Assembly: GCA_964536205.1 (NCBI GenBank)
Contig: CAZHVT010000002.1
Span: forward strand, 1,982-65,981
Direction: 5' to 3'
Length of the DNA stretch: 64,000 nt
DNA from: an uncultured Gammaproteobacteria bacterium
GTDB lineage: Bacteria; Patescibacteriota; Patescibacteriia; Magasanikbacterales; GCA-002688135
Shown: piece by piece, positions 1 through 64,000 of the stretch
Layout of the letters: each line of letters opens with the position of its first letter
How positions within the stretch are numbered: position 1 is the first letter of the stretch
Notes under the pieces: model-generated
What the model was told of the DNA's origin: nothing
Database searches by the model: none
Seen by the model: only the letters and a program-made list of their open reading frames with translations
Program-made: the position numbers and the translations under genes

Positions 1-435
1 TTACCACATGTTGTTGAGCCAAGTTTAGGAGTTGATCGATCAATTTTGGTTGCATTACTTTCAGCCTACACAGAAGAAGAAGTAGGAACTGCAAACGATG
101 GCGAAAAAGCAACACGCGTCGTCATGAAATTCCCATCTGCAATCGCACCGGTACAAGTCGCAGTTTTACCCTTATCAAAAAAAGAAGAACTCGCAAAACC
201 AGCTCGAGAACTTGCACAAACATTACGAGAAAATTTCAGAGTTGAATACGACGAAACACAATCAATCGGAAAACGATATCGCCGACAAGATGAAATCGGA
301 ACGCCGTTATGTGTAACATTCGATTTCGAATCAATTGAAGACAACGCGGTTACAGTCCGCGATCGCGACACAATGGAACAAAAACGAATTAAAATCCCAG
401 AATTAGAATCCTACATTAAAGAACAATTGAATTGA
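1..435 (+). CDS. glyQS: glycine--tRNA ligase, C-terminal anticodon-binding part (5-prime partial, gene starts upstream of window)
   Basis: Frame 1 is open from nt 1 (PHVVEPSLGVDRSILV...). Motifs IGKRYRRQDEIGTP and VTVRDRDTMEQ are typical of class II GlyRS C-termini. Confidence 0.7.
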   Translation, partial: LPHVVEPSLGVDRSILVALLSAYTEEEVGTANDGEKATRVVMKFPSAIAPVQVAVLPLSKKEELAKPARELAQTLRENFRVEYDETQSIGKRYRRQDEIGTPLCVTFDFESIEDNAVTVRDRDTMEQKRIKIPELESYIKEQLN

Positions 436-436
436 T

Positions 437-1708
437 ATGTATCAAAAAACAGAATTGCAGAATTCATCGACTCTCATCACCATCCCAAATCCAAACACAC
501 AGGCTGTGACGGTACTGGTGATGTTTCCAGTCGGTTCACGATATGAAACGAAAGAGTTAAATGGCGTTTCACATTTCATCGAACACATCATGTTTAAGGG
601 AACAGAAAAACGTCCGACAACGTTGGATATTTCAAAAGAGTTGGATGGATTGGGTGCAGAATACAATGCATACACATCAAAAGATTACACAGGATATTAC
701 GTCCGCATCGACGCAACAAAAATCGAAACTGCAATGGATATCGTTTCAGATATGCTCTGGAATTCGAAATTCGATGCAGATGAAATCGAGAGAGAAAAGG
801 GTGTGATTGCAGAAGAACTTCACATGTATGAGGATAATCCGATGATGGATATTGAGGAATTGTTGGAAGCACAAATATTTCACGGATCACCACTCGGATG
901 GAAAATCGGTGGAACAGATAAAATCATTCACACATTCACACGCGAAGCCATGGTAGATTTTCGTGACCGATTTTATACACCTGATCAAATGACAGTTGTT
1001 GTAGCTGGAAACATGCCGGCAAATATTAACGATCGCGTAGAACATTATTTCGGGGGAGCACAGCGAGAACCATCACAAAACATTGATTTCATAAAACACG
1101 AATTTGTTGATTCGCCACAAGTCGCAGTCAAATGGAAAGAAACAGAACAAGCAGTGATGATGGCAGGATTTCCAGCATATGCATACACAGATGATAAATT
1201 GTATGCGCTCAAATTATTGCATGTAATTTTGGGTGGAACTATGTCATCACGATTATTCATTGAGGTTCGCGAGCGTCGCGGATTAGCATATGTGATCAGA
1301 ACAGACGTCAGTCCATATCATGAAACAGGAGCATTCAGTGTCAAAGCTGGATTGCTCCCAGAAAAATGTGGAGACGCACTCAAAACAATTATTTCCGAAT
1401 TACAAAAAGTAAAAACAGAAGGCGTAACTGCAGAAGAACTCGCACAAGCAAAACAACATATGCGCGGTAGAATCATGTTGGCTTTGGAAAATTCCAGCAC
1501 ACTAGCTGAATGGTATGCAAAACAGTGGGCGCTCAAAGGAACAGCAGATACTCCAGAACAACAATTAGCAAAACTCGACGCCGTAACCCTTGACGACATT
1601 CTCAATGTCGCGCAAGAAGTGATACAATTTGAAAAGATGAAGGTCGCAACAATCGGGCCATTCAAGGATGAATCTGTGTTTTCAAATGCTATCGCAGAAT
1701 CTGTATGA
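437..1708 (+). CDS. M16 family (pitrilysin/insulinase-like) zinc peptidase
   Basis: Inverted zinc-binding motif HFIEHIMFKGT (HxxEH). Length about 420 aa, typical of bacterial M16B peptidases. Confidence 0.75.
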   Translation: MYQKTELQNSSTLITIPNPNTQAVTVLVMFPVGSRYETKELNGVSHFIEHIMFKGTEKRPTTLDISKELDGLGAEYNAYTSKDYTGYYVRIDATKIETAMDIVSDMLWNSKFDADEIEREKGVIAEELHMYEDNPMMDIEELLEAQIFHGSPLGWKIGGTDKIIHTFTREAMVDFRDRFYTPDQMTVVVAGNMPANINDRVEHYFGGAQREPSQNIDFIKHEFVDSPQVAVKWKETEQAVMMAGFPAYAYTDDKLYALKLLHVILGGTMSSRLFIEVRERRGLAYVIRTDVSPYHETGAFSVKAGLLPEKCGDALKTIISELQKVKTEGVTAEELAQAKQHMRGRIMLALENSSTLAEWYAKQWALKGTADTPEQQLAKLDAVTLDDILNVAQEVIQFEKMKVATIGPFKDESVFSNAIAESV

Positions 1709-2403
1709 AAAAATTATTCGTAGCAAACTGGAAGCGATATCTCACAACTGACGAATCTGTTGTATTGTGGGAAATTTTGTCAAAAAAAATATCTGAAAAA
1801 TTCGATGTAGTAGTTGCACCAAATCATTTAGCAATTGATCAAATTGCAGACAAGCCAAACGCGCATGCACTAGCGGCACAAGATGCATTTTACGAAAGCG
1901 AAGGAGCATTTACTGGAATAGTGTCACCGGAAGATTTAAAAGAAATTGGTGTAAGTTATGTGATCGTCGGACATTCAGAACGGCGTGCAATGGGGGAGAC
2001 AGATGAAATAGTAGCAAAAAAAGTTGAAGCAGTTTTGAAGGCTCAGCTCATTCCAATTTTGTGTGTGGGTGAAAGTAGGGGGGAACGCAATGCAGGAAGA
2101 GCACAAGAAATAGTACAAAATCAAGTCGAAGCTGGATGTTCACTCGCACCAATGGGAAGTCAAATAATTATCGCATACGAACCAATTTGGGCGATAAGTA
2201 AAGATGGACAGGGAGAGCCAATTAAGCCTGAGGATGCAGAGAGTATGATGGCATTCATTAAGGAATTGAAAGGGTATCGTGTGTTGTATGGTGGATCTGT
2301 AAAACCAGAAAACATCGACAATTTTATTTCACTAGATTCATGCAACGGAGTACTCGTAGGGTCAGCATCAACAAAACTCGATTCATTAAAACAGATGCTC
2401 TAA
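1705..2403 (+). CDS. tpiA: triosephosphate isomerase
   Basis: Motifs VVAPNHLAI, IVGHSERR, CVGE and AYEPIWAI. Start overlaps the previous stop by 4 nt. Confidence 0.85.
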   Translation: MKKLFVANWKRYLTTDESVVLWEILSKKISEKFDVVVAPNHLAIDQIADKPNAHALAAQDAFYESEGAFTGIVSPEDLKEIGVSYVIVGHSERRAMGETDEIVAKKVEAVLKAQLIPILCVGESRGERNAGRAQEIVQNQVEAGCSLAPMGSQIIIAYEPIWAISKDGQGEPIKPEDAESMMAFIKELKGYRVLYGGSVKPENIDNFISLDSCNGVLVGSASTKLDSLKQML

Positions 2404-2404
2404 C

Positions 2405-3295
2405 ATGCCATTTACGATTTTGCCATTCATATTAATTCTAGCTGGTGCAGTTATTGCATCCGTAATTTTGATTCGCAAATTCCCACAAATTGCATTACTC
2501 GATGTAGACAAATTACCGCAAGAAGTTCAATCACAAAAGAAAAAAGCAATTATTGAAGAGCAATATAAACGATCAATGAAAAAAACTGCAGAGAAGTTGA
2601 AAAAGTGGTCTGGGCCAATGCATACATTTTGGACAAAAACACAAAAGAAGTTTCGTGATCGTGTGCAAAAAACATATGTGCAATACGCAAAGTCTCGTGC
2701 AAAGAAACCAAAAAAATCAGAAAAAGCTCCACCACCAGAAGCGATCGCTGCATTGTTGAAAGATGCACAAACACAATTATTGATGGAGAATTACAAAGAG
2801 GCCGAGCAAAAATATATTGAGGTGATTCGTTTTGCGCCACGAACAGTTGAGGCATATCGTGGATTAGGAAGATTATACTTTGCAAAAAAACAATGGGATG
2901 AAGCGCGCGAAACATATTTGTTTATTGTGAAATTGGATGAGAAAGATGGTCGTGCTCACAATCGATTGGGAATGATTGCGGTTGAAACAGAAGATTGGAA
3001 AACAGCAGTCGCACATTTCAAACGCGCTGTTGAAATCGATAACAAAATTGCTCTGCGACATTACGATCTCGCTCATGCCTATGACAAAATGGGAAAACAG
3101 TTATATGCATTACGTTCATATGAGCGCGCAGTTTCACTCGAACCGCTCAATCCAAAATATCTTGACGCTTATTTGAAAACGGCTATACTACTCAAAAATA
3201 AAGAACTTGCACAAGCAGCATACGATCAATTAAAGATAGCAAACCCAGAAAATAAAAAGCTCGATCAGCTGCGCAGAACAATAGAAGAGTTGTGA
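2405..3295 (+). CDS. TPR-repeat protein with N-terminal transmembrane helix
   Basis: N-terminal hydrophobic segment, a Lys-rich linker, then repeated A/Y/L tetratricopeptide-like units (AYRGLGRLYFAKKQWDEA...). Confidence 0.5.
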   Translation: MPFTILPFILILAGAVIASVILIRKFPQIALLDVDKLPQEVQSQKKKAIIEEQYKRSMKKTAEKLKKWSGPMHTFWTKTQKKFRDRVQKTYVQYAKSRAKKPKKSEKAPPPEAIAALLKDAQTQLLMENYKEAEQKYIEVIRFAPRTVEAYRGLGRLYFAKKQWDEARETYLFIVKLDEKDGRAHNRLGMIAVETEDWKTAVAHFKRAVEIDNKIALRHYDLAHAYDKMGKQLYALRSYERAVSLEPLNPKYLDAYLKTAILLKNKELAQAAYDQLKIANPENKKLDQLRRTIEEL

Positions 3296-3296
3296 G

Positions 3297-3380
3297 GTTG
3301 TACGTTATACGTTCTACGATGTACGAATTTTATTAATCGCTTCGCGATTTTCGTGTGACGTAGAACGTATAACGTACAAC
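3297..3380. repeat. Perfect 22-bp inverted repeat (GTTGTACGTTATACGTTCTACG / CGTAGAACGTATAACGTACAAC) around a 40-nt core holding the palindrome AATCGCTTCGCGATT
   Basis: Read directly. The arms are built of TACGTT(A/C)-type heptamers. The same core palindrome recurs at 48815-48830. Confidence 0.6.
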
Positions 3381-3388
3381 GTTAATGT

Positions 3389-3462
3389 GCCAACGTAGCT
3401 CAGTTGGTTAGAGCGCATCCATGGTAAGGATGAGGTCAGCGGTTCAACTCCGCTCGTTGGCT
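3389..3462 (+). tRNA. tRNA-Thr (anticodon GGU)
   Basis: Manual cloverleaf: acceptor GCCAACG/CGTTGGC, D-arm GCTC..GAGC, anticodon loop ATGGTAA, T-loop TTCAACT. CCA is encoded at 3463-3465. Confidence 0.85.
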
Positions 3463-3580
3463 CCAGAACACCTTTTGGGTGTTTTTTGTTATACACAGTT
3501 TTCCACATTGTGTGTGGATGTATGTGTGGTAAAATGCGTCCTTAAGCAAATACTTAAACATTAATAAGTATCTCTATTAT

Positions 3581-4366
3581 ATGAATGACTATCATCAGAG
3601 TCAGCAGCCAAAGCGTGATAAAGATCTTTTCGATAAGATCGGATCAAAAAACTCTTTCTTTTTTGGATTGAGTTCAGGTGTCGCAGGATTTTTTGTGATC
3701 GGATTTTTTGTCCTTCTCGGAGTCTATATGACTGGCGGAGGAGGCGGAGGGGGTCGCACAGTTCAGGCAAACAAAAATCCAAGCGTAAATCCAACTCCAA
3801 CACAGCCAGCAAATCCTGGAGCAGGAGCGCCTGTCGATGTACAATTATCAGAAGATGACTGGGTGCGCGGAGATGAAAATGCAAAAATCTCCATTGTAGA
3901 ATTTTCAGATTATGATTGCCCATTCTGCTCACGTCATCACGAAACAATGAAGCAGATTCTTGATGAATATCCAGGAGATGTAAATTGGGTATATCGACAC
4001 TTCCCATTAGAACAATTGCATCCATTTGCAAAGAAAAAGTCAGAAGCAGCTGAATGTGTAGGGTCACTCGCAGGAGCAGATGCATTCTGGAAATTCACAG
4101 ATGCAATTTTTGAGGGTGATGAGGGCGGAACAGACGCAGAACTTGCAGCACTTGCAGCACAAGCAGGAGCAAATCAATCAAAATTCCAAACATGCTTAAC
4201 CAATGGAGATTTTACAGATGTTGTGGAAAATGACACGCAAAACGCACTTGCGGCCGGCGGATCAGGAACTCCATACAACGTAATCATTGCAGGGGATCAA
4301 ACAATCCCGGTAAATGGCGCAGTTCCATTCGAGCAGTTTAAGAGTATTATTGATTCACTGTTGTAG
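3581..4366 (+). CDS. DsbA/thioredoxin-fold thiol:disulfide oxidoreductase, membrane anchored
   Basis: N-terminal TM helix, a Gly-rich linker, and a CPFC active-site motif in a thioredoxin-like context (YDCPFCSRHH). Confidence 0.6.
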   Translation: MNDYHQSQQPKRDKDLFDKIGSKNSFFFGLSSGVAGFFVIGFFVLLGVYMTGGGGGGGRTVQANKNPSVNPTPTQPANPGAGAPVDVQLSEDDWVRGDENAKISIVEFSDYDCPFCSRHHETMKQILDEYPGDVNWVYRHFPLEQLHPFAKKKSEAAECVGSLAGADAFWKFTDAIFEGDEGGTDAELAALAAQAGANQSKFQTCLTNGDFTDVVENDTQNALAAGGSGTPYNVIIAGDQTIPVNGAVPFEQFKSIIDSLL

Positions 4367-4478
4367 AGGAAAGAAGCAAGAAGTAAGAATAAAGATGAGC
4401 CTCCAGTGGAGGCTCTTTTGTTTATTGACACTTTCGCAGTTGAAGATTATACTATTGGCACAATTGAATACAGTTCAT

Positions 4479-4560
4479 GGGTCGGTACCAAAGTGGTCAA
4501 CTGGGGCAGGCTGTAAACCTGCTGGCTTCGCCTTCGGGGGTTCGAACCCTCCCCGGCCCA
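4479..4560 (+). tRNA. tRNA-Tyr (anticodon GUA), class II with long variable arm
   Basis: Acceptor GGGTCGG/CCGGCCC, anticodon stem GCAGG/CCTGC with loop CTGTAAA, T-arm GGGGG-TTCGAAC-CCTCC. No CCA is encoded. Confidence 0.85.
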
Positions 4561-4574
4561 TACGAAATAGCCAT

Positions 4575-4592
4575 CCACTCGGGTGGTTTTTT
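4575..4592 (+). terminator. intrinsic terminator (CCACTCGGGTGG + T6)
   Basis: Hairpin followed by a T-run immediately after tRNA-Tyr. Confidence 0.5.
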
Positions 4593-4707
4593 CATACTTA
4601 ATTCTCACCCCCTCTTTCGGGCGTAGCCCTCGTACCTCGGGCCATCTCACTCGCTTCATTCGGATATGCAAAGCTATCGCTTTTCACATCACTCATTCCG
4701 CTCGCTC

Positions 4708-4728
4708 GTCCGAACCCTCCCCGGCCCA
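4708..4728 (+). repeat. Direct repeat of the 3-prime 21 nt of tRNA-Tyr (GTCCGAACCCTCCCCGGCCCA vs GTTCGAACCCTCCCCGGCCCA)
   Basis: 20 of 21 identity to 4540-4560. No complete tRNA can be folded around the second copy. Confidence 0.6.
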
Positions 4729-4772
4729 AATAAAAACCTCGTCTTGTGATGGACTTTTTATTTGGGTTTTTT
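4725..4772 (+). terminator. intrinsic terminator (CCCAAATAAAAA ... TTTTTATTTGGG + T6)
   Basis: 12-bp inverted repeat followed by a T-run. Confidence 0.5.
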
Positions 4773-4782
4773 GTTTGAGAGG

Positions 4783-4811
4783 TTGACAGGGTAATCAAAA
4801 AGACCTAGTAT
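4783..4811 (+). promoter_or_regulatory. sigma70-like promoter TTGACA-N17-TAGTAT for the VIT-vWA gene
   Basis: Consensus -35 and 17-nt spacing, about 45 nt upstream of the ATG. RBS AAAAGGAG. Confidence 0.45.
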
Positions 4812-4853
4812 ACAAACGGTTAATTCACAACAACAGAGCAAAAGGAGTGAGAA

Positions 4854-7208
4854 ATGACACAATCAGCTCTCGCAAGACGAATACAAGAACAAGTCGGACT
4901 GGCGATCGAACATCTGCCGCTACGATCAATGCATTTCGATGCAGAGGTTCGTGGGTTGCATGTTGGTGTACGTGTTACACAGACATTCAAAAACACACTC
5001 GACAATCCTGTGGAGGCGATTTACGTTTTTCCAATGGTTCCACAAGCTGCTGTGCTTGGTGCAAAACTGAAGATTGGAGACAAAACGATCGAATCAGAAT
5101 TGCGTAAGCGCGAAGATGCGCAAAAAGCATATGCTGAAGCTCGTGATGCTGGTCATCATGCGGCGATGGTAGGGCAGGAGCGTCCTAACATTTTCACTAT
5201 GTCTGTTGCAGGTGTTGAGCCTGGCGAGCAGATCAGTGTGGATATTCATTACATCGCGCCGGTCGACTGGCAAGATGGTGGTGGGCGCTTGCAGATTCCG
5301 CTTGTGGTTGCGCCGCACTTTGTGCCGGGGCATGCGACTGGAAAAACCGGTGGGGGATTTTCTATGGATACCGATGAGGTTCCTGATGCATCTCGCATTA
5401 CACCCAAATCGGTTCCAGAGGTGAGTTACAGCGCATCGCTTAAGTTGTCGCTGACTCCAGGATTCGAGGCTAAACTTGGATCTCCATCTCACAGCGCATT
5501 AGTTGTGTGTGACGTTGAACAGATTTGTGAAGGCGACACACGAATCATCGAACTCAACGATCTGCGTTGCGATCGCGATATCGTCATCACATACAAAACA
5601 CAAGATGAGCAGCCGACAATCGCGGTCGAGCGTCAGTCATTCATCACCACAAACGGCGAGACGGATGAACTTACGCTTCTGCAGATCTCCGCTGGATGCA
5701 TCGAAAATGAATCAGAACATCCTCTGGATGTCGCGCTTCTGCTCGACACATCCGGAAGTATGAGAGGTCAGAAAATTAACGGGTTGAAGAAGGTGGCAAA
5801 AAAGCTGCTTACTCGTTTAAGTACATTCAGTCGTCCAGTCCGAGTAACTATTCATCGATTCGCAAATTATTGTGAAGAGTTGTCTAAGTTAGCAGAGGTT
5901 GATGACTCACACTTTGATGTTATCGATCAGCTGGATGCCAGGGGTGGCACAAACGCAGGTCGTGCGATCACGGCAGTGATGGATGTCTTCAGGAGAGAAA
6001 ATAAGTATCATGAAAAATGCATTGTGTTGGTCTGCGATGGGCAGACGGATGACAGGCATTTCAAGGGTCTGGAGGGAGTTCGTATTCATTCTGTCGGAAT
6101 TGATAATGCGATTGACAACGCGACTCTCAAAGAATTTTCTGACATAACTGGAGGATCGTGCGAATGGATTCTGCCAGGCGAGGATTATGATGCAGCAGCT
6201 GCGCGAGTGGCTGGTATGGCATCTGGCCCTGTGCTGCGTGATCTGCAAATCCGTGGCTTGCCCGATAAGGCAAAAGTCGTGAATCTTGGTGATTGCTATC
6301 ATGCACAACCTCGCACGATCGGAATTCTCACTGCAGAGCCTATCGAAGGATGTGTTGTAGTTGGATGTGGTCCGGATGACACGCTATACGAGCGAGCAGT
6401 CCGTGTACCAAAAGAGACAACGACAACTCTCGTAGGTCCGCTATTTGGCAAGATGTTGCTGAACGAGCTTCAGGATCAATCTGTCAAAACTGAAACATCA
6501 CTTCGTTATGGCGTTCTGTGCAGTTCAACTGCGCTCATCGCTGTAAGTAAGAAAGATGTTCCGGGCGCAAAACCGGAAACCATCGACATTCCAGTTCTCA
6601 TGCCACATGGGTGGGAGTATGACGATCGTAGTGAGTTCGCGGTTCGTCGAATGTCAGTTGGTGTTGGTGGTCCAGCTCGCAGACGTAGAATTAGAAGATT
6701 GAGTGCTCAAGGCATTACGAGAAGAGCTATTGCGGGAGATGTTTTGAGCAAAGTATCCTATAGGACAGAAAATGCTGGCCCTCCGCGTCATGCAACCATG
6801 CAAGGCGCAAAGGAAGTCGATACTATCGATTACTCCGATATGTTGGGTGGCGGTTTGCTGGAAGATTCGGCAGGGATTTCAGCTGATGCGGATTCGAAGA
6901 AAGAAAAAGGAACTGCTGGATATTTCATCGAGCAAGCACTAATTCTTCTCAACGCGCTAGAGAATCGTCCGACATCAAAGCCTCTTCATGCACTCCATCA
7001 AGAACTCAAGATGCTAATTGCAGATTCTACGAAGTTCGCTCAATGGAGTGGTGAAGAGAAATCCCAACTCCTTCTGCTGATCGCGCAAATCGGACATGCG
7101 AATCCAGCCTATGCAATCAAGCCCAACGAGGTGTTGTTGCAAGAGCCAGCCGGACAATTCGCTCGACTCCATTGGATGCAGGCCAAGAAAATTCTCGGTC
7201 TCGCATAA
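4854..7208 (+). CDS. VIT (vault/inter-alpha-trypsin) domain + von Willebrand factor A domain protein
   Basis: N-terminal VIT-like region (EAIYVFPMVPQAAVLGAKLKIGDKTIESEL...). vWA MIDAS motif DVALLLDTSGSMRGQK. GC clearly higher than flanking genes. Confidence 0.75.
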   Translation: MTQSALARRIQEQVGLAIEHLPLRSMHFDAEVRGLHVGVRVTQTFKNTLDNPVEAIYVFPMVPQAAVLGAKLKIGDKTIESELRKREDAQKAYAEARDAGHHAAMVGQERPNIFTMSVAGVEPGEQISVDIHYIAPVDWQDGGGRLQIPLVVAPHFVPGHATGKTGGGFSMDTDEVPDASRITPKSVPEVSYSASLKLSLTPGFEAKLGSPSHSALVVCDVEQICEGDTRIIELNDLRCDRDIVITYKTQDEQPTIAVERQSFITTNGETDELTLLQISAGCIENESEHPLDVALLLDTSGSMRGQKINGLKKVAKKLLTRLSTFSRPVRVTIHRFANYCEELSKLAEVDDSHFDVIDQLDARGGTNAGRAITAVMDVFRRENKYHEKCIVLVCDGQTDDRHFKGLEGVRIHSVGIDNAIDNATLKEFSDITGGSCEWILPGEDYDAAAARVAGMASGPVLRDLQIRGLPDKAKVVNLGDCYHAQPRTIGILTAEPIEGCVVVGCGPDDTLYERAVRVPKETTTTLVGPLFGKMLLNELQDQSVKTETSLRYGVLCSSTALIAVSKKDVPGAKPETIDIPVLMPHGWEYDDRSEFAVRRMSVGVGGPARRRRIRRLSAQGITRRAIAGDVLSKVSYRTENAGPPRHATMQGAKEVDTIDYSDMLGGGLLEDSAGISADADSKKEKGTAGYFIEQALILLNALENRPTSKPLHALHQELKMLIADSTKFAQWSGEEKSQLLLLIAQIGHANPAYAIKPNEVLLQEPAGQFARLHWMQAKKILGLA

Positions 7209-7214
7209 GGGCAT

Positions 7215-7247
7215 AAGCTCTTCGACTACGGTCGGAGAGCTTTTTTT
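7215..7247 (+). terminator. intrinsic terminator
   Basis: AAGCTCTTCGAC-TACG-GTCGGAGAGCTT hairpin followed by T7. Confidence 0.55.
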
Positions 7248-7261
7248 GTTATAATCAGAGC

Positions 7262-8578
7262 ATGAAAAGTATAGAGTTACATATTGATAAGGCTCGAGTC
7301 GATGAGGGTATTCTCGGAAATGCAGAGCGAGAGTTAGGCGAATACATAAACCACTGCAATTCTGTTGTAAAAAATCAGAATTACAATGAAGACGAAGCAT
7401 CGCTCAACTGTCCATCAGATCAAAAAGTACACATAGCTGTATCAGATATGGTCGTGCAAAAAGTCTCAAGCAAATTGAGATATATTGTGGTGTGTGGAAT
7501 TGGCGGTTCAAATTTGGGGACAAAAGCAATCTACGAATCAATAATTGGCACAGTGGATCCACATGCAGATTCGCATCCAAAAATCATTTTTGTTGATACA
7601 GTTTCAGCACAAGTGATGACCGATGTAATCACATTACTCAAAGAGAGGGTTGTACATGCTGATGAAGTTCTCATAAACGTCGTCACAAAATCCGGCGGCA
7701 CAACAGAAACAATCGGAAATTTCGAAACACTGTATAATGCATTATCAGAAAGATTCCAAAACCTAAAAGACAGAGTAGTCGTAACAACAGATGAAGGAAG
7801 TAAATTATGGGATGCAGCTGGTGAAGTCGGAATTGCTCGACTCGCAATTCAGAAAAAAGTTGGAGGAAGATTTTCAGTATTCACGCCAGTAGGATTATTT
7901 CCATTACAATGCGCAGGATTAGACGTAAAAGATGTGTTGAATGGAGCGGCAGATATGAGAGATGAATGTTTGAAGGGTGATGCACAATCAAATCCAGCTC
8001 TTGCATCCGCAGCAATCACCGCACATCATCACCGCCACGGAATCCACGTTAATAATACATTTTTATTTAACACAGAATTGGAATCAGTAGGTAAGTGGTA
8101 CAGACAACTCACAGGAGAATCAATCGGCAAACGCGAAAATCTCGATGGAGAAGAAGCTCACGAGGGTATCACGCCCATCGTTTCAATCGGCTCAACAGAT
8201 CTACATTCAATGGCGCAATTATTTTACGGAGGACCTCACGACAAGCTCACAACTCTCGTCTATGCAAAACAAAGTCCAGCAGAAGTTAAAGTTCCGCAAG
8301 ATTTAGTATTTCCAGGATTAGTAGATGACATTACCGGCAAGAGTTACAAAGAAATTATGCAGGCAATTTATGGCGGTGTGAAGAAAGCATACGAAAAAAA
8401 CGGCCTGCCATACATGGAAATTCTGATTCCTGAAATCAGTGAATATACGGTCGGGCAATTCCTGCAATTCAAAATGTGCGAGATGATGTATCTTGCACAA
8501 CTTCTCAATGTGAATGCATTTAATCAGCCTGCAGTGGAGGATTATAAGTCGGAAACACGGGAGTTATTAAAGAGTTGA
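7262..8578 (+). CDS. pgi: glucose-6-phosphate isomerase
   Basis: Motifs CGIGGSNLG and GGRFSVFTPVGL. Length about 440 aa. Confidence 0.8.
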   Translation: MKSIELHIDKARVDEGILGNAERELGEYINHCNSVVKNQNYNEDEASLNCPSDQKVHIAVSDMVVQKVSSKLRYIVVCGIGGSNLGTKAIYESIIGTVDPHADSHPKIIFVDTVSAQVMTDVITLLKERVVHADEVLINVVTKSGGTTETIGNFETLYNALSERFQNLKDRVVVTTDEGSKLWDAAGEVGIARLAIQKKVGGRFSVFTPVGLFPLQCAGLDVKDVLNGAADMRDECLKGDAQSNPALASAAITAHHHRHGIHVNNTFLFNTELESVGKWYRQLTGESIGKRENLDGEEAHEGITPIVSIGSTDLHSMAQLFYGGPHDKLTTLVYAKQSPAEVKVPQDLVFPGLVDDITGKSYKEIMQAIYGGVKKAYEKNGLPYMEILIPEISEYTVGQFLQFKMCEMMYLAQLLNVNAFNQPAVEDYKSETRELLKS

Positions 8579-8631
8579 CGAAAAGTTTAGAAAAACATAT
8601 ACTGTGGCAGTATAAATTACTGCTATCATAA

Positions 8632-8705
8632 GCCGTCTTAGCTCAGTTGGTCAGAGCAACTGTTTTGTAAACAGTAGGTCCGCGGTTCGAATCCGCGAGA
8701 CGGCT
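8632..8705 (+). tRNA. tRNA-Thr (anticodon UGU)
   Basis: Acceptor GCCGTCT/AGACGGC, anticodon loop TTTGTAA, T-loop TTCGAAT. CCA encoded at 8706-8708. Confidence 0.85.
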
Positions 8706-8740
8706 CCATCAATTGAACGTGATAGTAGATAACGATAAGT

Positions 8741-8896
8741 ATGTCACAGGATAACTTAATTAAGCTCGAGTGCACCGACTGTAAAACAATCGGATACCGC
8801 AGCACCAAAAATAAGAAGAAGCTCAAGAATCGTCTCGAGCTCAAAAAACACTGCAAGAAATGCACGAAGCACACAAACCACAAGGAGACAAAATAA
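8741..8896 (+). CDS. rpmG: 50S ribosomal protein L33 (51 aa; absent from the ORF track because it is under 60 aa)
   Basis: Translation [51 protein letters not shown], with the L33 C4 zinc-ribbon pattern (CxxC...CxxC). Confidence 0.8.
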
Positions 8897-9813
8897 ACGG
8901 CGTTCGTCAGGACGCCGATTCCCCACCCGCTAAGGGGGGGCAAGGGGGGGTTCATGAGATCGCGATAATCATCGTCTCATGGAATGTCTCACAGCAATTG
9001 AAACATTGTTTGGAATCAATCGACTCACATGCAGATGTTGCATGTGAAGTCATCGTCATCGACAATGATTCAGCAGATGAGAGTGTAGCCATGCTGCGCT
9101 CTTTTGCGTTTAGTAATCCGCACATCAAAAAATACAAAGTCATTGAGAACAAAGATAATCCAGGATTTGCCACAGCATGTAATCAGGGGATAGATGAGAT
9201 GCATGCAAAACATGCATTGCTGTTAAATCCAGATGCAAGAATCAGAGAAAACACACTAGGCGATTCAATGAAGTATGTTGATGAACATTCAGACGCTGGA
9301 GTAATAGGATGCAAAATCGAAAATGAAGATGGATCAAAACAAGGTTCAGCCGGAGCATTCCCAACCATCCGCGGACAAATCGCTCGACGATTAGGATTAA
9401 CAAAAAAAATCGGCCACACAAAATATTTCTCAATCGCACCAAAAGGAAAATGGAATGAGAATAAAGAAATGCAAGTCGATCATGTGAAAGGTGCGTTTTT
9501 TCTCATCACAAAACGAGCATTACATAACGTCGGAAAACTCGATGGGAATATTTTCCTGTGGTTTGAAGAAACAGATTATTGTTTGCGCGCGTGGCGTTCA
9601 GGATTAAAAGTTTTCTACACACCATCAATAGTAATAACTCATATTGGCGGAGCAAGTTTCAAAAAAGTAGGATTCTGGAAAAAACAAGCGATCTGGAACA
9701 AATCAATCCGCTACTATTTCACCAAACACAATGGATTGCTTTCCGGCATCTTGATTGCTATACTTGACCCGATTTGCCTCACACTCGGGGCGATCAAAAA
9801 ACGATTATCTTAA
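8860..9813 (+). CDS. family 2 glycosyltransferase
   Basis: GT-A signature IAIIIVSWN ... [10 protein letters not shown] ... NPGFATACN. The first in-frame ATG lies inside rpmG, so the true start is probably an internal or non-ATG codon near 8940-8960. Confidence 0.65.
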
Positions 9814-9822
9814 AAGAAACAT

Positions 9823-9893
9823 AGGCGGGTCGGTTAATGGTAAACCACAGGTCTCCAAAACCTGGACTGCGAGTTCGATCCTCGCCCCGCCTG
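9823..9893 (+). tRNA. tRNA-Trp (anticodon CCA)
   Basis: Acceptor AGGCGGG/CCCGCCT, anticodon loop CTCCAAA, T-arm GCGAG-TTCGATC-CTCGC. No CCA is encoded. Confidence 0.8.
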
Positions 9894-9900
9894 TATCAGA

Positions 9901-9932
9901 AAATCTTCACTAAATTAGGTGAAGATTTTTTG
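9901..9932 (+). terminator. intrinsic terminator (AAATCTTCAC ... GTGAAGATTT + T4)
   Basis: Perfect 10-bp inverted repeat immediately after tRNA-Trp. Confidence 0.5.
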
Positions 9933-9974
9933 ATAGGGCGGTTGGAAATACAAAACAGGAAAAAGTGTGTGCTA

Positions 9975-10003
9975 TTGACAAACACGATAAATTATGATAG
10001 ATT
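9975..10003 (+). promoter_or_regulatory. sigma70-like promoter TTGACA-N17-TAGATT
   Basis: Same architecture as the promoters of the other GC-rich genes. RBS AAAAAGGAG lies before the ATG at 10072. Confidence 0.45.
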
Positions 10004-10071
10004 TTGATCGTTCTTTAACTCGGCATCAGCTTGTAATAGCCTAAGCCACAAAATAAAAAGGAGTCAGAGTA

Positions 10072-10893
10072 ATGGGTACTCGAAATCCTCAGTTCGATTC
10101 ATACGACACGATTCACGCTACCATGACAGTGTTGCGGAAAGCAGGTTTGTTCACTGATGGTCTGGATGCGATCCTTCGTAAAAAAGGTAATGCCAAGCGA
10201 GGAGTCGACGCTCTCATGCGCGAGTTCAAGCTCGATGGAGTCAACGAGTTCACACTCGATCTCGAAACGCAACTCGAGCGATTCGCAGAAGCACTCCCAA
10301 AGCTTCGACAGATCGGCTTCACCTTCATGGACAAGTCAGATGAAGAGGTGCTGCGAGAGCTCCGTGAAACAGCACCTGCCTGGCCCGAAGGTAAACGATG
10401 CTTTCGCTTCGTCCAAATCCGCGAGGGTGAGGGTGGCGAAGGTGTGCAAAAGACCTTCGATCTCCATAAGCAAATGATGTCACAAACATTCACACCCAAG
10501 TGGCGGCGCGGGGATCATATCAAAACAGATAAGGATCATCTGCGCCTACTCGCTGGCAACGAAACACACAAGACCTGCTTCGGCTGGGTCTGTGCGGACA
10601 TGGACTCCAACAGGCAGCGCAATTCCATCATTGCAGTGCGTGGAGATAGCTCTCTCGCCGACGAGATTTTGGCCTTCAACTGGCAGTTCCCCGCGTACTG
10701 CAAAGCGATCGATTATAAGGAGAATCCTGGCCTGTTCGCTGCGGGTTACGAGCTTTCAGTCGATGGCTGCGAGGACTGGAGCCATATGCCGCTCATGGGC
10801 CGCGATCTGGACACCGACGAGGTCGACCTGCTCGCCCACCACCGTAGCATCGACAACTCTGTCTACTCTGTGCCGTCTCGTCTCAGGGAGTAA
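10072..10893 (+). CDS. hypothetical protein (GC-rich, no recognisable motif)
   Basis: 273-aa ORF with strong RBS, promoter and terminator. Composition near 50 percent GC against about 35 percent for the backbone. Confidence 0.5.
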   Translation: MGTRNPQFDSYDTIHATMTVLRKAGLFTDGLDAILRKKGNAKRGVDALMREFKLDGVNEFTLDLETQLERFAEALPKLRQIGFTFMDKSDEEVLRELRETAPAWPEGKRCFRFVQIREGEGGEGVQKTFDLHKQMMSQTFTPKWRRGDHIKTDKDHLRLLAGNETHKTCFGWVCADMDSNRQRNSIIAVRGDSSLADEILAFNWQFPAYCKAIDYKENPGLFAAGYELSVDGCEDWSHMPLMGRDLDTDEVDLLAHHRSIDNSVYSVPSRLRE

Positions 10894-10950
10894 GGTACTC
10901 GGCATTCGGAATCTTGATCCTCGGGTAACTCAGCCCTTGGCCTTTGGTAT

Positions 10951-10981
10951 GTCCGCGACGATAGTCGCGGACATTTTTTTA
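10951..10981 (+). terminator. intrinsic terminator (GTCCGCGAC-GATA-GTCGCGGAC + T7)
   Basis: Perfect 9-bp stem followed by a T-run. Confidence 0.6.
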
Positions 10982-11125
10982 TACCTGAAGAAAATATTGA
11001 TTATGAGTAAAAAAAGTTCGAACATCATCCACCAGCCCCTGTTGATAACATCAGCCTCATGGCTGGTGTTTTCTTTTTGTGTTATTCTTGATTTATATAG
11101 TTTTGCTTAAACTACGTCTCATACT

Positions 11126-11590
11126 ATGAAAGTATTTATCGAGAATGAAGCAGGATCAAATCAGAAAAATCTTTATAATGAGAAGACGTTGGAATATAAA
11201 AAAGCAGTAACTGTTTCAAGAAAGTATCCGTTCCCTTATGGATTTATTTTAGACACCACGAGTGGTGATGGTGATAATGTGGATGTGTTTGTGCTTACCA
11301 ACAAACCACTTAAACAAGGGGATATCATCGAGTGTGAAATCGTTGGATTAATGGAGCAAATAGAAAAAAATTTGGATGAATCGAAGTCTAGTGTTGAGGA
11401 GATTGACCACAATGTTCTTGCGGTAATAAAGGGGGAGGAGAAGCACGTAGTCTCCCAGGAAGCAAAAGAGAGCCTGACAGAGTTTGTGCTTCATGTCTTT
11501 GATCATATTCGCCACAACAAAAACAGAGTGGGGGAGTTTCTTGATGTAAAGGCTGCAAAAGAATATATAGAAAGCTGCAAAGACGCCTGA
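11126..11590 (+). CDS. ppa: inorganic pyrophosphatase (family I, short form)
   Basis: YPFPYGFILDTTSGDGDNVDVFVL matches the PPase active-site signature D-[SGN]-D-x-x-D-V. Confidence 0.65.
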   Translation: MKVFIENEAGSNQKNLYNEKTLEYKKAVTVSRKYPFPYGFILDTTSGDGDNVDVFVLTNKPLKQGDIIECEIVGLMEQIEKNLDESKSSVEEIDHNVLAVIKGEEKHVVSQEAKESLTEFVLHVFDHIRHNKNRVGEFLDVKAAKEYIESCKDA

Positions 11591-11650
11591 TCTAGTGACA
11601 TAGTTGATTCTGATTTTTTAAAAGTTAGAATTTCAGACACTCATCCATAC

Positions 11651-11685
11651 CAAAAAACAACAATTCAGTGATTGTTGTTTTTTGT
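11651..11685 (+). terminator. intrinsic terminator (AACAACAAT-TCAGTG-ATTGTTGTT + T5)
   Basis: Perfect 9-bp stem followed by a T-run. Confidence 0.5.
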
Positions 11686-11742
11686 TTGTATTGTGTTAAG
11701 ATGATGTCGTCAGTTTACATTTACTATTTACACACGAAACAT

Positions 11743-11862
11743 ATGGCAAAACGACATGGAGCTATCGGGCAAAGACAAAAGTCAAAATCAAGAAAGACTA
11801 AAAAACGACTTGCAGTAAAGGCAGAAATGCTCGCAAAAAAAGCTGGTAAAAAAGGTAAGTAA
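11743..11862 (+). CDS. small, very basic protein (39 aa, MAKRHGAIGQRQKSKSRKTKKRLAVKAEMLAKKAGKKGK), possibly ribosomal-like
   Basis: Internal ATG of the 64-aa track ORF, since the upstream part is hydrophobic junk. The identity is a guess. Confidence 0.25.
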   Translation: MAKRHGAIGQRQKSKSRKTKKRLAVKAEMLAKKAGKKGK

Positions 11863-11969
11863 AGTAAGGCACTGTTTTTCTGGAAAAGTTAGAACTTCAT
11901 CAACTAGTCCCTTAAAAAAATACTGATCCATATCGGTATTTTTTAGTATGAAAATCAAATAAAATAGTA

Positions 11970-11998
11970 TTGACATGATGCATTTCTCGTGCTAGCAT
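11970..11998 (+). promoter_or_regulatory. sigma70-like promoter TTGACA-N17-TAGCAT, followed by a 9-bp perfect inverted repeat (12007-12025) that contains the mini-ORF MKIIFI
   Basis: Read directly. GAGGAG-N5-ATGAAGATCATCTTCATCTAG lies between the promoter and the RBS of the AAA+ gene. Confidence 0.5.
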
Positions 11999-12059
11999 GA
12001 GGAGTTGATGAAGATCATCTTCATCTAGCTAGTTCATTACAAAAGTACAAGGAGAATCA

Positions 12060-13538
12060 ATGCGTAAAACAATGGAATATGTCGATATTGTCGGCAAGCG
12101 ACATGAAGTAAGGTGGAGCGAGTTATTGGAGGCAATTGAGCGCGTTCGTGCTTTGTTCTCTTCCGTGAAAAGGCGTTTTGTTGAAAGAGAGTCGGTCATT
12201 GATCAAATCAAACATGCCATGCTGTTGCGTGAGCATATTTTGATCAACGGACCATCTGGCGCAGCGAAGTCAATGTTGATTCGAGCGATTACCAAGGCGA
12301 TTACCAATGCTCGATTGTGGTCAATGGACTTGACTCGTTTTACGACAAACAGTCAGGTGTTTGGTGGATACGATGCTCGTCAGCTTCGTGAAACGGGACA
12401 CTCTATTCATTTGACCGAGTTTTCAGCCGCCGATGCACACTTCATTCAATTGGGTGAATTTTTCGATGCGCCTCCGCCAACACTACGAACGCTTCTCGGG
12501 TTGCTCAACGAGCGACGCATTAGAAATGGTCCGCAGTTGATCGAGCCGCCGCTGTTGACGGCGATTGGCGATACAAACTTCTCAATGGAAATGCTGACCG
12601 AAAAAAGTCAGCAGCAGCTGGCCGCAGTAGTGGATCGCTTCCTGTTCAGGGAAGAGGTTGATTATGTGGTCGAGCCAGCAAATCGACGTCAGATGCTCGC
12701 GATGAGTTTGGATCCCCGGGTCCAAGACAAACTTCCACAAGTATCACTCGATGATATTGTGATGATTTCTGGAGTCGTGAAAGGAATGAATCTGATGCTC
12801 GATCCGTACATCATCGATGCATATGAGGAGATGACTCGTCGGTACAGCGCATTGCGTCAAGAGAAAGGCGGCTTGAGAGTTTCAGATCGGCGCTATGTAC
12901 GCGGTGCACAGATCATGGAAGTTTCCGCGTTATTGCATGGTCGACAGGCGGTTACATTTGAGGATTTGGCGATTACGCGCTATGTGCTCGCTCACAATGA
13001 AAATGATGTTGATATGCTCATCGAGATCAAGAAGGGTGTTATTGGCACATGGGTAAAACGCGCATCTCGTCGTGAAATTGAATCTGAACTACATCGTCTC
13101 GCACAGGTCATAAAAGATCTACCAAAGAGTGATAACGTTGATATTGAATCCATGAAGCTGGATGAACTGAAGGCATTTGCATCTCAATTAGAAAAGATGC
13201 AAAGCTCGCTTCAAGAATTCAAAACAGATTCGCTTGAGGTGGGGCAAAAAGTTGCCGAGTGGACACGGGCGATTCTAGCTTTGCAACATCAAGCCGTGCA
13301 TCACGGAATTTCACTCATCGAACAGATGATTCCAGAGACGACAACGAACATGAGTGCTGAAACTGTGGGACCGGTTGGAAAGCAGGTGAATATAGCGCTG
13401 AATGAGTTGCGTAGTGTTCCAACACTAAGTGATGACTTAATTGTTCGTCAGTCTGAAGTGATGGTAAAGGCGTTGCAAGCTCGACATAATGTAGATTCTT
13501 CGATGGAGAATCTCGGTGTTGTGAGTAAGGAGGGCTAG
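12060..13538 (+). CDS. MoxR-like AAA+ ATPase with C-terminal coiled-coil extension
   Basis: Walker A ILINGPSGAAKS, MoxR-type LLTAIGDTN (the ATQNP-equivalent) and sensor region RVSDRRYVRGAQIMEVSALLHGRQAVTFEDL. The translated sequence is GC-richer than the backbone. Confidence 0.65.
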   Translation: MRKTMEYVDIVGKRHEVRWSELLEAIERVRALFSSVKRRFVERESVIDQIKHAMLLREHILINGPSGAAKSMLIRAITKAITNARLWSMDLTRFTTNSQVFGGYDARQLRETGHSIHLTEFSAADAHFIQLGEFFDAPPPTLRTLLGLLNERRIRNGPQLIEPPLLTAIGDTNFSMEMLTEKSQQQLAAVVDRFLFREEVDYVVEPANRRQMLAMSLDPRVQDKLPQVSLDDIVMISGVVKGMNLMLDPYIIDAYEEMTRRYSALRQEKGGLRVSDRRYVRGAQIMEVSALLHGRQAVTFEDLAITRYVLAHNENDVDMLIEIKKGVIGTWVKRASRREIESELHRLAQVIKDLPKSDNVDIESMKLDELKAFASQLEKMQSSLQEFKTDSLEVGQKVAEWTRAILALQHQAVHHGISLIEQMIPETTTNMSAETVGPVGKQVNIALNELRSVPTLSDDLIVRQSEVMVKALQARHNVDSSMENLGVVSKEG

Positions 13539-14570
13539 ATGGATCCTATTACGTTTTGGTTGTTAATGTCTGGCTTAGGAGGAGCTGGAGCTGCAGGAGC
13601 GGCTCTGTTGTATCGGTTGATGAAAGGTCCGAGACTACCTGAATTACCTCCAATGCCAGAACCAAAACCACCGGAAATTCCTGTAAGACAGGATGGTATT
13701 ATCGATGCAGAGGAGCTAGAAGAAGAGGAGGATGACTCTTTATTGAGCGACAAGGATGTCGTGAAGCAGATTGTTGGTGGCATAGGTTTTTCCGCGCAGT
13801 ACGTGCAGGTTGGCGAGCGAGTTGTCGGACAACGTTTTCTCGGTTATCGAGAAGAAGAATCTATATATCCTGATGACGACATGACAGTTCGACCAATACG
13901 AGATGTAGCTGAGATGGCTTCATTATTGGGCAGCGAGAATGCGCAAGATGATGATATATTGTACGCACGCATTGCACGTGGGGAAGCACTCGTTACAGCT
14001 TACACAACACAAGAAGAAGTGTTTGAAGATGTACACGAGCCAGTTATGGAAGCTCGGCGCAGAACACTGTATATTCTCCTTGATCTTTCGCCATCCATGT
14101 TTCCAAAACACTCTCGTTGGAGATGGAAGATTTGGGGACCGCTTGTGCTGATGCTTCTACAAAAAGCATTTCAAAATCAAGTTGTGTTTTTGATGAGGTA
14201 TTTTGGCGGAACGGTTTCAAAGTTGATGCGCGCCGTATCACAAGAAGAAGTTGCGAAACTTGAGCGATCTATCAGAAGTGCACAATGGATCTCCTCAACA
14301 GATATAACTGCTGCGGTATACACGGCACTACGGGATTTTGATGATGAAGAATACGACAATGCACAAGTTGTATTGATCACAGACGGGGAGCACAATCAGG
14401 GGACATTCAATCCATCGAAAGTGCGTAAGGCTTTTGATGATCGTAATGTCACATTACATGCGATCTTGCTCGGCGTTAAGAATGACGGATTGAGACAAGC
14501 TGCGCACAGTTACGTGCAAGTTGATCATCATGATCGCAGGGGATTATTTACCATAATCAATCAAGTATAA
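13539..14570 (+). CDS. membrane-anchored von Willebrand factor A domain protein, partner of the MoxR-like ATPase
   Basis: N-terminal TM helix plus Pro-rich linker. MIDAS motif LYILLDLSPSMF with downstream vWA-like beta-alpha pattern (VVLITDGEHNQG). Start abuts the stop of 12060-13538. Confidence 0.65.
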   Translation: MDPITFWLLMSGLGGAGAAGAALLYRLMKGPRLPELPPMPEPKPPEIPVRQDGIIDAEELEEEEDDSLLSDKDVVKQIVGGIGFSAQYVQVGERVVGQRFLGYREEESIYPDDDMTVRPIRDVAEMASLLGSENAQDDDILYARIARGEALVTAYTTQEEVFEDVHEPVMEARRRTLYILLDLSPSMFPKHSRWRWKIWGPLVLMLLQKAFQNQVVFLMRYFGGTVSKLMRAVSQEEVAKLERSIRSAQWISSTDITAAVYTALRDFDDEEYDNAQVVLITDGEHNQGTFNPSKVRKAFDDRNVTLHAILLGVKNDGLRQAAHSYVQVDHHDRRGLFTIINQV

Positions 14571-14579
14571 TATGGGGTA

Positions 14580-15074
14580 GTGGAAACTGCCTCTTTTTTA
14601 TTCGAAAAATATTCAAAAAAAATTCATACTAATTTTGGAATGGACACAATTATGATAGAGTGTAGTCATATGAAAAACATACACAACGCAATTCGAATTA
14701 TCACCGGTCTATTTTTTGTAGCGATTTTCTTTTCCAAATTTGGATTTTTGCCATCGGCTGCGCATTCTCCAGAAATGTTTTCCGCAACAGGATGGGTTTT
14801 TATTTCTGCGATAAATGAAATTGGATATTTATTTCCAGTGATCGGACTCATATCGCTGGCTTCCGGTGTCGCATTTCTTGCTAATCGTTATGTTGCACTG
14901 GCTGCGTTATTGATGTTGCCACTCACCGTAAACTTCGCACTGTTTCATATTTTCGTCGGGCTTCCGATGGAAACACATTTCCTCCGCGAGTCAGCTGGAT
15001 TTATCCCTCTCGCTTTGAATGTCTACATGATCTACAGCCAACGCAAAAAATATAAAGAACTACTCAAACCATAA
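14580..15074 (+). CDS. hypothetical polytopic membrane protein
   Basis: Four predicted TM segments. No motif recognised. Confidence 0.4.
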   Translation: METASFLFEKYSKKIHTNFGMDTIMIECSHMKNIHNAIRIITGLFFVAIFFSKFGFLPSAAHSPEMFSATGWVFISAINEIGYLFPVIGLISLASGVAFLANRYVALAALLMLPLTVNFALFHIFVGLPMETHFLRESAGFIPLALNVYMIYSQRKKYKELLKP

Positions 15075-15106
15075 AATAAAAAAACCCGAGCATGCTCGGG
15101 TGAGGG

Positions 15107-15976
15107 CTAGGAAAGTTTGACCTCTTTCCATTTGTCGCTGTCAGAATCACGCTTGTACAATCGAATGTACGAGCTTGTTTTTTCACTGCGCAGGCTGCGA
15201 CTCAAAAGGTGTTGCGCCTGCTTGAGTTCGGGGAAAACATCGGCATCAATGCTGATCGAAAGGAATCGATACAGATCCGGGCCGACTTTGAACGAAACAC
15301 GCTCGACGAGAATGTTTTCAAGAATCTCGATCAGAGCACGAGCTCTATCGTCTTCTTCATCCTGTCGCGTTTTGGCAAATCGATCAAAGAACTTGTTGAT
15401 TTGCTCTCTGGCTTCGTGAGCCAAAGTTGTATCGATGCGCGAGATATGGTTCACCAGCGCGACAACGCGACGCAAACCATCTGTACTCGTGAGTGAAATC
15501 TGTGATCGAAGTGATCCATCTTCATTGGTCAGCATGTCATAGACATTCGCTGTCAGAAACTCGTTTCGTGCGCGGAATGCTTCTACAACTTGATCATTGA
15601 GAGCAAACACTTGCGTCACGATATCATCCGTTCGACGATCAACATTCTCAAGTCGCGCAATGAGTACAGCGAGTTCAGTTCGCTGCTTCTGCAATTCAGC
15701 TTCTGATGCAGTGATATCTGCCCGGGCTGCATCACGTTCTTTCGTAAGTTCAACTGTCTCAGTTGACCAAGAATTAATAATATCTTTCAACCGTTGTGCA
15801 CGTTGCGTCGCGGTATTTTTCAGTCCAGCGAGTGATGCAGCAGCACCCAAGAACCGCTGGTATTTCTTAGTCCATTTCGCACGAGACTTTGCCTCTTTGT
15901 TGCGTAATCTCTCAAGAGATTTTTCAGTTGCGGCAATCGCGCGCTCCAACTGCTTTCGCATTTTTGCTGGCGTCAT
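15107..15976 (-). CDS. hypothetical coiled-coil protein
   Basis: 289-aa ORF, highly charged with heptad-like E/K/R/L pattern. No enzymatic motif. Confidence 0.45.
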   Translation of the reverse strand: MTPAKMRKQLERAIAATEKSLERLRNKEAKSRAKWTKKYQRFLGAAASLAGLKNTATQRAQRLKDIINSWSTETVELTKERDAARADITASEAELQKQRTELAVLIARLENVDRRTDDIVTQVFALNDQVVEAFRARNEFLTANVYDMLTNEDGSLRSQISLTSTDGLRRVVALVNHISRIDTTLAHEAREQINKFFDRFAKTRQDEEDDRARALIEILENILVERVSFKVGPDLYRFLSISIDADVFPELKQAQHLLSRSLRSEKTSSYIRLYKRDSDSDKWKEVKLS

Positions 15977-16123
15977 TTTTTCTCCTTTGATTTGAAATGA
16001 GCAGGCAGATAATAGCAGGGATATACAGTGATGTCAATAGAACAGTGGATTCTATAGAGAATATATTTTTTTGAAAAAATAAGGTATAATATAGTTGTGC
16101 AAATTAAAGAGCTAAAATAAAGT

Positions 16124-16315
16124 ATGCCTCAAAAAGCAACAAAGCAGCAATTACAAACATGGATGAAAAATCCAAAACAGCGATATAAATTGTTGCGTTA
16201 TTTGCGTGCACGATTAGAATCAGTCACTAAAAAAAATAAGGACAGAATAAGATCAGGTGACAGTGATGAGAAAGTTTCAAAATTAAAGCGCATCGTAAAA
16301 TCACGAAAAAAATAA
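16124..16315 (+). CDS. small basic protein (63 aa)
   Basis: Lys/Arg-rich ORF ending 2 nt before the next gene. Coding status uncertain. Confidence 0.3.
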   Translation: MPQKATKQQLQTWMKNPKQRYKLLRYLRARLESVTKKNKDRIRSGDSDEKVSKLKRIVKSRKK

Positions 16316-16316
16316 T

Positions 16317-18812
16317 ATGGCAATAGCAAATCGAATCCCAATGCCATCTCATGAGGGGAGAAAAGAAGATGGTGAGCACAGATCGCGTGAGGCACAAGGA
16401 GCGCCAGTTGAAAGATTTCGACAAATCGTAAAATTATCTCCGAAGGTGTATGAGGAGTTAGTTGTGATTGAAAACGAAGTTGAATTGCCAAGCGAAATAA
16501 ATGAAGAGGATTGGGAGGGCGTGGATTTTTATGAATACATGGAGACAGTTCGAGTTGAAGAAGAGATGACGGAAATTGAACACAAAATTTTTACAACATA
16601 TGCATTAGAAGAAGTTGAGAGAATTACAGAATTATTGGCTGATGATTATGAAGAGGAGTTGATTGATGAATTAGAAGCAAGATATGGAGTTCCAAAAGAG
16701 GAAATCATGCATATACTTCTGGAGGAAAAAGGATTGTTGGGAGATAATGATGCGACATACATTGTTGTTGAAGCTGTAAAAGCTCGATTGCAAAATCGGG
16801 TAGAAGAGCGTCAAGGAAGAGAGAAAATGCCTACTGCTCAGGAGAGAGCTGAATTAGATGAATTGCGTGAAATTAATAAACAGATGAAGGAGGAGCAAAA
16901 AGAGAGGGAGCAAGATCACCGACGAGAACAAACACTCAGTATGATCGATGATCTATTTGAAAGTTTGCCAGAAAGAATCAGAGAAGAAGATCAGGTGCAA
17001 TTCGAGTCGCTGGAAAAAGTTTATAGCGATACATTGCAAGAAGGAATAAAAGATGACGAAGCACAGGAAAATCAAGACAGATTATTTACAGAAATTCTTG
17101 TCGAATTAAGGAGGATGGAAGAGTTGGCAGCACAAGAGAGGGGTGAGGAGGCAGAATATCAACCACCAATTTCCGATAGAGATCCTGGTTATGTTCGTCA
17201 GATCATAAATCGCATAGCTGATTCACGAGCAGGTAGATATCTTGCGGTTGGGATTGAGGGATTAAAATTGGTATATGGGGCAGCAGCAATAGGTCAAGAA
17301 GCGCATGGTATGGCATTTGGATCAGATGAGATAGTCGAAGTATCAACAAGAGGTGGTGATCTAACAGATAAAATAACTTCCGGATCTGGAAGAGCGGTTA
17401 CAGTTAAGGGCGCACCTGCAATTGCAGCACATGATGCCCAGCGTAGAGGCACAGAAACTTATGAGGATAGGGTTGAGATCACACCACAAGCTCCAAAGTC
17501 AGAAACAATATATGGTGAGCAAGAAGTAAGTCATGCAACATTGCATTTCGATACCATGCCAATGTCACCAGATTTTAAAGTTAAGGGCCATGAGAAATTT
17601 ATTGATGCAGGTCCGCTCATTGAATATATTCGCGGACAAATAGAAGGAAGAGAGGATTTAGAAGGACAGAAAATTGACATTCAATTAGAAGGACGCGCTT
17701 CAATTGATGCGCGAAGATGGGCGTATGAAAAAAATGAGAAGTTGGCAGGAAAGCGAGCTGAAATGGCAAAATTGCAAATTGAACAATTACTTGCAAAAGC
17801 ATTTCCGGGAGTTGAGATTAATATTACAATTGCTGATGGCGCGGCAACAGTTGAGTTGGATGGACAGAAATTGACTCATGAGCAAGCAAGGGAGCAAATG
17901 AAACTATTATTGGGCGTAACATCTGAAAAAGATTTACAAAAGAAATTGCGGCAGTTTAGAGCGGGGGATATGACAGGATTTGATGCCGCACAAATTGCAG
18001 CAATGGAGCAGGTTGTCACAAATGCACGTGGTGTGTTAATGGATATTACATTCACGGGGCAATCAGTAGTTGAATCTGAAAGAAGTGTGCCTCAGCCAGA
18101 CGAAGTGAAGGTTGTGAGAACAATGACAGATGGAGCGCAGCGAAGAGGAAGAAGAGATGGAGAGCCAACTCCAGACCTACCCCCAACACCACCAGAGCAA
18201 GGTCAGGCTCCAGCAGAAATTTTAACAGGTCATCGCATGGATCCCGTCATTAAAGAAGAATTTGATGATACAAAAGCTCCAGAAACAGAAATGACACAAG
18301 AACCTGTGCCTGGCGATAATCCAGATACATACATTAGAGAAAATCAGCAGGATATTCACGAGATAACAAATCAATTAGAACGGACAAGATATATACGTCG
18401 TGCGAGAAGAAAGATTGATGATGTTGTGGATCCACCACCCCCACCGCCACCTCCACCGCCTCCACCACCAGAACCAGAATACAGGAGAGCCCAAGGACAA
18501 CAATCCGTAGAACTCGGGCCAATGAAAACAGAACGAGTTAATTTACGCACACAGGGAGTGGATGAGAGGGATGAAATACAATTTTCCGGTTCTGTAAATC
18601 AGGATTCAGGAATGGGAACATCCAGCAGAAGAAGGGAAAAGCAGATTAGATACGACGAATTTGGAGATGTCATTCCTCCAGATAAAGAACAGCCAATAGC
18701 TCGTGTACAAAGAGAAAAGGGTAGGGATCGCCAAGCTTCAGAAAAACAAAAAGCACGAGAACTGCGCCGAGCACGCCGACAAAGACGACGAGAAGAGAGA
18801 GGAGAAAATTAG
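16317..18812 (+). CDS. large (831 aa) highly acidic, Glu-rich low-complexity protein with a poly-proline tract and an Arg-rich C-terminus
   Basis: Uninterrupted ORF. A run of 13 consecutive Pro codons at about 18426-18470. No catalytic motif recognised. Confidence 0.55.
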   Translation: MAIANRIPMPSHEGRKEDGEHRSREAQGAPVERFRQIVKLSPKVYEELVVIENEVELPSEINEEDWEGVDFYEYMETVRVEEEMTEIEHKIFTTYALEEVERITELLADDYEEELIDELEARYGVPKEEIMHILLEEKGLLGDNDATYIVVEAVKARLQNRVEERQGREKMPTAQERAELDELREINKQMKEEQKEREQDHRREQTLSMIDDLFESLPERIREEDQVQFESLEKVYSDTLQEGIKDDEAQENQDRLFTEILVELRRMEELAAQERGEEAEYQPPISDRDPGYVRQIINRIADSRAGRYLAVGIEGLKLVYGAAAIGQEAHGMAFGSDEIVEVSTRGGDLTDKITSGSGRAVTVKGAPAIAAHDAQRRGTETYEDRVEITPQAPKSETIYGEQEVSHATLHFDTMPMSPDFKVKGHEKFIDAGPLIEYIRGQIEGREDLEGQKIDIQLEGRASIDARRWAYEKNEKLAGKRAEMAKLQIEQLLAKAFPGVEINITIADGAATVELDGQKLTHEQAREQMKLLLGVTSEKDLQKKLRQFRAGDMTGFDAAQIAAMEQVVTNARGVLMDITFTGQSVVESERSVPQPDEVKVVRTMTDGAQRRGRRDGEPTPDLPPTPPEQGQAPAEILTGHRMDPVIKEEFDDTKAPETEMTQEPVPGDNPDTYIRENQQDIHEITNQLERTRYIRRARRKIDDVVDPPPPPPPPPPPPPEPEYRRAQGQQSVELGPMKTERVNLRTQGVDERDEIQFSGSVNQDSGMGTSSRRREKQIRYDEFGDVIPPDKEQPIARVQREKGRDRQASEKQKARELRRARRQRRREERGEN

Positions 18813-18890
18813 AAAAGAACAAGCACAATACTCCTGCAAGGGAGTATTTGAGATTGCGAATAGAAGACATGAAGAGGTATAATACAACCT

Positions 18891-19721
18891 ATGCCAAATC
18901 AAGAAAAAGTAACGAACATAAGCACATCCGTAAACAAACAGATGGGGAAATGGAAATATCCGTGGTGCGGCATGTGGATCATATTACCATTTATTTTGTG
19001 GTGGGAGGCTTCACAAACACACTGGGGGGAAGAATTTCCATTCATAACCATAGCAATCGGTGCGGTATTGGTTATATATATCGCACAGATTACAAAAAAA
19101 GTCCGCATACAGTTCTGGAAAGATTTCGCACACAAACATGGTTGGACATATTCGGACAAAGGTAATGCGTCTGGCGAAAAAGCACTGCTACTCTCACAAG
19201 CGAAAAGAACGACCATGCAGCATGTCATTGACGGAACATTTGAAGATCGGCCCATGAGAATTTTCGAAATGGCATTTACGATTGGATCAGGAGACGATGC
19301 AGTAACATACAACTACACGGTATTTGAATTCACTATGAAGGGTGCATTCCCTCACATCTATCTAGATAAAAAAAGCAATCAGTATAAAGCAAATACCGGA
19401 AGTGTGGGCGTGCGAATTCCATTACCATCCGAATTTGCAAAAAAATATAATTTGTATGCACCGGAGCAATATGAGATTGAGGCATTAGAAGTATTTAATG
19501 AAGATGTAATGCAGTACATTTTGAATGAAGAATTTCCACATGATGTTGAGATTGTAGATGCAGAAGTTTTAATTTTCCGAGATCATCACATCAACACAGC
19601 TGAAGAATTAGAAAAAGAATATGAAGGGGCTACAAAATTATTACAAAAAATTGAGAAGCGGTTGGATCGAAGTAAGCTGTATAAGATTGGCGACAAACCA
19701 CACGAAATGAAATACAAATAG
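18891..19721 (+). CDS. hypothetical membrane-anchored protein
   Basis: Two N-terminal hydrophobic segments (WIILPFILWW, ITIAIGAVLVIYIAQI) followed by a soluble domain. Confidence 0.45.
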   Translation: MPNQEKVTNISTSVNKQMGKWKYPWCGMWIILPFILWWEASQTHWGEEFPFITIAIGAVLVIYIAQITKKVRIQFWKDFAHKHGWTYSDKGNASGEKALLLSQAKRTTMQHVIDGTFEDRPMRIFEMAFTIGSGDDAVTYNYTVFEFTMKGAFPHIYLDKKSNQYKANTGSVGVRIPLPSEFAKKYNLYAPEQYEIEALEVFNEDVMQYILNEEFPHDVEIVDAEVLIFRDHHINTAEELEKEYEGATKLLQKIEKRLDRSKLYKIGDKPHEMKYK

Positions 19722-19915
19722 CTTTACAGTCAGGAGATGTATGTGATATATACAATATCCGTTCATTAGGAGAAAAGTATGAAGTTGAAAGGGATTCATT
19801 TAGTGGCTATTGGCTTGATTGCAATTGGGCTGGCAGCGATCGCTGTGTAAAGGGAACACACAAAACATCGCATTCGTTGAGTGCGTTTTTTTATTGGAAA
19901 TGATACAATACATAT

Positions 19916-20386
19916 ATGAATAAAGTATACGCAACATTTGATAAGATTTTCATTCATGAGGTGAAGAGGTTGGCGCCGATCACGTCTCGAGTAGCACTAG
20001 CTATTATATTTATTTGGTTTGGCGCGATGAAAGTGATTGCGATGAGTCCGGCCAATCCTCTCGTGCAAGCACTGCTACAGAAGATGTTGCCGTTTGTATC
20101 ATTTGAAACATTCATTATAAGTTTTGGATTATTTGAAGTTCTCATTGGAATGTTGTTTATCATTCCTCGTTGGGGTCGCATTGCAATTCTATTGCTTGCA
20201 TTGCACATGATAACAACCATCCTTCCATTATTCCTCTTACCTGAAATTGCATGGCAAGGATTCTTACTTCCAACAATGGAAGGGCAGTACATTATCAAGA
20301 ATATTGCGATTGTTGCATTGGGTATGGGGGTGATCGGAACATTTCATCCAATGAAAAAAATTGACAAAAAAATAAACAAAAGATAA
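19916..20386 (+). CDS. small polytopic membrane protein (DoxX/YkgB-like guess)
   Basis: Four TM helices. Family assignment is only a guess. Confidence 0.4.
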   Translation: MNKVYATFDKIFIHEVKRLAPITSRVALAIIFIWFGAMKVIAMSPANPLVQALLQKMLPFVSFETFIISFGLFEVLIGMLFIIPRWGRIAILLLALHMITTILPLFLLPEIAWQGFLLPTMEGQYIIKNIAIVALGMGVIGTFHPMKKIDKKINKR

Positions 20387-20545
20387 CATGTAGTCACAAT
20401 TAAAGAGCTATCAAGAGTGTGGCGAGGGACAGGCCCTATGACCCACCGGCAACTTGCGTAAGCGTAGTGCCAATTCCTCCTCGAGAAATCGAGAAAGATA
20501 ATTATTTATGCAACGCCTTCCTGTGGGCGTTTTTATATTTTCAGT

Positions 20546-21604
20546 ATGATGTACAAACCATCAACCTACACCATCGAGAGTGTAACATCCGGACATCCGG
20601 ATAAAGTATGCGATCAGATTTCTGACGCAATTTTAGATGCATGTTTAGCACAAGATCCTTACAGTCGAGTTGCAGTCGAAACATTCGGCTCGCACGGGCT
20701 ATTAGTGTTGGGAGGAGAAGTATCAACATCCGCAATTGTAGATTACAAAACAATTGCAAAAAAAGTGTACAAAGAAATCGGATATGATGATGAACTGGAA
20801 ATCATCTGCCGTATAGTCGAGCAATCAAATGATATCGCACAGGGAGTAGACACAGGCGGCGCAGGCGATCAGGGAATTATGTATGGATATGCGACAAACG
20901 AAACAAGTCAGTTGCTTCCAAGTGCATTAGTGAAAGTTCATCAACTTACAGAAGGTTTAGAAAAGTTGCGCAAAATTGAAGCGTGTCCATGGCTTGGTCC
21001 GGATGGAAAAGCTCAAATCACCGTTGAAAATAATGTCATCACAAAAGTTCTCGTAAGCACGCAACATGATAAAGACGTATCGCAAGAACAAATCCATCGA
21101 GAATTAACAGAAAAATTAATTCACCCGATTGTGGGAGAAGTCGATGAAATTCTCATCAATCCAACAGGAATTTTCATTCAAGGAGGGTTTGAAGCAGACG
21201 CAGGATTAACGGGCAGAAAAATAATGGTCGATACATATGGCGGATTAGCTCCGCACGGCGGCGGAGCATTCTCCGGAAAAGATGCTACAAAAGTAGATCG
21301 ATCCGCAGCATATATGGCACGCTACGTCGCTAAACAATTAGTACATCGAGGATTAGGAAAAGAAGTTTTAGTTTCTGTTGCTTATGCTATCGGAAAAGTA
21401 GAGCCACTGATGGTGCAGGCTTACAATGAAAAAGGTGCGTCTTTAGATGTATCAGAATTCGATTTCAGGCCAGCGGCAATTATAGAAAATCTCGGACTCC
21501 GAAATCCAATATTCAGACAAACCGCATGCTACGGACACTTCGGGAAAAATGAATTGCCCTGGGAACATGTCGTACAGAAAAAGGTGTTGACGAAAGTTGC
21601 ATAA
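20546..21604 (+). CDS. metK: S-adenosylmethionine synthetase
   Basis: N-terminal GHPDKVCDQISDAILDA and the GGGAFSGKDATKVDRSAAYMARY signature. Confidence 0.85.
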   Translation: MMYKPSTYTIESVTSGHPDKVCDQISDAILDACLAQDPYSRVAVETFGSHGLLVLGGEVSTSAIVDYKTIAKKVYKEIGYDDELEIICRIVEQSNDIAQGVDTGGAGDQGIMYGYATNETSQLLPSALVKVHQLTEGLEKLRKIEACPWLGPDGKAQITVENNVITKVLVSTQHDKDVSQEQIHRELTEKLIHPIVGEVDEILINPTGIFIQGGFEADAGLTGRKIMVDTYGGLAPHGGGAFSGKDATKVDRSAAYMARYVAKQLVHRGLGKEVLVSVAYAIGKVEPLMVQAYNEKGASLDVSEFDFRPAAIIENLGLRNPIFRQTACYGHFGKNELPWEHVVQKKVLTKVA

Positions 21605-21641
21605 AAGGTACAATGCAACCATCTCAAAAAAAGGAGAACTG

Positions 21642-22370
21642 ATGGGACAACCCAAAGATAGAATTATCCTTGCATTAGACGTACCAGATGCAGCAAGCGC
21701 TCATCTCTTGGCAGGGCAGGTCGATGGAAGAGTTGGAAAACTCAAGATCGGCATGCAGTTGTTCTACGCAAAAAGCGGCGGACATTCTCTGCTGGAAGGC
21801 TTGTGCGAAGTTGCACAAGAGACAGAGATCATGCTCGATCTCAAACTCTGCGATATTCCCAACACGATGAGGGAAGCGATCAAAAGCGTCGCGTGCTTGA
21901 AGCCGCGGTATCTGACAGTTCATGCATCAAGTGGGCCAGATCATCTCAAAGCATGTGTTGATATGGCTGGCGAGTTTGGGATCGGTGTGCTCGCGATTAC
22001 TGTGCTCACTACCATTTCCCAAGAAGATTTTTATGCATCCGGTCACACAGCACTCATTGGAGATGTAGTGTTGAAACGCGCGGAATTCGCAGCAGAAACT
22101 GGATGTGTGGGAATTGTGTGTTCGGGATTGGAATTGGCGATGCTTGCAAAGCGTGGTGTTCCAACATCACTCAAACGCATTGTCCCGGGCATTCGACCGC
22201 AATGGGCCGTTGCTGGTGATCAAAAAAGAATCGCTACTCCAAAGTTTGCGTTGGAAGCTGGTGCCGACGAGCTTGTCATTGGACGTCCGATTCGCACACC
22301 ACCAACAGATGTCGGATCACCCGTTCATGCACTCGCTCTCATTCACGACGAAATCCAAGCAGTATCGTAA
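21642..22370 (+). CDS. pyrF: orotidine 5-prime-phosphate decarboxylase
   Basis: Motifs ILALDV, LKIGMQLF, LDLKLCDIPNTM and IGRPI. Start chosen at the ATG after RBS AAAGGAG (the track ORF starts 45 nt earlier, inside metK). Confidence 0.8.
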   Translation: MGQPKDRIILALDVPDAASAHLLAGQVDGRVGKLKIGMQLFYAKSGGHSLLEGLCEVAQETEIMLDLKLCDIPNTMREAIKSVACLKPRYLTVHASSGPDHLKACVDMAGEFGIGVLAITVLTTISQEDFYASGHTALIGDVVLKRAEFAAETGCVGIVCSGLELAMLAKRGVPTSLKRIVPGIRPQWAVAGDQKRIATPKFALEAGADELVIGRPIRTPPTDVGSPVHALALIHDEIQAVS

Positions 22371-22447
22371 TTGCAGCCGGACCACATGTCCGGTTTTTAC
22401 ATTCAACAAAAAAATGATAAGATATACTATAATCATTAAAAAATTCT

Positions 22448-22657
22448 ATGAAAGGAATTCTCAATATTTTAGTATTTGCCGTAGTGATCGGCGTGATTGT
22501 CAGTGGATTGCTCGGCATCATGATTGTGCTCGATGTTGCATCTGCAGCAGAAAGTCGCGAAGCATTGATCAAAACAGCGCAGGTAATCGGTATTGTCACG
22601 CTCACATCAGTTGTAGCACTTCTCGCATTGAAACTCGGAAATCTTGGAAATAAATAA
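22448..22657 (+). CDS. small two-TM membrane protein (69 aa)
   Basis: Hydrophobic ORF followed by a terminator. Confidence 0.35.
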   Translation: MKGILNILVFAVVIGVIVSGLLGIMIVLDVASAAESREALIKTAQVIGIVTLTSVVALLALKLGNLGNK

Positions 22658-22665
22658 GTAAGAGA

Positions 22666-22690
22666 AAAAGCACTCTCACGAGTGCTTTTA
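22666..22690 (+). terminator. intrinsic terminator (AAAGCACTC-TCAC-GAGTGCTTT)
   Basis: Perfect 9-bp stem plus T-rich tail. Confidence 0.5.
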
Positions 22691-22697
22691 TAATTAT

Positions 22698-23180
22698 ATG
22701 AAAACACACAAGGTAATGTTCGGCGCTGGGTGTTTTTGGGGGATAGAGGAAAAGTTACGTATAGTTGAAGGTGTGATTGAAACTGAGGTGGGATATGCTG
22801 GTGGTCATCTAGAAAATCCTACTGAACAGGAAGTCCATGATGAGGATACTGGTCACACGGAAGTTGCAGTGGCGGAGTATAATCCAGAAAAAATAACATA
22901 CGAAGAATTACTCGATATTTTTTGGAAAAGCAATGACCCAACACAGGTAAATCGTGAAGGACCAAATATAGGATATCAATATCGCAGTGTAATTTTTTAT
23001 TATGATGATAATCAAAAGGCTGCAGCAGAAAAAGCAAAAAAAGAACTTGAGTCGTCAGGGGAGTATAATGCGCCGATCGCAACTGCTATTGAACCAGTCA
23101 CAACGTATTTCCCGGCAGCGGATTTTCATCAACAGTGGTTACTAAAACACGGCTTAAAAGTTTGTCCCTGGAAAAAGTAA
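22698..23180 (+). CDS. msrA: peptide methionine sulfoxide reductase MsrA
   Basis: Catalytic GCFWG motif (MFGAGCFWGIEE). Confidence 0.85.
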   Translation: MKTHKVMFGAGCFWGIEEKLRIVEGVIETEVGYAGGHLENPTEQEVHDEDTGHTEVAVAEYNPEKITYEELLDIFWKSNDPTQVNREGPNIGYQYRSVIFYYDDNQKAAAEKAKKELESSGEYNAPIATAIEPVTTYFPAADFHQQWLLKHGLKVCPWKK

Positions 23181-23214
23181 TAAAAAACCTCCGATGTATA
23201 CTCGGAGGTTCGCT

Positions 23215-23844
23215 TTATACAGCACTGTATTTTTTGACGATAGGAATCAGGCTGTCATTTTGAGCCCAAAAGATCTTTGCGAAAGCATCAAAAGTCGGAC
23301 GACAAGATTCGGGAATAAGTTGGGAACATCGCTCAAACATCGGAGTAAACTCTCGACGAGTTTCAGTAAACTGTTTTTCGATGAACTCAAGATCGTCGGG
23401 CGGAAGCGATCGCAAGTTATGCAATCGATCACACATTTTGATGCGCATGACTTGCCAGCTCGAGCGTGTAAGTAGCCGCTCGTAGTATCCTTCTTTGGGA
23501 AGTTTGGAAAGTTGCAAAACCATACGGCACGTTCGCTTTCCCAAGAATTGTTCGATCAATTCAGGAGTGATGGTTGTATCCTCAAGCGAATCGTGAAGGA
23601 GTGCGGCGCAAATTTCATCAACATCCATACAGCCAGCCTCATCAATATCGATGAGAGCTACTTGTCGAACATGTTCGAAATATCGGATGTGATTCCCATC
23701 ATCATCCACACCCTTGCGCGTATCAAATCGATGATAGTGCTTCGCAAGAACATACGCGAGCTCCACCCGTCGCACATCGGAAGGCGCCAGCAATGGAGTG
23801 AGTCGTGCAAGGAACGTAGCTTTGTTTTCTTGTGTATCTGTCAT
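23215..23844 (-). CDS. HD-domain hydrolase, small alarmone ((p)ppGpp) hydrolase-like
   Basis: RelA/SpoT-type HD motif ALLHDSLEDT with upstream His (YFEHVRQVA). About 210 aa with no synthetase domain. Confidence 0.6.
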   Translation of the reverse strand: MTDTQENKATFLARLTPLLAPSDVRRVELAYVLAKHYHRFDTRKGVDDDGNHIRYFEHVRQVALIDIDEAGCMDVDEICAALLHDSLEDTTITPELIEQFLGKRTCRMVLQLSKLPKEGYYERLLTRSSWQVMRIKMCDRLHNLRSLPPDDLEFIEKQFTETRREFTPMFERCSQLIPESCRPTFDAFAKIFWAQNDSLIPIVKKYSAV

Positions 23845-23900
23845 GGTAAACCTCTCTGAATGGTTAAGAATATATCAGAAATTAGGGCGGCCGTCAATAG

Positions 23901-23929
23901 TTGACAGATGTGATATTCAACGATAGTGT
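23901..23929 (+). promoter_or_regulatory. sigma70-like promoter TTGACA-N17-TAGTGT for the vWA/FHA cassette, overlapped by palindrome GTCAATAGTTGAC
   Basis: Read directly. RBS GGAGG lies 7 nt before the ATG at 24018. Confidence 0.45.
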
Positions 23930-24017
23930 AGAAGTACAGTCCAAAAGATACAATCACTTATCTTGGGAGACTGGTTTACGGCCCGGGAGAAATCCCACCA
24001 GAGGCTGGAGGTGACAA

Positions 24018-25262
24018 ATGGCACAACTTTGTGTCCAAACTATCTATGGGCAGGATCCTGCGTATGCAGATCCACGAACTGGAACCCTGGTGAACGCCAT
24101 CGTGCGGATCACTCCTGAAATCCCGGATGTGAGTACACCACTCAACATCATCTGGGTGCAGGATCGGTCTGGATCGATGAAAGGCGAAAAGCTGAAGCAG
24201 AGCAAGACTGTTCTGAAAAAGCTGATCGACGGTCTTGATAGAAATGACCGTGCGGGTGTGATTGCGTTCAATCAAGAACATGAGATCATCGCCCCTCTCA
24301 AGACGATGCGTGCACATTACAGGCGGATGGCAAAGATCGCTGTAAAGCGGATGGGGGCGAAGGGTGCAACTCGACTGTCAGCTCCGCTGCTTGAAGCGGT
24401 GAGTCTGAAAGATGAGGAGTCACAGATTCCTCGTACGGTTGTGATGCTGACTGACGGTCTTTCACAATGTGGCAGTGTTAAACATGATGAAGAGCAACTC
24501 ATCCGAGCTGCTCAAAAGCTCTATCGGGAAGGTGGACGTCTGATCATGATTGGGATTGGCGCAGATTACAATTCAGATCTTCTGGAGCGTGTCTGTGAGG
24601 CTGGACCAGATTTCGAGATGTTCCATGTCTCCACAACAAATCCTGCGGAAATCGATGAAGTCACGCGGGAGGTGATGTGTGAACTTCGCTCTGCTTCGAT
24701 TGGTAATCTTCAGATTGCTGGTCAAGTTGCGCGTGGTGTCGAACTCAAAAGTGTGACATCATTCACGCCAACGCAGCGCCCTCATGAAGTGAAGCGCGGA
24801 AAGTTCTCTATCAATTCAGGTTCGCTTTCAAAGCATCGAGGTCAGCATCTGCTGTTCGAGATGTTGGTGAAAAATCCGAAAGTCGGATCGAGGAATCTCA
24901 TGACACTTGCAATGAAAGGTGTCAGAAGAGGTGATTCAGTCGAAGAGATCAGTATGTCACACGTACTCTCTTTGAGATTCACGACTAATCCAAAAGATGC
25001 AGTCAAGCAGACTGAAAAAGAAGTCCAAGACTGCATCATTCGCGCTGAAGCTCATCGAAAGATGAAAAACAAGCTGTACGATGTTGCGGCACATCTCTAT
25101 GAGATGATCGGCGATACATTCATGGCGCAGCAGGCTAGAAAAGCTGAGCGTCAGGCTGCGCGAGGTGGTCTCGAGGCAATCGACGCTCACCGAACCATCA
25201 CGACAGGCTCTGTGGGAAGCACACGAGCTGTGTCTCGCGACTGGTCGACAAGGGAGTGTTAA
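24018..25262 (+). CDS. von Willebrand factor A domain protein (414 aa)
   Basis: MIDAS motif IIWVQDRSGSMKGEK with downstream VVMLTDG. The C-terminal 200 aa are unassigned. GC-rich. Confidence 0.65.
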   Translation: MAQLCVQTIYGQDPAYADPRTGTLVNAIVRITPEIPDVSTPLNIIWVQDRSGSMKGEKLKQSKTVLKKLIDGLDRNDRAGVIAFNQEHEIIAPLKTMRAHYRRMAKIAVKRMGAKGATRLSAPLLEAVSLKDEESQIPRTVVMLTDGLSQCGSVKHDEEQLIRAAQKLYREGGRLIMIGIGADYNSDLLERVCEAGPDFEMFHVSTTNPAEIDEVTREVMCELRSASIGNLQIAGQVARGVELKSVTSFTPTQRPHEVKRGKFSINSGSLSKHRGQHLLFEMLVKNPKVGSRNLMTLAMKGVRRGDSVEEISMSHVLSLRFTTNPKDAVKQTEKEVQDCIIRAEAHRKMKNKLYDVAAHLYEMIGDTFMAQQARKAERQAARGGLEAIDAHRTITTGSVGSTRAVSRDWSTREC

Positions 25263-25263
25263 G

Positions 25264-25902
25264 ATGAAAGATGCACTCTTTACGCAAGTTGTCTGCAGGA
25301 AATGCAGTACGGAAAATCGGGTTGGTGCGGTGCTGTGCGAGAATCAAGATTGTCGTGCTGTATTGCAAGCTCGTCGTATTGTAACCCAAGACGCTGATCC
25401 AGATGCTGATCTCGGTCCTGTAACAATGCCAGAAGCGTCATCTGCGGACATCGACAACAATGATGATATACCTCGATTTGTTGTCATCGAAAATGATGGC
25501 GTCAGCATTCTGGAAGCAGCGAAGTTTGAAGCGCATATTCCACTGATTCGGCTTTTTGATAAGGATATGATCAGTATCGGAAGACGCGCACGACCACATC
25601 CTGATTTCGAGCCACACATGGATTTCGGTTTTCTCTTCTACAATTGGACTGAAGGGAGAGACTATCCTATTTCTCGCAAAGGAGCTTTGTTGTATGGCGA
25701 GAAAGGAACATTGAAATTGCGACGTGTGGGACGAGCTCCAATTCGTGTGCGGAGACAGGGGAAAGGCAAGGCGCTGGCTTTGCAAAAATATGTCACAATT
25801 AAAGTCGAGAACGGCGATGTGCTGTGTTTCGGCAATCTCACGAACCACTTTAAAGTAGTGATTCGTGGTGTGACGCAAGAGATTCTTGATGATCTAGATT
25901 GA
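25264..25902 (+). CDS. zinc-ribbon + FHA (forkhead-associated) domain protein
   Basis: N-terminal CxxC-N14-CxxxxC (CRKCSTENRVGAVLCENQDC). C-terminal FHA-like pattern ISIGRRA ... ISRKGALL ... NGDVLCFGN. Starts 2 nt after the vWA stop. Confidence 0.55.
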   Translation: MKDALFTQVVCRKCSTENRVGAVLCENQDCRAVLQARRIVTQDADPDADLGPVTMPEASSADIDNNDDIPRFVVIENDGVSILEAAKFEAHIPLIRLFDKDMISIGRRARPHPDFEPHMDFGFLFYNWTEGRDYPISRKGALLYGEKGTLKLRRVGRAPIRVRRQGKGKALALQKYVTIKVENGDVLCFGNLTNHFKVVIRGVTQEILDDLD

Positions 25903-25922
25903 GCTCTAAGGAGTCTCAATAT

Positions 25923-25949
25923 GCCGCCCGTAACTCGGGCGGTTTTTTA
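25923..25949 (+). terminator. intrinsic terminator (CCGCCCG-TAACT-CGGGCGG + T6)
   Basis: Read directly. Confidence 0.6.
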
Positions 25950-26042
25950 TTTTATTTAACTCAAATTATACACAAATGAATCATCCCGCGCCTTATATCT
26001 TAGTGTAGAACATACACTAAGTAAGTTACGAGTAAAAAAGGG

Positions 26043-26095
26043 TTGACAAGGATGTGGGGAATTGATATGTTGATTGGCCTTATCGATAGTATAAT
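26043..26095 (+). promoter_or_regulatory. promoter region with TTGACA (26043) and TAGTATAAT (26087-26095)
   Basis: Possibly tandem promoters. The spacing to TATAAT is suboptimal, so confidence is low. Confidence 0.35.
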
Positions 26096-26164
26096 GATGA
26101 GGAAAACGACTTATGTATTGAGTCGTAAACGATCATTAAACCTCGTGCAAAAAGGGAGAAGCAC

Positions 26165-27496
26165 ATGGCTGATGAAAAGAAAACAACAACCAAGAAACCA
26201 GCAAAGAAAAAGAAACCAGATTATCCGGAGCGATGGGCCAATGTGATCGGAGCTTTTGCGAAGTCACTTGGTTCGGATCTTGAGGCGATGACGCCGGTAC
26301 TGGCCTCTCTGGCCGGCGAACCGAGCGATGAAGCGCTGGAGACTCTCGCAAACAGCGGGTATGTCTCTGACGAGCTCATCCGGGAAGCTCTCGGAAATGC
26401 AGGATTGAAGGTTGGCGAAAGCGTGCCGATCGGCGTGTTCAACAAGAACCTCGCCGCTCTGCGAACTGCATGTGCACCCGCCGCACCTACTGCACCTACT
26501 GCACCAGCACCCACCGCCGATCTTTTCGGTGGCGGTGTTGGCTCGTACGACATTCTGCCGAACGTCCCCGAAGACAGCGTGAGCCTGCTTAGCAAGCTCA
26601 CGATCGGTGGCGAACTCAAGGTGGATGAAGTTTCTGTTCTGTGCGCCGCTCGAGCATTGCTCGCACAGCGAACTGGCGTTCGAGACGTGCCCGGAAAGCT
26701 GATCGATCTCATGGATGCGCATGCAGACGACGTCACTGCAGAGCCGTTCACAACGGCAATGTATGATGTGTACGAAACGGTCGAGAAGATCAAGAATCGT
26801 CGGTCTCATGGGGATATCCTCAAGGCTGTCGGTGTGCCCGGAAGTTTTGCAAACGCGAAGCGGAAGAGGCAGTTCCTCGAGCGTGTTGAAAAGCATCTTG
26901 TTCCCGGACTCTTCGAGTTCCGAAGCACGGTCAAGAGCTGGCAGGATTCGTATCTTGCTGCAGGCGCCAATCCCATGCAGATGATGCAGGTGATCGCGGC
27001 TGTCGTGCAGCGATTGCCGGTGCCGGGAGGGATGGCGCCACCCGACACCGCGATGATTCGCGATGCGGCGCTGTCGTTCAACGATGCGGCCAACAAAACG
27101 TTCGCCGGTTCCGGCATTCCTTGTGCTCGTGCACTCGCTCACGATGTGATCGAGATCCACGGGCTGCTCGATCTCGATCTTCTGCCTTTGGCATGCGGAT
27201 TCACGACGCGTGACCAGTTGCTCAAATCGCTCAAGATCAATGCGAGTCGAACCGATGAGCGCAACGAGCACGCGCTGGCTCGCTACATCATCTCGGTCAT
27301 CCGCATGAAGGACGTTGCGCCGGGTCATTCGGAGCTTGCGTACGTCAATGCACTGACTATGCTCGACACGCAGATCAAGTGGGATTCGCTGGGTCTCGCT
27401 GGAAGAGGAACGCCCGGCTTCATCGATCGCGCGAGCGGATCCGGTCCGTTGTCCGACAAGGGCAATGGTGGCTCGTCCAGCCGCTATCCGCGGTAG
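26165..27496 (+). CDS. hypothetical protein, very GC-rich (443 aa), Lys-rich N-terminus, Ala/Pro linker (PAAPTAPTAPAPTAD)
   Basis: Long ORF with RBS AAAGGGAG. A 413-aa antisense ORF is open opposite it, as expected for high-GC DNA. No motif recognised. Confidence 0.5.
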   Translation: MADEKKTTTKKPAKKKKPDYPERWANVIGAFAKSLGSDLEAMTPVLASLAGEPSDEALETLANSGYVSDELIREALGNAGLKVGESVPIGVFNKNLAALRTACAPAAPTAPTAPAPTADLFGGGVGSYDILPNVPEDSVSLLSKLTIGGELKVDEVSVLCAARALLAQRTGVRDVPGKLIDLMDAHADDVTAEPFTTAMYDVYETVEKIKNRRSHGDILKAVGVPGSFANAKRKRQFLERVEKHLVPGLFEFRSTVKSWQDSYLAAGANPMQMMQVIAAVVQRLPVPGGMAPPDTAMIRDAALSFNDAANKTFAGSGIPCARALAHDVIEIHGLLDLDLLPLACGFTTRDQLLKSLKINASRTDERNEHALARYIISVIRMKDVAPGHSELAYVNALTMLDTQIKWDSLGLAGRGTPGFIDRASGSGPLSDKGNGGSSSRYPR

Positions 27497-27506
27497 ATCC
27501 ATCACG

Positions 27507-27534
27507 GAGTATCTAAGGATACTCCGTTTTTTTA
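27507..27534 (+). terminator. intrinsic terminator (GGAGTATC-TAAG-GATACTCC + T7)
   Basis: Perfect 8-bp stem followed by a T-run. Confidence 0.6.
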
Positions 27535-29424
27535 TTGAAAAATGAAGAAAAAAATGTTACGATACACTCACATATGAAATCACTCTACAAAGTTTCAGGA
27601 GTGATGGCGGTTGTGATATTACTCACAACGGTCGGTTTTTTTATTGGATTGCAAAATCCGGAGAAAACAGTGGTAGCAGAAACAAAAAAAGTAAGCAATA
27701 TCAAAGTTCAGACAGTCCAGGTAAAACGCTCTGTTTCAGATCGTCAACATAACTCCGCAAAGCAACCATCAGGATATTATCAGATGTTTTATGACCGCGC
27801 ATTGCCAACACCAAAAATCGATCAAGATATCCGTGTTGGAATCGTACCGCATCATCTATTAGTAGGTAGGTATATCGCATCTGCATTTAACGGAATGTCA
27901 TCCAAAAAAATAAAACGCGTAGTGCTCATAAGTCCAGATCATTTTGCGCGCGGAAAAACACGAGTTTCAGCTACGGTGCATCCATGGGAAACTCCATTTG
28001 GAAAATTATTGCCCGACACAAAATATATAGAATCGTTGGTGAATCATGCAGGAGTATATATCGATCCAGAACCATTTGATGGAGAACATGGAATCAGCGG
28101 GCTCGTACCATTTGTAAAAAAATCATTTCCGAACGCAAAAATAGTTCCAATTGTTGTGAGAGATGATTTATCAGAAGATGGGGAACAAAGACTTGCGCGA
28201 GCATTAGGAAATATTGATGATAAAACAATCATCATTGGATCATTCGATTTCTCACATTACGTTCCGCACAATGCAGCAGAATTTCATGACGCCACATCAC
28301 AAACAGTGTTAGAACTTCTCGATCATGAAACCGCGCGAAGATTAGATATCGATTCACAGCCAGGACTCGCAATTGTATTACGAGCAGCAAAACGACTCAA
28401 CGCACCACACTGGAATCAAGTATTGCATGCAAGTTCTGCGTCACTCAGTGAAAATCATGACACAAAAGAAAATACAAGTTACTTCGCGGGATATTTCACG
28501 AGCGGGCCAATTCCATGGCATGACAAAATCACCATGCATTTTTTCGGAGATATGATGTTTGATCGCGGCGTGCGCAATCTCATGGAAAAACATGGAAATG
28601 ATTATGTATTCCAAAATGTAGAACGTTTCATGATGGGATCAGATGTGGTTATCGGAAATTTGGAGGGTGCAATTACCACAAACAAATCAATAGCTGGAAA
28701 CCTCTCTCCACTATTATTTACATTCGATCCATCCGTCGCAGCGACAATGAAAAAATTCGGCATTACAGATGTAAGTTTGGCGAACAACCACTCAAGAAAT
28801 TTCGGACAAGATGGCCTCGATCAAACAAAACATTATTTAACAAAAGAAGGAATCAGATATTTCGGCGATCAAATCAACGAAGAGAATATTTCGTATTGGA
28901 CAGAAGTTCGTGGAACAAAAATCGGCTGGGTAGGATTTAGTGCATTTGGAGGAAAACAAAATGACGTGATTGATGAAATTCGAAGATTGCGAAACGAGGT
29001 AGATGTATTGGTCGTCATGCCGCACTGGGGAGCAGAATATAAATTAGTACATGGAAGATCACAAACTCGATTAGCTCATACGTTTATCGATTCTGGTGCT
29101 GACATGGTAATTGGAGCGCACCCACATGTCATCCAACCCATGGAAATCTACAAAGGAAAACCAATTTTCTATTCACTCGGAAATTTCGTGTTCGATCAAT
29201 ATTTTTCAAAAGATGTCACGGTAGGGTTAAGTGTTGGGGTTGAATGGGAACACAATAAAATGAAATTAAGATTATTTGTGTTACAAAACAATCAAGGAGA
29301 GATAGATCTTGCAACGCCAGAAAAACGTGATGAAATTTTAAAAAGAATATCAAAAACTTCGATTGTATCGCCTGAAGTTTCTACGCAAATTAGAAGTGGT
29401 GTGATACACTTAGAAAAAGAATAA
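27535..29424 (+). CDS. membrane-anchored fusion protein: Memo/AmmeMemoRadiSam-like N-domain + CapA (poly-gamma-glutamate synthesis, metallophosphatase) C-domain
   Basis: N-terminal TM helix. VGIVPHHLLVGR...LISPDHF resembles the Memo1 family. The C-terminus has CapA motifs (NHSRNFG, GAHPHVIQP, YSLGNFVFDQ). Confidence 0.55.
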   Translation: MKNEEKNVTIHSHMKSLYKVSGVMAVVILLTTVGFFIGLQNPEKTVVAETKKVSNIKVQTVQVKRSVSDRQHNSAKQPSGYYQMFYDRALPTPKIDQDIRVGIVPHHLLVGRYIASAFNGMSSKKIKRVVLISPDHFARGKTRVSATVHPWETPFGKLLPDTKYIESLVNHAGVYIDPEPFDGEHGISGLVPFVKKSFPNAKIVPIVVRDDLSEDGEQRLARALGNIDDKTIIIGSFDFSHYVPHNAAEFHDATSQTVLELLDHETARRLDIDSQPGLAIVLRAAKRLNAPHWNQVLHASSASLSENHDTKENTSYFAGYFTSGPIPWHDKITMHFFGDMMFDRGVRNLMEKHGNDYVFQNVERFMMGSDVVIGNLEGAITTNKSIAGNLSPLLFTFDPSVAATMKKFGITDVSLANNHSRNFGQDGLDQTKHYLTKEGIRYFGDQINEENISYWTEVRGTKIGWVGFSAFGGKQNDVIDEIRRLRNEVDVLVVMPHWGAEYKLVHGRSQTRLAHTFIDSGADMVIGAHPHVIQPMEIYKGKPIFYSLGNFVFDQYFSKDVTVGLSVGVEWEHNKMKLRLFVLQNNQGEIDLATPEKRDEILKRISKTSIVSPEVSTQIRSGVIHLEKE

Positions 29425-29461
29425 AGAATAAGAAGTAAGAAGTAAGAAGTAAGAATTTTAT

Positions 29462-31534
29462 ATGCACAATCAACTCGAAAACAATCCACACGAAAGTGGG
29501 CCAAACCAGGGAATGACTCCAGCTAAATGGGCGCTCGTCGGAGTCGCTGCGATAATTGGAATCGCCACGATTGTCGGTGGAGGTTTTTATATCGGGAAAA
29601 AAGTAGCCGAGCGAGACACAGTAACTACAAAAAAAGAAGGAAAAACAATCACTCCAAAGAAAACAGTTCAAGAAGATCCAGAGCTTGGATTTCCTGTGGT
29701 TGGTGAGCCACTGGGTTCATACAAATTTAAAGTATGCAAGCAACTTCCTGATAACAACACCGTGTATGCGGTGACATCCAGATTTGCACAACATGAACCT
29801 TTTCATGTGATATACGACGAACATTCAAATCAACTTCAAATCGATGAAGAATTTTATCCTATTACGCGTTTTCATGGCGATGAGAGTGCATCAATTGTAG
29901 ATTGCAAGTTAACAACAGAAAAATACTTTTTATCCGTAGTTGATGCTGAATTACCAGAAATACAAGTAAGAACATCGAAGCCTGAACCATCAGAACCGGA
30001 AGATGAGAAAAAAAATTCAGAGCAGGTTGTTACAGAAGTTCATGGTGCAAAAATACAACTTGAAGATATTACGTGGCAAGATAGGACAGAAGTAGAGCAA
30101 TCGCTGGTACTGAACAATCCAGAGCATTATACAGCGTACAAGGTTGGTATGGTTAATTCCGGCGAGTTCGCGGGATATGAATTGCATTACACAAATGTAC
30201 CGTGTGAATGTATGATCGGATATCCACCATGGGTGATGCTTAAAAAAGGTGATGAGCTCCGCGTTCTCAAAGAATATTCTGTAGATTCCGGACCGGATTT
30301 TGCATATAACGATAGGTTTAATTCGTACATCTTAGATCATCGACTTACTATTTCAGATTTAGTTGCTCCATACAGTATTGAATTACCGGATCTCAACACA
30401 ACATTAAAGCAGGAACGTGTTCGATTATCTGATCATAACACTGAGATACTTTTTGATGCTGCAAACATGGAGTTGTGGCGACCACACCCAGAAGTTGGAA
30501 ACATATATGTAGAAAAAACTCATCGCACCGGAGCATTTATTCTGAAAATGCCAGACGGTACAGTAGCGGAATATTCGTACCAAATCCCATTTCAAAAGGC
30601 AGATACGACAAGTGTGAGTTTTGGTGAAGTGCAAAATTTTGTGGCGTATGAGCATGGTAGTGTGGGAGGCTGTGGTTGGATGGGGTATGCTGACGTAGTA
30701 AAAGCAGATGAGGTAAGTATTCCAAAGGATCTCAAAAAAATTGGGGAAATAAATTCTGGCATCGCAACTGAAATTACCCAACGTAATATTCTCGGATACA
30801 ATGACCCACAGCATCCGCAGTTACAAGAGTTATATGGCAACAGGTCAGGTTTCGCCGAAATCACAACTGGGAAAGAGTTGAGTTATGAAGAGTATCTCGC
30901 GTTGAACCCAGTATTCTTCTGGGTAGATCCATTCGGGCGTCTAACAAGATTTATTCATCCCGCGCTGCAAGTGATGGCAGAATGTGGTAAGCCAGTAATT
31001 TATCTATATCCGAAAGAAACAACAGATGTGTCAGTGCAAGTATATCCAAATGGCGGATTCACATTCACAGAGCCAGATTATGGAAGAGGGTGGAATGTAA
31101 CGGCGCAGCCGAATGGACAACTCACAAACCACGCAGATGGAACGCAGTGGCCATATCTGTTTTGGGAAGGTCATGGTGAATCGAATGTTCCGGTTGAGAC
31201 CAGAGGATTTGTTGTGAAGGCAAGTGAAGTAGAATCAATGCTTGAAGATAAATTAGGACAACTTGGATTAAACAAACAAGAAACTGCAGATTTCAATGAA
31301 TTCTGGGTACCAAAAATGCAGCACTATCCATATTATTTCGTGACATTCTACACAAACGAATTTTTGGATTCATTAGCGCCGTTAAAAGTTAATCCACAGC
31401 CAGACTCAATTATCAGAATCATGATGGATTACAAACCACTCATGCGACCAATCCGCGTACAAGAATTGCCGATAGTCACACCAGAACGAGATGGGTTTAC
31501 ACTAGTTGAGTGGGGAGGGGTTCTGCGAAAATAA
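29462..31534 (+). CDS. hypothetical protein (690 aa), N-terminal TM anchor
   Basis: Single TM helix after a short cytoplasmic N-terminus. No recognisable domain. Confidence 0.45.
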   Translation: MHNQLENNPHESGPNQGMTPAKWALVGVAAIIGIATIVGGGFYIGKKVAERDTVTTKKEGKTITPKKTVQEDPELGFPVVGEPLGSYKFKVCKQLPDNNTVYAVTSRFAQHEPFHVIYDEHSNQLQIDEEFYPITRFHGDESASIVDCKLTTEKYFLSVVDAELPEIQVRTSKPEPSEPEDEKKNSEQVVTEVHGAKIQLEDITWQDRTEVEQSLVLNNPEHYTAYKVGMVNSGEFAGYELHYTNVPCECMIGYPPWVMLKKGDELRVLKEYSVDSGPDFAYNDRFNSYILDHRLTISDLVAPYSIELPDLNTTLKQERVRLSDHNTEILFDAANMELWRPHPEVGNIYVEKTHRTGAFILKMPDGTVAEYSYQIPFQKADTTSVSFGEVQNFVAYEHGSVGGCGWMGYADVVKADEVSIPKDLKKIGEINSGIATEITQRNILGYNDPQHPQLQELYGNRSGFAEITTGKELSYEEYLALNPVFFWVDPFGRLTRFIHPALQVMAECGKPVIYLYPKETTDVSVQVYPNGGFTFTEPDYGRGWNVTAQPNGQLTNHADGTQWPYLFWEGHGESNVPVETRGFVVKASEVESMLEDKLGQLGLNKQETADFNEFWVPKMQHYPYYFVTFYTNEFLDSLAPLKVNPQPDSIIRIMMDYKPLMRPIRVQELPIVTPERDGFTLVEWGGVLRK

Positions 31535-31592
31535 TTAGAACAAGAACACGGTCATTGGACTGTGTTTTTGTATCTTGATAAGATGAGAACCT

Positions 31593-32252
31593 ATGAAAAA
31601 GATACTAATTCTAGTTGCGATTCTCGTCGCGGTGGGGGCGCTTGTGGTCGCATTTCAAAAGAAACCAAACAAGGTTTCAGATTACCCACCAAAAGACTTG
31701 GAGGACTTATATAATCAAAAGGAGAATAAAAAAGAGGAGCCAGTTGAGGCTAACTCAAATCAACCTATGGAACGACAAACTATCGTCATGAAGACGAATC
31801 AAGGAGATATCACTATCGAATTATTTAATGATAAATCGCCAAAGACAGTAGAAAATTTTGTGAAGTTAGCGAAAGATGGATTTTATGATGGAACACGTTT
31901 TCATCGTGTGATAAAAGATTTCATGATTCAAGGCGGAGATCCACAATCAAAAGATCTCGATCTCGCAGACAGATGGGGGACTGGCGGGCCAGGCTATCAA
32001 TTCGAAGATGAATTTAATGATGAGAAATTAGTTCGTGGTTCACTTGCGATGGCAAACTCCGGGCCAAACACAAACGGCTCACAATTTTTCATCGTGACAC
32101 TTGATGCAACACCGTGGCTAGATGGGATGCATACAAATTTCGGAATGGTCACTGATGGATTAGATGTTGTATTAGGAATTGAAAAAACAGAAACTGGCGC
32201 AGGGGACCGTCCAGTCGCTGATATGCTCATCGAATCGATCGAGATTCGATAA
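31593..32252 (+). CDS. ppiB: peptidyl-prolyl cis-trans isomerase, cyclophilin type (secreted or anchored)
   Basis: Motifs FHRVIKDFMIQGGDP, GGPGYQFEDEF and GSLAMANSGPNTNGSQFFI. Confidence 0.8.
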   Translation: MKKILILVAILVAVGALVVAFQKKPNKVSDYPPKDLEDLYNQKENKKEEPVEANSNQPMERQTIVMKTNQGDITIELFNDKSPKTVENFVKLAKDGFYDGTRFHRVIKDFMIQGGDPQSKDLDLADRWGTGGPGYQFEDEFNDEKLVRGSLAMANSGPNTNGSQFFIVTLDATPWLDGMHTNFGMVTDGLDVVLGIEKTETGAGDRPVADMLIESIEIR

Positions 32253-32399
32253 TGACCAAGATGTGGTAATGACCAATGATCAAATTCCAAAAAACAAACA
32301 AAACTCAAATTCTAAATCCAAAACTCAAAAACTGACATTTGAAAATTGTAATTCGGAAATTGAAAATTCCGCACTACAAAGTAATTAGTCTTAATAAAT

Positions 32400-32978
32400 A
32401 TGAAGAATATATTAAAGATTATCATCTTACTACTCATCATGGGTGCGGTGTGGTATCTCGCATCTCCGCTATTCATCGATGAAGAAGTACATGAAGATGC
32501 GCCAGTTGCAGTTGAGACAGAAGTGAAAACAAATCTAGAAGAACAAATTCCAGATCCTGAAATGCGAGAAAAGCATGACAAAATGATGGAAGAAGTGGGC
32601 GAAGGAAAAGAAATGAAAGAAGAAGCGCCAGAAGTTGTGACCGTTCCAGCACCTACATTAAGCGGGTCATTTGCAGCGGTGGCTCATAAGGGAACAGGGA
32701 TTGCACGATTGATTCCGCAGGGCGAAATGAAATATGTTTTGCGGCTTGAGAATTTAGATGTGGATAATGGTCCTGATTTGCGTGTATTGTTATCTCCAAA
32801 CGCAGATGTGCGATCATCCGGCGATTTAGGGGAGTATCTTGAACTCGGAAAGTTAAAAGGAAATAAAGGAAATCAGAATTACGTTGTCCCAGACGGAACA
32901 GATGTATCACAGTACAAATCAGCAATTATTTATTGCAAACCATTTAAAGTTGTGTTTAATAGCGCAAATTTAAAATAA
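32400..32978 (+). CDS. DM13-domain-like exported protein
   Basis: Signal or TM segment, acidic linker, and a C-terminal region (HKGTGIARLIPQGEMKYVLRLENLDVDNGPDLRVLLS) resembling DM13. Confidence 0.4.
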   Translation: MKNILKIIILLLIMGAVWYLASPLFIDEEVHEDAPVAVETEVKTNLEEQIPDPEMREKHDKMMEEVGEGKEMKEEAPEVVTVPAPTLSGSFAAVAHKGTGIARLIPQGEMKYVLRLENLDVDNGPDLRVLLSPNADVRSSGDLGEYLELGKLKGNKGNQNYVVPDGTDVSQYKSAIIYCKPFKVVFNSANLK

Positions 32979-33007
32979 TCATCAATGTGTCATGCGAGCT
33001 AGAGATT

Positions 33008-33073
33008 GTCATCCCGGCGTAGGCCGGGATCCACGTCTCTAGAAGCATGGATCCCGGCCTTCGCCGGGATGAC
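33008..33073. repeat. 70-bp-class palindromic repeat, copy A (GTCATCCCGGCGTAGGCCGGGATCCA-N14-TGGATCCCGGCCTTCGCCGGGATGAC)
   Basis: Read directly. Each arm contains an inner CCCGGC/GCCGGG hairpin. Confidence 0.7.
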
Positions 33074-33081
33074 ATTAAAAT

Positions 33082-34305
33082 ATGAAACACGTTGTTATTC
33101 TCGGAGGGGGGTTTGGCGGAGTGGAATGTTATCGAAAGTTAACTTCAATCGCAGGCAAAAAAGTCCGCATCACCCTCATCAACCGAAACAATTATTCACT
33201 CTTCACGCCCATGTTGCACGAAGTTGCAACAGGGTCTATTTCGCGTAAAGACATTGTGCAGCCATTGCGCGAGTTCGTGAAATGCTGCCACAATCGATTT
33301 ATTGAAGCGGAGGTCACAGGGATTGATGTCAAAAAGAAAATCGTCAAAACAAATGTGAAAGATGTAGAATATGATTTTTTGGTTGTCGCATTAGGAAGTA
33401 CAACAAACTTTTTCAATTGTGAGGGTGCAAAAGAATGTGCATTTCCGCTGAAGAATATGGATGATGCAATACGATTACGAAATCACATTTTAGAACAATA
33501 CGAAAAAGCAGCAGTCACAGAAGACAAAAAAGAACGCGAAGAACGCACATCATTTGTGATTGTAGGAGGGGGATTAACCGGAGTAGAAATGGCAGGGCAA
33601 CTCGCAGACTTTATTCATGAAATGCGAGAGCTGTATCCAGAAATTCCTAAATCAGTTCCAAAAATCACATTGGTTCACGCGGGAGAGAGAATTCTCCCGC
33701 GACTCGCACCTGTCTCAAGTCGTAAAGCAAAAAAAGTATTATCAAAAAAAGGAGTTGATTGTGAATTAGAAAATCGTGTGGTTCGCCTCACGCCAAAAGT
33801 AGTTGAGCTCAAGGATGGGACAAAAATTAAAACTCGGACAACGATCTGGGCAACAGGAATCAAATCTTCATTACCAGGAATTTTACCTGCAGCTCTATTA
33901 AGTGATCGTGGATTGATTGAGGTACAAAATGATTTAACATGTCCAGAATATCCAGAAATTTTTGGTGTGGGAGATGTGGTGGCTTGGATCGGCGAAAAAG
34001 CAAATCCTCCTTCAACTGCGCAAGCAGCAACACAAGCAGGAAATATTGCAGCACAAAACATTGTAGCAACTATAAAGAAAAAAGATAAAAAAGCATTTGA
34101 ATTTAAAAGCAAAGGAGATTTGGTGCCGATCGGCGATTGGTATGGTGTTGCAGAAATTGGCCGAATAAAATTTGGCGGGAAGCTTGCGTGGTGGATGCGT
34201 CGCACGATATTTATCCAACGTCTCTGGAGTTGGACAAATCGATTGAGAGTCGTTATAGATTGGACATTCAACATTTTCAGACCACGAGATACAAGCAAAT
34301 TATAA
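33082..34305 (+). CDS. FAD-dependent pyridine nucleotide-disulfide oxidoreductase, type II NADH dehydrogenase-like
   Basis: N-terminal Rossmann VVILGGGFGGVE and a second dinucleotide-binding site FVIVGGGLTGVE. Confidence 0.7.
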   Translation: MKHVVILGGGFGGVECYRKLTSIAGKKVRITLINRNNYSLFTPMLHEVATGSISRKDIVQPLREFVKCCHNRFIEAEVTGIDVKKKIVKTNVKDVEYDFLVVALGSTTNFFNCEGAKECAFPLKNMDDAIRLRNHILEQYEKAAVTEDKKEREERTSFVIVGGGLTGVEMAGQLADFIHEMRELYPEIPKSVPKITLVHAGERILPRLAPVSSRKAKKVLSKKGVDCELENRVVRLTPKVVELKDGTKIKTRTTIWATGIKSSLPGILPAALLSDRGLIEVQNDLTCPEYPEIFGVGDVVAWIGEKANPPSTAQAATQAGNIAAQNIVATIKKKDKKAFEFKSKGDLVPIGDWYGVAEIGRIKFGGKLAWWMRRTIFIQRLWSWTNRLRVVIDWTFNIFRPRDTSKL

Positions 34306-34325
34306 AAACCCGAAAGGGTTTTTTA
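34305..34325 (+). terminator. intrinsic terminator (AAAAACCCGAAAGGGTTTTT)
   Basis: Perfect hairpin flanked by A and T runs. Confidence 0.55.
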
Positions 34326-34371
34326 AAAAACAACGAAAAATGGTATAATACCTGTCTTTAAGAAAAAAGAT

Positions 34372-35727
34372 ATGTTCGGGAGGAAGAAAAAAAAGAATAC
34401 CCATTCACATGGGAAAAAGGGTGTGTGTCATGTGATAGCAGTTGATATGGGATATGGACATGAACGTCCGGCAAATGCACTCAAAGACATTTCTCATGAT
34501 GGTGAAATTTGGGTTGCAAACAATTACAAAGGGATTCCAGCCAAAGATAAAAAAATGTGGAAGCAGGGAAGAGAATTGTATGAAAAGATTTCTCGACTCA
34601 AGCCCATCCCGATTTTAGGACATTACATTTTCGAGGCAATGGATCGCATGCAACAAATTCCGCCGTTTTATCCACATCGAGATTTATCAGAACCTACTTT
34701 TCAACTCAAGCAGCAGCATAATTTTATTAAGAAGGGATTAGGAAAACATCTCATTGAAAAATTATCAGAAAACCCTAAGCCACTGGTTTGTACATTTCCA
34801 CTCCCAGCATTTGCTGCAGAAATGTACGATTATCCAGAGGATATTTATTTGGTGTGCACGGATTCTGATATTTCACGCGCATGGGTTTCAGTTAATGCGC
34901 ACACATCACGCATCAAATATTTTGCGCCAACCGGCCGTGTCGTAGAGCGTTTACAAATGTATGGTATTCGTCGAGAAAATATCACGCATACTGGTTTTCC
35001 GATGGCAAAATCATTAATCGGAGGCTCTGAATCAACAATCATTAAAAAAGATTTACAACGAAGATTAAACAATCTCGATCCACATCGACGCTTTTTTGAT
35101 CGATATTACTCAACACTCGAAAGAGAGTTTGGAGCAAAATTCTGCAAGCGAGTAAAACCCCAAGCACCAACCATCGCATTTGCAGTAGGAGGAGCAGGAG
35201 CACAACGAGCACTCGGTATCAACATCGCAAAAAGCCTCAAAAAACAAATCATAAAAAAACAAATCAAATTAATTTTGGTAGCAGGAGCACGAAAAGAAGT
35301 TGCATCATATTTCAATAGAGAACTCAAAAAACTCAAACTAGATAAAAAAGTTGAAGTACTCTACGAAAAAGAACGTCGCGCGTATTTCAGAAAATTCGAT
35401 GAGAAATTACGACAAGTTGATATTCTTTGGACAAAACCCTCCGAACTTTCATTTTACACAGGACTCGGAATTCCTATTGTTATGTCGCCATCAGTCGGCT
35501 CGCAAGAAGAATACAATCGATTATGGTTACAACAAGTTGGCGGAGGTATAGCACAGCACGATGAAACCTATACAAGTGAGTGGCTATTCGACTGGATCAA
35601 CTCCGGAGCACTCGCACGCATGGCTTGGAATGGATATATCGAAGCTCCAACACATGGCATTTATCGCATCGAAGACACCATGCTCGGCCGCCCATCAGAA
35701 CTCCCCCCACACCCGATGATTGTCTAA
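34372..35727 (+). CDS. putative GT-B glycosyltransferase (GT28, MGDG-synthase/UgtP-like N-terminal motif)
   Basis: VIAVDMGYGHERPANAL resembles the G-x-G-H motif of MGDG-synthase/MurG-like N-domains. Weak assignment. Confidence 0.4.
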   Translation: MFGRKKKKNTHSHGKKGVCHVIAVDMGYGHERPANALKDISHDGEIWVANNYKGIPAKDKKMWKQGRELYEKISRLKPIPILGHYIFEAMDRMQQIPPFYPHRDLSEPTFQLKQQHNFIKKGLGKHLIEKLSENPKPLVCTFPLPAFAAEMYDYPEDIYLVCTDSDISRAWVSVNAHTSRIKYFAPTGRVVERLQMYGIRRENITHTGFPMAKSLIGGSESTIIKKDLQRRLNNLDPHRRFFDRYYSTLEREFGAKFCKRVKPQAPTIAFAVGGAGAQRALGINIAKSLKKQIIKKQIKLILVAGARKEVASYFNRELKKLKLDKKVEVLYEKERRAYFRKFDEKLRQVDILWTKPSELSFYTGLGIPIVMSPSVGSQEEYNRLWLQQVGGGIAQHDETYTSEWLFDWINSGALARMAWNGYIEAPTHGIYRIEDTMLGRPSELPPHPMIV

Positions 35728-35767
35728 AAATCAAAGTCAGAGTTCGAACTCCGACTTTGATTTTTAA
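35728..35767 (+). terminator. long perfect hairpin terminator (ATCAAAGTC-AGAGTTCGAACTCC-GACTTTGAT + T5)
   Basis: Read directly. Confidence 0.55.
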
Positions 35768-35896
35768 AGGATATCCACAAAAGGGTTGTATTTGTTGGGT
35801 TTTATGAGTATACTGGGTGACAAGGTTAAATAAAGGTCAACCGTGTTAATAATATTTAGATTTAAAAAGTCACATATTCATCTAATTTAAGAGATT

Positions 35897-36178
35897 ATGG
35901 CAAAGTTCACAAAGACGCAGATGCATCAAGCATTGGCAGATTTAATGGGAACAAGTAAGAAGGAAGCGGGAGAATTTTGGGAGAAGTTCGTAGAACTCAC
36001 ACTCGACCAAGTAAAGGGTGAGGGCGAAATGCCATTGCCAGGATTGGGCAAATTGGTAAAGGTTCACCGAAAGGCACGCATGGGTCGAAACCCAGCAACA
36101 GGAGAATCAATCCAAATCGCTGCAAAGACAGTTGTAAAATTCCGCGTAGCAAAAGCTGCAAAGGAAGCAGTTCTCTAA
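35897..36178 (+). CDS. hup: HU family DNA-binding protein
   Basis: 93 aa with HU signature (GFGKF-like LPGLGKLVKVHRKARMGRNPATGESIQIAAKTVVKF). Confidence 0.8.
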   Translation: MAKFTKTQMHQALADLMGTSKKEAGEFWEKFVELTLDQVKGEGEMPLPGLGKLVKVHRKARMGRNPATGESIQIAAKTVVKFRVAKAAKEAVL

Positions 36179-36210
36179 GAAAAATATTGAACTAAAAAAG
36201 AGATGCGAAA

Positions 36211-37284
36211 GTGTCTCTTTTTTGTTATACTAATGTCATGTTTGGCAGAAGACGGCGAACAATTGGAGAAAAAATTCGTAGGCTTTTTTTCTATGCCATT
36301 CTTTTGGCAATCATCGGAAGTTTTATATTCTTTTTTGTCGGAAAAGCAGAGCCAGCTGAAAATATAAAATGGGGTGTGACATATGCAAAAGAATATTCAC
36401 AGTATTTGGGTTTAGATTGGAAAGAGATGTATCTAAGTATTTTAGATGATTTACAGGTTTCACATATTCGAATCGCAATCCCATGGAAAGATATTGAACG
36501 CGAGCAGGATGTATTTACCTTCGATGATTATCATTTCATGCTTCAGGCTGCCAAAGAGCGGGGTGTGAGCGTAGTGCCAGTTATTGGACATCGCACGCCA
36601 CGATGGCCAGAATGTCATACACCAGATTGGGCAAGTGCGTTACCAGAACGAGAGTTATCAGAACGCACGTTAATATTGATTGAGAAAGAAGTAAACGAAT
36701 TCAAGCAGTACGATAATATTGCGATGTGGCAAGTTGAAAATGAGCCGCTCGTAAAATTCTTTGGAAGGTGTCCTTCAATTGCAGCAGATTTGCTAGGTCG
36801 TGAAATTGAACGTGTAAAAAGTTTAGATGGACGACCTATCATGACAACAGATTCTGGGGAGTGGGGGAAATGGGGAAAGGCTTCGGCACAAGTAGATGTG
36901 TTAGGAGTCACTATGTATCGCTGGGTTTGGAATAAATTTCCAAAGTATTTCAAATATCCATTTCCACCGATTTTCTATGCGCGTAAAGCAAGTATGCTGA
37001 AAAAAGAAAATCCAAACCTACGTGTTATCGGATCAGAATTACAAATGGAACCGTGGCTGCCAGAGCGCTCATATAACGATGTGCCACTCGACGAACAGCA
37101 TATCACCATGAACCTTACACAGTTCAAAGAAAATATAGAATTCGCAAAAAAATCTGGTTTTGATGAGCATTATTTGTGGGGCGTTGAATGGTGGTATTGG
37201 ATGAAAGAAGTAAAAGGGGATGAGAGTTTCTGGGAAGAAGGAAAGAAATTATGGATTCAAAATGAGAGTGAAATCATTAACTGA
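36211..37284 (+). CDS. putative glycoside hydrolase (clan GH-A TIM barrel), membrane anchored
   Basis: N-terminal TM helix. WQVENEP (NEP catalytic acid/base motif) and a second conserved Glu region LQMEPW. Confidence 0.45.
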   Translation: MSLFCYTNVMFGRRRRTIGEKIRRLFFYAILLAIIGSFIFFFVGKAEPAENIKWGVTYAKEYSQYLGLDWKEMYLSILDDLQVSHIRIAIPWKDIEREQDVFTFDDYHFMLQAAKERGVSVVPVIGHRTPRWPECHTPDWASALPERELSERTLILIEKEVNEFKQYDNIAMWQVENEPLVKFFGRCPSIAADLLGREIERVKSLDGRPIMTTDSGEWGKWGKASAQVDVLGVTMYRWVWNKFPKYFKYPFPPIFYARKASMLKKENPNLRVIGSELQMEPWLPERSYNDVPLDEQHITMNLTQFKENIEFAKKSGFDEHYLWGVEWWYWMKEVKGDESFWEEGKKLWIQNESEIIN

Positions 37285-37290
37285 TAACTT

Positions 37291-38451
37291 ATGGGGAAGC
37301 GCATAAAAAAGCACGCAAAACGAATAAAAAACATCGCATATTTCGAAGCAGTTGCATTGATGGTCGGAGCAATTATCGGCGCGGGAGTATTGGGAATTCC
37401 ATATGTAGTAGCACAAGCCGGTGTAGCAATTGGCGCATTTTATATTGTGTTATTAGGAATCATCATCACCTTTGTACATTTGATGATAGGTGAAGTCACA
37501 CTCCGCACAAAAAAGAAATTGCAAATCCCCGGACTTGGTACAAAATACCTAGGGAAATTCGGTGGGGTACTCATTGGAATAAATTTCATGTTCTTTAGTT
37601 ACATGGCGATTTTGGCATACATCATAGCTTCAGGGGATGTATTGGCGAGTATCGCACCGATCTTATCGGAATTTGGATGGAGTATGGTATTTTTTGCTGC
37701 ACTTGCTGTTGTTGTATACATTGGGCTTGAGGGAGTAAAAGTCGCAGAATTAATTTTAGCCGGCATTTTATTTCTACTTCTGACATCGCTTGTTATATTT
37801 GGCATCCCACACATCGATCCATCAAATTTGGTAGTTGTGCAATTTGCAAATGTATTTCTTCCTTTTGGCGTCATTATGTTTGCACTCGGCGGTGTTTCGG
37901 CAATTCCAGAGCTTGAAAATCTCATGCCAAACTCCGGACGCAAAATAGAACGTACAATCATTCTTGGAACAGCACTTCCGATGATTCTCTATTTGTTATT
38001 CTCGATTGTGGTCGTGGGGGTAAATGGATTATCAACAACTGAAGTCGCAACTATCGGATTAGGAAATGCAATCGGCTCGCACATCGTAGTTTTAGGAAGT
38101 TTATTTGCAATCATCGCCATGGGCACAAGTTTCCTTACTATCGGATTGGCTCTGCGACGTGTGTATGAATGGGATTTAAAACTTCCTAAGATGATTGCGT
38201 GGGCACTTGCACTGGGAATCCCACTCGGGTTATATCTCATCGGCGCACGAGATTTCATTAAAACTCTCGGATTGGCTGGCGCTTTGGGTGGTGGATTAGA
38301 AGGGATTTTACTCGTATTAATCTTCTGGAACGCACGCAAAAAAGGGGATATACAACCACGCGGATTACATGTACACTTCCCAAAAACAATCGGATCGATC
38401 GTCATTGCAACATTTGCTTTGGGAATGATCGTAACGTTATTTTTCGCGTAA
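37291..38451 (+). CDS. amino acid transporter (APC superfamily / aromatic amino acid permease-like)
   Basis: About 11 TM helices. N-terminal motif AVALMVGAIIGAGVLGIPY is typical of the amino-acid permease family. Confidence 0.55.
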   Translation: MGKRIKKHAKRIKNIAYFEAVALMVGAIIGAGVLGIPYVVAQAGVAIGAFYIVLLGIIITFVHLMIGEVTLRTKKKLQIPGLGTKYLGKFGGVLIGINFMFFSYMAILAYIIASGDVLASIAPILSEFGWSMVFFAALAVVVYIGLEGVKVAELILAGILFLLLTSLVIFGIPHIDPSNLVVVQFANVFLPFGVIMFALGGVSAIPELENLMPNSGRKIERTIILGTALPMILYLLFSIVVVGVNGLSTTEVATIGLGNAIGSHIVVLGSLFAIIAMGTSFLTIGLALRRVYEWDLKLPKMIAWALALGIPLGLYLIGARDFIKTLGLAGALGGGLEGILLVLIFWNARKKGDIQPRGLHVHFPKTIGSIVIATFALGMIVTLFFA

Positions 38452-38452
38452 T

Positions 38453-39151
38453 ATGTCATTTTTTGGAAATATCTGGAACACCTATCTCTACGAGCCACTC
38501 ATTAATGTGCTCGTATGGCTATACAATGGCCCAGCAAATGAAAATATCGTATGGGCAGTTATAGCGCTCACTCTTTTGCTACGCGTTCTTCTTTTGCCGC
38601 TATCAATCATTTCAGAAAAAAACAAAGCAAAGTTTGAAATGTTGAAAGATAAATTTGTTGGCATTCAAAAGAAATTCAAAAACGATCCAGTACAACGAAA
38701 AGCTGAAATCAGATCACTTTTGCGTGAACACAAATTCTCACCATGGGCGAAGGCAGTACTGTTGGGAATTCAGGTTTTGGTTTTTATCGTTTTGTATCAG
38801 GTATTTATCGGAGGAGTAAAAGGAAAAATCTCACGAGATATTTTGTATAGCTGGGTGGATTTTCCAAGTGTGATCAACACAAATTTCTATGGATTCAATG
38901 CTGCAGAAAAGAGCTTATTTTGGGCTGTGGTAGTTGGGGTTGTATTGATGTGGGGTGTGCGCAGAGAACTCAAACAACGCCGAGGAAAACTCACAAAATC
39001 TGACCTGTATTACTCCATTTTATTCCCCGGATCCGTCGTATTATTCCTCTGGCTCCTGCCAATGGTGAAGTCCATGTTCATATTGACAACAATATTATTT
39101 TCTGTTACGATTGCTGCGTTTGGTAAAGCTTTACGCAAACCAGACAAATAA
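38453..39151 (+). CDS. yidC: YidC/Oxa1 family membrane protein insertase (short form)
   Basis: Pattern LYEPLINVLVWLY ... ALTLLLRVLLLPLSI ... KFEMLKDKF ... Q..YQVF matches short YidC/SpoIIIJ. Confidence 0.6.
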   Translation: MSFFGNIWNTYLYEPLINVLVWLYNGPANENIVWAVIALTLLLRVLLLPLSIISEKNKAKFEMLKDKFVGIQKKFKNDPVQRKAEIRSLLREHKFSPWAKAVLLGIQVLVFIVLYQVFIGGVKGKISRDILYSWVDFPSVINTNFYGFNAAEKSLFWAVVVGVVLMWGVRRELKQRRGKLTKSDLYYSILFPGSVVLFLWLLPMVKSMFILTTILFSVTIAAFGKALRKPDK

Positions 39152-39160
39152 CCCTAAAAT

Positions 39161-39733
39161 ATGTCGCAAAACAGCGATTCAATCGACAAAATGATGTATT
39201 CCTTCGTCGTTGAGGACGTCCTCAAGGGCGTATTTGTATATGTCCCGCCCGGATATGTAGCATGTGTCTACGATCTCGGACGAGGTGTTTTAAAGAAAGT
39301 ATACGCACCAGGATTACACTTAAAAATCCCATTTTGGCAGAAAGCCAAGCTTTTTAATACACAAACATTAGAGTACGCAATTTCAAAGGATGTGACATTA
39401 GAAAACCCACGTGCATTGGGCGATGTGCCTATTGCATGTATGACATCAGATGATAAAAATATTGTTGTTGAAGCAACAGTTTTATTGCGCTTGAACGTCC
39501 ACCAAATCCCCGCAATCTGGCAGGCAATTGGTGAAGATTTTGTAGAAAAGATTGTGCGCCCAACCATTCAGTCTCGCGCACGCATGGTAGCATCTCGCTA
39601 TACTTCTTCAGAAATCACACAAACAAAACGCGAAGAAGTTGAAGATGCATTAAAAGCAGAACTTGAGCGCATTTTCTCACCACGAGGAATTCATGTTGAA
39701 AATGTGCTTCTTTCACAGGTTTGTCACGCATAA
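39161..39733 (+). CDS. SPFH/band-7 (stomatin/prohibitin/HflK-like) domain protein, short (190 aa, possibly C-terminally truncated)
   Basis: SPFH core pattern (LHLKIPFWQKAKLFNTQTLEY ... VEATVLLRLNV ... RPTIQSRARMVASRYTSSEI). It ends abruptly before the ORF-free region. Confidence 0.6.
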   Translation: MSQNSDSIDKMMYSFVVEDVLKGVFVYVPPGYVACVYDLGRGVLKKVYAPGLHLKIPFWQKAKLFNTQTLEYAISKDVTLENPRALGDVPIACMTSDDKNIVVEATVLLRLNVHQIPAIWQAIGEDFVEKIVRPTIQSRARMVASRYTSSEITQTKREEVEDALKAELERIFSPRGIHVENVLLSQVCHA

Positions 39734-39799
39734 CCACATAATGCAAAAAATCCTGCTCTGGCGGGATTTTTTAATTGACAAAAAAATAAGATGAATATA

Positions 39800-40085
39800 A
39801 GATAACTCGGCACTTAAAAACAAGGTCCAGTTGGTCTGGCCTGGGGGCGTCCCAGTGGAGGGTTCGAATCCCTTGATGCCTTGGCTGAGCGATAGGTTGG
39901 TCTGTGGGAGCCTAGGTGGGAGAAGCGACCACAGGGTTTTTCGCAATTCCATAAGACGCTTCGTATTGAGATACCACCCTTTCCATCCGAAATGGTTGAG
40001 GAATAAGACGATCCATAAGGGTGTCCCTCAATGTTCAATCGGCTCTGTGCACCCCTCACATCTACGGATGAGAGGGGGTTTTTAT
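39800..40085 (+). ncRNA. candidate structured non-coding RNA (identity unresolved), ending in an intrinsic terminator (40052-40085)
   Basis: About 290 nt with no credible ORF on either strand, and locally GC-rich. Contains a tRNA-like T-arm GAGGG-TTCGAAT-CCCTT (39857-39873) and several GGG/CCC helices. The terminator is CCCCTCACATC-TACG-GATGAGAGGGG + T5. Confidence 0.25.
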
Positions 40086-40100
40086 TTACACACATAAGTA

Positions 40101-40129
40101 TTGACAATAAATACGCTTTATTTTATACT
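40101..40129 (+). promoter_or_regulatory. sigma70-like promoter TTGACA-N17-TATACT of the hrcA operon
   Basis: Consensus spacing. Immediately followed by CIRCE. Confidence 0.5.
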
Positions 40130-40130
40130 C

Positions 40131-40157
40131 TTAGCACTCACATAGGGAGAGTGCTAA
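40131..40157 (+). promoter_or_regulatory. CIRCE operator (TTAGCACTC-N9-GAGTGCTAA), HrcA binding site
   Basis: Perfect match to the CIRCE consensus inverted repeat. Confidence 0.8.
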
Positions 40158-40265
40158 TCGACGCGAAGCGTCGTCCTGAGCATAATGTTAGTGGAGTCGA
40201 AGGATCCCGAGAGGATTTCTCACGAGATCCTTCGACTAAAACGCTCAGGATGACGTGGTTTCTAT

Positions 40266-40943
40266 ATGTTAAATCAACGACGTGCACACATTCTCGGGTT
40301 ACTTATTCGAGACTATATCGAACATCCACGTCCTGTGGGATCTTCGTCGTTGGTGAGAAAACATAATATGCAGATTTCTCCTGCAACAGTCCGAAACGAT
40401 TTCGCGGTACTGGAAGAAAACGGATTTATCACACAACCACACACATCCGCAGGACGCATCCCAACAGTGAGAGGATACAAATATTTTGTACAATATCTCG
40501 TCCGCGAAAGTGCATTAGCAAAACGCCAAGCCGCACAATTGAAATCTGCACGAGAACACAATCGTCGTTTATTGGCACAGCAGCTTTCAGATTTGTCAGG
40601 AGAATCAATTGCGCTTGTAGATCGCGACGGAAGATATTTCGTATCAGGATTATCTCAATTATTTAACAAACCAGAATTCGGTGACGAGAGAACACGAAAT
40701 TCAATTGGTGAACTGTTCGATCAATTTGAAAACATGGCACAAGATTTATTTAAACAGATGGATAATGAAGTTGAAACATTTATTGGTGATAAACGATTAG
40801 TCGCACCAAAATGCGCGGTCATGGGAATCAAAGTACATCCAGAAAGTCGCGAACCATTTCTCATTATGATGTGCGGGCCACTTCGCATGAATTACGAAGC
40901 AAATCGAGCCCTCCTCCAACATATTAAGAAGATCTATGAATAA
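40266..40943 (+). CDS. hrcA: heat-inducible transcription repressor HrcA (short, 225 aa)
   Basis: N-terminal winged-helix MLNQRRAHILGLLIRDYIEHPRPVGSSSL ... ISPATVRNDFAVLEENGF. CIRCE upstream and grpE-dnaK downstream. Confidence 0.7.
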   Translation: MLNQRRAHILGLLIRDYIEHPRPVGSSSLVRKHNMQISPATVRNDFAVLEENGFITQPHTSAGRIPTVRGYKYFVQYLVRESALAKRQAAQLKSAREHNRRLLAQQLSDLSGESIALVDRDGRYFVSGLSQLFNKPEFGDERTRNSIGELFDQFENMAQDLFKQMDNEVETFIGDKRLVAPKCAVMGIKVHPESREPFLIMMCGPLRMNYEANRALLQHIKKIYE

Positions 40944-41454
40944 AACAAAAGACACGACCAACGAGTCATCCCGTAGTCGTACGGGATCCACCAAGAAGAA
41001 ATCAAAAAAAGATACTGAGCAAGAAAGAGATGAGTATTTATTGGGATGGAAAAGAGCATTAGCAGATTATGAAAATCTGAAAAAAGATCTACACATCCAG
41101 AAGCAACACGCGCGTGAATCTGTCACCGCAGATATCGCACAAGCATACCTCCCCATTCTCGATCATCTGCAATCCGCAACCAAAAACACACCAGATATTC
41201 CAGAAGCAAAAGAGTGGTTCACCGGTGTCGGATTCATTGCACAGCAATGCGCAGATGTACTCAAAGAATTCGGAGTAGAGCAAATTGAGGCTGAAGGAGA
41301 ATTCAATCCCGAACTACACGAAGCAGTAGGAATGGAAACACACGAAGAAATGGAGGACAATATAATCATTAAGCAAACACAAGCAGGATTTAAACTAAAG
41401 GATCGAATCTTGCGCCCAGCAAAAGTAATTGTAAATAAATTAAACAACGAATAA
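40936..41454 (+). CDS. grpE: nucleotide exchange factor GrpE
   Basis: Coiled-coil N-terminal part and C-terminus GFKLKDRILRPAKVIV. Overlaps hrcA by 8 nt. Residues 10-18 are encoded by a palindromic-repeat arm. Confidence 0.75.
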   Translation: MNKTKDTTNESSRSRTGSTKKKSKKDTEQERDEYLLGWKRALADYENLKKDLHIQKQHARESVTADIAQAYLPILDHLQSATKNTPDIPEAKEWFTGVGFIAQQCADVLKEFGVEQIEAEGEFNPELHEAVGMETHEEMEDNIIIKQTQAGFKLKDRILRPAKVIVNKLNNE

Positions 41455-41462
41455 CTAGAAGT

Positions 41463-41529
41463 GTTATTCCGTAGTCGTACGGAATCCATCTCGGGAAAAG
41501 GCATGGATCCCGTACGACTGCGGGATGAC
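41463..41529. repeat. palindromic repeat copy B, variant subfamily (GTTATTCCGTAGTCGTACGGAATCCA-N15-TGGATCCCGTACGACTGCGGGATGAC)
   Basis: Read directly. The right arm is the near-exact inverse of the arm inside grpE at 40965-40990. Confidence 0.6.
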
Positions 41530-41561
41530 AGTCTAACTAATCGCTAAACGCTAACAAATAT

Positions 41562-43457
41562 ATGTCAAAAATCTTAGGAATTGATCTCGGAACCACAAAC
41601 TCATGTATGTCTATTATTGAGGGTGGAAAACCAAAGATCCTCGAAAACGCTGAAGGGCAGCGCACAACCCCATCAATTGTCGCAACAAATAAATCAGGTG
41701 AACGCATTGTTGGATTACCAGCAAAACGTCAAGCTGTGACTAATCACAAAAACACACTTTTTAGTGTGAAACGTTTGATTGGACGACGTTGGGAAGATAA
41801 AGAAGTGCAACGTGAAAAAGATTTGCTTCCGTATGAAATCGTGAAATCAGGTGTGGGAGTAAAAGTGAAAATGGGTGACAAAGAATTCACACCACAAGAA
41901 ATCGCAGCAATGATTCTCGCAAAAATGAAAGCGGATGCAGAAGCAAAAACTGGAGAAACTATCACAGAAGCTGTGATTACCGTTCCTGCATATTTTGACG
42001 ATGCTCAACGACAAGCAACAAAAGAAGCTGGAGAAATCGCAGGTTTGAAAGTTGCACGAATTATCAATGAGCCAACAGCAGCTGCTTTGGCATACGGTTT
42101 TGATAAACAAAAAGGAGAAAAAGTTGCTGTGTATGATTTGGGTGGTGGAACATTCGATATCTCAATTTTGGAAGTCGATGAAAACACAGTCGAAGTAAAA
42201 GCAACAAATGGTGACACACATTTAGGTGGAGATGATTTTGACAAAGCAATCATCAATTGGATCATCGAAGAATTCAAAAAGGATAAAGGAAAGGATCTTG
42301 CAAAAGATGATCTTGCGTTGCAACGAATTAAAGAAGCTGCAGAAAAAGCAAAAATTGAATTGTCATCTGCTGGTGAAACCGAAATCAATCAGCCATTTAT
42401 CACACAAGATGCAGATGGAACGCCATTGCATTTGGTATTGAAAATGACACGAGCAAAACTTGAGGAGCTCGTTTCTGAACTCGTACGAAATTCACTCGAC
42501 CCCGTAGAAAAGGCGTTGAAAGATGCAGGATTTGCAAAGGGTGATATCGATCAAATCATCATGGTTGGTGGAATGACTCGAATGCCACTAGTACAGGCTG
42601 AAGTTGAAAAATTCTTCGGCAAGAAAACAAATGTTTCAGTAAACCCTGATGAGGTGGTGGCTTCTGGTGCAGCAGTACAAGCTGGTGTGTTGCAAGGTGA
42701 AGTGAAAGACGTGCTTCTCTTGGATGTCACACCATTAACACTTGGTATCGAAACTATGGGTGGTGTCTCAACAGCTTTAATTGAGCGTAACACAACTATT
42801 CCCACATCAAAATCCCAAATCTTCTCAACTGCAGCAGAAAATCAACCTTCAGTTGAAATTCATGTGTTGCAAGGTGAGCGATCAATGTCTGGCGATAACA
42901 AAACCCTCGGACGATTCATGTTGGATGGAATTCCTCCAGCACCTCGCGGCGTTCCACAGATTGAGGTTTCGTTTGATATCGATGCAAACGGAATTTTGAA
43001 TGTATCTGCAAAAGATAAGGGGACAGGCAAAGAGCAAAAGATTACCATCACCGCATCAACCGGATTGTCAGATGAAGAAATTGAACGCATGACAAAAGAT
43101 GCGGAAGCACACGCTGAAGAAGACAAGAAAAAGAAGGATGCGGTAGAAACACGCAATAATGCAGAAACAATCATCGCAACAACAGATAAAATGATGAAAG
43201 AATCTGGCGATAAAATTGGTGAAGATGACAAAAAAGAAATCGAAGCAAAAATCGCTGAATTGAAAACTGCGCTTGAAGCTGATAACCTAGAAGACATGAA
43301 AGCAAAAATGGAAGAGCTTTCACAGGTTGCGCAAAAGATTGGTGCGGCAATGTATCAGCAGCAAGGAGCACCTACTCCGGAAGGAACAGAACCACAAAAA
43401 GAAAAAGTAGTTGATGGTGGGCCTGAAGATGTGATCGAAGGCGAGGTGGTTAAATAG
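41562..43457 (+). CDS. dnaK: molecular chaperone DnaK (Hsp70)
   Basis: Motifs [17 protein letters not shown] and IDANGIL. 631 aa. Confidence 0.9.
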
Positions 43458-43512
43458 TCAGGATAGTGCATGAGTAACTTTCTTTAATCAAAGAAGGATA
43501 AGAAGTAAACAT

Positions 43513-43896
43513 ATGAAAATTGATCTTGTACTGTTTTGTGATTATGCATTGAAGGACGCAAATAGTAAGACGAGCTTGATAGGAGTATTTACCGAGTTGT
43601 ATGGAAGCAAAATGAAGCAAGGGGTGTCGATATCTGCTTACTTAGGAATTGGAATGAGTGATGCAAAGGAAGGAGAGAGATTTTCACTTCGAATGAAGCA
43701 TGCGAGTGATACAAATCTTTCTGAAATACTGCTCGCAAGTGACGTAAAAGTAAATGCTGTGAAGGGTACTACGCTTGCGATAGTACCGATTAAGATTTCG
43801 CTACCAAAACCAGAAAAGGTGGGGGCATGGGGGTTGCAAGTAAAGTATGATGACGATAAATGGCATGATGTTTCTTCGACTCTGTTAGTTTCGTAA
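43513..43896 (+). CDS. hypothetical protein (127 aa)
   Basis: ORF with an RBS-like purine tract. No motif. Confidence 0.4.
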   Translation: MKIDLVLFCDYALKDANSKTSLIGVFTELYGSKMKQGVSISAYLGIGMSDAKEGERFSLRMKHASDTNLSEILLASDVKVNAVKGTTLAIVPIKISLPKPEKVGAWGLQVKYDDDKWHDVSSTLLVS

Positions 43897-43900
43897 TTCT

Positions 43901-44395
43901 ATGATGGAAAATAAACTAACAAGCAATCTCAGTAGAAGTCCGGGTATTGATTTGGAAGATGATATAGATAGGCTGACTGGAACAGCAGCGGAAGGAAACA
44001 TGGGTATAGACGAGCTTAGGGTGATTGTTGGCAATATAGCGCATGCACTAAGGGAGGAGATTAGGGTCAGCGTTGAAAAGGTAGAGCCTGCGATTCAAAA
44101 AATAGGACCAGAGATCGATCGTGTCAGAAAGGAGGCCTTTACTCTATTATCTGTTTTCGCTGCCCTGTTTGCTTTCCTGTTTACGCAACAGCAGTTAACA
44201 GGTATTGGGTTGGCAAGTGGAATAGGAATAAAGGATATTATCAGACTTCAACAACATGGTGGCTTAATAATGCTTTTATTTCTCGGCGCTGTCTATCTCA
44301 TTCTAAATAATATTTCAAAGCAGATTTACAAAAAAATTATCATAACAGGATTTGGTATTGGTATTGTAATTTTAATTATAATGTTATCTATATGA
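43901..44395 (+). CDS. hypothetical membrane protein (164 aa)
   Basis: C-terminal TM helices. Confidence 0.4.
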   Translation: MMENKLTSNLSRSPGIDLEDDIDRLTGTAAEGNMGIDELRVIVGNIAHALREEIRVSVEKVEPAIQKIGPEIDRVRKEAFTLLSVFAALFAFLFTQQQLTGIGLASGIGIKDIIRLQQHGGLIMLLFLGAVYLILNNISKQIYKKIIITGFGIGIVILIIMLSI

Positions 44396-44802
44396 TAAAT
44401 AAAGTGAAGTACATAATGATCCCAGTCACTCTAATCCTACTAGGACTCGGCTGCAATCCAATCGAGCAACGACCAGAAAAACCAATAGCAGAATCAGTCC
44501 CACAACAAGCCACGGAACAAGATGTAATAGGAGCATGGATCACACAAGAAGGATCGATATTCGAAGAAATCATCATTGAGGAAGACGGAAGATATTTCAC
44601 GTTCTTGCGTGAACTACCTCTTGATGAAGGAAAATGGTTTTGGAATGACGAAACATCACAGTTAAAATTGAGCTCAACATTCAATGAAAAACTCTCACTA
44701 AATTTTGTGGAGTTGGAAGTTGAGGAAGAAGCATTGTTTCTAACAGATACAGATGATGTGCAACACGTCTGGTGGGTCGTAGATGCCTCCCACGACGATT
44801 AA
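44392..44802 (+). CDS. putative lipoprotein (136 aa)
   Basis: Signal peptide with lipobox LLGLGC. Confidence 0.4.
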   Translation: MINKVKYIMIPVTLILLGLGCNPIEQRPEKPIAESVPQQATEQDVIGAWITQEGSIFEEIIIEEDGRYFTFLRELPLDEGKWFWNDETSQLKLSSTFNEKLSLNFVELEVEEEALFLTDTDDVQHVWWVVDASHDD

Positions 44803-44810
44803 TACAAGTT

Positions 44811-44877
44811 GTCATCCCGGCGCAGGCCGGGATCCATCTTGATAAAAGGTATGGATCCCGGCCTGCGCCGGGATGAC
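44811..44877. repeat. palindromic repeat copy C (GTCATCCCGGCGCAGGCCGGGATCCA-N15-TGGATCCCGGCCTGCGCCGGGATGAC), perfect
   Basis: Read directly. Sits between the lipoprotein gene and dnaJ. Confidence 0.75.
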
Positions 44878-44888
44878 AATAAGAATAT

Positions 44889-45944
44889 ATGAGTAAAGAT
44901 TACTACAAAACTCTCGGAGTCGAACGATCAGCAACTGCTGACGAGATTAAACGTGCCTTCAGAAAGCAAGCTCATGAGCATCATCCCGATAAGGGCGGAG
45001 ACGAAGCAAAATTCAAGGAAGTAAACGAAGCATATCAAGTATTATCCGACGACCAAAAAAGGGGACAATACGATCAATTCGGATCTGACTTTCAAAATGG
45101 AGGAGGCTTCGGAGGTTTCGGACAAGGCGGATTTTCAGGAGACTTTTCGCAATTCGCTGGCGGATTTGGAGATATTTTTTCAAGTTTCGGATTTGGCGGA
45201 GGAGGCAGAACAAGAACTGCACGCGGTCAGGATGTTGTCGTAGATTTAGAATTATCATTACACGATGTTGCGTTCGGAATTGAGCGAGAATTAAGTTTAC
45301 ATAAAAACGATCTCTGTGATGACTGTTTAGGAAGCGGTGCAAAAAAAGGAACAAATTTAAAAACATGTGCAGAGTGTCATGGAAAAGGACAAACCGTGCG
45401 TGTGCAGCAAACTATTCTCGGTGCAATGAAAGCGGCGCAAGTTTGCAATGAGTGCCAAGGACAAGGACAAAAGCCAGAACAAAATTGTAATACCTGTCGT
45501 GGAGAAGGGTCATACAAAAAAACAGGAAACTTCAATATAAAAATTCCAGCAGGAATTGACAATGGCGAACAAATCAGATTGCGTGGAAAAGGTGAGGCTG
45601 GACCGCGCGGTTCAGAAGCAGGGGATTTGTATGTTCGTGTGCGCGTGAAACCTCACAAGATTTTAACACGTCGCGGATTTGATATTTTCTCTCGGGTCAT
45701 GGTTCCATTTACTACGGCTACTTTAGGAGGAGAGGTTAATGTAGAAACAATCGACGGAGAAATCGGAGTCAAAATCCCAAACGGCACACAAGGCGGACAA
45801 ACCATCAGATTACAAGACAAAGGAATAAATCATCTCTCTGGAAACGCGCGCGGAGATCACTACATTGAAGTACAAATCGAAGTCCCCAAACGCCCGTCTC
45901 GAAAAGCAAAAAAACTCCTCAAAGAACTTGAAAACGAATTATAA
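44889..45944 (+). CDS. dnaJ: molecular chaperone DnaJ
   Basis: J-domain with HPD (YYKTLGV...HEHHPDKGG), a G/F region and four CxxCxGxG zinc-finger repeats. Confidence 0.85.
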
Positions 45945-46009
45945 GAAAAATAAAAAACTCGATGTGCGATCGGGTTTTTTATTTGGTCGTTTTCTAGTAT
46001 AATAAACAC

Positions 46010-46561
46010 ATGCCAAACATATCCGAAATCACAGAATTTCTATCCGGTGTAAACTGGAGCGAGCCGACATGGGATTTATTTGTCGCAGCTTTTTTTGTGT
46101 TAGCTGTTTTGTTGTATGGATTTTCAATGGGGAAATCAAGGCTCGTAGTGAACATGGTAGCGATCTATATCGCGATGGCAGTCGCACAAACTGTTCCAGA
46201 TTTAAGTGCGATCGGAAACAATCTGTCGCCACAAAACATGTTCACCGCTCAAGCAGTGGTATTCCTTATTGCTTTTGTTGGCCTCTACTATCTTCTCGCA
46301 AAAAAAAGCCCGCTCGGGCGAGTAGTACGAACATCACGAAAAGAGAAGTGGTCTCATGTCGCAGTGTATTCAGTTGTGCATGTTGGTTTGATTCTTTCAA
46401 CAATACTCTCATTCATTCCAGATGAAGAAGTCATGCCACTCTCACAAATCACACAAACAATCTTCACGCATGAAATCGCACACTTTCTCTGGGTCCTCGC
46501 ACCCATCATCATCATGATCCTCCTCCCCGAAAACATCCGTCGTTCAAATTACGACGATTAA
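46010..46561 (+). CDS. hypothetical membrane protein (CvpA-like guess)
   Basis: Four TM helices. Weak resemblance only. Confidence 0.35.
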   Translation: MPNISEITEFLSGVNWSEPTWDLFVAAFFVLAVLLYGFSMGKSRLVVNMVAIYIAMAVAQTVPDLSAIGNNLSPQNMFTAQAVVFLIAFVGLYYLLAKKSPLGRVVRTSRKEKWSHVAVYSVVHVGLILSTILSFIPDEEVMPLSQITQTIFTHEIAHFLWVLAPIIIMILLPENIRRSNYDD

Positions 46562-46594
46562 TTCAAGAAAACAATAAATCTAAAAAGCGAGAAA

Positions 46595-46619
46595 TCAAAA
46601 AACCGCATAGGCGGTTTTT
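46595..46619. terminator. bidirectional intrinsic terminator (AAAAAACCGC-ATAG-GCGGTTTTT) between convergent genes
   Basis: Read directly. Confidence 0.55.
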
Positions 46620-46626
46620 ATGGTTC

Positions 46627-47034
46627 CTACTTTCGATTATCTAGGGCCTTGTTGACCTCTGCATCAGCTTTTTTATTTTGCTCGCGCCGAACATGTTTGT
46701 ATGTGATGCGATCAAAACCAGTCGCGACATTCCAAACTTTCACAAAAATACTAGCCAGCTCATTATTCTTCACTTTATATTCTCGATTCATCTGCTTCAC
46801 GACTAATTCAGAATCTAGATAACAGGTGACTTCAGATGCGCCCATATCACGAACTTTCTCAACAGCAGCAAGCAATGCCAAATATTCCGCTTGGTTATTA
46901 GTCTTATGACCAATATATTTCCCAAACGATTCGATCACTTTTCGCTCTGCATCCATCACAACAACACCGATCGCCGCTGGTCCGGGGTTTCCACGAGCTC
47001 CTCCATCCGTATAGGTAATTAGTTTTTTACTCAT
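46627..47034 (-). CDS. rnhA: ribonuclease HI
   Basis: Motifs YTDGGARGNPGPAA ... AEYLALLAA ... DSELVV ... RREQNKKADAEV (the DEDD-type RNase H catalytic pattern). Confidence 0.8.
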   Translation of the reverse strand: MSKKLITYTDGGARGNPGPAAIGVVVMDAERKVIESFGKYIGHKTNNQAEYLALLAAVEKVRDMGASEVTCYLDSELVVKQMNREYKVKNNELASIFVKVWNVATGFDRITYKHVRREQNKKADAEVNKALDNRK

Positions 47035-47048
47035 AGTCTAATAGTATA

Positions 47049-48770
47049 CTATCTATGTGGACGCATGTCGATGAGGCTGCACTGGATTTCTTGTCTTCCG
47101 TTGTAGGAATTAATGCCAAGTCTATACACCACATCAACACGATCACCAAGGTTAAACTTTGTGACATATTCAGCCTTTCCAAAACCAACAAACTTCAACA
47201 TATTCCCATCATCATCAACAAGTTGCATAATAATAGTCGATCCAGAATTCCCAACAACTTGCGCATGAGCAACCTCAACATTTCGAGAGAGAAAAACAGG
47301 TTCCTCGTTTTTCATTCCATGAGGTTCAAGTTTTTGTAGATCGCGCACAAGCTCCCATGTAACATCACAAAATCGCAGCTCACAATCAACATGAAATTCA
47401 GGATCATCATGCACACCTTCCATCGCAGAAACAATCTTGACCAACTCCTCCTCAAAGTAGGGAAGCAGGCTTGGGTCTTTTAATGAAAATCCGCAAGCCT
47501 GCGGATGACCTCCATACTTTTCCAAATACTGTGAAGCAACATCGAGCGCACGAACGATATTTACATTGTTTACGCTCCTTCCAGAACCAACGACAGTTCC
47601 ATTTCGACTAGACATCACCAAAGCAGGTTTTTGATATGCATCTTTCAGTCTTCCGGCAATTAACCCGACTATTCCGCTGGGCCAATCATCATGATATGCA
47701 AACAAAATAGGGTTATCTCTCTGCGCCTCACTTTCAACTTGCTCCTTCGCTCTAGCAAGTGCAGATTTTGTAGATGTCTGTCGTCTGTTATTTATCGTTT
47801 TTATTTCCAACATCAAATCCTCTGCAACTTTCATGTCGTTCGCCCGAAGCAAATCAAAAGCAATGCGAGGATCTCCCATTCTTCCAGGAGCATTTATTTT
47901 CGGACCGATGCCAAATGAAAATGTTTTAGGTCCAAAATCATCATTACGACGATCCTTCAATAAGATCTCAAATCCTAGGCGAGAAGTACGGGCCAAACGT
48001 TCAATTCCATACTTTGCGATAATTCGAGACTCGCCAAGAAGAGGAACCATATCCGCAATTGTCGACATCGCAGCAACATCTAACATCGAATACAAAAAGT
48101 GCTCAACAGATTCAGGCGCAGGCTGACGATCTATGTTATGCGCATGCAACAATAATCCATGCGCAAATTTAAATGCCACGCCACCACCAGCCAAAGATTC
48201 ATCCGGATATGGCTCATCCGGAAGTTTCGGATGAAGTGTAGCATGTGCTGGAGGAAGGTTATCCTTAAATTGATGATGATCAGTTACAATCACATCAACA
48301 CTGTTATCCTGCAAATACTTCACCTCATCAATATTAGAAATTCCACAGTCAATACTAATCACAACCCCAGCCTTATCAGCTACAAATTTCTCTGCTGTGT
48401 GCATGCTCATGCCATATCCATCCTCATCACGATGCGGCAAAAATACATGAACTTCTGCTCCAAGTGCAACAAGGGTTTCAAGAAGAATAACAGAACCACC
48501 AATCCCATCAGCATCATAGTCCCCATGAATCATAATCAATTCCTTTTTCTCAATCGCTTTAAAAACACGCTCACAAGCTTTCGTCATATCAGAAAACAAA
48601 AAAGGATCATGCAGCTGATCCAAAGAAGGGGAGAGAAAAGCCGAAACATCAGAAACCTCACGTTGAGAAAGTAGATCCAAAACAACCCGATGAATATCAG
48701 GATGCGCGGAAATAAAATCTCCCGGCGCACCCTCCGATACACGCCATTTTTGGTTTTCAAATGAGGTCAT
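47049..48770 (-). CDS. recJ: single-stranded-DNA-specific exonuclease RecJ
   Basis: DHH family motifs (MIHGDYDADGI, DCGI, VIVTDHHQ) followed by a DHHA1 region (GGGH). Confidence 0.8.
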   Translation of the reverse strand: MTSFENQKWRVSEGAPGDFISAHPDIHRVVLDLLSQREVSDVSAFLSPSLDQLHDPFLFSDMTKACERVFKAIEKKELIMIHGDYDADGIGGSVILLETLVALGAEVHVFLPHRDEDGYGMSMHTAEKFVADKAGVVISIDCGISNIDEVKYLQDNSVDVIVTDHHQFKDNLPPAHATLHPKLPDEPYPDESLAGGGVAFKFAHGLLLHAHNIDRQPAPESVEHFLYSMLDVAAMSTIADMVPLLGESRIIAKYGIERLARTSRLGFEILLKDRRNDDFGPKTFSFGIGPKINAPGRMGDPRIAFDLLRANDMKVAEDLMLEIKTINNRRQTSTKSALARAKEQVESEAQRDNPILFAYHDDWPSGIVGLIAGRLKDAYQKPALVMSSRNGTVVGSGRSVNNVNIVRALDVASQYLEKYGGHPQACGFSLKDPSLLPYFEEELVKIVSAMEGVHDDPEFHVDCELRFCDVTWELVRDLQKLEPHGMKNEEPVFLSRNVEVAHAQVVGNSGSTIIMQLVDDDGNMLKFVGFGKAEYVTKFNLGDRVDVVYRLGINSYNGRQEIQCSLIDMRPHR

Positions 48771-48776
48771 GAAATT

Positions 48777-48902
48777 CGTAAAGCGTAACTCGTAATGCGT
48801 AACTCGGGAAATGTATCGCGAAGCGATAATTTATAGATCGTCGCCTTGCGACACTTTTTACGCTTTACGCTTTACGCTTTACGCTTTACGCATTACGAGT
48901 CA
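48777..48902. repeat. inverted heptamer-array element: (TAAAGCG/TAACTCG/TAATGCG/TAACTCG) ... core with ATCGCGAAGCGAT palindrome ... (CGCTTTA x4, CGCATTA, CGAGTCA)
   Basis: Read directly. Four perfect CGCTTTA tandem units at 48861-48888. The upstream array is the inverse complement. The core palindrome is shared with the element at 3297-3380. Confidence 0.6.
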
Positions 48903-48910
48903 CGAAAAAA

Positions 48911-49033
48911 TTAGTACCCAAATCCACCACCACCCACAAAAGCTGGTAGAATTGTAATACCAACAAGCGCGACAGTACTAATCGTCACAAAGATAATCTT
49001 GAATATCTTTTTCTGCTTTTTTGTCATCATAGA
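48911..49033 (-). CDS. possible small membrane protein (about 40 aa; C-terminal part of a longer track ORF)
   Basis: MMTKKQKKIFKIIFVTISTVALVGITILPAFVGGGGFGY. The upstream part of the 157-aa ORF is antisense to the Cys-rich gene and was rejected. Confidence 0.25.
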   Translation of the reverse strand, partial: SMMTKKQKKIFKIIFVTISTVALVGITILPAFVGGGGFGY

Positions 49034-49130
49034 AGTGTATAGTAGCATATCTGGAAAAAACACGAAATAGCAGGATATTGAGGGTGGGGTTGACAGGAAG
49101 GCGAGATTATGATAAAAAAAGGAGGATTTC

Positions 49131-49562
49131 ATGGAGGGAAAAATGTCAGGGAAACATGTGAGAACAGGTGCTGAAGAGCGAATTAATTGTGAGGATTGCA
49201 AAGGGACATGCATAGTCCCGAACACTGAATTCGTGGATTGTGGGGAGTGCGGCGGTGTACCGAATGTCTGCGATGTGTGTGAAGGTGGCGGGCAACTTGA
49301 GGGAGATGATGGCTTCGCGGAAGATTGCCACAAGTGTAGTGGAAGTGGTAAGAGGCGATACAAGTGCAAGCCATGCGGTGGCACAGGAAAAATCGAGCGC
49401 GAGGGCGATGGGACGCCTTGTCATGAGTGCATGGACATGGGAAGCGCCTGTAGCTTCTGCGAGGAGTTCGAGTGTAGTGGTTCGCCGTACTGCCAGAACT
49501 GCAATGAGTGTGGACACTCATGTAGCTGTCCCGAAGGCCAGCGAATCGAAGCCGAATTCTAG
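49131..49562 (+). CDS. cysteine-rich protein with multiple CxxC / CxxCxGxG zinc-finger-like repeats (143 aa)
   Basis: 24 Cys. Repeats CEDCKG, CGEC, CDVC, CHKCSGSGK, CKPCGGTGK, CHEC, CSFC and CQNCNEC. Strong RBS AAAGGAGG, promoter-like TTGACA upstream, GC-rich. Confidence 0.5.
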   Translation: MEGKMSGKHVRTGAEERINCEDCKGTCIVPNTEFVDCGECGGVPNVCDVCEGGGQLEGDDGFAEDCHKCSGSGKRRYKCKPCGGTGKIEREGDGTPCHECMDMGSACSFCEEFECSGSPYCQNCNECGHSCSCPEGQRIEAEF

Positions 49563-49569
49563 AACCAAA

Positions 49570-49599
49570 AAGTCCTCTACGCGAGGACTTATTTTTTTA
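49570..49599. terminator. bidirectional intrinsic terminator (AAGTCCTC-TACGC-GAGGACTT + T7) shared with convergent lepA
   Basis: Read directly. Confidence 0.55.
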
Positions 49600-51393
49600 C
49601 GATCGTTTTAAAACTGCAAGGTAGGCTTCTGGGGGAATTTTGACTTTCCCGGTTGCCATCATGCGCTTTTTTCCTTTCTTTTGTTTTTCTAAAAGTTTTC
49701 GTTTTCGTGTGACATCTCCGCCATACAATTTTGCCGTCACATCTTTTCGCATTGCAGACAATCGTTCTCCTGCAATTACTTTCCCGCCAATCGTCGCTTG
49801 TAATTTCAAAACAAATTGTTGACGCGGCAAAGTTTCCTTTAGTTTGGTTACAACTGTTTTCCCAATCTTAAATGCATCCTCGCGCCACACCAATTGAGAA
49901 AGCGCCTCAACCTGTTCTTCTGCAACCAAAATATCCAACTTCACCACGTCAGAATCACGATACCCAATCACATCATAATTCATTGATGCATATCCAGAAG
50001 AAATCGATTTCAAATTATCATAAAAATCTGTGAGAATCGCAGCAAGTGGAATATCATAATGTAAAATCACGCGCTTAGAACCACCAACACCTTCCAAAAA
50101 TTCTGTATTGATATATGTTCCTTTGCTCTCCTGCACAAACTGCATAATCCCGCCAAGCGTATCTTCTGTGGTAATAATATCCAATCGTACCCACGGTTCC
50201 TGCACTATCTCACGAATATTTGGATCTGGCATGGATTGTGGACTTTTCGCCGTCAACGTTTTCCCATCACGTAGCGTAACCTCGTACGCAACAGATGGAA
50301 CAGTCACTACAATCTCCAAATTATGCTCACGCCGCAATCGCTCCTGCACAATCTCTAAATGTAGCATCCCTAAAAATCCACATCGAAATCCAACTCCAAG
50401 GGCATCAGAATGTTCGGGTTCATACATGAGAGAAGAATCAGATAATACCAACCGCTCCAATCCTTCTCGTAGCTTCCCATAATCATTTCCTTCTGCAGGA
50501 AAAATCCCAGCAAACACCATCGATTTAATTTCTTCATATCCAGCAAGCGGCTGTGTTGAAGTTTTCTGATTGATAATCGTATCACCAACACGACAACTCG
50601 CAAGATCCTTAAATCCTGTCGCAATCATCCCAATCGATCCAGCCGTCAAATTCGGCACAACTTTAAACTGCGGACTTGAAACCCCCACATCCATCGGCGC
50701 AGCATCTGTATTCGTTTTTATAAAATGAATCAAATCATCACGCGCAACCTGTCCATTCACAATCCGCACATTTGCAATCACACCTTTATACTCATCATAA
50801 TATGAATCAAAAATCAGAGCTTGCAACGGCGCGGTCGGATCACCAACCGGAGCGGGCACACGATCAATAACAGCTTGCAAAACAGCCTCAATACCCTCAC
50901 CAGTTTTCGCAGAAACTGACAAAATATCCTCACGATCACAACCCAACAAATTGATAATCTCTTGAGAAACTGTTTCAACATCAGCTGCCGGCAAATCAAT
51001 TTTATTCATCACAGGAATAATCTTCAGATCCTGCTCCAAAGCCAAATATAAATTCGCAATCGTCTGCGCCTGTACACCTTGCGCCGCATCCACCAACAAA
51101 ATCGCTCCCTCAACAGCCGCAAGAGATCGAGAAACCTCATACGTAAAATCAACATGTCCCGGTGTATCAATCAAATTCAACTCATGTCCTAAAAATTCCA
51201 TTCGTACTGGCTGCAACTTAATCGTAATCCCACGCTCCTGCTCAATATCCATCGTATCCAACATCTGCGTCCCAATCTTCCGCTTATCAACCGCCCCCGT
51301 CAATTCCAAAAAACGATCGGCAAGCGTAGACTTCCCATGATCAATATGCGCGATAATGCAAAAATTTCGTATGTTCTGGAGTTCCATGTGCAC
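49597..51393 (-). CDS. lepA: elongation factor 4 (LepA)
   Basis: N-terminal IRNFCIIAHIDHGKSTLADR G-domain and a LepA-specific C-terminal region. 598 aa. Confidence 0.9.
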   Translation of the reverse strand: MHMELQNIRNFCIIAHIDHGKSTLADRFLELTGAVDKRKIGTQMLDTMDIEQERGITIKLQPVRMEFLGHELNLIDTPGHVDFTYEVSRSLAAVEGAILLVDAAQGVQAQTIANLYLALEQDLKIIPVMNKIDLPAADVETVSQEIINLLGCDREDILSVSAKTGEGIEAVLQAVIDRVPAPVGDPTAPLQALIFDSYYDEYKGVIANVRIVNGQVARDDLIHFIKTNTDAAPMDVGVSSPQFKVVPNLTAGSIGMIATGFKDLASCRVGDTIINQKTSTQPLAGYEEIKSMVFAGIFPAEGNDYGKLREGLERLVLSDSSLMYEPEHSDALGVGFRCGFLGMLHLEIVQERLRREHNLEIVVTVPSVAYEVTLRDGKTLTAKSPQSMPDPNIREIVQEPWVRLDIITTEDTLGGIMQFVQESKGTYINTEFLEGVGGSKRVILHYDIPLAAILTDFYDNLKSISSGYASMNYDVIGYRDSDVVKLDILVAEEQVEALSQLVWREDAFKIGKTVVTKLKETLPRQQFVLKLQATIGGKVIAGERLSAMRKDVTAKLYGGDVTRKRKLLEKQKKGKKRMMATGKVKIPPEAYLAVLKRS

Positions 51394-51452
51394 CTATCAT
51401 AAATGTTATGAGGAATCAGGTCAATGAGATGATTGACTGAAACGGAGAGAAT

Positions 51453-53150
51453 ATGATAAAAAAGACACTTATGTCAGCTCAAAAAGCAAAAAAGTTTGCA
51501 ATATATTCTGTAATCGCAGTGGGAGTTTTGGTGGTGTTTGCAGCAATGACAAATTTTCAAAGTTTGCGTGGAGGAGCGATAGCAAACCTATTACCCCAAG
51601 GAGTGCGTCACGGAATCAAAGACATGTTCTTTTTTATTCATGACGCACCATCATTAGCAAAAGCATCTCTATCAAAAGAAAAAATAGATCGTGTTGAAAT
51701 CACAATGGACCCAGAAGACTTGCGTGCAATCTATCAGATCGATACAGATCAAAAATATTTGGATCAAGGAAAACAGCGTCGCCCAGTAAAAGTTTCATTC
51801 AAGGGAAAAGAATACAATGCAGAAGTTCGATTGCGCGGTGAGACAAGTCCGCATTGGGCATATGAAAAAAAATCATGGCGGATTGAATTGGATAAAAAGA
51901 AAATTTTCGATGTAAGTACGCTAGAATTCATCGTCGCATCGGATCGATTCTATGTTGTCGAACAATTTAATAATGCGCGCGCGCGAAAGATGGGATTACT
52001 TGTTCCAGATTCGCAATACGCAAACCTCACCATCAACAACAAAGATTTCGGCGTCTATTTTGTATCAGAAAGAATTGCAGATGATTTTGTCACACGACAT
52101 GAGCTGCCAGAAGAAACAGTCATATATGGGGAAACAGATTTAAATCGAACAATTTATGAAAATGCAGGATTGTGGAAAATCAATGCAGGCGAAGAATCAG
52201 AAGTTGGATTCGGCCCGCTCATCACACTCATCGATGCAATGGATATTGAGGATGATGAGAAATTCTATAAGCGACTAAAAGAATTGGTAAATATCGAAAA
52301 GTTCGCACTTTGGAATGCGCATCAAATCCTCGCAGGATCAGAACATCAAGATTGGGCACACAACACACGCATCATGTATCGCCCTGACACAAACCTCATG
52401 TACTTCATTCCGTGGGATGTTGAATTCCAACCGCTCCATCGCGCGCGTCCGATCGATCGTCGTTACAATCCAATTATCAATCGACTCATCAACATTCCAG
52501 AATACCAGATCATGCGTGCACAGATTTTGTGGAGTATGGTTGGAAATGATGAGTGGGTGAGAATGGACAAAGAAATGTTCGATGAGATTGCAGGAGAAGT
52601 GACACCAGCCGCATATCGCGATCGAACAAAAGAACATACTAACAAAGAAGTCAAAGAGATGATTGCATATTATGATGGCGTGCGACAACAAAACATCAAT
52701 TATCTGCAAGAAGCATTACAACAAAACAGAGCACTCGCACATCTCACATGGAAAACAAATCAAAGAAAAACTGAAGGGAAGATGCGAATTTCAATTGATG
52801 ATGAATCGCCAGCTGCACTTGCGAGAATTGTATTTCCGCCAGAAGATGCACGTCATGATTGGAAACTATATAAAGATAATGGAGATGGAATACATAATAG
52901 ATTCGATCAGTTATTGGGAATATCACAAAACGGCGTGATAGAAATTAAAAAAGAAATCCCATTACACGCAATCAAATATGATGTGTGGCTTCACAATCGA
53001 TATGAACAATTTGAAACGAAACTTGGGCACTATGATTTCTTTCTGGTGAGAAGTGGATCACAGTTTAATACAGATGTCACACCTCGGATAACAGTTCAGA
53101 ATCTAGTAACACGAGAAAATCAAATCATAGAACCTGCTATTGGAATATGA
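51453..53150 (+). CDS. CotH kinase-family-like protein (putative), N-terminal TM anchor
   Basis: Weak resemblance to the CotH domain, strengthened by a downstream VTC-domain gene and a DUF4956-like membrane protein, which is a known CotH neighbourhood. Confidence 0.45.
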   Translation: MIKKTLMSAQKAKKFAIYSVIAVGVLVVFAAMTNFQSLRGGAIANLLPQGVRHGIKDMFFFIHDAPSLAKASLSKEKIDRVEITMDPEDLRAIYQIDTDQKYLDQGKQRRPVKVSFKGKEYNAEVRLRGETSPHWAYEKKSWRIELDKKKIFDVSTLEFIVASDRFYVVEQFNNARARKMGLLVPDSQYANLTINNKDFGVYFVSERIADDFVTRHELPEETVIYGETDLNRTIYENAGLWKINAGEESEVGFGPLITLIDAMDIEDDEKFYKRLKELVNIEKFALWNAHQILAGSEHQDWAHNTRIMYRPDTNLMYFIPWDVEFQPLHRARPIDRRYNPIINRLINIPEYQIMRAQILWSMVGNDEWVRMDKEMFDEIAGEVTPAAYRDRTKEHTNKEVKEMIAYYDGVRQQNINYLQEALQQNRALAHLTWKTNQRKTEGKMRISIDDESPAALARIVFPPEDARHDWKLYKDNGDGIHNRFDQLLGISQNGVIEIKKEIPLHAIKYDVWLHNRYEQFETKLGHYDFFLVRSGSQFNTDVTPRITVQNLVTRENQIIEPAIGI

Positions 53151-53878
53151 AACATCCGCGCATCCCACACGAATTCCAACGCTACGAATTCAAATACGTC
53201 ATGCCAGATTACATGACCGCCACGATCAAAAAATCGCTGGAACATTTTGGTATGATCAAGGATCCGATGGTGCCAGATGGAAAAAACAGTTACGACATCA
53301 CAAGTTTGTATTTTGATAATGAAAAACTTCTTGCATATCATTCAAAACTTGCCGGCGAGAGAAATCGATACAAACTCCGCTTACGATATTATGGCGATGT
53401 GAAAGATGCACCACAACATTCATTCGCAGAAATCAAAAGTAAGTACAACAGTGTTATTCACAAACGCCGTGAAAGAATTTCAGCAGAAGATGTAATTGCA
53501 CTATGCAATGGATTAGTACCATCACACAAAGACGATGCAGAAACATTCCAACTATTTGTTGCACGCATGAAAAAAAATAGCATGACACCCCGCATGCTCG
53601 TGCGATACAAACGAGAGCCATTGATTTGGAATAAAGATAAGAGATTGCGCATCACCTTTGATTCACACTTACAATCTCGCTCGTCAGAAAATCTATATGA
53701 TGCCGGCATGTTTCATGATTATATGAAACATCGTACTGTGATGGAGCTCAAATTCACCGGATGGGCACCCGGATGGGTCGGGCAAATCATACGAGAACAC
53801 AGACTTGACCGAGTCGCCTCATCCAAGTATTGTCTAGCGGTACGAGACGCATCTCGCGTCGGTCGCATTAGAATCTAA
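53147..53878 (+). CDS. VTC-domain (polyphosphate polymerase-like, CYTH-like fold) protein
   Basis: N-terminal HEFQRYEFKYVMPD and an R/K-rich pattern (RYKLRLRYYGD ... KRRERI) typical of bacterial VTC-domain proteins. Confidence 0.55.
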   Translation: MKHPRIPHEFQRYEFKYVMPDYMTATIKKSLEHFGMIKDPMVPDGKNSYDITSLYFDNEKLLAYHSKLAGERNRYKLRLRYYGDVKDAPQHSFAEIKSKYNSVIHKRRERISAEDVIALCNGLVPSHKDDAETFQLFVARMKKNSMTPRMLVRYKREPLIWNKDKRLRITFDSHLQSRSSENLYDAGMFHDYMKHRTVMELKFTGWAPGWVGQIIREHRLDRVASSKYCLAVRDASRVGRIRI

Positions 53879-53885
53879 TTACCTT

Positions 53886-53952
53886 GTCATCCCGGCGTAG
53901 GCCGGGATCCATCATGTTAATCAGCATGGATTCCGGCCTACGCCGGAATGAC
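53886..53952. repeat. palindromic repeat copy D (GTCATCCCGGCGTAGGCCGGGATCCA-N15-TGGATTCCGGCCTACGCCGGAATGAC)
   Basis: Read directly. Confidence 0.7.
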
Positions 53953-53961
53953 AAATAAAAT

Positions 53962-54636
53962 ATGTTAGAAGACATTTTTTTCTCCGCCGGCCCAGTCGAT
54001 GTAAACGTAGTAATCATGTCAATAAGTGTGATTATCGCGTTTGTATTATCGATGTTCATCGCATGGGTCTATAAACGAACTCACAGAGGATTATCATATT
54101 CTCCATCATTTGTTGCAAGTCTGGTCATGATGGGGCCGATTTTGTCAGTCATCATGATGATCGTTGGAACATCTGTCGCACGAGCATTTACGGTATTTGG
54201 AGCATTTACACTCATCCGTTTCAGAACAGCTATCAAAGATACACGAGACATCGCTTTCGTATTATGGATTTTGATGGCTGGACTTGGTGTAGGAACACAG
54301 AACCACATCATAGCTATCGTCGCGACATTGCTCATCAGTGTAGCTGTCTGGTGGTTATCAGTTTCTCGTTTTGGAGCAGTATCACGATTCGACTACGTTG
54401 TGACATTGGTAACTGCGGAACAAACAGACATGTACAAAGAGATTTTCGATCGTTTCGCAAAAAATGTATCTGTCCTATCATCTACTATTCAGAAAGATCG
54501 CAGCAGATCAGAAATGAGTGTTCAAATTACTCTCAAAGATGACACACAGTTGAAGGAACTGATTACAGCACTTAACAAAGAAGAAGCCATTCAAGAAGTT
54601 ATCGTCAACAGAACGCAAGGCGACTTGGAATTCTAA
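53962..54636 (+). CDS. DUF4956-like polytopic membrane protein
   Basis: Four or five TM helices then a soluble C-terminal domain. Assignment rests on gene context with CotH/VTC. Confidence 0.4.
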   Translation: MLEDIFFSAGPVDVNVVIMSISVIIAFVLSMFIAWVYKRTHRGLSYSPSFVASLVMMGPILSVIMMIVGTSVARAFTVFGAFTLIRFRTAIKDTRDIAFVLWILMAGLGVGTQNHIIAIVATLLISVAVWWLSVSRFGAVSRFDYVVTLVTAEQTDMYKEIFDRFAKNVSVLSSTIQKDRSRSEMSVQITLKDDTQLKELITALNKEEAIQEVIVNRTQGDLEF

Positions 54637-55775
54637 TGATCACCTATAACACAGTTTTGAAAAAAAGCACCACGCGGCTCATGCTGCTCGGTGTTATTTT
54701 TTTATTGGCAGGATGCGGTTCAAATACAAGGCAACTAAGTACATACATGTTGGATGAAGAACCATCTGGCACGCCGCCGCGCATTGAGCGAGAATTCAAA
54801 TTATCGATGCAAGGTGAAGGCGCAGAAACACATGATCCCGAAACAATCATCGCAGTTGTATCTCATGGATTATCTGAACTCATCAACGAAAAAAAATTAT
54901 CCGCGCAGAATATTACAAATAAAGAATATTACATTGATGATGCAAGCAAAGCATTTGTATTTCGCGATACATATTATGACAACAACAAAAAAGATCTAGC
55001 TGCACGCGCAATTTCATATCGACTACGATACAGATTCAATGATGTAGAAAAATATGAAAAACATGAGCGCTATCCAGAGGATCCGGCATTTTTCCCAAAC
55101 CGCGCAGAGATTCAAGCCAAAACAGATCGTGTTGAAATTGGTGATGGGTTTTCAACAGTGAAAGAAGCGCGATTCGAATTCAGAAATGCATCAGATCCAT
55201 TTTCCAAAAAAAATAAAGCTCCAAAATCTCCCTGGAAATATTCACAATTTTCAAAATATCCCGAAACAGGTCAATTTCAAAAATACACAATGTGGCCAAC
55301 ATATCATGTCGTTGAATCATTAGAGGAAGAAATAGGTAGAAGCGGGAGTTTATATGTCCGACCATCAACAGTTCTTCTGACTCGTCGCGATCGAGTGCAT
55401 CTCAACATGAAAACTCCGTGGGGTTCAGGTCCAAACCCAGAACAAGTTTTTATTATTTCACTCGACACAGTTCAAGTTTTTGACGATTTCTATCATGAGT
55501 ATCTTCTCGGAAAACAAAACAGACCCGAACCAGTCGGATCATACATAGAAATGGAAATCGAGTTCGAGCGAAACATTTCAACAGAAATCGATGATGTCAT
55601 CAAAAAGGGAAGCAAGAAAAAAAAGAAAAAAGCTGAAGATGCTCGAGATGCATTTTTAAAAGATCAGAAAGAAATTGTAACCAAACTCGAATCTCAACTT
55701 GCACAACTAAACATAACTCTAACCCCAGTCACGCAAAGCAAATATGGACAAGCTATAAACCTCCTAAACAGATAG
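54636..55775 (+). CDS. hypothetical lipoprotein, possibly a second CYTH/VTC-like domain
   Basis: Lipobox LLAGCGSN. IEREFKLSMQ resembles the EIERKF start of CYTH domains. Confidence 0.4.
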   Translation: MITYNTVLKKSTTRLMLLGVIFLLAGCGSNTRQLSTYMLDEEPSGTPPRIEREFKLSMQGEGAETHDPETIIAVVSHGLSELINEKKLSAQNITNKEYYIDDASKAFVFRDTYYDNNKKDLAARAISYRLRYRFNDVEKYEKHERYPEDPAFFPNRAEIQAKTDRVEIGDGFSTVKEARFEFRNASDPFSKKNKAPKSPWKYSQFSKYPETGQFQKYTMWPTYHVVESLEEEIGRSGSLYVRPSTVLLTRRDRVHLNMKTPWGSGPNPEQVFIISLDTVQVFDDFYHEYLLGKQNRPEPVGSYIEMEIEFERNISTEIDDVIKKGSKKKKKKAEDARDAFLKDQKEIVTKLESQLAQLNITLTPVTQSKYGQAINLLNR

Positions 55776-55788
55776 TCATCATAGAACG

Positions 55789-55814
55789 GTCATCCTGGCA
55801 CAGGCTGGGATGAC
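55789..55814. repeat. degenerate single arm of the palindromic repeat family (GTCATCCTGGCACAGGCTGGGATGAC)
   Basis: Read directly. Lies between convergent genes. Confidence 0.35.
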
Positions 55815-55837
55815 AATTTTGGTCACGATGACAATTC

Positions 55838-57463
55838 TTACAAACCTCCTGCATCAGTAATATCGTGTGGGAGGATTTTTATTTTGATGAGTTTGTCACG
55901 GACAACGCGGACAAAGACATGCATTTCATGAGACTTAAGAATGAGCCCAACAAAGACATACGTAAGACATCCAGCCAATCCAACTGCACACGCTTGAATA
56001 AAGATCCCCATTCCTGTGGTCATATCAACAAGTGACGAAATAGGGGATTTGAGAATCTGCATCACTAACGCCATAGCAAGCGCTGCAACGGTCATTTTAA
56101 AAAGTGAAACTAAGATTCTACGACCATCCAATGATTTTGTTTTGGGAACTAGCATTGTCCATAAAAGTGCGACTTGTACTAAGGCACCAACACTCACACC
56201 CAACGCAATACCTTGCACGCCAATCACGCGAGACGCAAGATACGCAACAAACAAAACAATCGTTTCCGCAAGAATCGCAATCACAACAGGAGTTTTGGTA
56301 TCCTCAAATGCATAAAATCCTCGCACCAGAAGATGAACCAAACCAAGTGCGGCAAATCCAACTGCAAACATCGCAAGTGTATCAAATGTCATGACGGTAT
56401 CTTGCCAATCAAACGCACCAGTTCCCAAAAGCACACGAACAATCTGCGCACGCAAAATCACAAACAAAACTGTAGAAGGGATCATCAAGAATAATATTTG
56501 TCGAACCGTACTTGAAAAACTTTTTGTAAATGTCTCTTGTGTTTTTTCCATCGCACCTTCAGACAGGGTGGGGAAGGCAGCAACAGCATATGAAACCGCA
56601 AAAATCCCAATCGGCACAAATGCAATATTATGTGCCAACTGAAATGCAGAAATCGATCCAGCTGAAAGTGTAGATGTGATTGCGGTCAGTGCAATCAATG
56701 AGACTTGACTCACCGCCAATCCTAAGGTACGAGGTGCCATCAAATACAAAATACGTTTCACCTCATGTGTAAGTTTCAGTGAAAATTGTAAGGTAAATCC
56801 CTGTCCGCGCAAAGCATAATATTGAATCCCTGCATGTAAAAGCGCGCCAAGCACCACACCCCAAGCCAATCCAATAACCCCCATCTTTGAATAAAAAAAT
56901 GTCGCCCCAACAATAATTCCTCCATTATATAAAATCGGAGCAAGCGCAAACACAAAAAATTGTCGAAGAGATTGCAATGCGCCGCCAAGCACAGCAGAAA
57001 ATCCAAGAAAGAAAGGTGATAAAAACATCACGCGCGTAAACGCGACAGCTTGAATATGTGCAGCTTCAGAAAAACCCGGAGCAACAAGTGACATTAATGG
57101 ATCAGCAAAAATAAAAAGAAAAACTGCAGCAATCGCCATCACAATAGAACCCAAACTCAAAACAGTTTGCACAATCGGCCACGAAGCCTTCAGCCCATTC
57201 ATTTTACGAAATTTCGTAAACACCGGAATGAATCCAGCAGAAAGCGCACCCAAAATAATCAAATTAAATAAAAGATCAGGAATTTTAAATGCCGCATAAT
57301 ACGCATCCAAAACCTCACCTGCCCCAAACTGATGCGCGAAAATACGATCACGAATCAATCCAAGAATACGACTTAAAAAAGTAGCACCCGCCATGAGGAC
57401 GGCCGCTCCGGTGATGGAGGTTGAGATGTGGTTCAGGAGTCTTTTTGGCATATTCATTGTCAT
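55838..57463 (-). CDS. murJ: lipid II flippase MurJ (MviN)
   Basis: 14-TM protein. N-terminal motif FLSRILGLIRDRIFAHQFGAGEVLDAYYAAFKIPDLLFNL is characteristic of MurJ. Confidence 0.75.
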   Translation of the reverse strand: MTMNMPKRLLNHISTSITGAAVLMAGATFLSRILGLIRDRIFAHQFGAGEVLDAYYAAFKIPDLLFNLIILGALSAGFIPVFTKFRKMNGLKASWPIVQTVLSLGSIVMAIAAVFLFIFADPLMSLVAPGFSEAAHIQAVAFTRVMFLSPFFLGFSAVLGGALQSLRQFFVFALAPILYNGGIIVGATFFYSKMGVIGLAWGVVLGALLHAGIQYYALRGQGFTLQFSLKLTHEVKRILYLMAPRTLGLAVSQVSLIALTAITSTLSAGSISAFQLAHNIAFVPIGIFAVSYAVAAFPTLSEGAMEKTQETFTKSFSSTVRQILFLMIPSTVLFVILRAQIVRVLLGTGAFDWQDTVMTFDTLAMFAVGFAALGLVHLLVRGFYAFEDTKTPVVIAILAETIVLFVAYLASRVIGVQGIALGVSVGALVQVALLWTMLVPKTKSLDGRRILVSLFKMTVAALAMALVMQILKSPISSLVDMTTGMGIFIQACAVGLAGCLTYVFVGLILKSHEMHVFVRVVRDKLIKIKILPHDITDAGGL

Positions 57464-57532
57464 CCCGGCGCAGGCCGGGATCCATTGTCCGGATCATTAC
57501 AACGCATGGATCCCGGCCTGCGCCGGGATGAC
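57459..57532. repeat. palindromic repeat copy E (GTCATCCCGGCGCAGGCCGGGATCCA-N22-TGGATCCCGGCCTGCGCCGGGATGAC), perfect arms
   Basis: Read directly. Sits between murJ and the GT2 gene on the minus strand. Confidence 0.75.
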
Positions 57533-57535
57533 AAG

Positions 57536-58318
57536 TTACTTCTTTTTCTTGAAAATCTTTTTCGCAATCAAATCTTTCTTTTCTTTGAGTTTTTTAAAAC
57601 GAGTTGATTTTTCAGCATGCTTGCCATAACCAAATCTATAATTAAACAGATCGTGTTTTACACTACCCAAAGTAGACATATGCAATTCACACGCAGCATA
57701 TTTGGCCATAGTTTTAAGTCGTCCATCTTTTTGTAAACGACGCGTACTTGTCAAAATAGGCGCACTTCGCAAAACCCCAAATGAACCATAATGCGCGGCA
57801 CGCTGCACATAATCATGATCCTCCGCCAACTTCACCTCCTCATCAAAACCACTAATTTTCTCATGAATCTCTCGCATGATAAAAATACAAAATCCCGGAG
57901 CATGAGGTTTGAGTTTTTCAGTAAGACGCGTATATCCGTTATAAGCTTTATACAATAATGCATCAATCATTTGACCATCAGAAGCCTTGATATCACATGT
58001 CGCAATATCAAGATTTCGAGATTTCATTTCATCCAACGTATCCTCAAGATATGTCGAAGAGGGAAATCGAACATCAGCATCAAAAAAAATGAGAAGTTTT
58101 GTACGCGCAACAGCAGCACCAGCATTTCGTCCAGCGGAAGGTAATCCGCCCTCCACAACGCGCGCGCCGTTCATATGAGCTATTTCACGTGTACGATCTG
58201 TCGAATGCGCATCAGCAATAATCACTTCATGAGGCTGACGAGTTTGCTCCTTAATATCCTTCAACAATAAAGGAAGATATTGTTCTTCGTTATATGTAGG
58301 AATAATAATCGAAAACAT
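57536..58318 (-). CDS. family 2 glycosyltransferase
   Basis: MFSIIIPTYNEEQYLPLLL ... DAHSTD ... FDADV GT-A motifs. Confidence 0.65.
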   Translation of the reverse strand: MFSIIIPTYNEEQYLPLLLKDIKEQTRQPHEVIIADAHSTDRTREIAHMNGARVVEGGLPSAGRNAGAAVARTKLLIFFDADVRFPSSTYLEDTLDEMKSRNLDIATCDIKASDGQMIDALLYKAYNGYTRLTEKLKPHAPGFCIFIMREIHEKISGFDEEVKLAEDHDYVQRAAHYGSFGVLRSAPILTSTRRLQKDGRLKTMAKYAACELHMSTLGSVKHDLFNYRFGYGKHAEKSTRFKKLKEKKDLIAKKIFKKKK

Positions 58319-58319
58319 A

Positions 58320-59090
58320 TCAAAATGTATGTGGAACTGTCACAATCAATTTCATAGCCTCAACACCCTTTCGACGCAAATCATAATTCTCAATCAACAA
58401 ACTTCCAGAAATTTCACCTCGCTTAAATTCAGCTTCAAAATTATTTGCATTGTCAAAACGAGTTGTCACGCGCACGCCAGCATCCTCAAAAGCTCGCATA
58501 TAAAAATCTCGAACTTCTTCAATATCTTCAGGAAGCTCGCCCCATGAAAGTGTAATTCGATCCGAAGAGCTTTCATCACCAGGGGTCAAAAAGATTTCTC
58601 GAATTTCACCTCCTGCTGCGACAAATTGATCAAGCAATGATGGACTTTCGGATTTACGCAGAGAAATAATTTTCTCAATCGGATTATAAATCAAACGAGG
58701 AAGTGCTGTTGCAGTTGAAAGTGTTCGATTTGCATTTACTGCCCGCGTAACTTTGATAGATCGAATTGAATCTGGCTCAAACACAGAAACAGCCTCTGGA
58801 AAATGATCAGGAACTTGAGATAAATTGATGGTCCGTGGCCCCCATGCAATTCTCAAAATCAACAGCATCAAAATACCAATCATCACCAAACATCCACATG
58901 ACGAAAAACACCCGCCTCGCAGACAGGATCGTTTTTCCGATAAAATCGGCTCTTGTACATCACTGACGGCTTCTTCGTGGATTCGTGACATATTCGAGGT
59001 TATGTTAGCACAGATAGATATCAAAATAAAGACATAAAAAACACCCCATAAGGGTGTTATTAATCGCGATGTTTTGCCTTCAAACGCCAC
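58320..59090 (-). CDS. hypothetical protein with TM anchor
   Basis: ORF only. Start uncertain. Confidence 0.35.
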   Translation of the reverse strand: MAFEGKTSRLITPLWGVFYVFILISICANITSNMSRIHEEAVSDVQEPILSEKRSCLRGGCFSSCGCLVMIGILMLLILRIAWGPRTINLSQVPDHFPEAVSVFEPDSIRSIKVTRAVNANRTLSTATALPRLIYNPIEKIISLRKSESPSLLDQFVAAGGEIREIFLTPGDESSSDRITLSWGELPEDIEEVRDFYMRAFEDAGVRVTTRFDNANNFEAEFKRGEISGSLLIENYDLRRKGVEAMKLIVTVPHTF

Positions 59091-59344
59091 ATTCCAGAAT
59101 CAACAACAGGTTCTAATGTGATCGTATATCGATCAGGCCATCGAGTTTCAAGTTCCTGCGAATGTTTCCGTACCGTTTCTTCAGGACCGACTTCGCTAAT
59201 CGAAAAGCAATCGCCCTCTTCAATCGTCTCGACACATTCAGAATCTGGAGGTTCCTTTTTTTCATCATCCATGACGTCCTCGCAGGGGATAGAGGTCTCA
59301 AAAAGAACTGTCGCCAGTGTACCCTCGATTGTGATATAGTGCAA
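59060..59344 (-). CDS. small acidic hypothetical protein (94 aa)
   Basis: ORF only. Overlaps the previous gene end by 31 nt. Confidence 0.25.
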   Translation of the reverse strand: MHYITIEGTLATVLFETSIPCEDVMDDEKKEPPDSECVETIEEGDCFSISEVGPEETVRKHSQELETRWPDRYTITLEPVVDSGMWRLKAKHRD

Positions 59345-59365
59345 TATCAGATAATAAGCAATATT

Positions 59366-60721
59366 ATGAAACTACATTTTTTTGGAGCGGCAGGGGAAGT
59401 GACAGGGTCGTTGTATTTATTGGAGATTAAGGATAAGAAGATTATTGTGGATTGTGGGATGTTTCAGGGGAGTAAGTTTGCGGATGTGAAGAATTTGGAG
59501 GCGTTTAAGTTTGATCCTACTGAAATTGATGCGGTGGTGGTGACGCATGCGCACGCAGATCATAATGCGAGAATTCCGAAATTGGTGCATGAAGGATATC
59601 GTGGGCCTGTCTACGCAACAGATGTTTCTGCAAAGCTCATTCCTATTGTGTGGTACGACGCCGCAAAGATCATGGATTATGATCATAAAAAAACTGGCGA
59701 TGAAAGATTATATACCGCAATTGATGTTGATCGTGCAGTAGAACACATCGAACCGGTCGAATATGGAAAAACAATCAACCTCACTCAAGACATTACGATC
59801 ACATTTCATGACGCAGGGCATATTTTGGGCTCAGCATGGGTAACTATTACAAACGAAGATTTTTCATATGTCTTTTCCGGAGATTTAGGAAATGTGGATG
59901 TTCCGTTAGTAAAAGAAAAAGAACCGTATGAAGGTTCTGATGTGTTAATCATGGAATCAACATATGGAGATCGAACGCACGGCCCAGGAACCGACCGAGC
60001 AGAAAAATTAAAAGAAGTTTTGATTGATACGGTTGAGCGCGGCGGAGTTTTAATGATCCCTGCCTTCTCATTAGAACGAACCCAAGAAATTTTATACGAA
60101 TTGAATTATTTGATAGATGAATGTAAATGCGTTCCGAAAGTTCCTATCTTTCTCGATTCCCCCATGGCGATCCGAGCAACAAATGTGTACACCGAATCCA
60201 CACACGTGATGGATAAAGAAGCCAGAGAAAAAGTTGGGGCAGGAGATGCATTATTTGATTTTCCAGGACTCAAAATGACCATGGCGACGGATGAATCAAA
60301 AGCTATCAATAATGTCCCCAATCCTAAAATTATTATTGCAGGTTCAGGCATGATGGCGGGTGGAAGAATCATGCATCATTTAAAACGATATTTGAAAGAT
60401 CCAAAATCGACTTTGCTCATTGTCTCATATCAAGCACAAGGAACACTCGGCAGTAAAATCCAATCCGGCGCAAAGAGCGTTTCAATCTACGGAGAAAAAA
60501 TCGAGATCAAATGTTTAGTCACACAAATCGGCGCATACTCCGCGCATGCAGATTCAGACATGCTCATCGATTGGGTCAAAGGCGCGAAGAAAAAACCAAA
60601 ACACATCTACCTCACACACGGCGATCCAGAATCTGCTGAAGCTCTCGCCGAACGCTTGAGAAATGAACTCGGCTGCGATGTCCGTGTTCCAGCTCGTGGT
60701 GATGTTGCAGAATTACAATAG
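59366..60721 (+). CDS. MBL-fold metallo-hydrolase, beta-CASP family (RNA-metabolising ribonuclease-like)
   Basis: HxHxDH motif VVVTHAHADHNARIP. Downstream motifs (ESTYGDR ... AGSGMMAGGRIMHH ... HAD) are typical of beta-CASP nucleases. Start moved to the internal ATG (MKLHFFGAAGE). Confidence 0.65.
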   Translation: MKLHFFGAAGEVTGSLYLLEIKDKKIIVDCGMFQGSKFADVKNLEAFKFDPTEIDAVVVTHAHADHNARIPKLVHEGYRGPVYATDVSAKLIPIVWYDAAKIMDYDHKKTGDERLYTAIDVDRAVEHIEPVEYGKTINLTQDITITFHDAGHILGSAWVTITNEDFSYVFSGDLGNVDVPLVKEKEPYEGSDVLIMESTYGDRTHGPGTDRAEKLKEVLIDTVERGGVLMIPAFSLERTQEILYELNYLIDECKCVPKVPIFLDSPMAIRATNVYTESTHVMDKEAREKVGAGDALFDFPGLKMTMATDESKAINNVPNPKIIIAGSGMMAGGRIMHHLKRYLKDPKSTLLIVSYQAQGTLGSKIQSGAKSVSIYGEKIEIKCLVTQIGAYSAHADSDMLIDWVKGAKKKPKHIYLTHGDPESAEALAERLRNELGCDVRVPARGDVAELQ

Positions 60722-60796
60722 ACCAGCTATAGTACAGTCACTACAAAGCAGACAACCCTAGTGGACCAATCCGCGGGGTTTTGTCGTTGGAGATAT

Positions 60797-62851
60797 ATGA
60801 AATTTAAATTAGAGTCGAAATTCAAACCAGCGGGGGATCAACCAAAGGCAATTAATGCCTTAGTTAAGGGTGTCAAAAAGGGAGAGGAGTTTCAGACATT
60901 GCTCGGTGTAACAGGTTCAGGGAAAACATATGTGATGGCAAATGTCATTGAGAAAGTGCAGAAGCCAACATTGATTATTGTGCATAACAAAACGCTTGCC
61001 GCACAACTCTGTTCCGAGCTGCGAGAATTTTTTCCTCACAACGCAGTTGAGTATTTCGTATCATATTATGATTATTATCAACCAGAAGCATATGTTTCAG
61101 CCTCTGACACATATATCGATAAAGAAGCACAGGTGAATGATGAGATAGACCGATTGCGACACTCAGCGACACAATCATTGCTCACACGGAAAGATGTTAT
61201 TATTGTTGCGAGTGTTTCATGTATATTTTCAATTGGTGCGCCAGAAGAATACATGAAAGGATCGATGAAATTAACAGTTGGGCAAACAGTGACGCGTGGA
61301 GATATCATGCGACATTTAGTTGAAATGCAATTCATCAGAACAAATGCAGATGTACTGCGCGGACAATTTCGAGTACGCGGAGATGTAATCGAATTGCATC
61401 CAGTCCATCAAGAATTTCTAGTGAGAATTACAATGGATGAACAAAAAATAAAAAAACTTGAGATTTTAGATACCATCAAGCATGCAGTAGAGGATGAGCG
61501 CAAAAGCGTGATCGTATTTCCCGCAACACATTACGTCACAGGAGAAGCATCACGCGAAAAAGCGATCAAAACAATCCGAGCAGAATTGAATGAGCGATTG
61601 AAGTTTTATCAAAAAGCAGGAAAAGTACTCGAATCAGAACGAATCGAACGGAGAACTAAAATGGATTTAGAAATGATGAAGAATGTTGGATTCTGTCATG
61701 GAATTGAAAACTACTCGCGACATTTTGATGGACGACATCCTGGAGAAGCGCCAACAACGCTCGTTGATTATTTCCCCGATAACTTCCTCACAATTATCGA
61801 TGAATCACACGTAACAGTCCCACAGATTCGAGGAATGTACGCTGGCGATCACGCACGAAAAAAGCAACTCGTGGAATATGGATTTCGATTACCATCAGCA
61901 ATCGATAACAGACCGTTGCAATTTGATGAATATGAAGATCGTATCAAACAAACAATTTTCACATCAGCTACGCCAAGCGTCTATGAAAAAGAACATGCGG
62001 GAAAACCGGTCGAAATGATTGTGCGTCCAACAGGGTTGGTCGATCCAGAGGTGATCATCAAACCAGTGACGCCAACAGATGAGGTTGAAGGGCAGATTGA
62101 TGATTTGTTGGAAAGAGTTCGAGATAGAATCAAAAAAGGTGAGCGTGTTTTGGTTACAACACTCACAAAGAAAATGGCAGAAGATCTCTCGGATTTTATT
62201 AACGAGGAACACAAAAATTCTGCGGTCTATATTCATTCAGATGTAAAAACAATTGAACGACTCAAGATTTTGGAGAAATTCAGACGTGGCGATTACGATG
62301 TTTTGGTGGGAGTAAACTTATTGAGAGAAGGATTAGATTTGCCGGAAGTAACACTGGTAGCGATTTTGGATGCAGATAAGGAGGGATTCTTACGATCAGA
62401 AACATCGATCATTCAAACGATGGGACGAGCAGCTCGCAATGTCGATGGACAAGTAGTTTTATATGCAGACAACATCACCGGTTCATTGAAGCGAGCAATT
62501 GAGGAAACAGAACGCCGCCGCGAAATTCAATTAGCATACAACAAAAAACACAACATCACTCCACAAACAATCACAAAGAAAATCAAATCAATCGAATCAG
62601 AATTCGGATTAACTTCAGATGAAGACAAAGAAAAACGAGAAAAGAAACAAACAGTCATTCAGAAAATCATGGCGCTGGAACTTGCGCCATCATACGGAAT
62701 GGATCCAGCAAAACTCATCAAACAAAAAACAAAGGATATGAAAGAGGCTGCGGCGAATCTAGAATTCGAATTGGCAGCAATACTGCGTGATGAAATTAAG
62801 GAGTTATCAAAACAAACAAGGATCAAAAAGCCAAAGTCGAAGAAGAAGTGA
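60797..62851 (+). CDS. uvrB: excinuclease ABC subunit B
   Basis: Walker A GVTGSGKT, helicase motifs, and the C-terminal UVR domain ELAAILRDEIKEL. Start at the internal ATG (MKFKLESKF). Confidence 0.85.
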   Translation: MKFKLESKFKPAGDQPKAINALVKGVKKGEEFQTLLGVTGSGKTYVMANVIEKVQKPTLIIVHNKTLAAQLCSELREFFPHNAVEYFVSYYDYYQPEAYVSASDTYIDKEAQVNDEIDRLRHSATQSLLTRKDVIIVASVSCIFSIGAPEEYMKGSMKLTVGQTVTRGDIMRHLVEMQFIRTNADVLRGQFRVRGDVIELHPVHQEFLVRITMDEQKIKKLEILDTIKHAVEDERKSVIVFPATHYVTGEASREKAIKTIRAELNERLKFYQKAGKVLESERIERRTKMDLEMMKNVGFCHGIENYSRHFDGRHPGEAPTTLVDYFPDNFLTIIDESHVTVPQIRGMYAGDHARKKQLVEYGFRLPSAIDNRPLQFDEYEDRIKQTIFTSATPSVYEKEHAGKPVEMIVRPTGLVDPEVIIKPVTPTDEVEGQIDDLLERVRDRIKKGERVLVTTLTKKMAEDLSDFINEEHKNSAVYIHSDVKTIERLKILEKFRRGDYDVLVGVNLLREGLDLPEVTLVAILDADKEGFLRSETSIIQTMGRAARNVDGQVVLYADNITGSLKRAIEETERRREIQLAYNKKHNITPQTITKKIKSIESEFGLTSDEDKEKREKKQTVIQKIMALELAPSYGMDPAKLIKQKTKDMKEAAANLEFELAAILRDEIKELSKQTRIKKPKSKKK

Positions 62852-63995
62852 AGATGCGCCAATCCCATTCATCGTAGGTTTTGATCCAGTATTCATCGGT
62901 GATGAGCGTTGGATCAAGATCGATACGATGAGAAGTTCCGCCATTAGGATAGTTATCGATCCAAAAGTTTAACGGATATGAATCGGTCGTTTCATCATAA
63001 AAAAGCAATAAAGCATCAACAGGGGGATCAAGTTTTTGTGTGGCTTCAAAAAACGCTTGAGGAGTTGAAGTGGAAATGATTGAAGTTAACGTATCTAATC
63101 GATCAGAAAACCCAGCAGCGAAATGAGAGTAATGTTCATTGTGAGAAATATAATATTTCAGCGGAAGATACGTATTGATTTCCGGTCGCGTCGGCGCAAG
63201 CCATGTGCGATCTGCATAATCCGGAGCATGTTCGCGGATAGATTCTGCCAAAATAAACTCCTTTGGCACAAGAGTATTTTCATTCATCTGCTCGATAATT
63301 CCGGGACGATCAATCATATCTATAAGTGGCGAAAGACTTCCAAGAATTACGACACCTACGACACCCGCAGAAATCTGCGCGGAACGACCATATCGAAATG
63401 AAAGATAATAAAAAGCCTGAAGTAGTACATGTCCAAGTCCAACAGCTAAACATGCGCGCACAAGATAGAGAAATGGTTTTGAGGGAAGTAGTGGAGTCGC
63501 ATCCTTCACAAACTGGAACAATCCGAAAAATTGATAGAGATATGAAATCGCAAACAGAATCAAAACAGAACTGAAAAATCGTTTCTTGCGAGCAAGAATC
63601 AAACCAATCAATCCAACAAGGGAAAGTACTCCGCGCAAACTAAATTCAGCCCACGGAGTAAAAGTAAGAATATCGTGAATGCTAAAGTATGTGCCTTGTG
63701 CGAGGTCAATGCCATGAATTTGAATCGATTGATAGAGCGGAACAAGATACGGAGATGAAAAAGCAAGAACAAAAATTCCTAAAAAAATGAGATGCATGAC
63801 ATTATGAAATCGATGGGGTGGAAGGAAGACGAGAAATGCGAGCGTGGCGGCAATCAGAACTCCCCAGAAATAATATGACATCAAAATAATCGCACCAGAA
63901 ATTCCATAGAAAAATAAATGTTTGAGTTTCCATCGATCCTTTTGGAACTGTACGCCGATCGCGCCGACAAGCAGTACACTCAATAACGCAGACAA
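62823..63995 (-). CDS. hypothetical polytopic membrane protein (N-terminus may extend beyond the window)
   Basis: Several TM helices in the N-terminal half and a soluble C-terminal domain. Overlaps the uvrB end by 29 nt. Confidence 0.4.
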   Translation of the reverse strand: MSALLSVLLVGAIGVQFQKDRWKLKHLFFYGISGAIILMSYYFWGVLIAATLAFLVFLPPHRFHNVMHLIFLGIFVLAFSSPYLVPLYQSIQIHGIDLAQGTYFSIHDILTFTPWAEFSLRGVLSLVGLIGLILARKKRFFSSVLILFAISYLYQFFGLFQFVKDATPLLPSKPFLYLVRACLAVGLGHVLLQAFYYLSFRYGRSAQISAGVVGVVILGSLSPLIDMIDRPGIIEQMNENTLVPKEFILAESIREHAPDYADRTWLAPTRPEINTYLPLKYYISHNEHYSHFAAGFSDRLDTLTSIISTSTPQAFFEATQKLDPPVDALLLFYDETTDSYPLNFWIDNYPNGGTSHRIDLDPTLITDEYWIKTYDEWDWRIFTSSSTLAF

Positions 63996-64000
63996 AGCTT

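Follow-up and report, generated by a model that had tools for sequence, protein, structure and literature searches.

Two related palindromic elements with heptamer-repeat arms beside tRNA-Thr and recJ in a Patescibacterium genome

Introduction

Among bacterial SSRs, heptamers are over-represented, and in Xanthomonas they are found as inverted pairs (PMC4692102). The GGGAATC arrays of this genus are intergenic and form convergent pairs, with one array on each strand (Rehm et al. 2015, PMC4692102). They can form stem-loops or cruciforms, their length varies among related species, and their function is unknown (PMC4692102). Directly repeated heptamers have been described as well: TAACTGA repeats occur in Beggiatoaceae, cyanobacteria and Bacteroidetes (PMC4679880), and in Nostoc heptamer repeats lie near recF and recO (bioRxiv 10.1101/2022.06.06.494920). 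These intergenic repeats use one unit genome-wide, with 169 direct sets against 1 indirect set, and a post-transcriptional role has been suggested for them but is unproven (PMC4679880; bioRxiv 10.1101/2022.06.06.494920). Finally, d(GCGNAGC)/d(GCGAAGC) forms an extraordinarily stable DNA mini-hairpin (Hirao; review PMC13037366), and mini-hairpins of this format are present at ssDNA priming sites and in phage N4 vRNAP promoters (PMC13037366).

Here we analyse two loci in a 64,000-nt stretch of DNA (the window) from a Patescibacterium near Magasanikbacteria. Contiguous 7-bp units, direct and inverted, also make up the omega (RHH) sites on pSM19035, which have the consensus WATCACW, lie at promoters beside their cognate genes and are conserved. 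The two loci resemble these sites in their contiguous direct and inverted 7-bp units but differ from them in consensus, and they have neither a promoter position nor a cognate gene as neighbour, nor are they conserved. Like REP/REPIN/BIME sequences and bacterial MITEs, they are small non-coding intergenic palindromes that form stable hairpins and vary in presence between relatives. In contrast to REP and REPIN sequences, which are 20-40-nt GC-rich imperfect palindromes in high copy, neither locus has a conserved tetranucleotide head of the GTAG/CGTC type, and no RAYT or IS was found in the ~74 kb of genome examined. In contrast to MITEs, they lack a target-site duplication, and their terminal inverted repeats are not preserved from copy to copy; the arms differ and the centre alone is common, which is the reverse of a MITE.

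As in the Xanthomonas pairs (PMC4692102), intergenic 7-nt tandem units form an inverted array pair, with two same-unit arrays converging within ~100 nt. Compared with Xanthomonas (PMC4692102), however, the unit is AT-rich and of the TACG/CGTA type (TACGTTA, TACGCTT etc.), without G-tracts, making a G-quadruplex impossible; there is a conserved central mini-hairpin, and a strict 7-nt phase runs through the centre. Most of the Xanthomonas repeats keep their place from species to species (PMC4692102), whereas the elements described here are absent from relatives. With the TAACTGA and Nostoc heptamers they share a location in short 5'-leader or intergenic stretches, where a start codon is often only a few nt away (PMC4679880; bioRxiv 10.1101/2022.06.06.494920), but here the arrays are inverted and hairpin-forming, and the unit is variable. 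The core contains the exact GCGAAGC of the d(GCGNAGC) mini-hairpin, with a 5-bp stem and a GAA loop (PMC13037366). It is embedded, however, in a far longer palindrome, and its likeness to priming and N4 sites is one of format only (PMC13037366).

Results

Structure and setting of locus 1

Locus 1 is located directly upstream of a co-directional tRNA. Its features, found by sequence inspection and array search, are:

2405..3295, plus strand: TPR-repeat protein gene, with its stop codon 1 nt ahead of locus 1
3297..3380, no strand: locus 1, an 84-nt palindromic element (inverted repeat I6) that in a phased reading consists of 12 in-phase G-N5-C heptamers
3297..3328, plus strand: left arm, GTTG + TACGTTA TACGTTC TACGATG TACGAAT
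3336..3348, plus strand: core mini-hairpin ATCGC-TTC-GCGAT, with GCGAAGC on the complement
3352..3386, plus strand: right arm, CGTGTGA CGTAGAA CGTATAA CGTACAA CGTTAAT
3389..3465, plus strand: tRNA-Thr(GGT), 8 nt downstream of locus 1

The segment GTTGTACGTTATACGTTCTACG (3297-3318) pairs perfectly with CGTAGAACGTATAACGTACAAC (3359-3380), giving 22 perfect bp around a 40-nt middle that contains AATCGCTTCGCGATT; the arms can be extended to 31 nt at 87% (I6). In the core, GCTTCGC fills exactly one heptamer slot (3339-3345). The predicted RNA fold has a free energy of -47.6 kcal/mol (z = -7.7) on the plus strand and -44.0 kcal/mol (z = -8.6) on the minus strand, and the DNA folds have -31.7/-31.1 kcal/mol. 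The tRNA has a terminator-like hairpin of its own at 3465-3485.

Structure and setting of locus 2

Locus 2 separates recJ from a small ORF, two co-directional genes in tight linkage:

47049..48770, minus strand: recJ, whose ATG is separated from the base of the locus 2 hairpin by 2 nt
48773..48907, no strand: locus 2, a ~135-nt imperfect palindrome (inverted repeats I1, I5, I10) with both arms in one 7-nt register in a phased reading
48777..48804, plus strand: left array, CGTAAAG CGTAACT CGTAATG CGTAACT
48815..48827, minus (recJ-sense) strand: core ATCGCTTCGCGAT, which reads ATCGCGAAGCGAT on the plus strand
48840..48852, plus strand: second mini-hairpin GTCGCCTTGCGAC (GTCGC-CTT-GCGAC), mirror partner of the core inside the large palindrome
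48859..48907, plus strand: right array, TACGCTT x4, TACGCAT, TACGAGT, CACGAAA
48911..49030, minus strand: 39-aa membrane ORF (MMTKKQKKIFKIIFVTISTVALVG...), with its stop at 48911, kept directly upstream of recJ in relatives

The two arrays are separated by TATCGCGAAGCGATAA. On the recJ-sense strand the predicted RNA fold reaches -60.5 kcal/mol (z = -7.8), with the recJ ATG paired. No Rfam 15 family reached the gathering score at the loci; the only matches, to generic miRNA-precursor hairpins, scored well under the cut-off. Neither locus showed a promoter signal or a terminator tail. Three assemblies (ENA, JGI and Logan; L001, L002, L384) agree exactly on the sequence of locus 2, which is therefore not an assembly artefact; they show no strain-level difference in length, although all three may sample one population. 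The sequence of a second strain (L382, 99.93% identical) lies outside both loci.

Features common to the two loci

The 13-mer ATCGCTTCGCGAT is present in exactly two copies in the window, at 3336-3348 (plus strand) and 48815-48827 (minus strand), and was not matched once in 100 dinucleotide-preserving shuffles. Chance does not account for this common core. At least three TACG or CGTA motifs at 7-nt spacing occur in the window only at loci 1 and 2, where a first-order Markov model predicts 0, and the local alignment of locus 1 with locus 2 scores above all 1000 shuffles. A single 7-nt register, in which a CpG recurs every 7 nt, runs unbroken through each locus, and in both the inverted arms are 28 nt (four units) apart. 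The predicted folds are very stable on either strand, and at both loci the sense strand bears the UUC version of the core; the GCGAAGC form, which fits the GCGNAGC mini-hairpin, lies on opposite strands, minus at locus 1 and plus at locus 2. That the two loci are related is supported by their common core, their 7-nt phase and their 7-mers of the TACG/CGTA type.

Each locus is a heptanucleotide SSR with at least three contiguous head-to-tail units: locus 2 has TACGCTT x4 plus three variants, and locus 1 has four TACGnnn and 4-5 CGTnnnA units. The arms have opposite polarity: the TACG units of locus 1 point at the core, and those of locus 2 point outwards. The window has a further, third heptamer SSR at 29414-29460, which indicates that 7-nt slippage operates in the host genome. 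It is also rich in repeats of other families (REPIN-like doublets).

These results largely bear out the layout proposed in a sequence-only reading of this DNA. The perfect arms and middle of locus 1, its place just upstream of tRNA-Thr, the position of locus 2 in the recJ upstream region, and a 13-nt core shared beyond chance were all recovered; the arrays of locus 2 read as described, with its extent now widened to 48773-48907. Both loci had also been said to consist of CGTAA/TTACG-type 7-mers. This holds for TACG/CGTA, which alone is common to both, but the units of locus 1 are TACGTTn/CGTAnAA and not CGTAA.

Orthologous sites in relatives

In relatives with the same gene order, the spacers at both sites are 2-39 nt long. 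The spacer between the small ORF and recJ is 140 nt here, versus 2 nt in L126 (RecJ 74% identity), 39 nt in L123 and L124 (RecJ 72%) and 19 nt in L125 (RecJ 57%); L123 has an 8-bp hairpin at this site. Similarly, the spacer between the TPR gene and tRNA-Thr is 93 nt here, versus 24 nt in L129-131 (TPR 86%), 11 nt in L132 and 15 nt in L133. Neither heptamer arrays nor the core were found in the orthologous regions of L123-126 and L129-133. Because the relatives' spacers are this short and without arrays, the comparison shows both elements to be lineage-specific insertions or expansions of ~85 and ~135 nt. Growth in situ from a small ancestral hairpin may instead have occurred, the relatives' spacers being highly diverged. 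On this comparison, the elements look like recently inserted repeat DNA and not like conserved protein-binding control sites.

Similar elements in other genomes

A search of genomes for the core-array plan gave >117 matches, ~100 of them with real arrays, and in 10 of these ~100 inverted arrays flank CGCTTCGCG on both sides. The CGCTTCGCG hairpin beside a heptamer array, sometimes with inverted arms, recurs across many phyla. An element in an Acidimicrobiia genome (L277) aligns with locus 1 over its full length and has almost the same layout, and one in Patescibacteria (L308) aligns with the right half of locus 1. In L275 a composite heptamer/mini-hairpin unit is present in two 114-nt copies that are 95% identical, and composite units are likewise dispersed and multi-copy in L264 and L285. 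In control sets, the core accompanied 2 of 180 arrays in viral loci (3.6 expected) and 5 of 44 in genome loci (2.1 expected), with uniform core-to-array phase. The general link between core and heptamer arrays across genomes is weak.

Discussion

We lean, if only slightly, towards the view that loci 1 and 2 are copies of one small non-coding, SSR-armed palindromic repeat element, copied between sites and grown by 7-nt slippage, which is related to intergenic heptamer repeats and REP/MITE-like DNA and does not represent conserved regulator-binding arrays. In the mechanism we propose, the ATCGC-TTC-GCGAT mini-hairpin (complement d(GCGAAGC)) would nucleate each element. A core-containing segment would have been copied between sites by a route that leaves no target-site duplication, after which slipped-strand mispairing, 7 nt at a time, would have lengthened the arms and made them diverge. 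Template switching from arm to arm over the stable hairpin would keep the arms complementary. This would account for a conserved core between differing arms and for the 22 perfect bp of locus 1. The elements are probably neutral or selfish. Any effect in cis would likely come from a very stable hairpin, either in the transcript (the tRNA-Thr leader, or the intercistronic region, where it would bury the recJ start codon) or in ssDNA.

Movement by an enzyme supplied from another part of the genome is an alternative that we consider rather unlikely. The loci would then be non-autonomous MITE/REPIN-like elements mobilised in trans, e.g. by an HUH/Y1 single-strand transposase recognising the mini-hairpin, with the heptamer arms as subterminal binding or guide repeats. 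Hairpin-dependent single-strand transposition without target-site duplication is established for IS200/IS605 and REP/RAYT, and the by-eye comparison with the relatives' empty sites, in which no direct repeat was seen at the element boundaries, fits such a route. The emptiness of both sites in relatives, the exactly conserved core, the composite copies dispersed at 95% identity in other genomes and the GC content of the L277 element (~42%, an estimate read from the sequence, and well below its 62%-GC host locus) also agree with it, as does the exceptional stability of d(GCGAAGC) as an ssDNA hairpin (PMC13037366). Yet the arms, the parts that on this view ought to be conserved as the ends of the element, differ from one copy to the other and are of opposite polarity, no conserved GTAG/CGTC-type tag is present, and the ~74 kb of genome examined contain two copies only and no transposase, RAYT-like gene or integrase. 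A role in RNA is, in our judgement, improbable: an RNase III processing site or stabiliser separating the tRNA from the mRNA upstream of it, together with a translational uncoupler or regulator of recJ, or 7-nt repeats that attract a multimeric RNA-binding protein, an idea put forward for the TAACTGA arrays that precede start codons (PMC4679880). Such a role would suit the position of both loci inside co-directional transcription units with the UUC core on the sense strand, the perfect 22-bp duplex, the predicted pairing of the locus 2 stem with the recJ AUG, and the fact that the L308 array and the third array of the window are each followed by a start codon after 2-10 nt. However, relatives with the same genes lack the elements, the unit sequences differ between the loci, and one target is a tRNA, to which translational control does not apply.

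The sequence-only reading had favoured an iteron-like protein-binding or recombination site. Binding of a protein to heptad arrays in duplex DNA, as an omega-type RHH operator or centromere or as iterons, now appears highly improbable to us, although the contiguous direct and inverted 7-bp units match the geometry of the pSM19035 omega sites and the arrays are unique in the window. In place of one consensus at a promoter or origin beside a cognate gene, the heptads differ in sequence and polarity between the loci, the orthologous positions in relatives are without sites, both loci lie between co-directional genes, and no RHH, ParA/ParB, Rep or other candidate DNA-binding gene adjoins either one. 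HU, which had been put forward as encoded nearby, is not meaningfully so, since 12.6 kb separate its gene (35897-36178) from locus 2 and 32 kb from locus 1. Moreover, arbitrary heptamers adjoin within one element in L275, which points to a periodic mutational process rather than binding specificity. Of the suggested association with tRNA or replication/partition loci, tRNA-Thr does adjoin locus 1, but no replication or partition gene is adjacent to either locus; the term recombination site can be kept only loosely, for places into which DNA was copied or inserted. That the loci are ordinary intrinsic terminators, chance resemblances or assembly artefacts is barely credible. They are strong GC-containing hairpins in intergenic DNA, and there is a terminator-like call at GTCGCCTTGCGAC+ACTTTTT, but only antisense to recJ. 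In the direction of the flanking genes no T-run follows either large hairpin, so that neither pairs a GC-rich stem-loop with a U-run on the transcribed strand; they are therefore not simple terminators, as had been recognised before. Locus 1 stands ahead of a co-directional tRNA, the shuffles gave 0 core copies, and locus 2 is identical in three assemblies.

A bolder reading, to which we give little credence, is that the two loci belong to an undescribed, cross-phylum class of tiny self-propagating palindromic elements. In these, a GCTTCGC/GCGAAGC mini-hairpin would nucleate heptamer arms. Such elements would use template switching or single-strand hairpin transposition to spread, leave no target-site duplication, and continue to grow in 7-nt steps. 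Were this true, the likeness to L277 and L308 would reflect horizontal spread or a general hairpin-driven mechanism that generates repeats.

Heptamers are an over-represented and unexplained size class of bacterial microsatellites, and these loci provide a clean case. Their gain can be dated because the sites are empty in relatives. The strict 7-nt phase, the palindromic symmetry and the ultra-stable mini-hairpin nucleus make hypotheses on origin and movement, such as polymerase stalling and slippage or template switching, directly testable. For the biology of the host, the loci indicate that streamlined CPR genomes tolerate hairpin insertions of 85-135 nt in tight operon junctions (tRNA, recJ), where they may affect RNA processing or translation.

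Structure of the two elements

Two hairpin-forming elements built from heptamer repeats were analyzed. They lie in the following gene contexts.

Positions and neighbours of the two elements
Locus 1, 3297-3380: flanked by a TPR-protein gene and tRNA-Thr (both plus strand)
Locus 2, 48773-48907: flanked by recJ and a conserved membrane ORF of 39 aa (both minus strand)

The sequence-only reading had described both as inverted heptamer arrays around a common centre, and this layout was confirmed. At locus 1, the arms are inverted over 22 perfect bp (3297-3318 against 3359-3380) and enclose 40 nt that include AATCGCTTCGCGATT. This locus had also been placed just before tRNA-Thr; tRNA-Thr(GGT) begins 8 nt past the end of the element. 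Locus 2 has a left array of CGTAAnn x4 and a right array of TACGCTT x4, TACGCAT and TACGAGT, as had been claimed, and its centre holds TATCGCGAAGCGATAA plus a mirrored second mini-hairpin, GTCGCCTTGCGAC. The ENA, JGI and Logan assemblies agree on locus 2 base for base.

When read in sevens, locus 1 consists of 12 consecutive G-N5-C units with a CpG at each unit junction, and GCTTCGC, from the core, occupies exactly one of these slots.

Heptamer units of locus 1, in order
GTTGTAC GTTATAC GTTCTAC GATGTAC
GAATTTT ATTAATC GCTTCGC GATTTTC
GTGTGAC GTAGAAC GTATAAC GTACAAC

The left and right arms of locus 2 share one 7-nt register, and the arm-to-arm distance is 28 nt (four units) in both elements. 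Arm polarity is reversed between them, TACG units pointing towards the core at locus 1 and away from it at locus 2, and in both the TTC version of the core lies on the strand sense to the flanking genes.

The two loci were said to share a 13-nt core palindrome; it has the form of a mini-hairpin, ATCGC-TTC-GCGAT. Indeed, ATCGCTTCGCGAT occurs in the window only at these loci, on opposite strands, and in 0 of 100 dinucleotide-preserving shuffles. Likewise, series of at least three TACG or CGTA spaced 7 nt apart were found only here in 64 kb, with a Markov expectation of zero. The local alignment of the two loci (ATTAATCGCTTCGCGAT against ATT-ATCGCTTCGCGAT) scored higher than 1000 shuffles. No third copy was present in an extra 10 kb beyond the window of the ENA scaffold to which it belongs (SUTE22-1 scaffold_9). 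Scans of IMG/VR for inverted TACG/CGTA heptamer hairpins returned four loci, 0 of 4 with the core; such hairpins are thus rare, and with only these four found across all of IMG/VR, two in 64 kb are notable. We conclude that locus 1 and locus 2 are a genuine, unusual pair of related repeat elements.

Predicted folding

Both elements are predicted to form very stable hairpins on both strands, as RNA and as DNA.

Predicted folding energies on the two strands (kcal/mol)
Locus 1: RNA -47.6 and -44.0 (z = -7.7 and -8.6); DNA -31.7 and -31.1
Locus 2: RNA -53.6 and -60.5 (z = -5.5 and -7.8); DNA -32.8 and -34.1

The complement of the core, a 5-bp stem with a GAA loop, contains d(GCGAAGC), the "extraordinarily stable" DNA mini-hairpin of Hirao and co-workers; this stem-loop format is known at single-stranded DNA priming sites and in phage N4 promoters (PMC13037366). 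A terminator scan found no T-run after either hairpin in the sense direction, in agreement with the earlier view that these are not simple terminators. No promoter-like site was called inside either element by a promoter scan, and no Rfam family matched them.

Empty sites in relatives

RecJ and TPR homologues place the host in the Patescibacteria, near Candidatus Magasanikbacteria. The Coxiella QMITE, a lead suggested by the other, REPIN-like repeat class of the window, was dropped because the host is a Patescibacterium. At both sites, relatives retain the gene order and are missing the elements.

Spacer lengths in relatives, with protein identity
Locus 2, small ORF to recJ, 140 nt in the window: L126 (RecJ 74%), 2 nt; L123/L124 (RecJ 72%), 39 nt with an unrelated 8-bp hairpin; L125 (RecJ 57%), 19 nt
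Locus 1, TPR stop to tRNA-Thr, 93 nt in the window: L129-131 (TPR 86%), 24 nt; L132 (TPR 63%), 11 nt; L133 (TPR 67%), 15 nt

These relatives' loci contain neither a period-7 CGTA/TACG array nor the core, indicating on sequence comparison that both elements are recent, lineage-specific additions and not conserved regulatory sites. No target-site duplication was found at either locus, and no transposase, integrase, RHH, Par or Rep gene in the approximately 74 kb annotated. The HU gene (35897-36178), previously described as encoded nearby, is 12.6 kb from the nearer locus.

Similar elements elsewhere

A genome collection was scanned for CGCTTCGCG followed, after a 5-35-nt gap, by four ACG at period 7. 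At least 117 loci matched, compared to about 8 expected by chance in a naive calculation. Among the matches listed, about 100 have true heptamer arrays next to the hairpin; these matches span many phyla, namely Chloroflexota, Verrucomicrobiota, Planctomycetota, Acidobacteriota, Acidimicrobiia, Gemmatimonadota, Kiritimatiellae, Firmicutes, Chlamydiota and one Patescibacterium. In 10 of the approximately 100, the unit recurs as an inverted array on the opposite side of the core, as in the window elements. A metagenome collection that does not contain the window's own contig gave 10 matches to the exact 13-mer core with phased ACG, about 4 of them with real arrays.

The element in L277, from an Acidimicrobiia MAG, aligns with locus 1 over its full length (GTTnTACGTTnTACGTTnTACG...CGAA...CGCTTCGCGA...CACGTAnAACGTAnAACGTAnAACGT). 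The genes on either side, metX and ABC-2, are convergent, and the GC content of this element, estimated from the sequence at about 42%, is far below the 62% of the locus. In L308, from another Patescibacterium, TTCGCTTCGCGAA is followed by CGTCGAA CGTGTAA CGTCAAA CGTATAA, with a start codon 10 nt downstream of the array. Composites of heptamer array and mini-hairpin occur as near-identical dispersed copies in L275 and L264/L285; the L275 copies (114 nt, 95% identical) flank maf and a thioesterase gene. These two inverted copies around 1.2 kb were considered as an IS, which was ruled out, as the interior encodes Maf and the thioesterase and no transposase.

Elsewhere in L308 (reverse strand, 4570-4740), AGGAwTTTGACwyTTTTATATT, which may be a promoter-like element, follows each of two heptamer arrays (CGTCCNA x4 and CGTACAn x2-3). 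By sequence reading, a tRNA gene appears to adjoin or to lie about 100 nt from the CGCTTCGCG and heptamer arrays of two further loci, L353 and L143, similar to locus 1; three cases are too few for a statistical test of this association.

How far the link between core and array extends was assessed with several controls. In viral contigs that had been selected by their TACG arrays, GCTTCGC/GCGAAGC lay near 2 of 180 arrays, with 3.6 expected. For arrays at the genome loci other than those triggering the match, GCTTCGC/GCGAAGC was near 5 of 44 (2.1 expected). An unselected sample of 125 core occurrences from viral contigs contained one directly next to a heptamer array (L186), not a significant result. 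As core enrichment near arrays was thus at most about 2-fold in the controls and core-to-array phase was uniform across the genome-scan matches, we propose no general law linking core and array. Co-occurrence could be behind much of the genome-scan excess, since arrays are extremely dense at the matched loci (about 55 per Mb) and the scan's 9-mer is frequent in GC-rich DNA. On the other side, in 38 of 75 cases the array begins no more than 10 nt from the hairpin, and this, together with the recurrent inverted, locus-1-like architecture, argues that the link is real for a subset.

Other features of the window

Side observations in the window
20405-20504: SAM riboswitch (RF00162, 67 bits) upstream of the S-adenosylmethionine synthetase gene (20546-21604)
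29414-29460: third heptamer SSR, (GAAGTAA) x ~4 plus degenerate GAATAAA units
33007-33074, 41462-41530, 44809-44879, 53884-53954, 57457-57534: five REPIN-like doublets of the first repeat class, TTGTCATCCCGGCGCAGGCCGGGATCCAT, a 13-20-nt spacer and an inverted copy
39800-40090: non-coding stretch of about 290 nt that looks structured, with a terminator-like hairpin at its end and an arm, GGTTCGAATCC, that is tRNA-like
40127-40155: perfect CIRCE operator, TTAGCACTC-N9-GAGTGCTAA, upstream of hrcA-grpE-dnaK
40157-40256: mini-hairpin CGACGC-GAA-GCGTCG, then a palindrome of about 95 nt
4854-7208: VIT+vWA protein gene, after tRNA-Tyr in the tRNA-Thr/Tyr to EF-Tu region
12060-13538: MoxR (bpMoxR) AAA+ gene of the MoxR-vWA-beta-propeller type, near the VIT+vWA gene

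The third SSR stops 2 nt short of the ATG (29462) of a 690-aa ORF without a Pfam match, a placement similar to that of TAACTGA-type arrays upstream of start codons. The strains L381 and L382 (99.93% identical) appear to be distinguished by an indel of about 14 nt located approximately at doublet 57457-57534. The mini-hairpin straight after CIRCE also has the GCGAAGC core, and its palindrome is of the GTCATCCTGAGC...GAAGGATC type, which viral contig L186 also has next to its core hairpin. A divergent tmRNA, or some other RNA gene, may lie at 39800-40090; neither ARAGORN nor Rfam made a call there. The relative L129 has a different 219-aa gene in place of the VIT+vWA gene.

Origin and classification of the elements

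That the two loci share the exact core with its flanks, and that the sites are empty in relatives, suggests that DNA was copied into the positions of locus 1 and locus 2. The arms would then have lengthened by heptamer slippage and been kept complementary by arm-to-arm correction or template switching across the very stable hairpin, as proposed from the conserved centre, the strict 7-nt register and arms that diverge between the loci yet are complementary within each.

The elements fail the defining tests of MITEs, REPs, terminators and omega-type operators. We place them with the intergenic heptamer repeats of bacteria, a group that is poorly understood, and, by behaviour, also with REP/MITE-like DNA. 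Elhai, in 2008, reportedly described SDR elements in heptamer repeats. The group includes TAACTGA arrays (PMC4679880) and Nostoc heptamer repeats (bioRxiv 10.1101/2022.06.06.494920), and 7-nt SSRs are over-represented in bacteria, with inverted GGGAATC pairs in Xanthomonas (PMC4692102).

Putative functions are an RNase III site, an uncoupling of recJ translation and protein binding, each of which the elements may serve. The more exciting reading of the two elements, which we regard as unlikely on the present controls, is that they would represent a class of mobile palindromes, spread across phyla, with a mini-hairpin as nucleus and heptamer repeats as arms.

Follow-up and report, generated by a model that had tools for sequence, protein, structure and literature searches.

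Downstream of tRNA-Tyr(GUA) in the window, the 64,000-nt stretch of contig CAZHVT010000002.1 (assembly GCA_964536205.1) to which all coordinates refer, lies a second, partial tRNA-Tyr, comprising roughly positions 44-54 followed by positions 56-73, with its T-loop broken exactly at T55 by an 86-nt insert. Our best guess is a displaced tRNA fragment that harbors either a small structured insertion element or an RNA that has been co-opted. Fragments of tRNA genes beside tRNA genes are routinely taken as integration scars and used to bound islands, as in the first-pass annotation of this locus; here the fragment instead forms part of a module that is structured and conserved, and a second tRNA has a homologous insert at the identical T-loop nucleotide. 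The features of the locus, and of the second tRNA fragment in the relative L072, are:

4425-4453, plus strand: promoter-like site of tRNA-Tyr, TTGACA-17-TATACT (11 of 12 matches)
4479-4560, plus strand: tRNA-Tyr(GUA), intact and intronless (ARAGORN, Rfam, sequence)
4569-4594, plus strand: native intrinsic terminator of tRNA-Tyr, 8-bp stem (hairpin 4569-4588) and T run
4595-4611, plus strand: conserved linker, containing TAATTCTCAC, which is identical in the relative L075 (from alignments)
4612-4624, plus strand: left arm, a degenerate repeat of the variable arm and T-stem 5' strand of tRNA-Tyr, ending at T54
4625-4710, no strand assigned: 86-nt insert ('Y') in place of T55 of the pseudo-copy; conserved, non-coding
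4626-4642, no strand assigned: hairpin A, 4-bp stem GCCC/GGGC with a 9-nt loop
4650-4706, no strand assigned: hairpin B, core stem 4663-4668/4685-4690, inner stem 4670-4674/4679-4683 and a weaker outer helix
4711-4728, plus strand: right arm, repeating tRNA-Tyr C56 to A73 (4543-4560) exactly
4725-4773, plus strand: AT-rich 12-bp hairpin (arms 4725-4736 and 4755-4766, 18-nt loop) and TTTTTT, a possible second terminator
4783-4811, plus strand: promoter-like site of the VIT-vWA gene, TTGACA-17-TAGTAT
4854-7208, plus strand: gene for a VIT-vWA protein of 784 aa, outside the repeat pair (Pfam VIT, VWA)
7215-7252, plus strand: terminator of the VIT-vWA gene, 12-bp stem (7215-7242) and T run
In L072, 11694-11712 (positions 36-54), an 83-nt insert, then 11796-11816 (positions 56-76): split tRNA-Thr(UGU) fragment

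The intact gene is placed at 4478-4561 by ARAGORN and at 4479-4560 by Rfam (49.6 bits); in the sequence itself the acceptor stem begins at 4479, the discriminator A is 4560 and CCA is not encoded. Its promoter-like layout recurs upstream of tRNA-Tyr in L072, L092 and L096, and an orthologous hairpin and T run lies directly 3' of the gene in L068, L072 and L075, module-less lineages included. In L068, L075/76, L092 and L096 this gene is interrupted in its anticodon loop by a group I intron (RF00028 in L068 and L075: 45 bits, E = 1e-8). Group I introns are common in the tRNAs of uncultured phyla (10.1101/2020.01.27.920355), and their presence in the tRNA-Tyr of these relatives marks the locus as a target of selfish elements.

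The last 21 nt of the gene (4540-4560) recur at 4708-4728 with 20 of 21 positions identical, as first reported. When up to three mismatches were allowed, the 64 kb held these two matches and no third; none was found in 100 shuffles, and none is expected by chance. The exact repeat is 18 nt, running from C56 to A73, and begins 150 bp after the end of the gene (4561-4710). This interval had been described as empty, which is incorrect: it is composed of the native terminator, the linker, a copy of the T-stem 5' strand and the 86-nt insert, and the repeat is therefore a pseudo-copy of the tRNA-Tyr 3' half, split at T55. The left arm reads CTCTTTCGGGCGT, against GCCTTCGGGGGT at 4530-4541 of the gene, and in L075 it retains an exact 10-mer, CTTCGGGGGT. 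The L075 copy additionally carries CCA and 11 nt of trailer that match its own gene, and the window copy carries neither; since the copy in each lineage mirrors its own gene and flank, the fragment tracks gene DNA and not mature tRNA. A primer-binding site, in which the bottom strand would be complementary to mature tRNA, was rejected on the same grounds, as the window copy has no CCA complement. Nor does the fragment make a tRNA-like fold, having no 5' partner for either the T-stem or the acceptor strand, and the insert is not an intron of a working tRNA, because the copies lack a tRNA 5' half and splicing would not yield a normal T-loop. Each copy had been credited with its own terminator. 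This holds for the first copy, which is followed by a canonical terminator-like hairpin and T run; the second is followed by the AT-rich hairpin and TTTTTT, but a terminator scan made no call there, and the sequence 3' of the copy is not conserved in L075 (57% identity, z = 1.3).

An orthologous module lies 3' of tRNA-Tyr in L075, L076 and L093. L075 represents a lineage of marine Patescibacteria, and its PGI shares only 66% identity with that of the window, yet the 146-nt spacer, insert included, is identical between the two in 112 of 142 alignment columns (79%), against 52-71% for other intergenic stretches. Past the terminator (4595-4707), this similarity has a z-score of 15 against shuffles. 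Identity at fourfold sites is 0.435 in PGI and 0.478 in DsbA, and these comparisons suggest that the module evolves about four times slower than synonymous sites. The last quarter of DsbA has a fourfold identity of 0.65, a noisy figure from just 23 sites in a test of synonymous divergence around the locus; a recent exchange of the locus could alternatively account for the high spacer similarity. In a third lineage, L072, part of the module is inverted, its tRNA-derived arms having decayed and its hairpins persisting. The nearest relative, L068, has lost the module. The module as a whole is inherited. Synteny around two more distant PGI/DsbA homologs (P0125 and P0246) was either absent or could not be judged because the contigs are too short. 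The spacer was rejected as coding sequence, since the window and L075 differ in it by a frameshift and a stop and so share no ORF there.

Both hairpins of the insert covary. The hairpin A stem pairs in all four copies despite differing between them (GCCC/GGGC, GCTC/GAGC, CTTC/GAAG and CTGG/CCAG), and three core pairs of hairpin B show double changes in the four-copy alignment. Among three sequences, both sides have changed in 8 of 20 pairs and 91.7% of cells remain paired, values matched by 0-1 of 500 shuffles, with the structures derived from the very three or four sequences used for counting. These patterns indicate that the base pairs of hairpins A and B are maintained by compensatory substitutions. 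Two A.C cells on the tRNA-sense strand become G.U on the opposite strand, and the helices of both hairpins contain seven G.U cells on that strand against one on its complement. Single-sequence folding gave weak z-scores (-1.0 to -2.9), searches of Rfam 15 returned no credible match (14 kb at E <= 1; 275 nt at E <= 10), and no recognizable promoter adjoins the module on either strand.

A paralogous insert was found in L072, where an 83-nt sequence splits a fragment of tRNA-Thr(UGU) at the same T-loop position. The left arm of this fragment is 19 exact nt (positions 36-54), and only 34 nt separate it from the tRNA-Thr gene itself. Two independent insertion loci are known, both at T55. An nhmmer search for further copies of the insert found none in the window or in approximately 100 other loci.

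The first-pass annotation read the repeat as an attL/attR pair left by integrase-mediated insertion at the tRNA-Tyr 3' end, the island having been almost entirely deleted and the VIT-vWA gene being its associated cargo. Integrases that target tDNA do leave behind an intact tRNA gene with a fragment of its 3' end downstream in the same orientation, and the T-loop, where the identity starts here, is among the known crossover sub-sites (PMC4383910). The gene content beside both tRNA-Tyr and tRNA-Thr(GGU) varies among relatives, and the VIT-vWA gene shows an excess of synonymous and non-synonymous divergence. The same-strand downstream fragment that Islander looks for is thus present (PMC4383910). 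However, the 150 bp between gene and fragment contain no tyrosine integrase and no shared ORF, and fall far below the 2-200 kb expected of an island; as the first-pass annotation had noted, no integrase is present in the window, and none of the 54 ORFs scanned along its whole length has an integrase or transposase Pfam domain. Compared with Islander/TIGER islands, which share the intact tRNA and the same-orientation copy with identity from the T-loop (PMC4383910), the locus here lacks an integrase, has an interval of 150 bp rather than at least 2 kb, has a fragment split internally at T55 by a conserved insert with two covarying hairpins, and keeps its arrangement across deep divergence. The terminator orthologous to those of L068 and L072 sits after the intact tRNA and not after the fragment, where a displaced native end would be predicted, and the neighboring VIT-vWA gene lies outside the repeats and occurs without them in L068. 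The distant relative L075 has the same 'empty' arrangement and no island, which is one half of what the first-pass annotation had itself named as counting against a scar, and the tRNA-Thr fragment of L072 repeats the short-range layout, so that two independent near-total island deletions would be needed, which is unlikely. A search for an attP with the core 20-mer GTYCGAACCCTCCCCGGCCC gave no exact match in IMG/VR, and a BLAST comparison of the module with phages and plasmids likewise matched nothing, both weak evidence given how thinly the elements of Patescibacteria have been sampled. A viral scan with a gapped insert motif gave 66 matches, approximately the number estimated by chance for such a pattern; the lone survivor of an nhmmer search of these (E = 0.13, on three contigs) was discarded as apparently GC-rich coding sequence with no tRNA nearby. 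The 15 matches of a metagenome scan for the fragment variant TCCGAACCCTCCCCGGCCC were also discarded, all being unrelated GC-rich contigs; the scan did not return the window's own JGI contigs either. An att pair is therefore improbable in our view, although the observation on which it was built, the recurrence of the tRNA-Tyr 3' end, stands.

Two further explanations were weighed. The locus could be a neutral relic, with no present function, of a tandem tRNA-Tyr duplication by unequal crossing-over, kept similar by gene conversion or by recent locus exchange. The L075 copies, which share 36 nt and a similar terminator, suggest such homogenization with the gene, and an analogous repeat architecture exists in Escherichia coli K-12, where the tyrT/tyrV 3' flank contains three 95%-identical units 178 bp apart, the tyrV-adjoining unit overlapping the last 19 nt of tyrV. 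Unequal crossing-over has been proposed for these tyrT repeats. Yet gene conversion from the tRNA cannot keep the 86-nt insert or the linker, because the gene holds no template for either; moreover, the compensatory changes seen in both hairpins over the four copies point to selection on structure, and the homologous insert in a tRNA-Thr fragment also counts against this account, to which we give little credence. A rather stronger candidate, although still an unlikely one, is that the module is a host non-coding RNA that helps to process or regulate tRNA-Tyr, or that serves as an sRNA or sponge. It could be made as a 3'-trailer RNA by read-through of the tRNA-Tyr terminator, or from the opposite strand as an antisense RNA whose arms would then base-pair with tRNA-Tyr on either side of U55. 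Constraint on the entire module, linker included, the covarying hairpins, and the terminator-like hairpins on both flanks are consistent with an RNA, and the G.U asymmetry and rescued A.C cells favor the opposite strand. The E. coli tyrT/tyrV flank again offers a parallel, since an annotated sRNA, RttR, lies in the same stretch as the 178-bp repeats, and this RNA of the tyrT operon may act in a comparable way. The two systems (the E. coli one comprising the 178-bp repeats, RttR and tpr) are alike in that the 3' flank of tRNA-Tyr repeats the 3' end of the gene, but they share no sequence similarity, and the window has a single unit in place of a tandem array of long units. Nor are the E. coli units tRNA halves interrupted by an insert, and nothing like them accompanies a second tRNA. 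Against a host RNA stand the lack of a recognizable promoter next to the module on either strand, the lack of an Rfam family and the weak folding scores. Loss of the module in L068 and its rearrangement in L072 show it to be dispensable. Finally, the tRNA-derived arms decay, both in the window left arm and in L072, and the hairpins are kept, the opposite of what a guide or antisense RNA that works by pairing would predict.

The best explanation overall, which we hold tentatively and at somewhat less than an even chance, is that an old tRNA fragment made at the DNA level was split by a small, non-autonomous structured element that enters T-loops. The fragment would have arisen by an old tDNA-directed recombination or by local duplication, and the insert would have entered the palindromic TTCGAA of the T-loop DNA, being able to persist only in non-essential tRNA fragments. 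Its hairpins would act in cis, perhaps being recognized in a folded single strand, and the G.T/G.U pattern would favor the strand opposite the tRNA. The insert may be compared with the IS200/IS605-derived PATEs and with REP/REPIN sequences: it is similarly short (83-86 nt), its hairpins are held by compensatory change rather than by sequence, its wobble pairs are strand-asymmetric, and it adjoins a short target that is always the same (bottom-strand TTCG), with no terminal inverted repeats or target-site duplication, the features of a classical MITE. Unlike in those families, neither a Y1/HUH transposase nor a RAYT was seen, the insert is known from just two loci, and one nucleotide (T55) has been lost at both; we know of no described transposition chemistry that fits such a loss. 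Hairpin A, at 1-2 nt from the insert end, also mismatches the geometry of IS608. The window contains no transposase, integrase or Y1/HUH gene, its flanks likewise yielded no cognate transposase, two known insertion loci are thin evidence for mobility, and the conserved linker, which lies outside the insert, points to a host function of the whole module rather than to a selfish element. The group I introns share the tRNA-Tyr gene in relatives, but they occupy the anticodon loop of a working gene and the insert the T-loop of a pseudo-copy beside an intronless one; a group I intron remnant was rejected, as the insert is dissimilar to the introns of L068, L075 and L096.

A bolder proposal, which we regard as a long shot, is that the 83-86-nt two-hairpin inserts form an undescribed T-loop-specific class, either mobile DNA that enters TTCGAA and replaces T55 or a guide-like RNA of the bottom strand. 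In the latter version, the arms would pair with tRNA positions 36/44-54 and 56-73/76, so that U55, the universal pseudouridine site, would alone stay unpaired under a structured domain. Such a topology is reminiscent of the pocket of a pseudouridylation guide and, to our knowledge, has never been reported in bacteria. We know of few mobile elements and almost no characterized sRNAs in Patescibacteria. A mobile insert would represent a new T-loop-directed element of these reduced genomes, and an insert acting as RNA would add a tRNA-linked regulator.

The region between tRNA-Tyr and PGI is itself variable. The VIT-vWA gene is present there in the window and in L068, survives as a C-terminal remnant in L072 and is absent from L075, and in L096 a different GC-rich ORF lies 3' of tRNA-Tyr. 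One tRNA-Tyr in a marine Patescibacteria family thus shows three polymorphisms, namely a group I intron with an endonuclease-like neighboring ORF, a split fragment and a vWA gene, making the locus a compact system in which to study how selfish elements use tRNA genes. The first-pass description of a single GC-rich VIT and vWA gene of 784 aa holds, the strong promoter and the terminator credited to it corresponding to the promoter-like site and the 12-bp stem listed above, and Pfam detects an N-terminal VIT domain (PF08487, 2.3e-29) and a VWA domain (PF00092, 4.2e-15). Its MIDAS residues (D-x-S-x-S: D298, S300 and S302) are invariant in 16 homologs; in this motif, in domain order and in length (approximately 780 aa) it resembles the bacterial VIT and vWA proteins that source databases name 'Ca-activated chloride channel family'. 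The L068 ortholog occupies the same slot, is 56% identical by BLASTP and has the same promoter hexamers upstream, and it is present there with neither repeat nor module, which speaks against the description of the gene as cargo. The gene has diverged far beyond its neighbors. It has long been resident in this variable region beside a tRNA gene, evolves fast and is not cargo of the repeat. Its closest homologs are in Patescibacteria (38-50% identity), and it falls in a clade common to CPR bacteria and DPANN archaea; it adjoins tRNA-Tyr in 0 of 16 loci of other Patescibacteria, which are too distant (<=46% identity) to inform. Its GC content is 48.9%, against 42.3% for the rest of the window, and the homologs exceed their flanks by approximately 5 to 20 GC points at 14 of 16 related loci from CPR and DPANN. 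High GC is therefore a trait of the family and not evidence of recent arrival, and a family that is GC-rich in almost every host examined urges caution in using GC content as a signal of transfer.

The tRNA-Tyr(GUA) gene is followed by a partial second copy of its own 3' end. The first-pass annotation reported that the 21-mer at 4540-4560 reappears, with a single mismatch, at 4708-4728, and that the window holds no integrase. Both observations are real: a search for further copies of the 21-mer gave no other match in the 64 kb and 0 in 100 shuffles, and scanning 54 ORFs across the whole window against Pfam, all housekeeping or unknown, detected no integrase or transposase domain. Exact identity by BLAST spans 18 nt, from C56 to the discriminator A73 (4543-4560 equals 4711-4728). 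The copy at 4708-4728 overlaps an AT-rich 12-bp hairpin, which is followed by TTTTTT.

Features of the tRNA-Tyr locus (window positions)
4425-4453, promoter-like site of tRNA-Tyr, TTGACA-17-TATACT
4479-4560, tRNA-Tyr(GUA), intronless
4569-4594, canonical terminator hairpin and T run after tRNA-Tyr
4612-4624 (CTCTTTCGGGCGT), left arm of the module, counterpart of 4530-4541 (GCCTTCGGGGGT), last base T54
4625-4710, insert of 86 nt in place of T55, with hairpin A (4626-4642) and hairpin B (4650-4706)
4711-4728, right arm, picking up exactly at C56
4783-4811, promoter-like site before the VIT-vWA gene
4854-7208, VIT-vWA gene, 784 aa
7215-7242, strong terminator after the VIT-vWA gene

Read against the tRNA itself, the material beyond the terminator (the module) resolves into a second tRNA-Tyr 3' half, split by the insert. 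Several marine metagenome contigs, all from one population, have the 22-kb neighbourhood with identical spacing; the population occurs in deep-ocean samples (JGI 3300009375/6; ENA SUTE22 and SCRA20). A graded series of syntenic relatives was identified through close homologues of the genes on either side, PGI and DsbA-like.

Syntenic relatives, by amino-acid identity of the flanking genes to the window
L068, PGI 84%, DsbA 93%
L072/73/74, PGI 67%, DsbA 71%
L075/76/93, PGI 66%, DsbA 76%
L092, contig too short for PGI, DsbA 86%
L096, contig too short for PGI, DsbA 62%
L097, contig too short for PGI, DsbA 56%

These comparisons indicate that the module is inherited and present in relatives. L075, L076 and L093 share the same order after tRNA-Tyr, comprising a terminator, a spacer of ~110 nt, a second 3'-end copy and a second terminator, and the left arm of L075 retains CTTCGGGGGT exactly. 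In L075 CCA is encoded, and its fragment copy carries CCA plus an 11-nt trailer; in the window the tRNA-Tyr gene has no encoded CCA, and CCA and trailer are absent from the fragment copy. The fragment therefore tracks the gene DNA of each lineage rather than the mature tRNA.

The 150 bp between the copies, previously described as empty, is in fact occupied by the native terminator, a short linker, the left arm and the conserved insert. Between the window and L075, 112 of 142 aligned spacer positions are identical (79%), against 43.5% and 47.8% of fourfold-degenerate sites in PGI and DsbA; our own rough Jukes-Cantor estimate is ~0.25 substitutions per site for the spacer versus ~1.0 for the fourfold sites. 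Against shuffles, the portion past the terminator reaches z = 15; identity in other intergenic sequence is 52-71%, and there is no conservation 3' of the second copy. By these measures, the module sequence is evidently under constraint. A shared ORF in the spacer is excluded by a frameshift and a stop, and a search of Rfam with the spacer gave no match.

A weak nhmmer match to the module profile lies downstream of tRNA-Thr(UGU) in L072, where sequence comparison reveals a paralogue of the insert at a second tRNA. The fragment lies 34 nt past the intact gene and, as in the window, its sole missing base is T55.

tRNA-Thr fragments in relatives
L072 11694-11712, tRNA-Thr(UGU) positions 36-54, exact
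L072 between 11712 and 11796, insert of 83 nt
L072 11796-11816, tRNA-Thr(UGU) positions 56-76, exact
L072 11479-11496, 5' ghost fragment ~90 nt upstream of tRNA-Thr(UGU)
L076 556-571, 5' ghost fragment ~90 nt upstream of tRNA-Thr(GGU)

In L072, ~60 nt of the tRNA-Tyr module also lie inverted directly past the terminator of tRNA-Tyr, with z = 9.4 for the local alignment. In this copy the tRNA-derived arms have decayed while the hairpins are retained, and so the insert looks like the conserved unit. A four-copy alignment covering the insert and both junctions points firmly to covariation in both hairpins. The stems of hairpin A all differ and all pair (GCCC/GGGC, GCTC/GAGC, CTTC/GAAG and CTGG/CCAG), and the core of hairpin B has both-side changes in three pairs. 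When three sequences were tested, both sides had changed in 8 of 20 pairs and 91.7% of cells were paired, values matched by only 0-1 of 500 shuffles; shifting the structures by 1-3 columns dropped pairing to 33-55%. In the four copies, A.C cells on the tRNA-sense strand (n = 2) become G.U on the opposite strand, and a separate strand count follows the same trend, a pattern that mildly favours the bottom strand as the relevant one, be it RNA or folded single-stranded DNA.

The first-pass annotation regarded the repeated 3' end as an integration scar. This description is supported in part, as regards the kind of locus, a variable region beside a tRNA gene; neither the empty scar nor the cargo role of VIT-vWA is supported. 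Comparison with relatives, proposed there as a check, recovers the repeat arrangement in L075/76/93 with only a terminator and the ~110-nt spacer between the copies. L068 and L072 have no direct module, yet the terminator after their tRNA-Tyr is the orthologue of the first one in the window. The native flank has remained beside the intact gene, where an integration event would have shifted it to the fragment. The integrase and the length of at least 2 kb required by the Islander criteria are both lacking. Because the short-range layout recurs at a second tRNA, islands would have had to be almost wholly deleted twice, which is unlikely. Nor was an attP-like counterpart found: IMG/VR contains no exact match to the core, and searching phages and plasmids with the module gave nothing. 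A plain att scar of integrase-mediated insertion is consequently very improbable. The fragment itself may nonetheless originate from ancient tDNA-directed recombination. Known crossover sub-sites include the T-loop, and relatives also have 5' ghost fragments, comprising tRNA positions 1-18 followed by the 14-mer CCCAGGCGAAGCCG (the same in L072 and L076). They represent another type of tRNA-fragment junction that recurs among these relatives.

Our tentative preference, held at somewhat less than even confidence, is to see in the insert a small structured element, one that would have entered the TTCGAA of T-loop DNA within non-essential tRNA fragments. A host RNA, whether a 3' trailer or an antisense transcript, seems a rather unlikely alternative for the module. 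Among documented loci, the E. coli tyrT/tyrV flank comes closest in architecture: it has 178-bp repeats, and the tyrV-adjacent unit, which overlaps the last 19 nt of that gene, shares its stretch with the RttR sRNA. Set beside the apparent constraint on the module, a neutral duplication relic would be highly doubtful. The conserved insert that splits the T-loop represents a new variation on the tRNA-fragment theme.

The VIT-vWA gene was proposed as the cargo of the integration, a role that its position does not support: it lies outside the repeat pair, and the window has no third repeat copy. In L068 an orthologue of 799 aa occupies the same position without the module; its BLASTP identity of 56% to the window protein is not exceeded by any database match. 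In L072, the C-terminus of a 219-aa ORF matches that of VIT-vWA (E = 9e-19). The orthologue and this remnant show that the gene already resided at the locus in the ancestor that at least three lineages share. L075 lacks the gene there; in L096 another GC-rich ORF follows tRNA-Tyr. Its divergence is far above that of neighbouring genes, which fits either fast evolution or allelic exchange.

Divergence of VIT-vWA and neighbouring genes
VIT-vWA, amino-acid identity 59%, fourfold-site identity 0.36 (random expectation 0.26)
PGI, 84%, 0.56 (0.35)
DsbA, 93%, 0.65 (0.40)
TIM, 85%, 0.54
TPR, 96%, 0.54

The best VIT-vWA homologues (38-50% identity) are from Uhrbacteria, Falkowbacteria and other Patescibacteria, with a few from DPANN archaea. 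Homologues at 34-36% identity occur in contigs labelled Woesearchaeota/Aenigmatarchaeota (L023, L024, L026). Unless these contigs are mis-binned, this distribution suggests that episymbiotic bacteria and archaea exchange the family. At 14 of 16 CPR and DPANN loci the homologues are ~5 to 20 GC points above their flanks, so GC content is no sign of recent arrival. In this genome of ~41% GC, the GC-rich patches of the window (4854-7208, 10072-10893, 12060-14570 and 24018-27500) are mostly vWA/MoxR-type genes or (conserved) hypotheticals, and a 273-aa hypothetical is equally GC-rich in L072 (GC3 0.62 in the window vs 0.66); this richness is a stable gene-specific composition. At 12060-14570, immediately after a bpMoxR-type AAA ATPase (492 aa), comes a protein of 343 aa that matches vWA weakly; the two resemble a MoxR-vWA pair and lie 5 kb from VIT-vWA, and one more vWA gene is at 24018-25262. 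Another tRNA-flanking gain or loss with a vWA protein is found in the nearest relative, at L068 2632-5050, where a sigma-70-like gene (162 aa) and a 632-aa vWA gene, both absent from the window, lie between tRNA-Thr(GGU) and DsbA with no tRNA-Thr fragment beside them.

In several relatives the anticodon loop of tRNA-Tyr contains a group I intron, identified by RF00028 in L068 and L075 (45 bits, E = 1e-8) and read from sequence elsewhere; the gene is intronless in L072, as in the window.

Intron-bearing tRNA-Tyr genes and adjoining ORFs
L068 6874-7243, tRNA-Tyr, the intron with an additional insertion of roughly 160 nt
L075 1590-1811, tRNA-Tyr (intron also in L076 and L093)
L092 from ~1334, tRNA-Tyr
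L096 ~1013-1209, tRNA-Tyr
L068 6211-6834, ORF of 203-207 aa
L075 940-1551, ORF of 203-207 aa

Intron and split fragment occur in all four combinations, and are therefore independent. The 203-207-aa ORF adjoins the tRNA-Tyr 5' end, ending 1 nt before it. Its N-terminus bears an HTH, with weak Pfam matches to HTH_38 and HTH_28; no other Pfam match and no endonuclease domain were found, and a LAGVVLYWGEG stretch is LAGLIDADG-like by eye only. Its sequence and position suggest a candidate free-standing homing endonuclease, perhaps partnering the intron. Between the TPR gene and tRNA-Thr(GGU), the window has a 31-nt inverted repeat (3297-3380, 87% complementary, 22-nt loop) that is not in the equivalent spacers of L072 and L076. 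The apparently conserved spacer between tRNA-Thr and GT2 actually contains a 51-codon ORF (8741-8896), directly after tRNA-Thr(UGU) and conserved in L075 and L072, which has a CxxC...CxxC pattern (...HCKKC) and resembles ribosomal protein L33 (rpmG). It overlaps the predicted start of the GT2 ORF (8860), whose true start is probably further downstream.

Follow-up and report, generated by a model that had tools for sequence, protein, structure and literature searches.

We found that the GC-rich genes of a 64-kb stretch of a Parcubacteria (CPR/Patescibacteria) genome (the window) form a real class, compositionally and architecturally distinct from the backbone and dispersed through it, and that the main discriminator of this class is its translation signals. 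A canonical Shine–Dalgarno (SD) sequence precedes 11/11 genes of the class and 1/48 backbone genes (p = 4e-11). Our preferred explanation, to which we give a probability of about 0.55, is that the class consists of self-contained cassettes from a flexible, fast-evolving accessory gene pool of the CPR. The genome would then hold two kinds of protein-coding transcription units, an SD-less backbone and GC-rich SD-led cassettes, each of the latter probably a complete expression unit with its own sigma-70 promoter, 5′ UTR, SD and intrinsic terminator. A literature search found no description of such a split within one genome.

We drew up the class retrospectively, using a single 64-kb window and flanks of at most 10 kb at other loci. 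It comprises 11 genes in 8–9 units, or 18% of the window, and backbone genes make up about 80% of the genes there. All six units flagged in an initial annotation belong to it, but that set was incomplete: a DUF3164-like gene, pyrF and an HD_4 gene carry all features common to the flagged units.

Composition and translation initiation

The GC content of the window is 0.425 and that of the backbone about 0.41 (backbone genes, 38–43%), not roughly 35% as initially estimated, but the GC-richness of the flagged units was borne out in 6/6 (45–58%). By gene, GC was 0.489 for VIT-vWA, 0.540 for hyp273, 0.471 for the bpMoxR gene, 0.451 for its vWA partner, 0.500 for vWA414, 0.463 for hyp212, 0.576 for hyp443 and 0.532 for CxxC143; the added members measured 0.474 (DUF3164-like), 0.501 (pyrF) and 0.460 (HD_4). 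GC3 was 0.38–0.63 in flagged genes versus a median of 0.336 in the backbone, and the excess is synonymous, as backbone codon preferences would give a GC3 of only about 0.33. Codon usage, compared within the window as the initial annotation had advised, also separated class from backbone (CTG, 0.22 versus 0.06; AAG, 0.50 versus 0.25; TTC, 0.62 versus 0.35). The steps in GC are sharp at gene borders.

Chimeric assembly or binning with GC-richer fragments could produce such steps, and one related record, L010, is labelled Gammaproteobacteria. However, several JGI, ENA and Logan metagenomes, from different samples and run through different pipelines, independently yielded the same window sequence, and the arrangement is therefore not an assembly artefact. 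The same genes also occupy the same positions in related species, and their promoters, UTRs and terminators lie within tens of bases of backbone genes. We give contamination next to no chance.

Every flagged unit has a GGAG or GGAGG 5–9 nt 5′ of its ATG, in agreement with the strong ribosome-binding sites first described. When genes were ranked by GC, 11/12 with GC ≥0.45 showed an SD duplex ΔG of ≤−7.2, the exception being HU, a GC-rich (0.461) backbone gene without an SD. An SD was associated with a GC excess of ≥0.05 across 249 ORFs from 18 CPR loci (odds ratio 17, p = 3e-15). By contrast, TAnnnT was found 4–11 nt 5′ of the start in 13/34 backbone genes versus 0/9 class units. TATAAT-like hexamers were 2.2-fold enriched at this distance among 221 backbone ORFs (window and CPR loci) and occurred there in 0/45 GC-rich SD-led ORFs. 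These near-start −10 hexamers suggest that many backbone genes may be leaderless or SD-independent.

The SD was kept in 8/8 orthologue pairs as the flanking UTR diverged, so the host ribosome must presumably still be able to read it; this conservation points to a probable functional anti-SD in the organism. In published work, an anti-SD motif was recognised in fewer than half (48%) of the 16S sequences of Parcubacteria (Tsurumaki et al. 2022, RNA; PMC9297842). The backbone genes of the window resemble those SD-poor Parcubacteria in not using the SD; unlike that pattern, a defined minority here has strong, conserved SDs coupled to GC excess.

Promoters and terminators

TTGACA-N17-TAGNNT occurred four times in the window versus 0.21 expected (19-fold), a count reached in 0/100 shuffles, and only 5′ of flagged units (at 4783, 9975, 11970 and 23901, 42–88 nt from the start codons). 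The initial annotation had seen in this motif the shared promoter of a horizontally acquired, possibly co-regulated gene set. Taken in full, as the dedicated promoter of a recent, co-regulated import from GC-rich donors that would act as an NTP-dependent conflict or signalling system, this is a reading that we consider quite improbable. TTGACA-type promoters were indeed present before the flagged units, with TAGNNT in 4/6, TATGTT at the 26165 unit and TTGACA with a poor −10 at the 49131 unit. More broadly, class-unit promoters are near-consensus sigma-70 sites (TTGAC[AG], 16–17-nt spacer, TAnnnT) followed by 5′ UTRs of 24–93 nt, and a full −35/−10 promoter lay within 140 nt of 8/9 class units versus 1/34 backbone genes (p = 5e-7).

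The promoter type is native, as tRNA-Tyr(GTA) (4478–4561, + strand) has its own TTGACA-N17-TATACT at 4425–4453; the sigma-70 consensus also precedes native tRNA-Thr, hrcA with its CIRCE element and metK with its SAM riboswitch. Two of the three orthologous promoters compared no longer have the G of TAG (vWA414, TAATCT in L018; hyp273, TGTAAT in L010), so co-regulation is unsupported. A TAG-type −10 also lies 5′ of backbone-type genes in L010 (small39) and L019, and the association of TAG with class membership was not significant (4/8 versus 0/5, p = 0.10). Hairpin terminators were confirmed 3′ of the flagged units; they are not specific to the class, as backbone genes carry intrinsic terminators too. 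Expression of the cassettes would need only the housekeeping sigma factor, without a special regulator, and SD pairing for translation, and the units may be functionally independent of one another.

Near-consensus promoters, strong SDs, clean terminators, favoured C-ending pyrimidine codons (TTC, TAC, ATC) and a promoter common to tRNA genes could instead mark, together with GC3, the ordinary genes for the most abundant proteins. This is very improbable. G-ending codons are raised too, and translational selection in AT-rich genomes is not known to raise these. The class features are missing from DnaK, GrpE, DnaJ and LepA and from ribosomal proteins S12, S7 and L28 in L019, and HU is GC-rich with no SD. 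Moreover, class members are orphans, lost in relatives and the fastest evolving, and highly expressed genes are usually slow.

Orthologues and turnover in relatives

Class genes diverge more rapidly than the genes around them, and their loss is patchy. Orthologues in the genus-level relatives L009, L010 and L018 lie at the same loci and keep the GC excess, SD and promoter. Backbone identity to L009/L018 is mostly 84–96%; class identities are 84% (pyrF), 77% (HD_4), 66% (vWA414), 57% (hyp212), 55% (VIT-vWA) and 41% (hyp443). The proteins hyp443, hyp273 and hyp212 each have few homologues, and those with a name are Parcubacteria or Uhrbacteria. Same-locus orthologues at 41–84% identity and closest named homologues within the CPR both argue against a recent foreign origin. 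Behaviour typical of a flexible genome was seen for some units: in L010 other genes stand in place of the MoxR and vWA pair, and only a decayed C-terminal remnant of VIT-vWA is left. Searches for integrase, transposase or phage relatives found none.

The VIT-vWA gene (4854–7208, +; 784 aa; SD GGAG at 4844–4847; terminator at 7215–7242) illustrates this behaviour. Its promoter, TTGACA-N17-TAGTAT (4783–4811, +), is kept in L009. Just upstream, the tRNA-Tyr 3′ end is duplicated (4708–4735, +; exact over 18 nt, 86% over 28 nt) within a ~170-bp segment missing from L009; the duplicate looks like a possible att-type footprint, yet the gene is not bracketed. The best named homologues (37–50%) are from Uhrbacteria, Falkowbacteria or Patescibacteria, and non-CPR matches reach 28–32%. 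VIT-vWA exceeded its flanks in GC by 0.07 to 0.16 in 16/16 CPR loci, with backbones of 0.34–0.55 GC; at 7 non-CPR loci the excess was mostly 0.00–0.03, with one of 0.07. In the independent pair L020/L021, VIT-vWA identity is likewise low, at 45% versus 56–84% for neighbouring genes, and in a neighbour-joining tree the L020 protein groups with GC-richer non-syntenic lineages, apart from its syntenic L021 counterpart; built at 35–50% identity, this tree is weak evidence for exchange. The window and L009 proteins are sisters, so their divergence reflects fast vertical evolution.

The class resembles genomic islets and other horizontally exchanged flexible-genome genes, such as moron-like cassettes, in its atypical GC and codons, its own promoters and terminators, its patchy presence in relatives, its fast evolution, the two units beside tRNA genes and the tRNA 3′-end repeat. 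Unlike islets, it lacks integrase, transposase and phage genes, its units are one or two genes long, and its members are long-term residents at fixed loci, with a VIT-vWA GC excess that does not fade; it is also marked by its mode of initiation.

Under the accessory-pool explanation, close relatives would differ by gain, loss or decay of class genes, and at least VIT-vWA appears to pass from lineage to lineage at one fixed locus. GC excess and SD would be properties of the pool kept in every host, not the fading trace of a GC-rich donor, and they may be maintained by steady exchange with CPR lineages that are GC-richer and use the SD, by GC-biased gene conversion, or by both. No lineage among the CPR loci examined had a VIT-vWA GC-poorer than its host, which counts against random exchange, as this would predict such lineages; selection explains no less well than exchange why the excess persists in every CPR lineage.

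Selection could act if these were native CPR genes for which SD-dependent translation is reserved, as a small regulon switched at the ribosome. A loose parallel exists in SD-poor Bacteroidota, in which a few genes retain strong SDs for special control. Such dual initiation would account for a VIT-vWA excess that is always positive and tracks host GC, for SDs kept while the UTR diverges, for the association of GC with SD across loci, and for hyp443, of which the upstream DNA is 81% conserved between the window and L018 and the protein 41% identical. At loci elsewhere in the CPR, the GC-rich genes with an SD also include core ones, among them those for the PilB/GspE ATPase, flotillin and PspC, so that a purely accessory label fits poorly. 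Nevertheless, we know of no mechanism selecting G-ending codons (AAG, GAG, CTG) in an AT-rich genome, and the probably highly expressed native DnaK, GrpE, S12 and S7 lack both features. Patchy loss implies that members are dispensable, and in L019 a distant homologue of hyp443 has neither the high GC nor the SD; the class property is thus not universal for every family. We regard dual initiation as possible but rather unlikely, and continue to favour the accessory pool.

Gene content of the units

The non-housekeeping make-up first noted for the flagged genes stands (vWA, MoxR, FHA-like and zinc-finger families), with vWA domains confirmed in three units. Only two units, not several, adjoin tRNA genes: VIT-vWA (tRNA-Tyr) and hyp273 (tRNA-Trp, 9822–9894). 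The hyp273 promoter (TTGACA-N17-TAGATT, 9975–10003, +) starts 81 nt 3′ of tRNA-Trp, and the gene (10072–10893, +; SD GGAG; GC3 0.62; terminator at 10949–10974) encodes an orphan protein with only 16 homologue clusters found; homologues in genomes of 0.53–0.59 GC are at host composition. The DUF3164-like coiled-coil gene (15107–15976, − strand) has an SD GGAG and a TTGACA-N17-TATTAT promoter at 16037–16009. The pyrF unit (21587–22370, +; CDS 21642–22370) has an SD GGAG and TTGACG-N16-TACAAT at 21587–21614. In the CxxC143 unit (49090–49562, +; CDS 49131–49562), TTGACA at 49090–49095 and an SD AGGAGG at 49120–49125 precede a protein with repeated CxxCxGxG-type zinc knuckles that weakly matches the DnaJ zinc-finger region; its promoter assignment is uncertain because the −10 (TAAAAA) is poor.

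In the VIT-vWA protein, which is inter-alpha-trypsin-inhibitor-like, the VIT domain is N-terminal and precedes a vWA domain whose MIDAS motif is DxSxS (D298/S300/S302). The same order is found in NCBIfam TIGR03788 (‘marine proteobacterial sortase target’), which the protein matches with 216 bits over residues 27–589, far under the family cut-off of 551 bits. Unlike TIGR03788 proteins, it shows no sortase signal, and neither a signal peptide nor a transmembrane segment was seen in its 784 residues; the protein is apparently cytoplasmic. It belongs to a CPR-specific clade with a C-terminal helical extension of ~200 aa, unlike that family.

A TTGACA-N17-TAGCAT promoter with TGn (11970–11998, +) drives a MoxR-type AAA+ ATPase (12060–13538, +; SD GGAG; Pfam bpMoxR, 118 bits, AAA_5 and AAA_lid_8) and its 343-aa vWA partner (13539–14570, +; SD AAGGAGG; vWA with DLSPS). 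The partner has a Gly/Ala-rich hydrophobic N terminus, a Pro/acidic linker and a vWA domain, with nothing after it. As in the chaperone/co-chaperone pairs RavA–ViaA and CoxD–CoxE, the gene for a MoxR ATPase stands directly before that for a vWA protein in one operon; the MIDAS of the vWA protein is of the DxSxS type, and the ATPase matches the NCBIfam RavA-like family (E = 7e-30). Unlike those systems, no client gene (lysine decarboxylase, CO dehydrogenase) adjoins the pair, the vWA protein probably has a membrane anchor at its N terminus, bpMoxR is the Pfam subfamily that the ATPase matches best, and the pair lies in a CPR genome and is missing in a close relative.

It is this bpMoxR match, together with the FHA-like fold of hyp212, the fast evolution typical of conflict genes, the two units after tRNA genes and the tRNA-Tyr 3′-end copy, that speaks for the conflict reading of the initial annotation. 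The MoxR–vWA ternary conflict systems (Kaur, Burroughs, Iyer, Aravind 2020, eLife; PMC7159879) share a bpMoxR-profile MoxR and vWA core, and the genes surrounding that core likewise evolve fast. However, their third component (VMAP, iSTAND, FtsH, or a vWA-fused beta-propeller with a TPR/propeller protein) is missing here, no effector or EAD domain was found, the vWA protein ends at its vWA domain, and a PADLOC defence-system search returned no matches. The flagged genes are not a co-regulated defence system, and no known defence or ternary MoxR–vWA system fits them. They are not one module set either. The units are non-adjacent in other CPR genomes, with one exception in L045, where a divergent DUF3164-like homologue (43%) adjoins VIT-vWA.

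The only contiguous cluster conserved in relatives is HD_4/vWA414/hyp212/hyp443. The HD_4 (RelA/SpoT-type HD) hydrolase gene (23215–23897, −; CDS 23215–23844; 209 aa; SD GAGG; promoter TTGACG-N17-TATATT) is divergent from vWA414, whose operon promoter, TTGACA-N17-TAGTGT (23901–23929, +), corresponds to the TAATCT site of L018. The 414-aa vWA414 protein (24018–25262, +; SD GGAGG) has the MIDAS DRSGS. The hyp212 gene follows (25264–25902, +; terminator at about 25921–25948), encoding an N-terminal Cys4 zinc ribbon and a C-terminal FHA-like beta sandwich. The FHA domain originally assigned has no Pfam match but is supported at the fold level, and in the family (8 representatives) G106-R107 and S137-R138 are invariant. 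Upstream of hyp443 (25999–26071, +) lie a perfect 9-bp inverted repeat, CTTAGTGTA-N5-TACACTAAG (25999–26021), and TTGACA-N17-TATGTT (26043–26071). The gene itself (26165–27496, +; SD GGGAG; GC3 0.63; terminator at about 27505–27533) encodes an all-alpha orphan with 3 homologues in 5.8 billion proteins. Taken together, the HD_4, vWA, Zn-ribbon–FHA-like and all-alpha proteins suggest metal-dependent (MIDAS) and phosphopeptide-dependent protein–protein signalling.

Composition and translation-initiation signals

Gene content and closest genomes identify the window organism as a member of the Parcubacteria (CPR/Patescibacteria). Its PGI was 84% identical to that of L009 ('Parcubacteria group bacterium ARS125') and 70% identical to that of L010, two relatives with orthologous loci; L018 is a third. 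The database record of L010 carries a wrong label. Independent assemblies of several JGI, ENA and Logan metagenomes contain sequence identical to the window. The layout of the window is therefore not a chimera, and we consider an assembly artefact a negligible explanation for its unusual genes.

The overall GC content of the window was 0.425, with ordinary genes clustering at 0.38–0.43. The initial annotation had set six GC-rich gene units against a backbone of 35% GC. We measured 41% for the backbone, and the six units (VIT-vWA, hyp273, MoxR with a vWA partner, vWA414 with hyp212, hyp443 and CxxC143; hyp denotes hypothetical proteins) were indeed GC-rich (GC 0.45–0.58; GC3 0.38–0.63 versus a backbone median of 0.336). 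Given their own amino acids and the codon preferences of the backbone, the expected GC3 of these genes was only about 0.33, which rules out amino-acid composition as the cause; the GC excess is synonymous. All six units belong to the class defined here, but the original set was incomplete: a DUF3164-like gene (15107–15976, minus strand), pyrF (21642–22370) and an HD_4 hydrolase gene (23215–23844, minus strand) also belong to it. The class thus comprises 11 GC-rich genes led by a Shine–Dalgarno sequence (SD), in 8–9 units, under a threshold picked after the data had been seen and within a scope of one 64-kb window plus short flanks elsewhere; the remaining 48 genes form the backbone.

We ranked the 59 window genes by GC content and scored the SD as its duplex energy with ACCUCCUUA. 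Eleven of the 12 genes with a GC content of at least 0.45 had a dG of −7.2 or lower, with GGAG or GGAGG 5–9 nt before the ATG; the sole SD-less gene among them encodes HU. Only one of the other 47 genes, hyp276, reached −7; this 'SD' shares bases with a TATAAT 7 nt upstream of the ATG and probably lies outside the transcript. If HU is assigned to the backbone, an SD was present in 11/11 class genes versus 1/48 backbone genes (p = 4e-11). The SDs and terminators reported for the flagged units were also found. CxxC143 has two candidate starts within 49120–49145, the ATG at 49131 (AGGAGG-N5-ATG) and that at 49143 (GGAGGG-N4-ATG), both preceded by an SD of their own.

Among the 34 backbone genes that have their own intergenic region, on which the promoter counts are based, 13 carried TAnnnT 4–11 nt before the ATG, versus 4–7 at control offsets; PGI, MsrA, hyp183, hyp276 and hyp156 are examples. 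None of nine class units did so. When the window and other CPR loci were pooled, the −10-like hexamer was enriched 2.2-fold at this distance in 221 backbone-type ORFs and occurred in 0/45 GC-rich SD-led ORFs. This placement suggests that part of the backbone is transcribed as leaderless mRNAs, a reading consistent with a report that detected the anti-SD motif in just 48% of 16S sequences from Parcubacteria (PMC9297842). The SD core of the class genes was kept in all eight orthologue pairs while the untranslated region around it diverged, an indication that the ribosome must still read these SDs. In the literature we found no description of SD-led GC-rich genes versus a leaderless backbone in CPR.

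Promoters and tRNA neighbourhood

The promoter motif proposed for the flagged units, TTGACA-N17-TAGNNT, occurred four times in the window against 0.21 expected, and none of 100 shuffles reached four. The sites, at 4783, 9975, 11970 and 23901, each lie 42–88 nt upstream of a flagged start codon. The unit at 26165 (hyp443) has TTGACA-N17-TATGTT, and that at 49131 (CxxC143) has TTGACA with a poor −10, an uncertain assignment; if TTGACA (49090) and TAAAAA form the CxxC143 promoter, the first SD falls at or before the transcript start. The relaxed pattern TTGAC[AG]-N16–18-TAnnnT was present within 140 nt upstream of 8/9 class units versus 1/34 backbone genes (p = 5e-7).

The −35 and spacing are nevertheless common to native genes. 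They recur before tRNA-Tyr (4425, with TATACT), tRNA-Thr (8575), metK (20361, TTGACA-N17-TAACAT) and the hrcA–grpE operon (40101, TTGACA-N17-TATACT), and full −35/−10 promoters therefore accompany leadered transcripts in general. Directly after the hrcA promoter lies a perfect CIRCE operator (40131–40157, TTAGCACTC-N9-GAGTGCTAA). The metK leader is a SAM-I riboswitch (20405–20504; RF00162, 67 bits), so that this minimal CPR genome keeps riboswitch control of metK. At the gathering threshold Rfam matched only tRNAs and this riboswitch, and no riboswitch was found in the long 5' untranslated regions of the GC-rich genes.

The G of the TAG-type −10 was retained in the promoter of the L009 VIT-vWA orthologue (TAGTAT) and lost in two of three orthologous promoters, those of vWA414 (TAATCT, L018) and hyp273 (TGTAAT, L010). 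TAG-type −10 elements also precede backbone-type genes in L010 (small39; TAGTAT) and in L019, another relative, and their association with the class (4/8 versus 0/5, p = 0.10) was not significant. We therefore rejected this element as a regulatory signature. The motif does stand before four flagged units, but because its TAG is unconserved and its −35 and spacing are shared with native genes, and because the association is not significant, co-regulation of the set is unsupported. As a separate observation, a perfect inverted repeat (CTTAGTGTA-N5-TACACTAAG, 25999–26021), which shows partial conservation in L018, lies 22 nt upstream of the hyp443 −35 and is a candidate operator.

Several flagged units had been described as adjoining tRNA genes. 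This held for two, VIT-vWA (292 bp after tRNA-Tyr) and hyp273 (177 bp after tRNA-Trp), but not for the others. A second copy of the tRNA-Tyr 3' end (18 nt exact at 4711–4728, within a copy region at 4708–4735) lies upstream of VIT-vWA; the window has no third copy, and the repeats do not bracket the gene. The copy ends a GC-rich segment of about 170 bp (4562–4760) downstream of tRNA-Tyr that is absent from L009 and may be an integration or excision footprint or a decayed tRNA duplicate. No integrase or transposase family was present among the precomputed Pfam matches for called genes of matching contigs, which covered the whole window. The two units thus share with tRNA-integrated genomic islands a location 3' of a tRNA, but differ from them in having neither bracketing repeats nor an integrase or recombinase. 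Scans of viral contigs with the DUF3164-like protein and the VIT-vWA and hyp443 alignments returned no relatives; with no integrase among the gene calls either, we rejected a phage or mobile origin.

The corresponding tRNA genes of L009 showed two further features. Its tRNA-Tyr, intron-free in the window, carries a group I intron in the anticodon loop (6852–7226; Rfam RF00028, 45.6 bits, E = 1.6e-10, full model span, just missing the gathering score of 50), and was overlooked by ARAGORN because of this interruption. In L009, a 2.4-kb insert (positions 2623–5041 of L009), absent from the window, separates tRNA-Thr from DsbA; it comprises an ORF of 162 aa and a vWA-like protein of 645 aa at backbone GC and without an SD, making this another variable site adjoining a tRNA.

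Encoded proteins and comparison with defence systems

The reported vWA domains were confirmed in three units, with a DxSxS-type motif in each. VIT-vWA matched VIT (102 bits) and VWA (56.8 bits), with D298, S300 and S302 of the DxSxS motif invariant, and has a C-terminal helical extension and no signal peptide or transmembrane segment. vWA414 matched VWA at 68.1 bits (MIDAS motif DRSGS). The vWA partner of MoxR (13539–14570), which begins at the first base after the MoxR stop codon, scored 21.5 bits, below the Pfam cut-off of 23.8; four vWA-type families agreed, it has the motif DLSPS, and it matched the vWA region of cobaltochelatase.

The FHA domain attributed to the vWA414–hyp212 unit was recovered at the level of fold but not by sequence profile. 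hyp212 combines a Cys4 zinc ribbon with an FHA-like domain at the C terminus. In its AF2 model, pLDDT was 78–90 over residues 141–212 and 63 overall; the best seven Foldseek matches in the PDB were all FHA domains (APLF 5w7w, E = 2.6e-4, TM to target 0.59), with Rad53, GarA and PNKP at lower ranks. Pfam FHA went undetected even at E ≤ 5. When we looked for the phosphothreonine-binding signature (G-R ... S-x-x-H), G106-R107 and S137-R138 were invariant in the family alignment, and the canonical His position held G, A or S. On the strength of the model, we assign an FHA fold to this C terminus with moderate confidence. PDB sequence searches with hyp212, hyp273 and hyp443 returned nothing at E ≤ 1, and the hyp443 model was all-alpha without a significant fold match. 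CxxC143 is a string of CxxCxGxG-type zinc knuckles. The only contiguous cluster conserved in the relatives comprises the divergent HD_4 hydrolase, vWA414, hyp212 and hyp443.

The initial annotation read these domains as the repertoire of NTP-dependent conflict or signalling systems. MoxR matched bpMoxR (PF20030, E = 3.7e-34, 118 bits against a cut-off of 27), AAA_5 (61 bits) and AAA_lid_8, and was RavA-like by NCBIfam. The pair shares a MoxR-clade AAA+ protein and an adjacent vWA protein with the MoxR–vWA ternary conflict systems (Kaur et al. 2020), but lacks their third component, which is VMAP, iSTAND or FtsH, or else the combination of a TPR/propeller protein with a beta-propeller of roughly four blades that follows the vWA on its C-terminal side; in ternary systems, the vWA or the third component is also fused to effector or EAD domains of variable type (PMC7159879). 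The 343-aa partner has a Gly/Ala-rich hydrophobic N terminus and is closed by its vWA domain, and the gene after the pair, hyp164, encodes a backbone-type protein with four transmembrane segments; L010, which lacks the pair, has hyp164 as well. Pfam, NCBIfam and PADLOC found no effector or EAD domains on the pair. The missing third component and effectors rule out ternary-system membership, and we filed the pair, from its domain content, as a putative basic MoxR–vWA chaperone pair. Ten proteins searched against PADLOC-DB 2.0 gave no significant match to a defence model (the only hits, at E of about 0.005, had no qualifying stretch), leaving a defence-system assignment without PADLOC support. 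A BLAST comparison of the GC-rich proteins of the window with 249 ORFs flanking VIT-vWA in 18 CPR loci likewise led us to reject a single dispersed system; the sole recurrent neighbour was a DUF3164-like gene in locus L045. With four TTGACA-N17-TAGNNT promoters and three vWA units on one side and these results on the other, we regard a co-regulated conflict module as improbable.

Two other parts of the window encode unusual proteins. hyp831 (16317–18812) is a large orphan of backbone composition with no Pfam match, in a stretch with a strong purine skew (GC skew +0.34, AT skew +0.28). Genes for CotH kinase-like, VTC-domain and DUF4956 proteins cluster at 51453–54636 and may form a polyphosphate-related module, which would be unusual for a CPR genome.

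Distribution across CPR and origin of the class

Orthologues of the class genes occupy the same loci in L009, L010 and L018, where they too are GC-rich, SD-led and preceded by homologous promoters; we conclude that they are not recent imports. Families of the orphan proteins are small: hyp443 had three homologues among 5.8 billion proteins, hyp273 had 16 and hyp212 eight representatives, and the few named homologues are from Parcubacteria or Uhrbacteria. VIT-vWA had about 50 homologue clusters at 37–50% identity, the named ones from Uhrbacteria, Falkowbacteria and Patescibacteria, and its homology score fell sharply beyond CPR (non-CPR proteins, 28–32%).

We scanned metagenome contigs with a CPR VIT-vWA alignment and set gene GC against flank GC, taking the first ATG as the start in non-annotated loci. 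VIT-vWA exceeded its flanks by 0.07–0.16 in 16/16 CPR-clade loci, with backbones from 0.34 to 0.55 GC, and was SD-led in nearly all; in seven non-CPR loci the excess was mostly 0.00–0.03, with one at 0.07. Across 249 ORFs of 18 CPR loci, a GC excess of at least 0.05 was associated with an SD (odds ratio 17, p = 3e-15). Elsewhere in CPR the class also takes in PilB/GspE, thermonuclease, LemA, flotillin, PspC and another vWA protein. Because it is seen throughout the CPR loci compared, the GC/SD signature is a recurrent property of a gene class and not the fading trace of one transfer. That the class consists simply of ordinary highly expressed genes, which could share a GC level and promoter type, seems to us quite improbable.

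The class genes also evolve rapidly and are patchily present. Backbone proteins were mostly 84–96% identical to those of L009 and L018, whereas class proteins ranged downwards from pyrF (84%) through HD_4 (77%), vWA414 (66%), hyp212 (57%) and VIT-vWA (55%) to hyp443 (41%), whose upstream DNA was conserved at 81% despite the divergence of the protein. In an independent syntenic pair of CPR loci, L020 and L021, VIT-vWA was again the most diverged (45% versus 56–84%). In L010, VIT-vWA is reduced to a promoterless C-terminal remnant (9183–9842) with a GC content still at 0.57, which is gene decay in progress, and unrelated genes replace the MoxR–vWA operon between the conserved small39 and hyp164. 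A neighbour-joining tree of VIT-vWA sequences at 35–50% identity placed the window and L009 as sisters and grouped L020 with non-syntenic GC-richer lineages, away from L021, which weakly hints at replacement of VIT-vWA in situ. Homologues of hyp273 sit at host composition in genomes of 0.53–0.59 GC; GC-richer carriers of such families therefore exist.

We favour, with a probability of roughly 55%, the reading that the class genes form self-contained expression cassettes belonging to the flexible gene pool of CPR. Their transcription would depend on the housekeeping sigma factor and their translation on SD pairing, and the core of the genome would have gone over to SD-independent, partly leaderless initiation. 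Ongoing exchange with GC-richer, SD-using CPR lineages, GC-biased conversion or both would keep the GC and codon signature of the class. The main rival, that selection maintains the high GC and the SDs of these genes as a translational class under separate control, draws on a GC offset that is always positive and tracks the host, but G-ending codons are raised and class members are dispensable, and we consider it rather doubtful.

Beyond the cassette reading, we tentatively entertain a wider possibility: that SD-poor Parcubacteria run two initiation regimes, with core genes leaderless or SD-independent and a CPR-wide, fast-evolving class (VIT-vWA, other vWA modules and orphans, elsewhere PilB, flotillin and PspC) whose high GC and SDs are actively maintained in every lineage. 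Composition and SD would then mark a compartment and not foreign DNA, one separately controlled at the ribosome or separately evolving through recombination or GC-biased conversion. Atypical GC is routinely taken as recent horizontal transfer, whereas the 7–16-point excess of VIT-vWA is present in all 16 CPR loci compared, at high and low host GC alike, and is coupled to a switch in translation initiation (SD-led versus SD-less). If true genome-wide, this would call for caution with composition-based transfer calls and binning filters in CPR, which could drop such genes, and would affect gene callers that train one ribosome-binding-site model per genome. It would also offer a simple signature by which uncultured episymbionts could be searched for fast-evolving genes with possible roles in host interaction or conflict, and a natural system for asking why ribosomes of SD-poor lineages keep or lose the anti-SD.

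The intergenic regions of the window also contain repeats. Copies of a palindromic family of about 70–90 nt (TTGTCATCCCGGCGnAGGCCGGGATCCA ... TGGATCCCGGCCTnCGCCGGGATGACA), with fragments also in L018, lie at 33006–33075, 40963–40991, 41461–41553, 44809–44901, 53884–53976, 55787–55815 and 57457–57534. Copies stop about 10 nt upstream of start codons in the backbone (NDH2, DnaK, DnaJ, DUF4956 and GT2b), and the family may represent either a REP/MITE-like element or a shared hairpin at the 5' end. Short tandem repeats occur at 48770–48910, 4365–4390 and 29431–29456, TTTACGC heptamers and their complement flank the intergenic region between recJ and CxxC143, and repeats of the AGAAGTA type precede hyp690 and follow DsbA.
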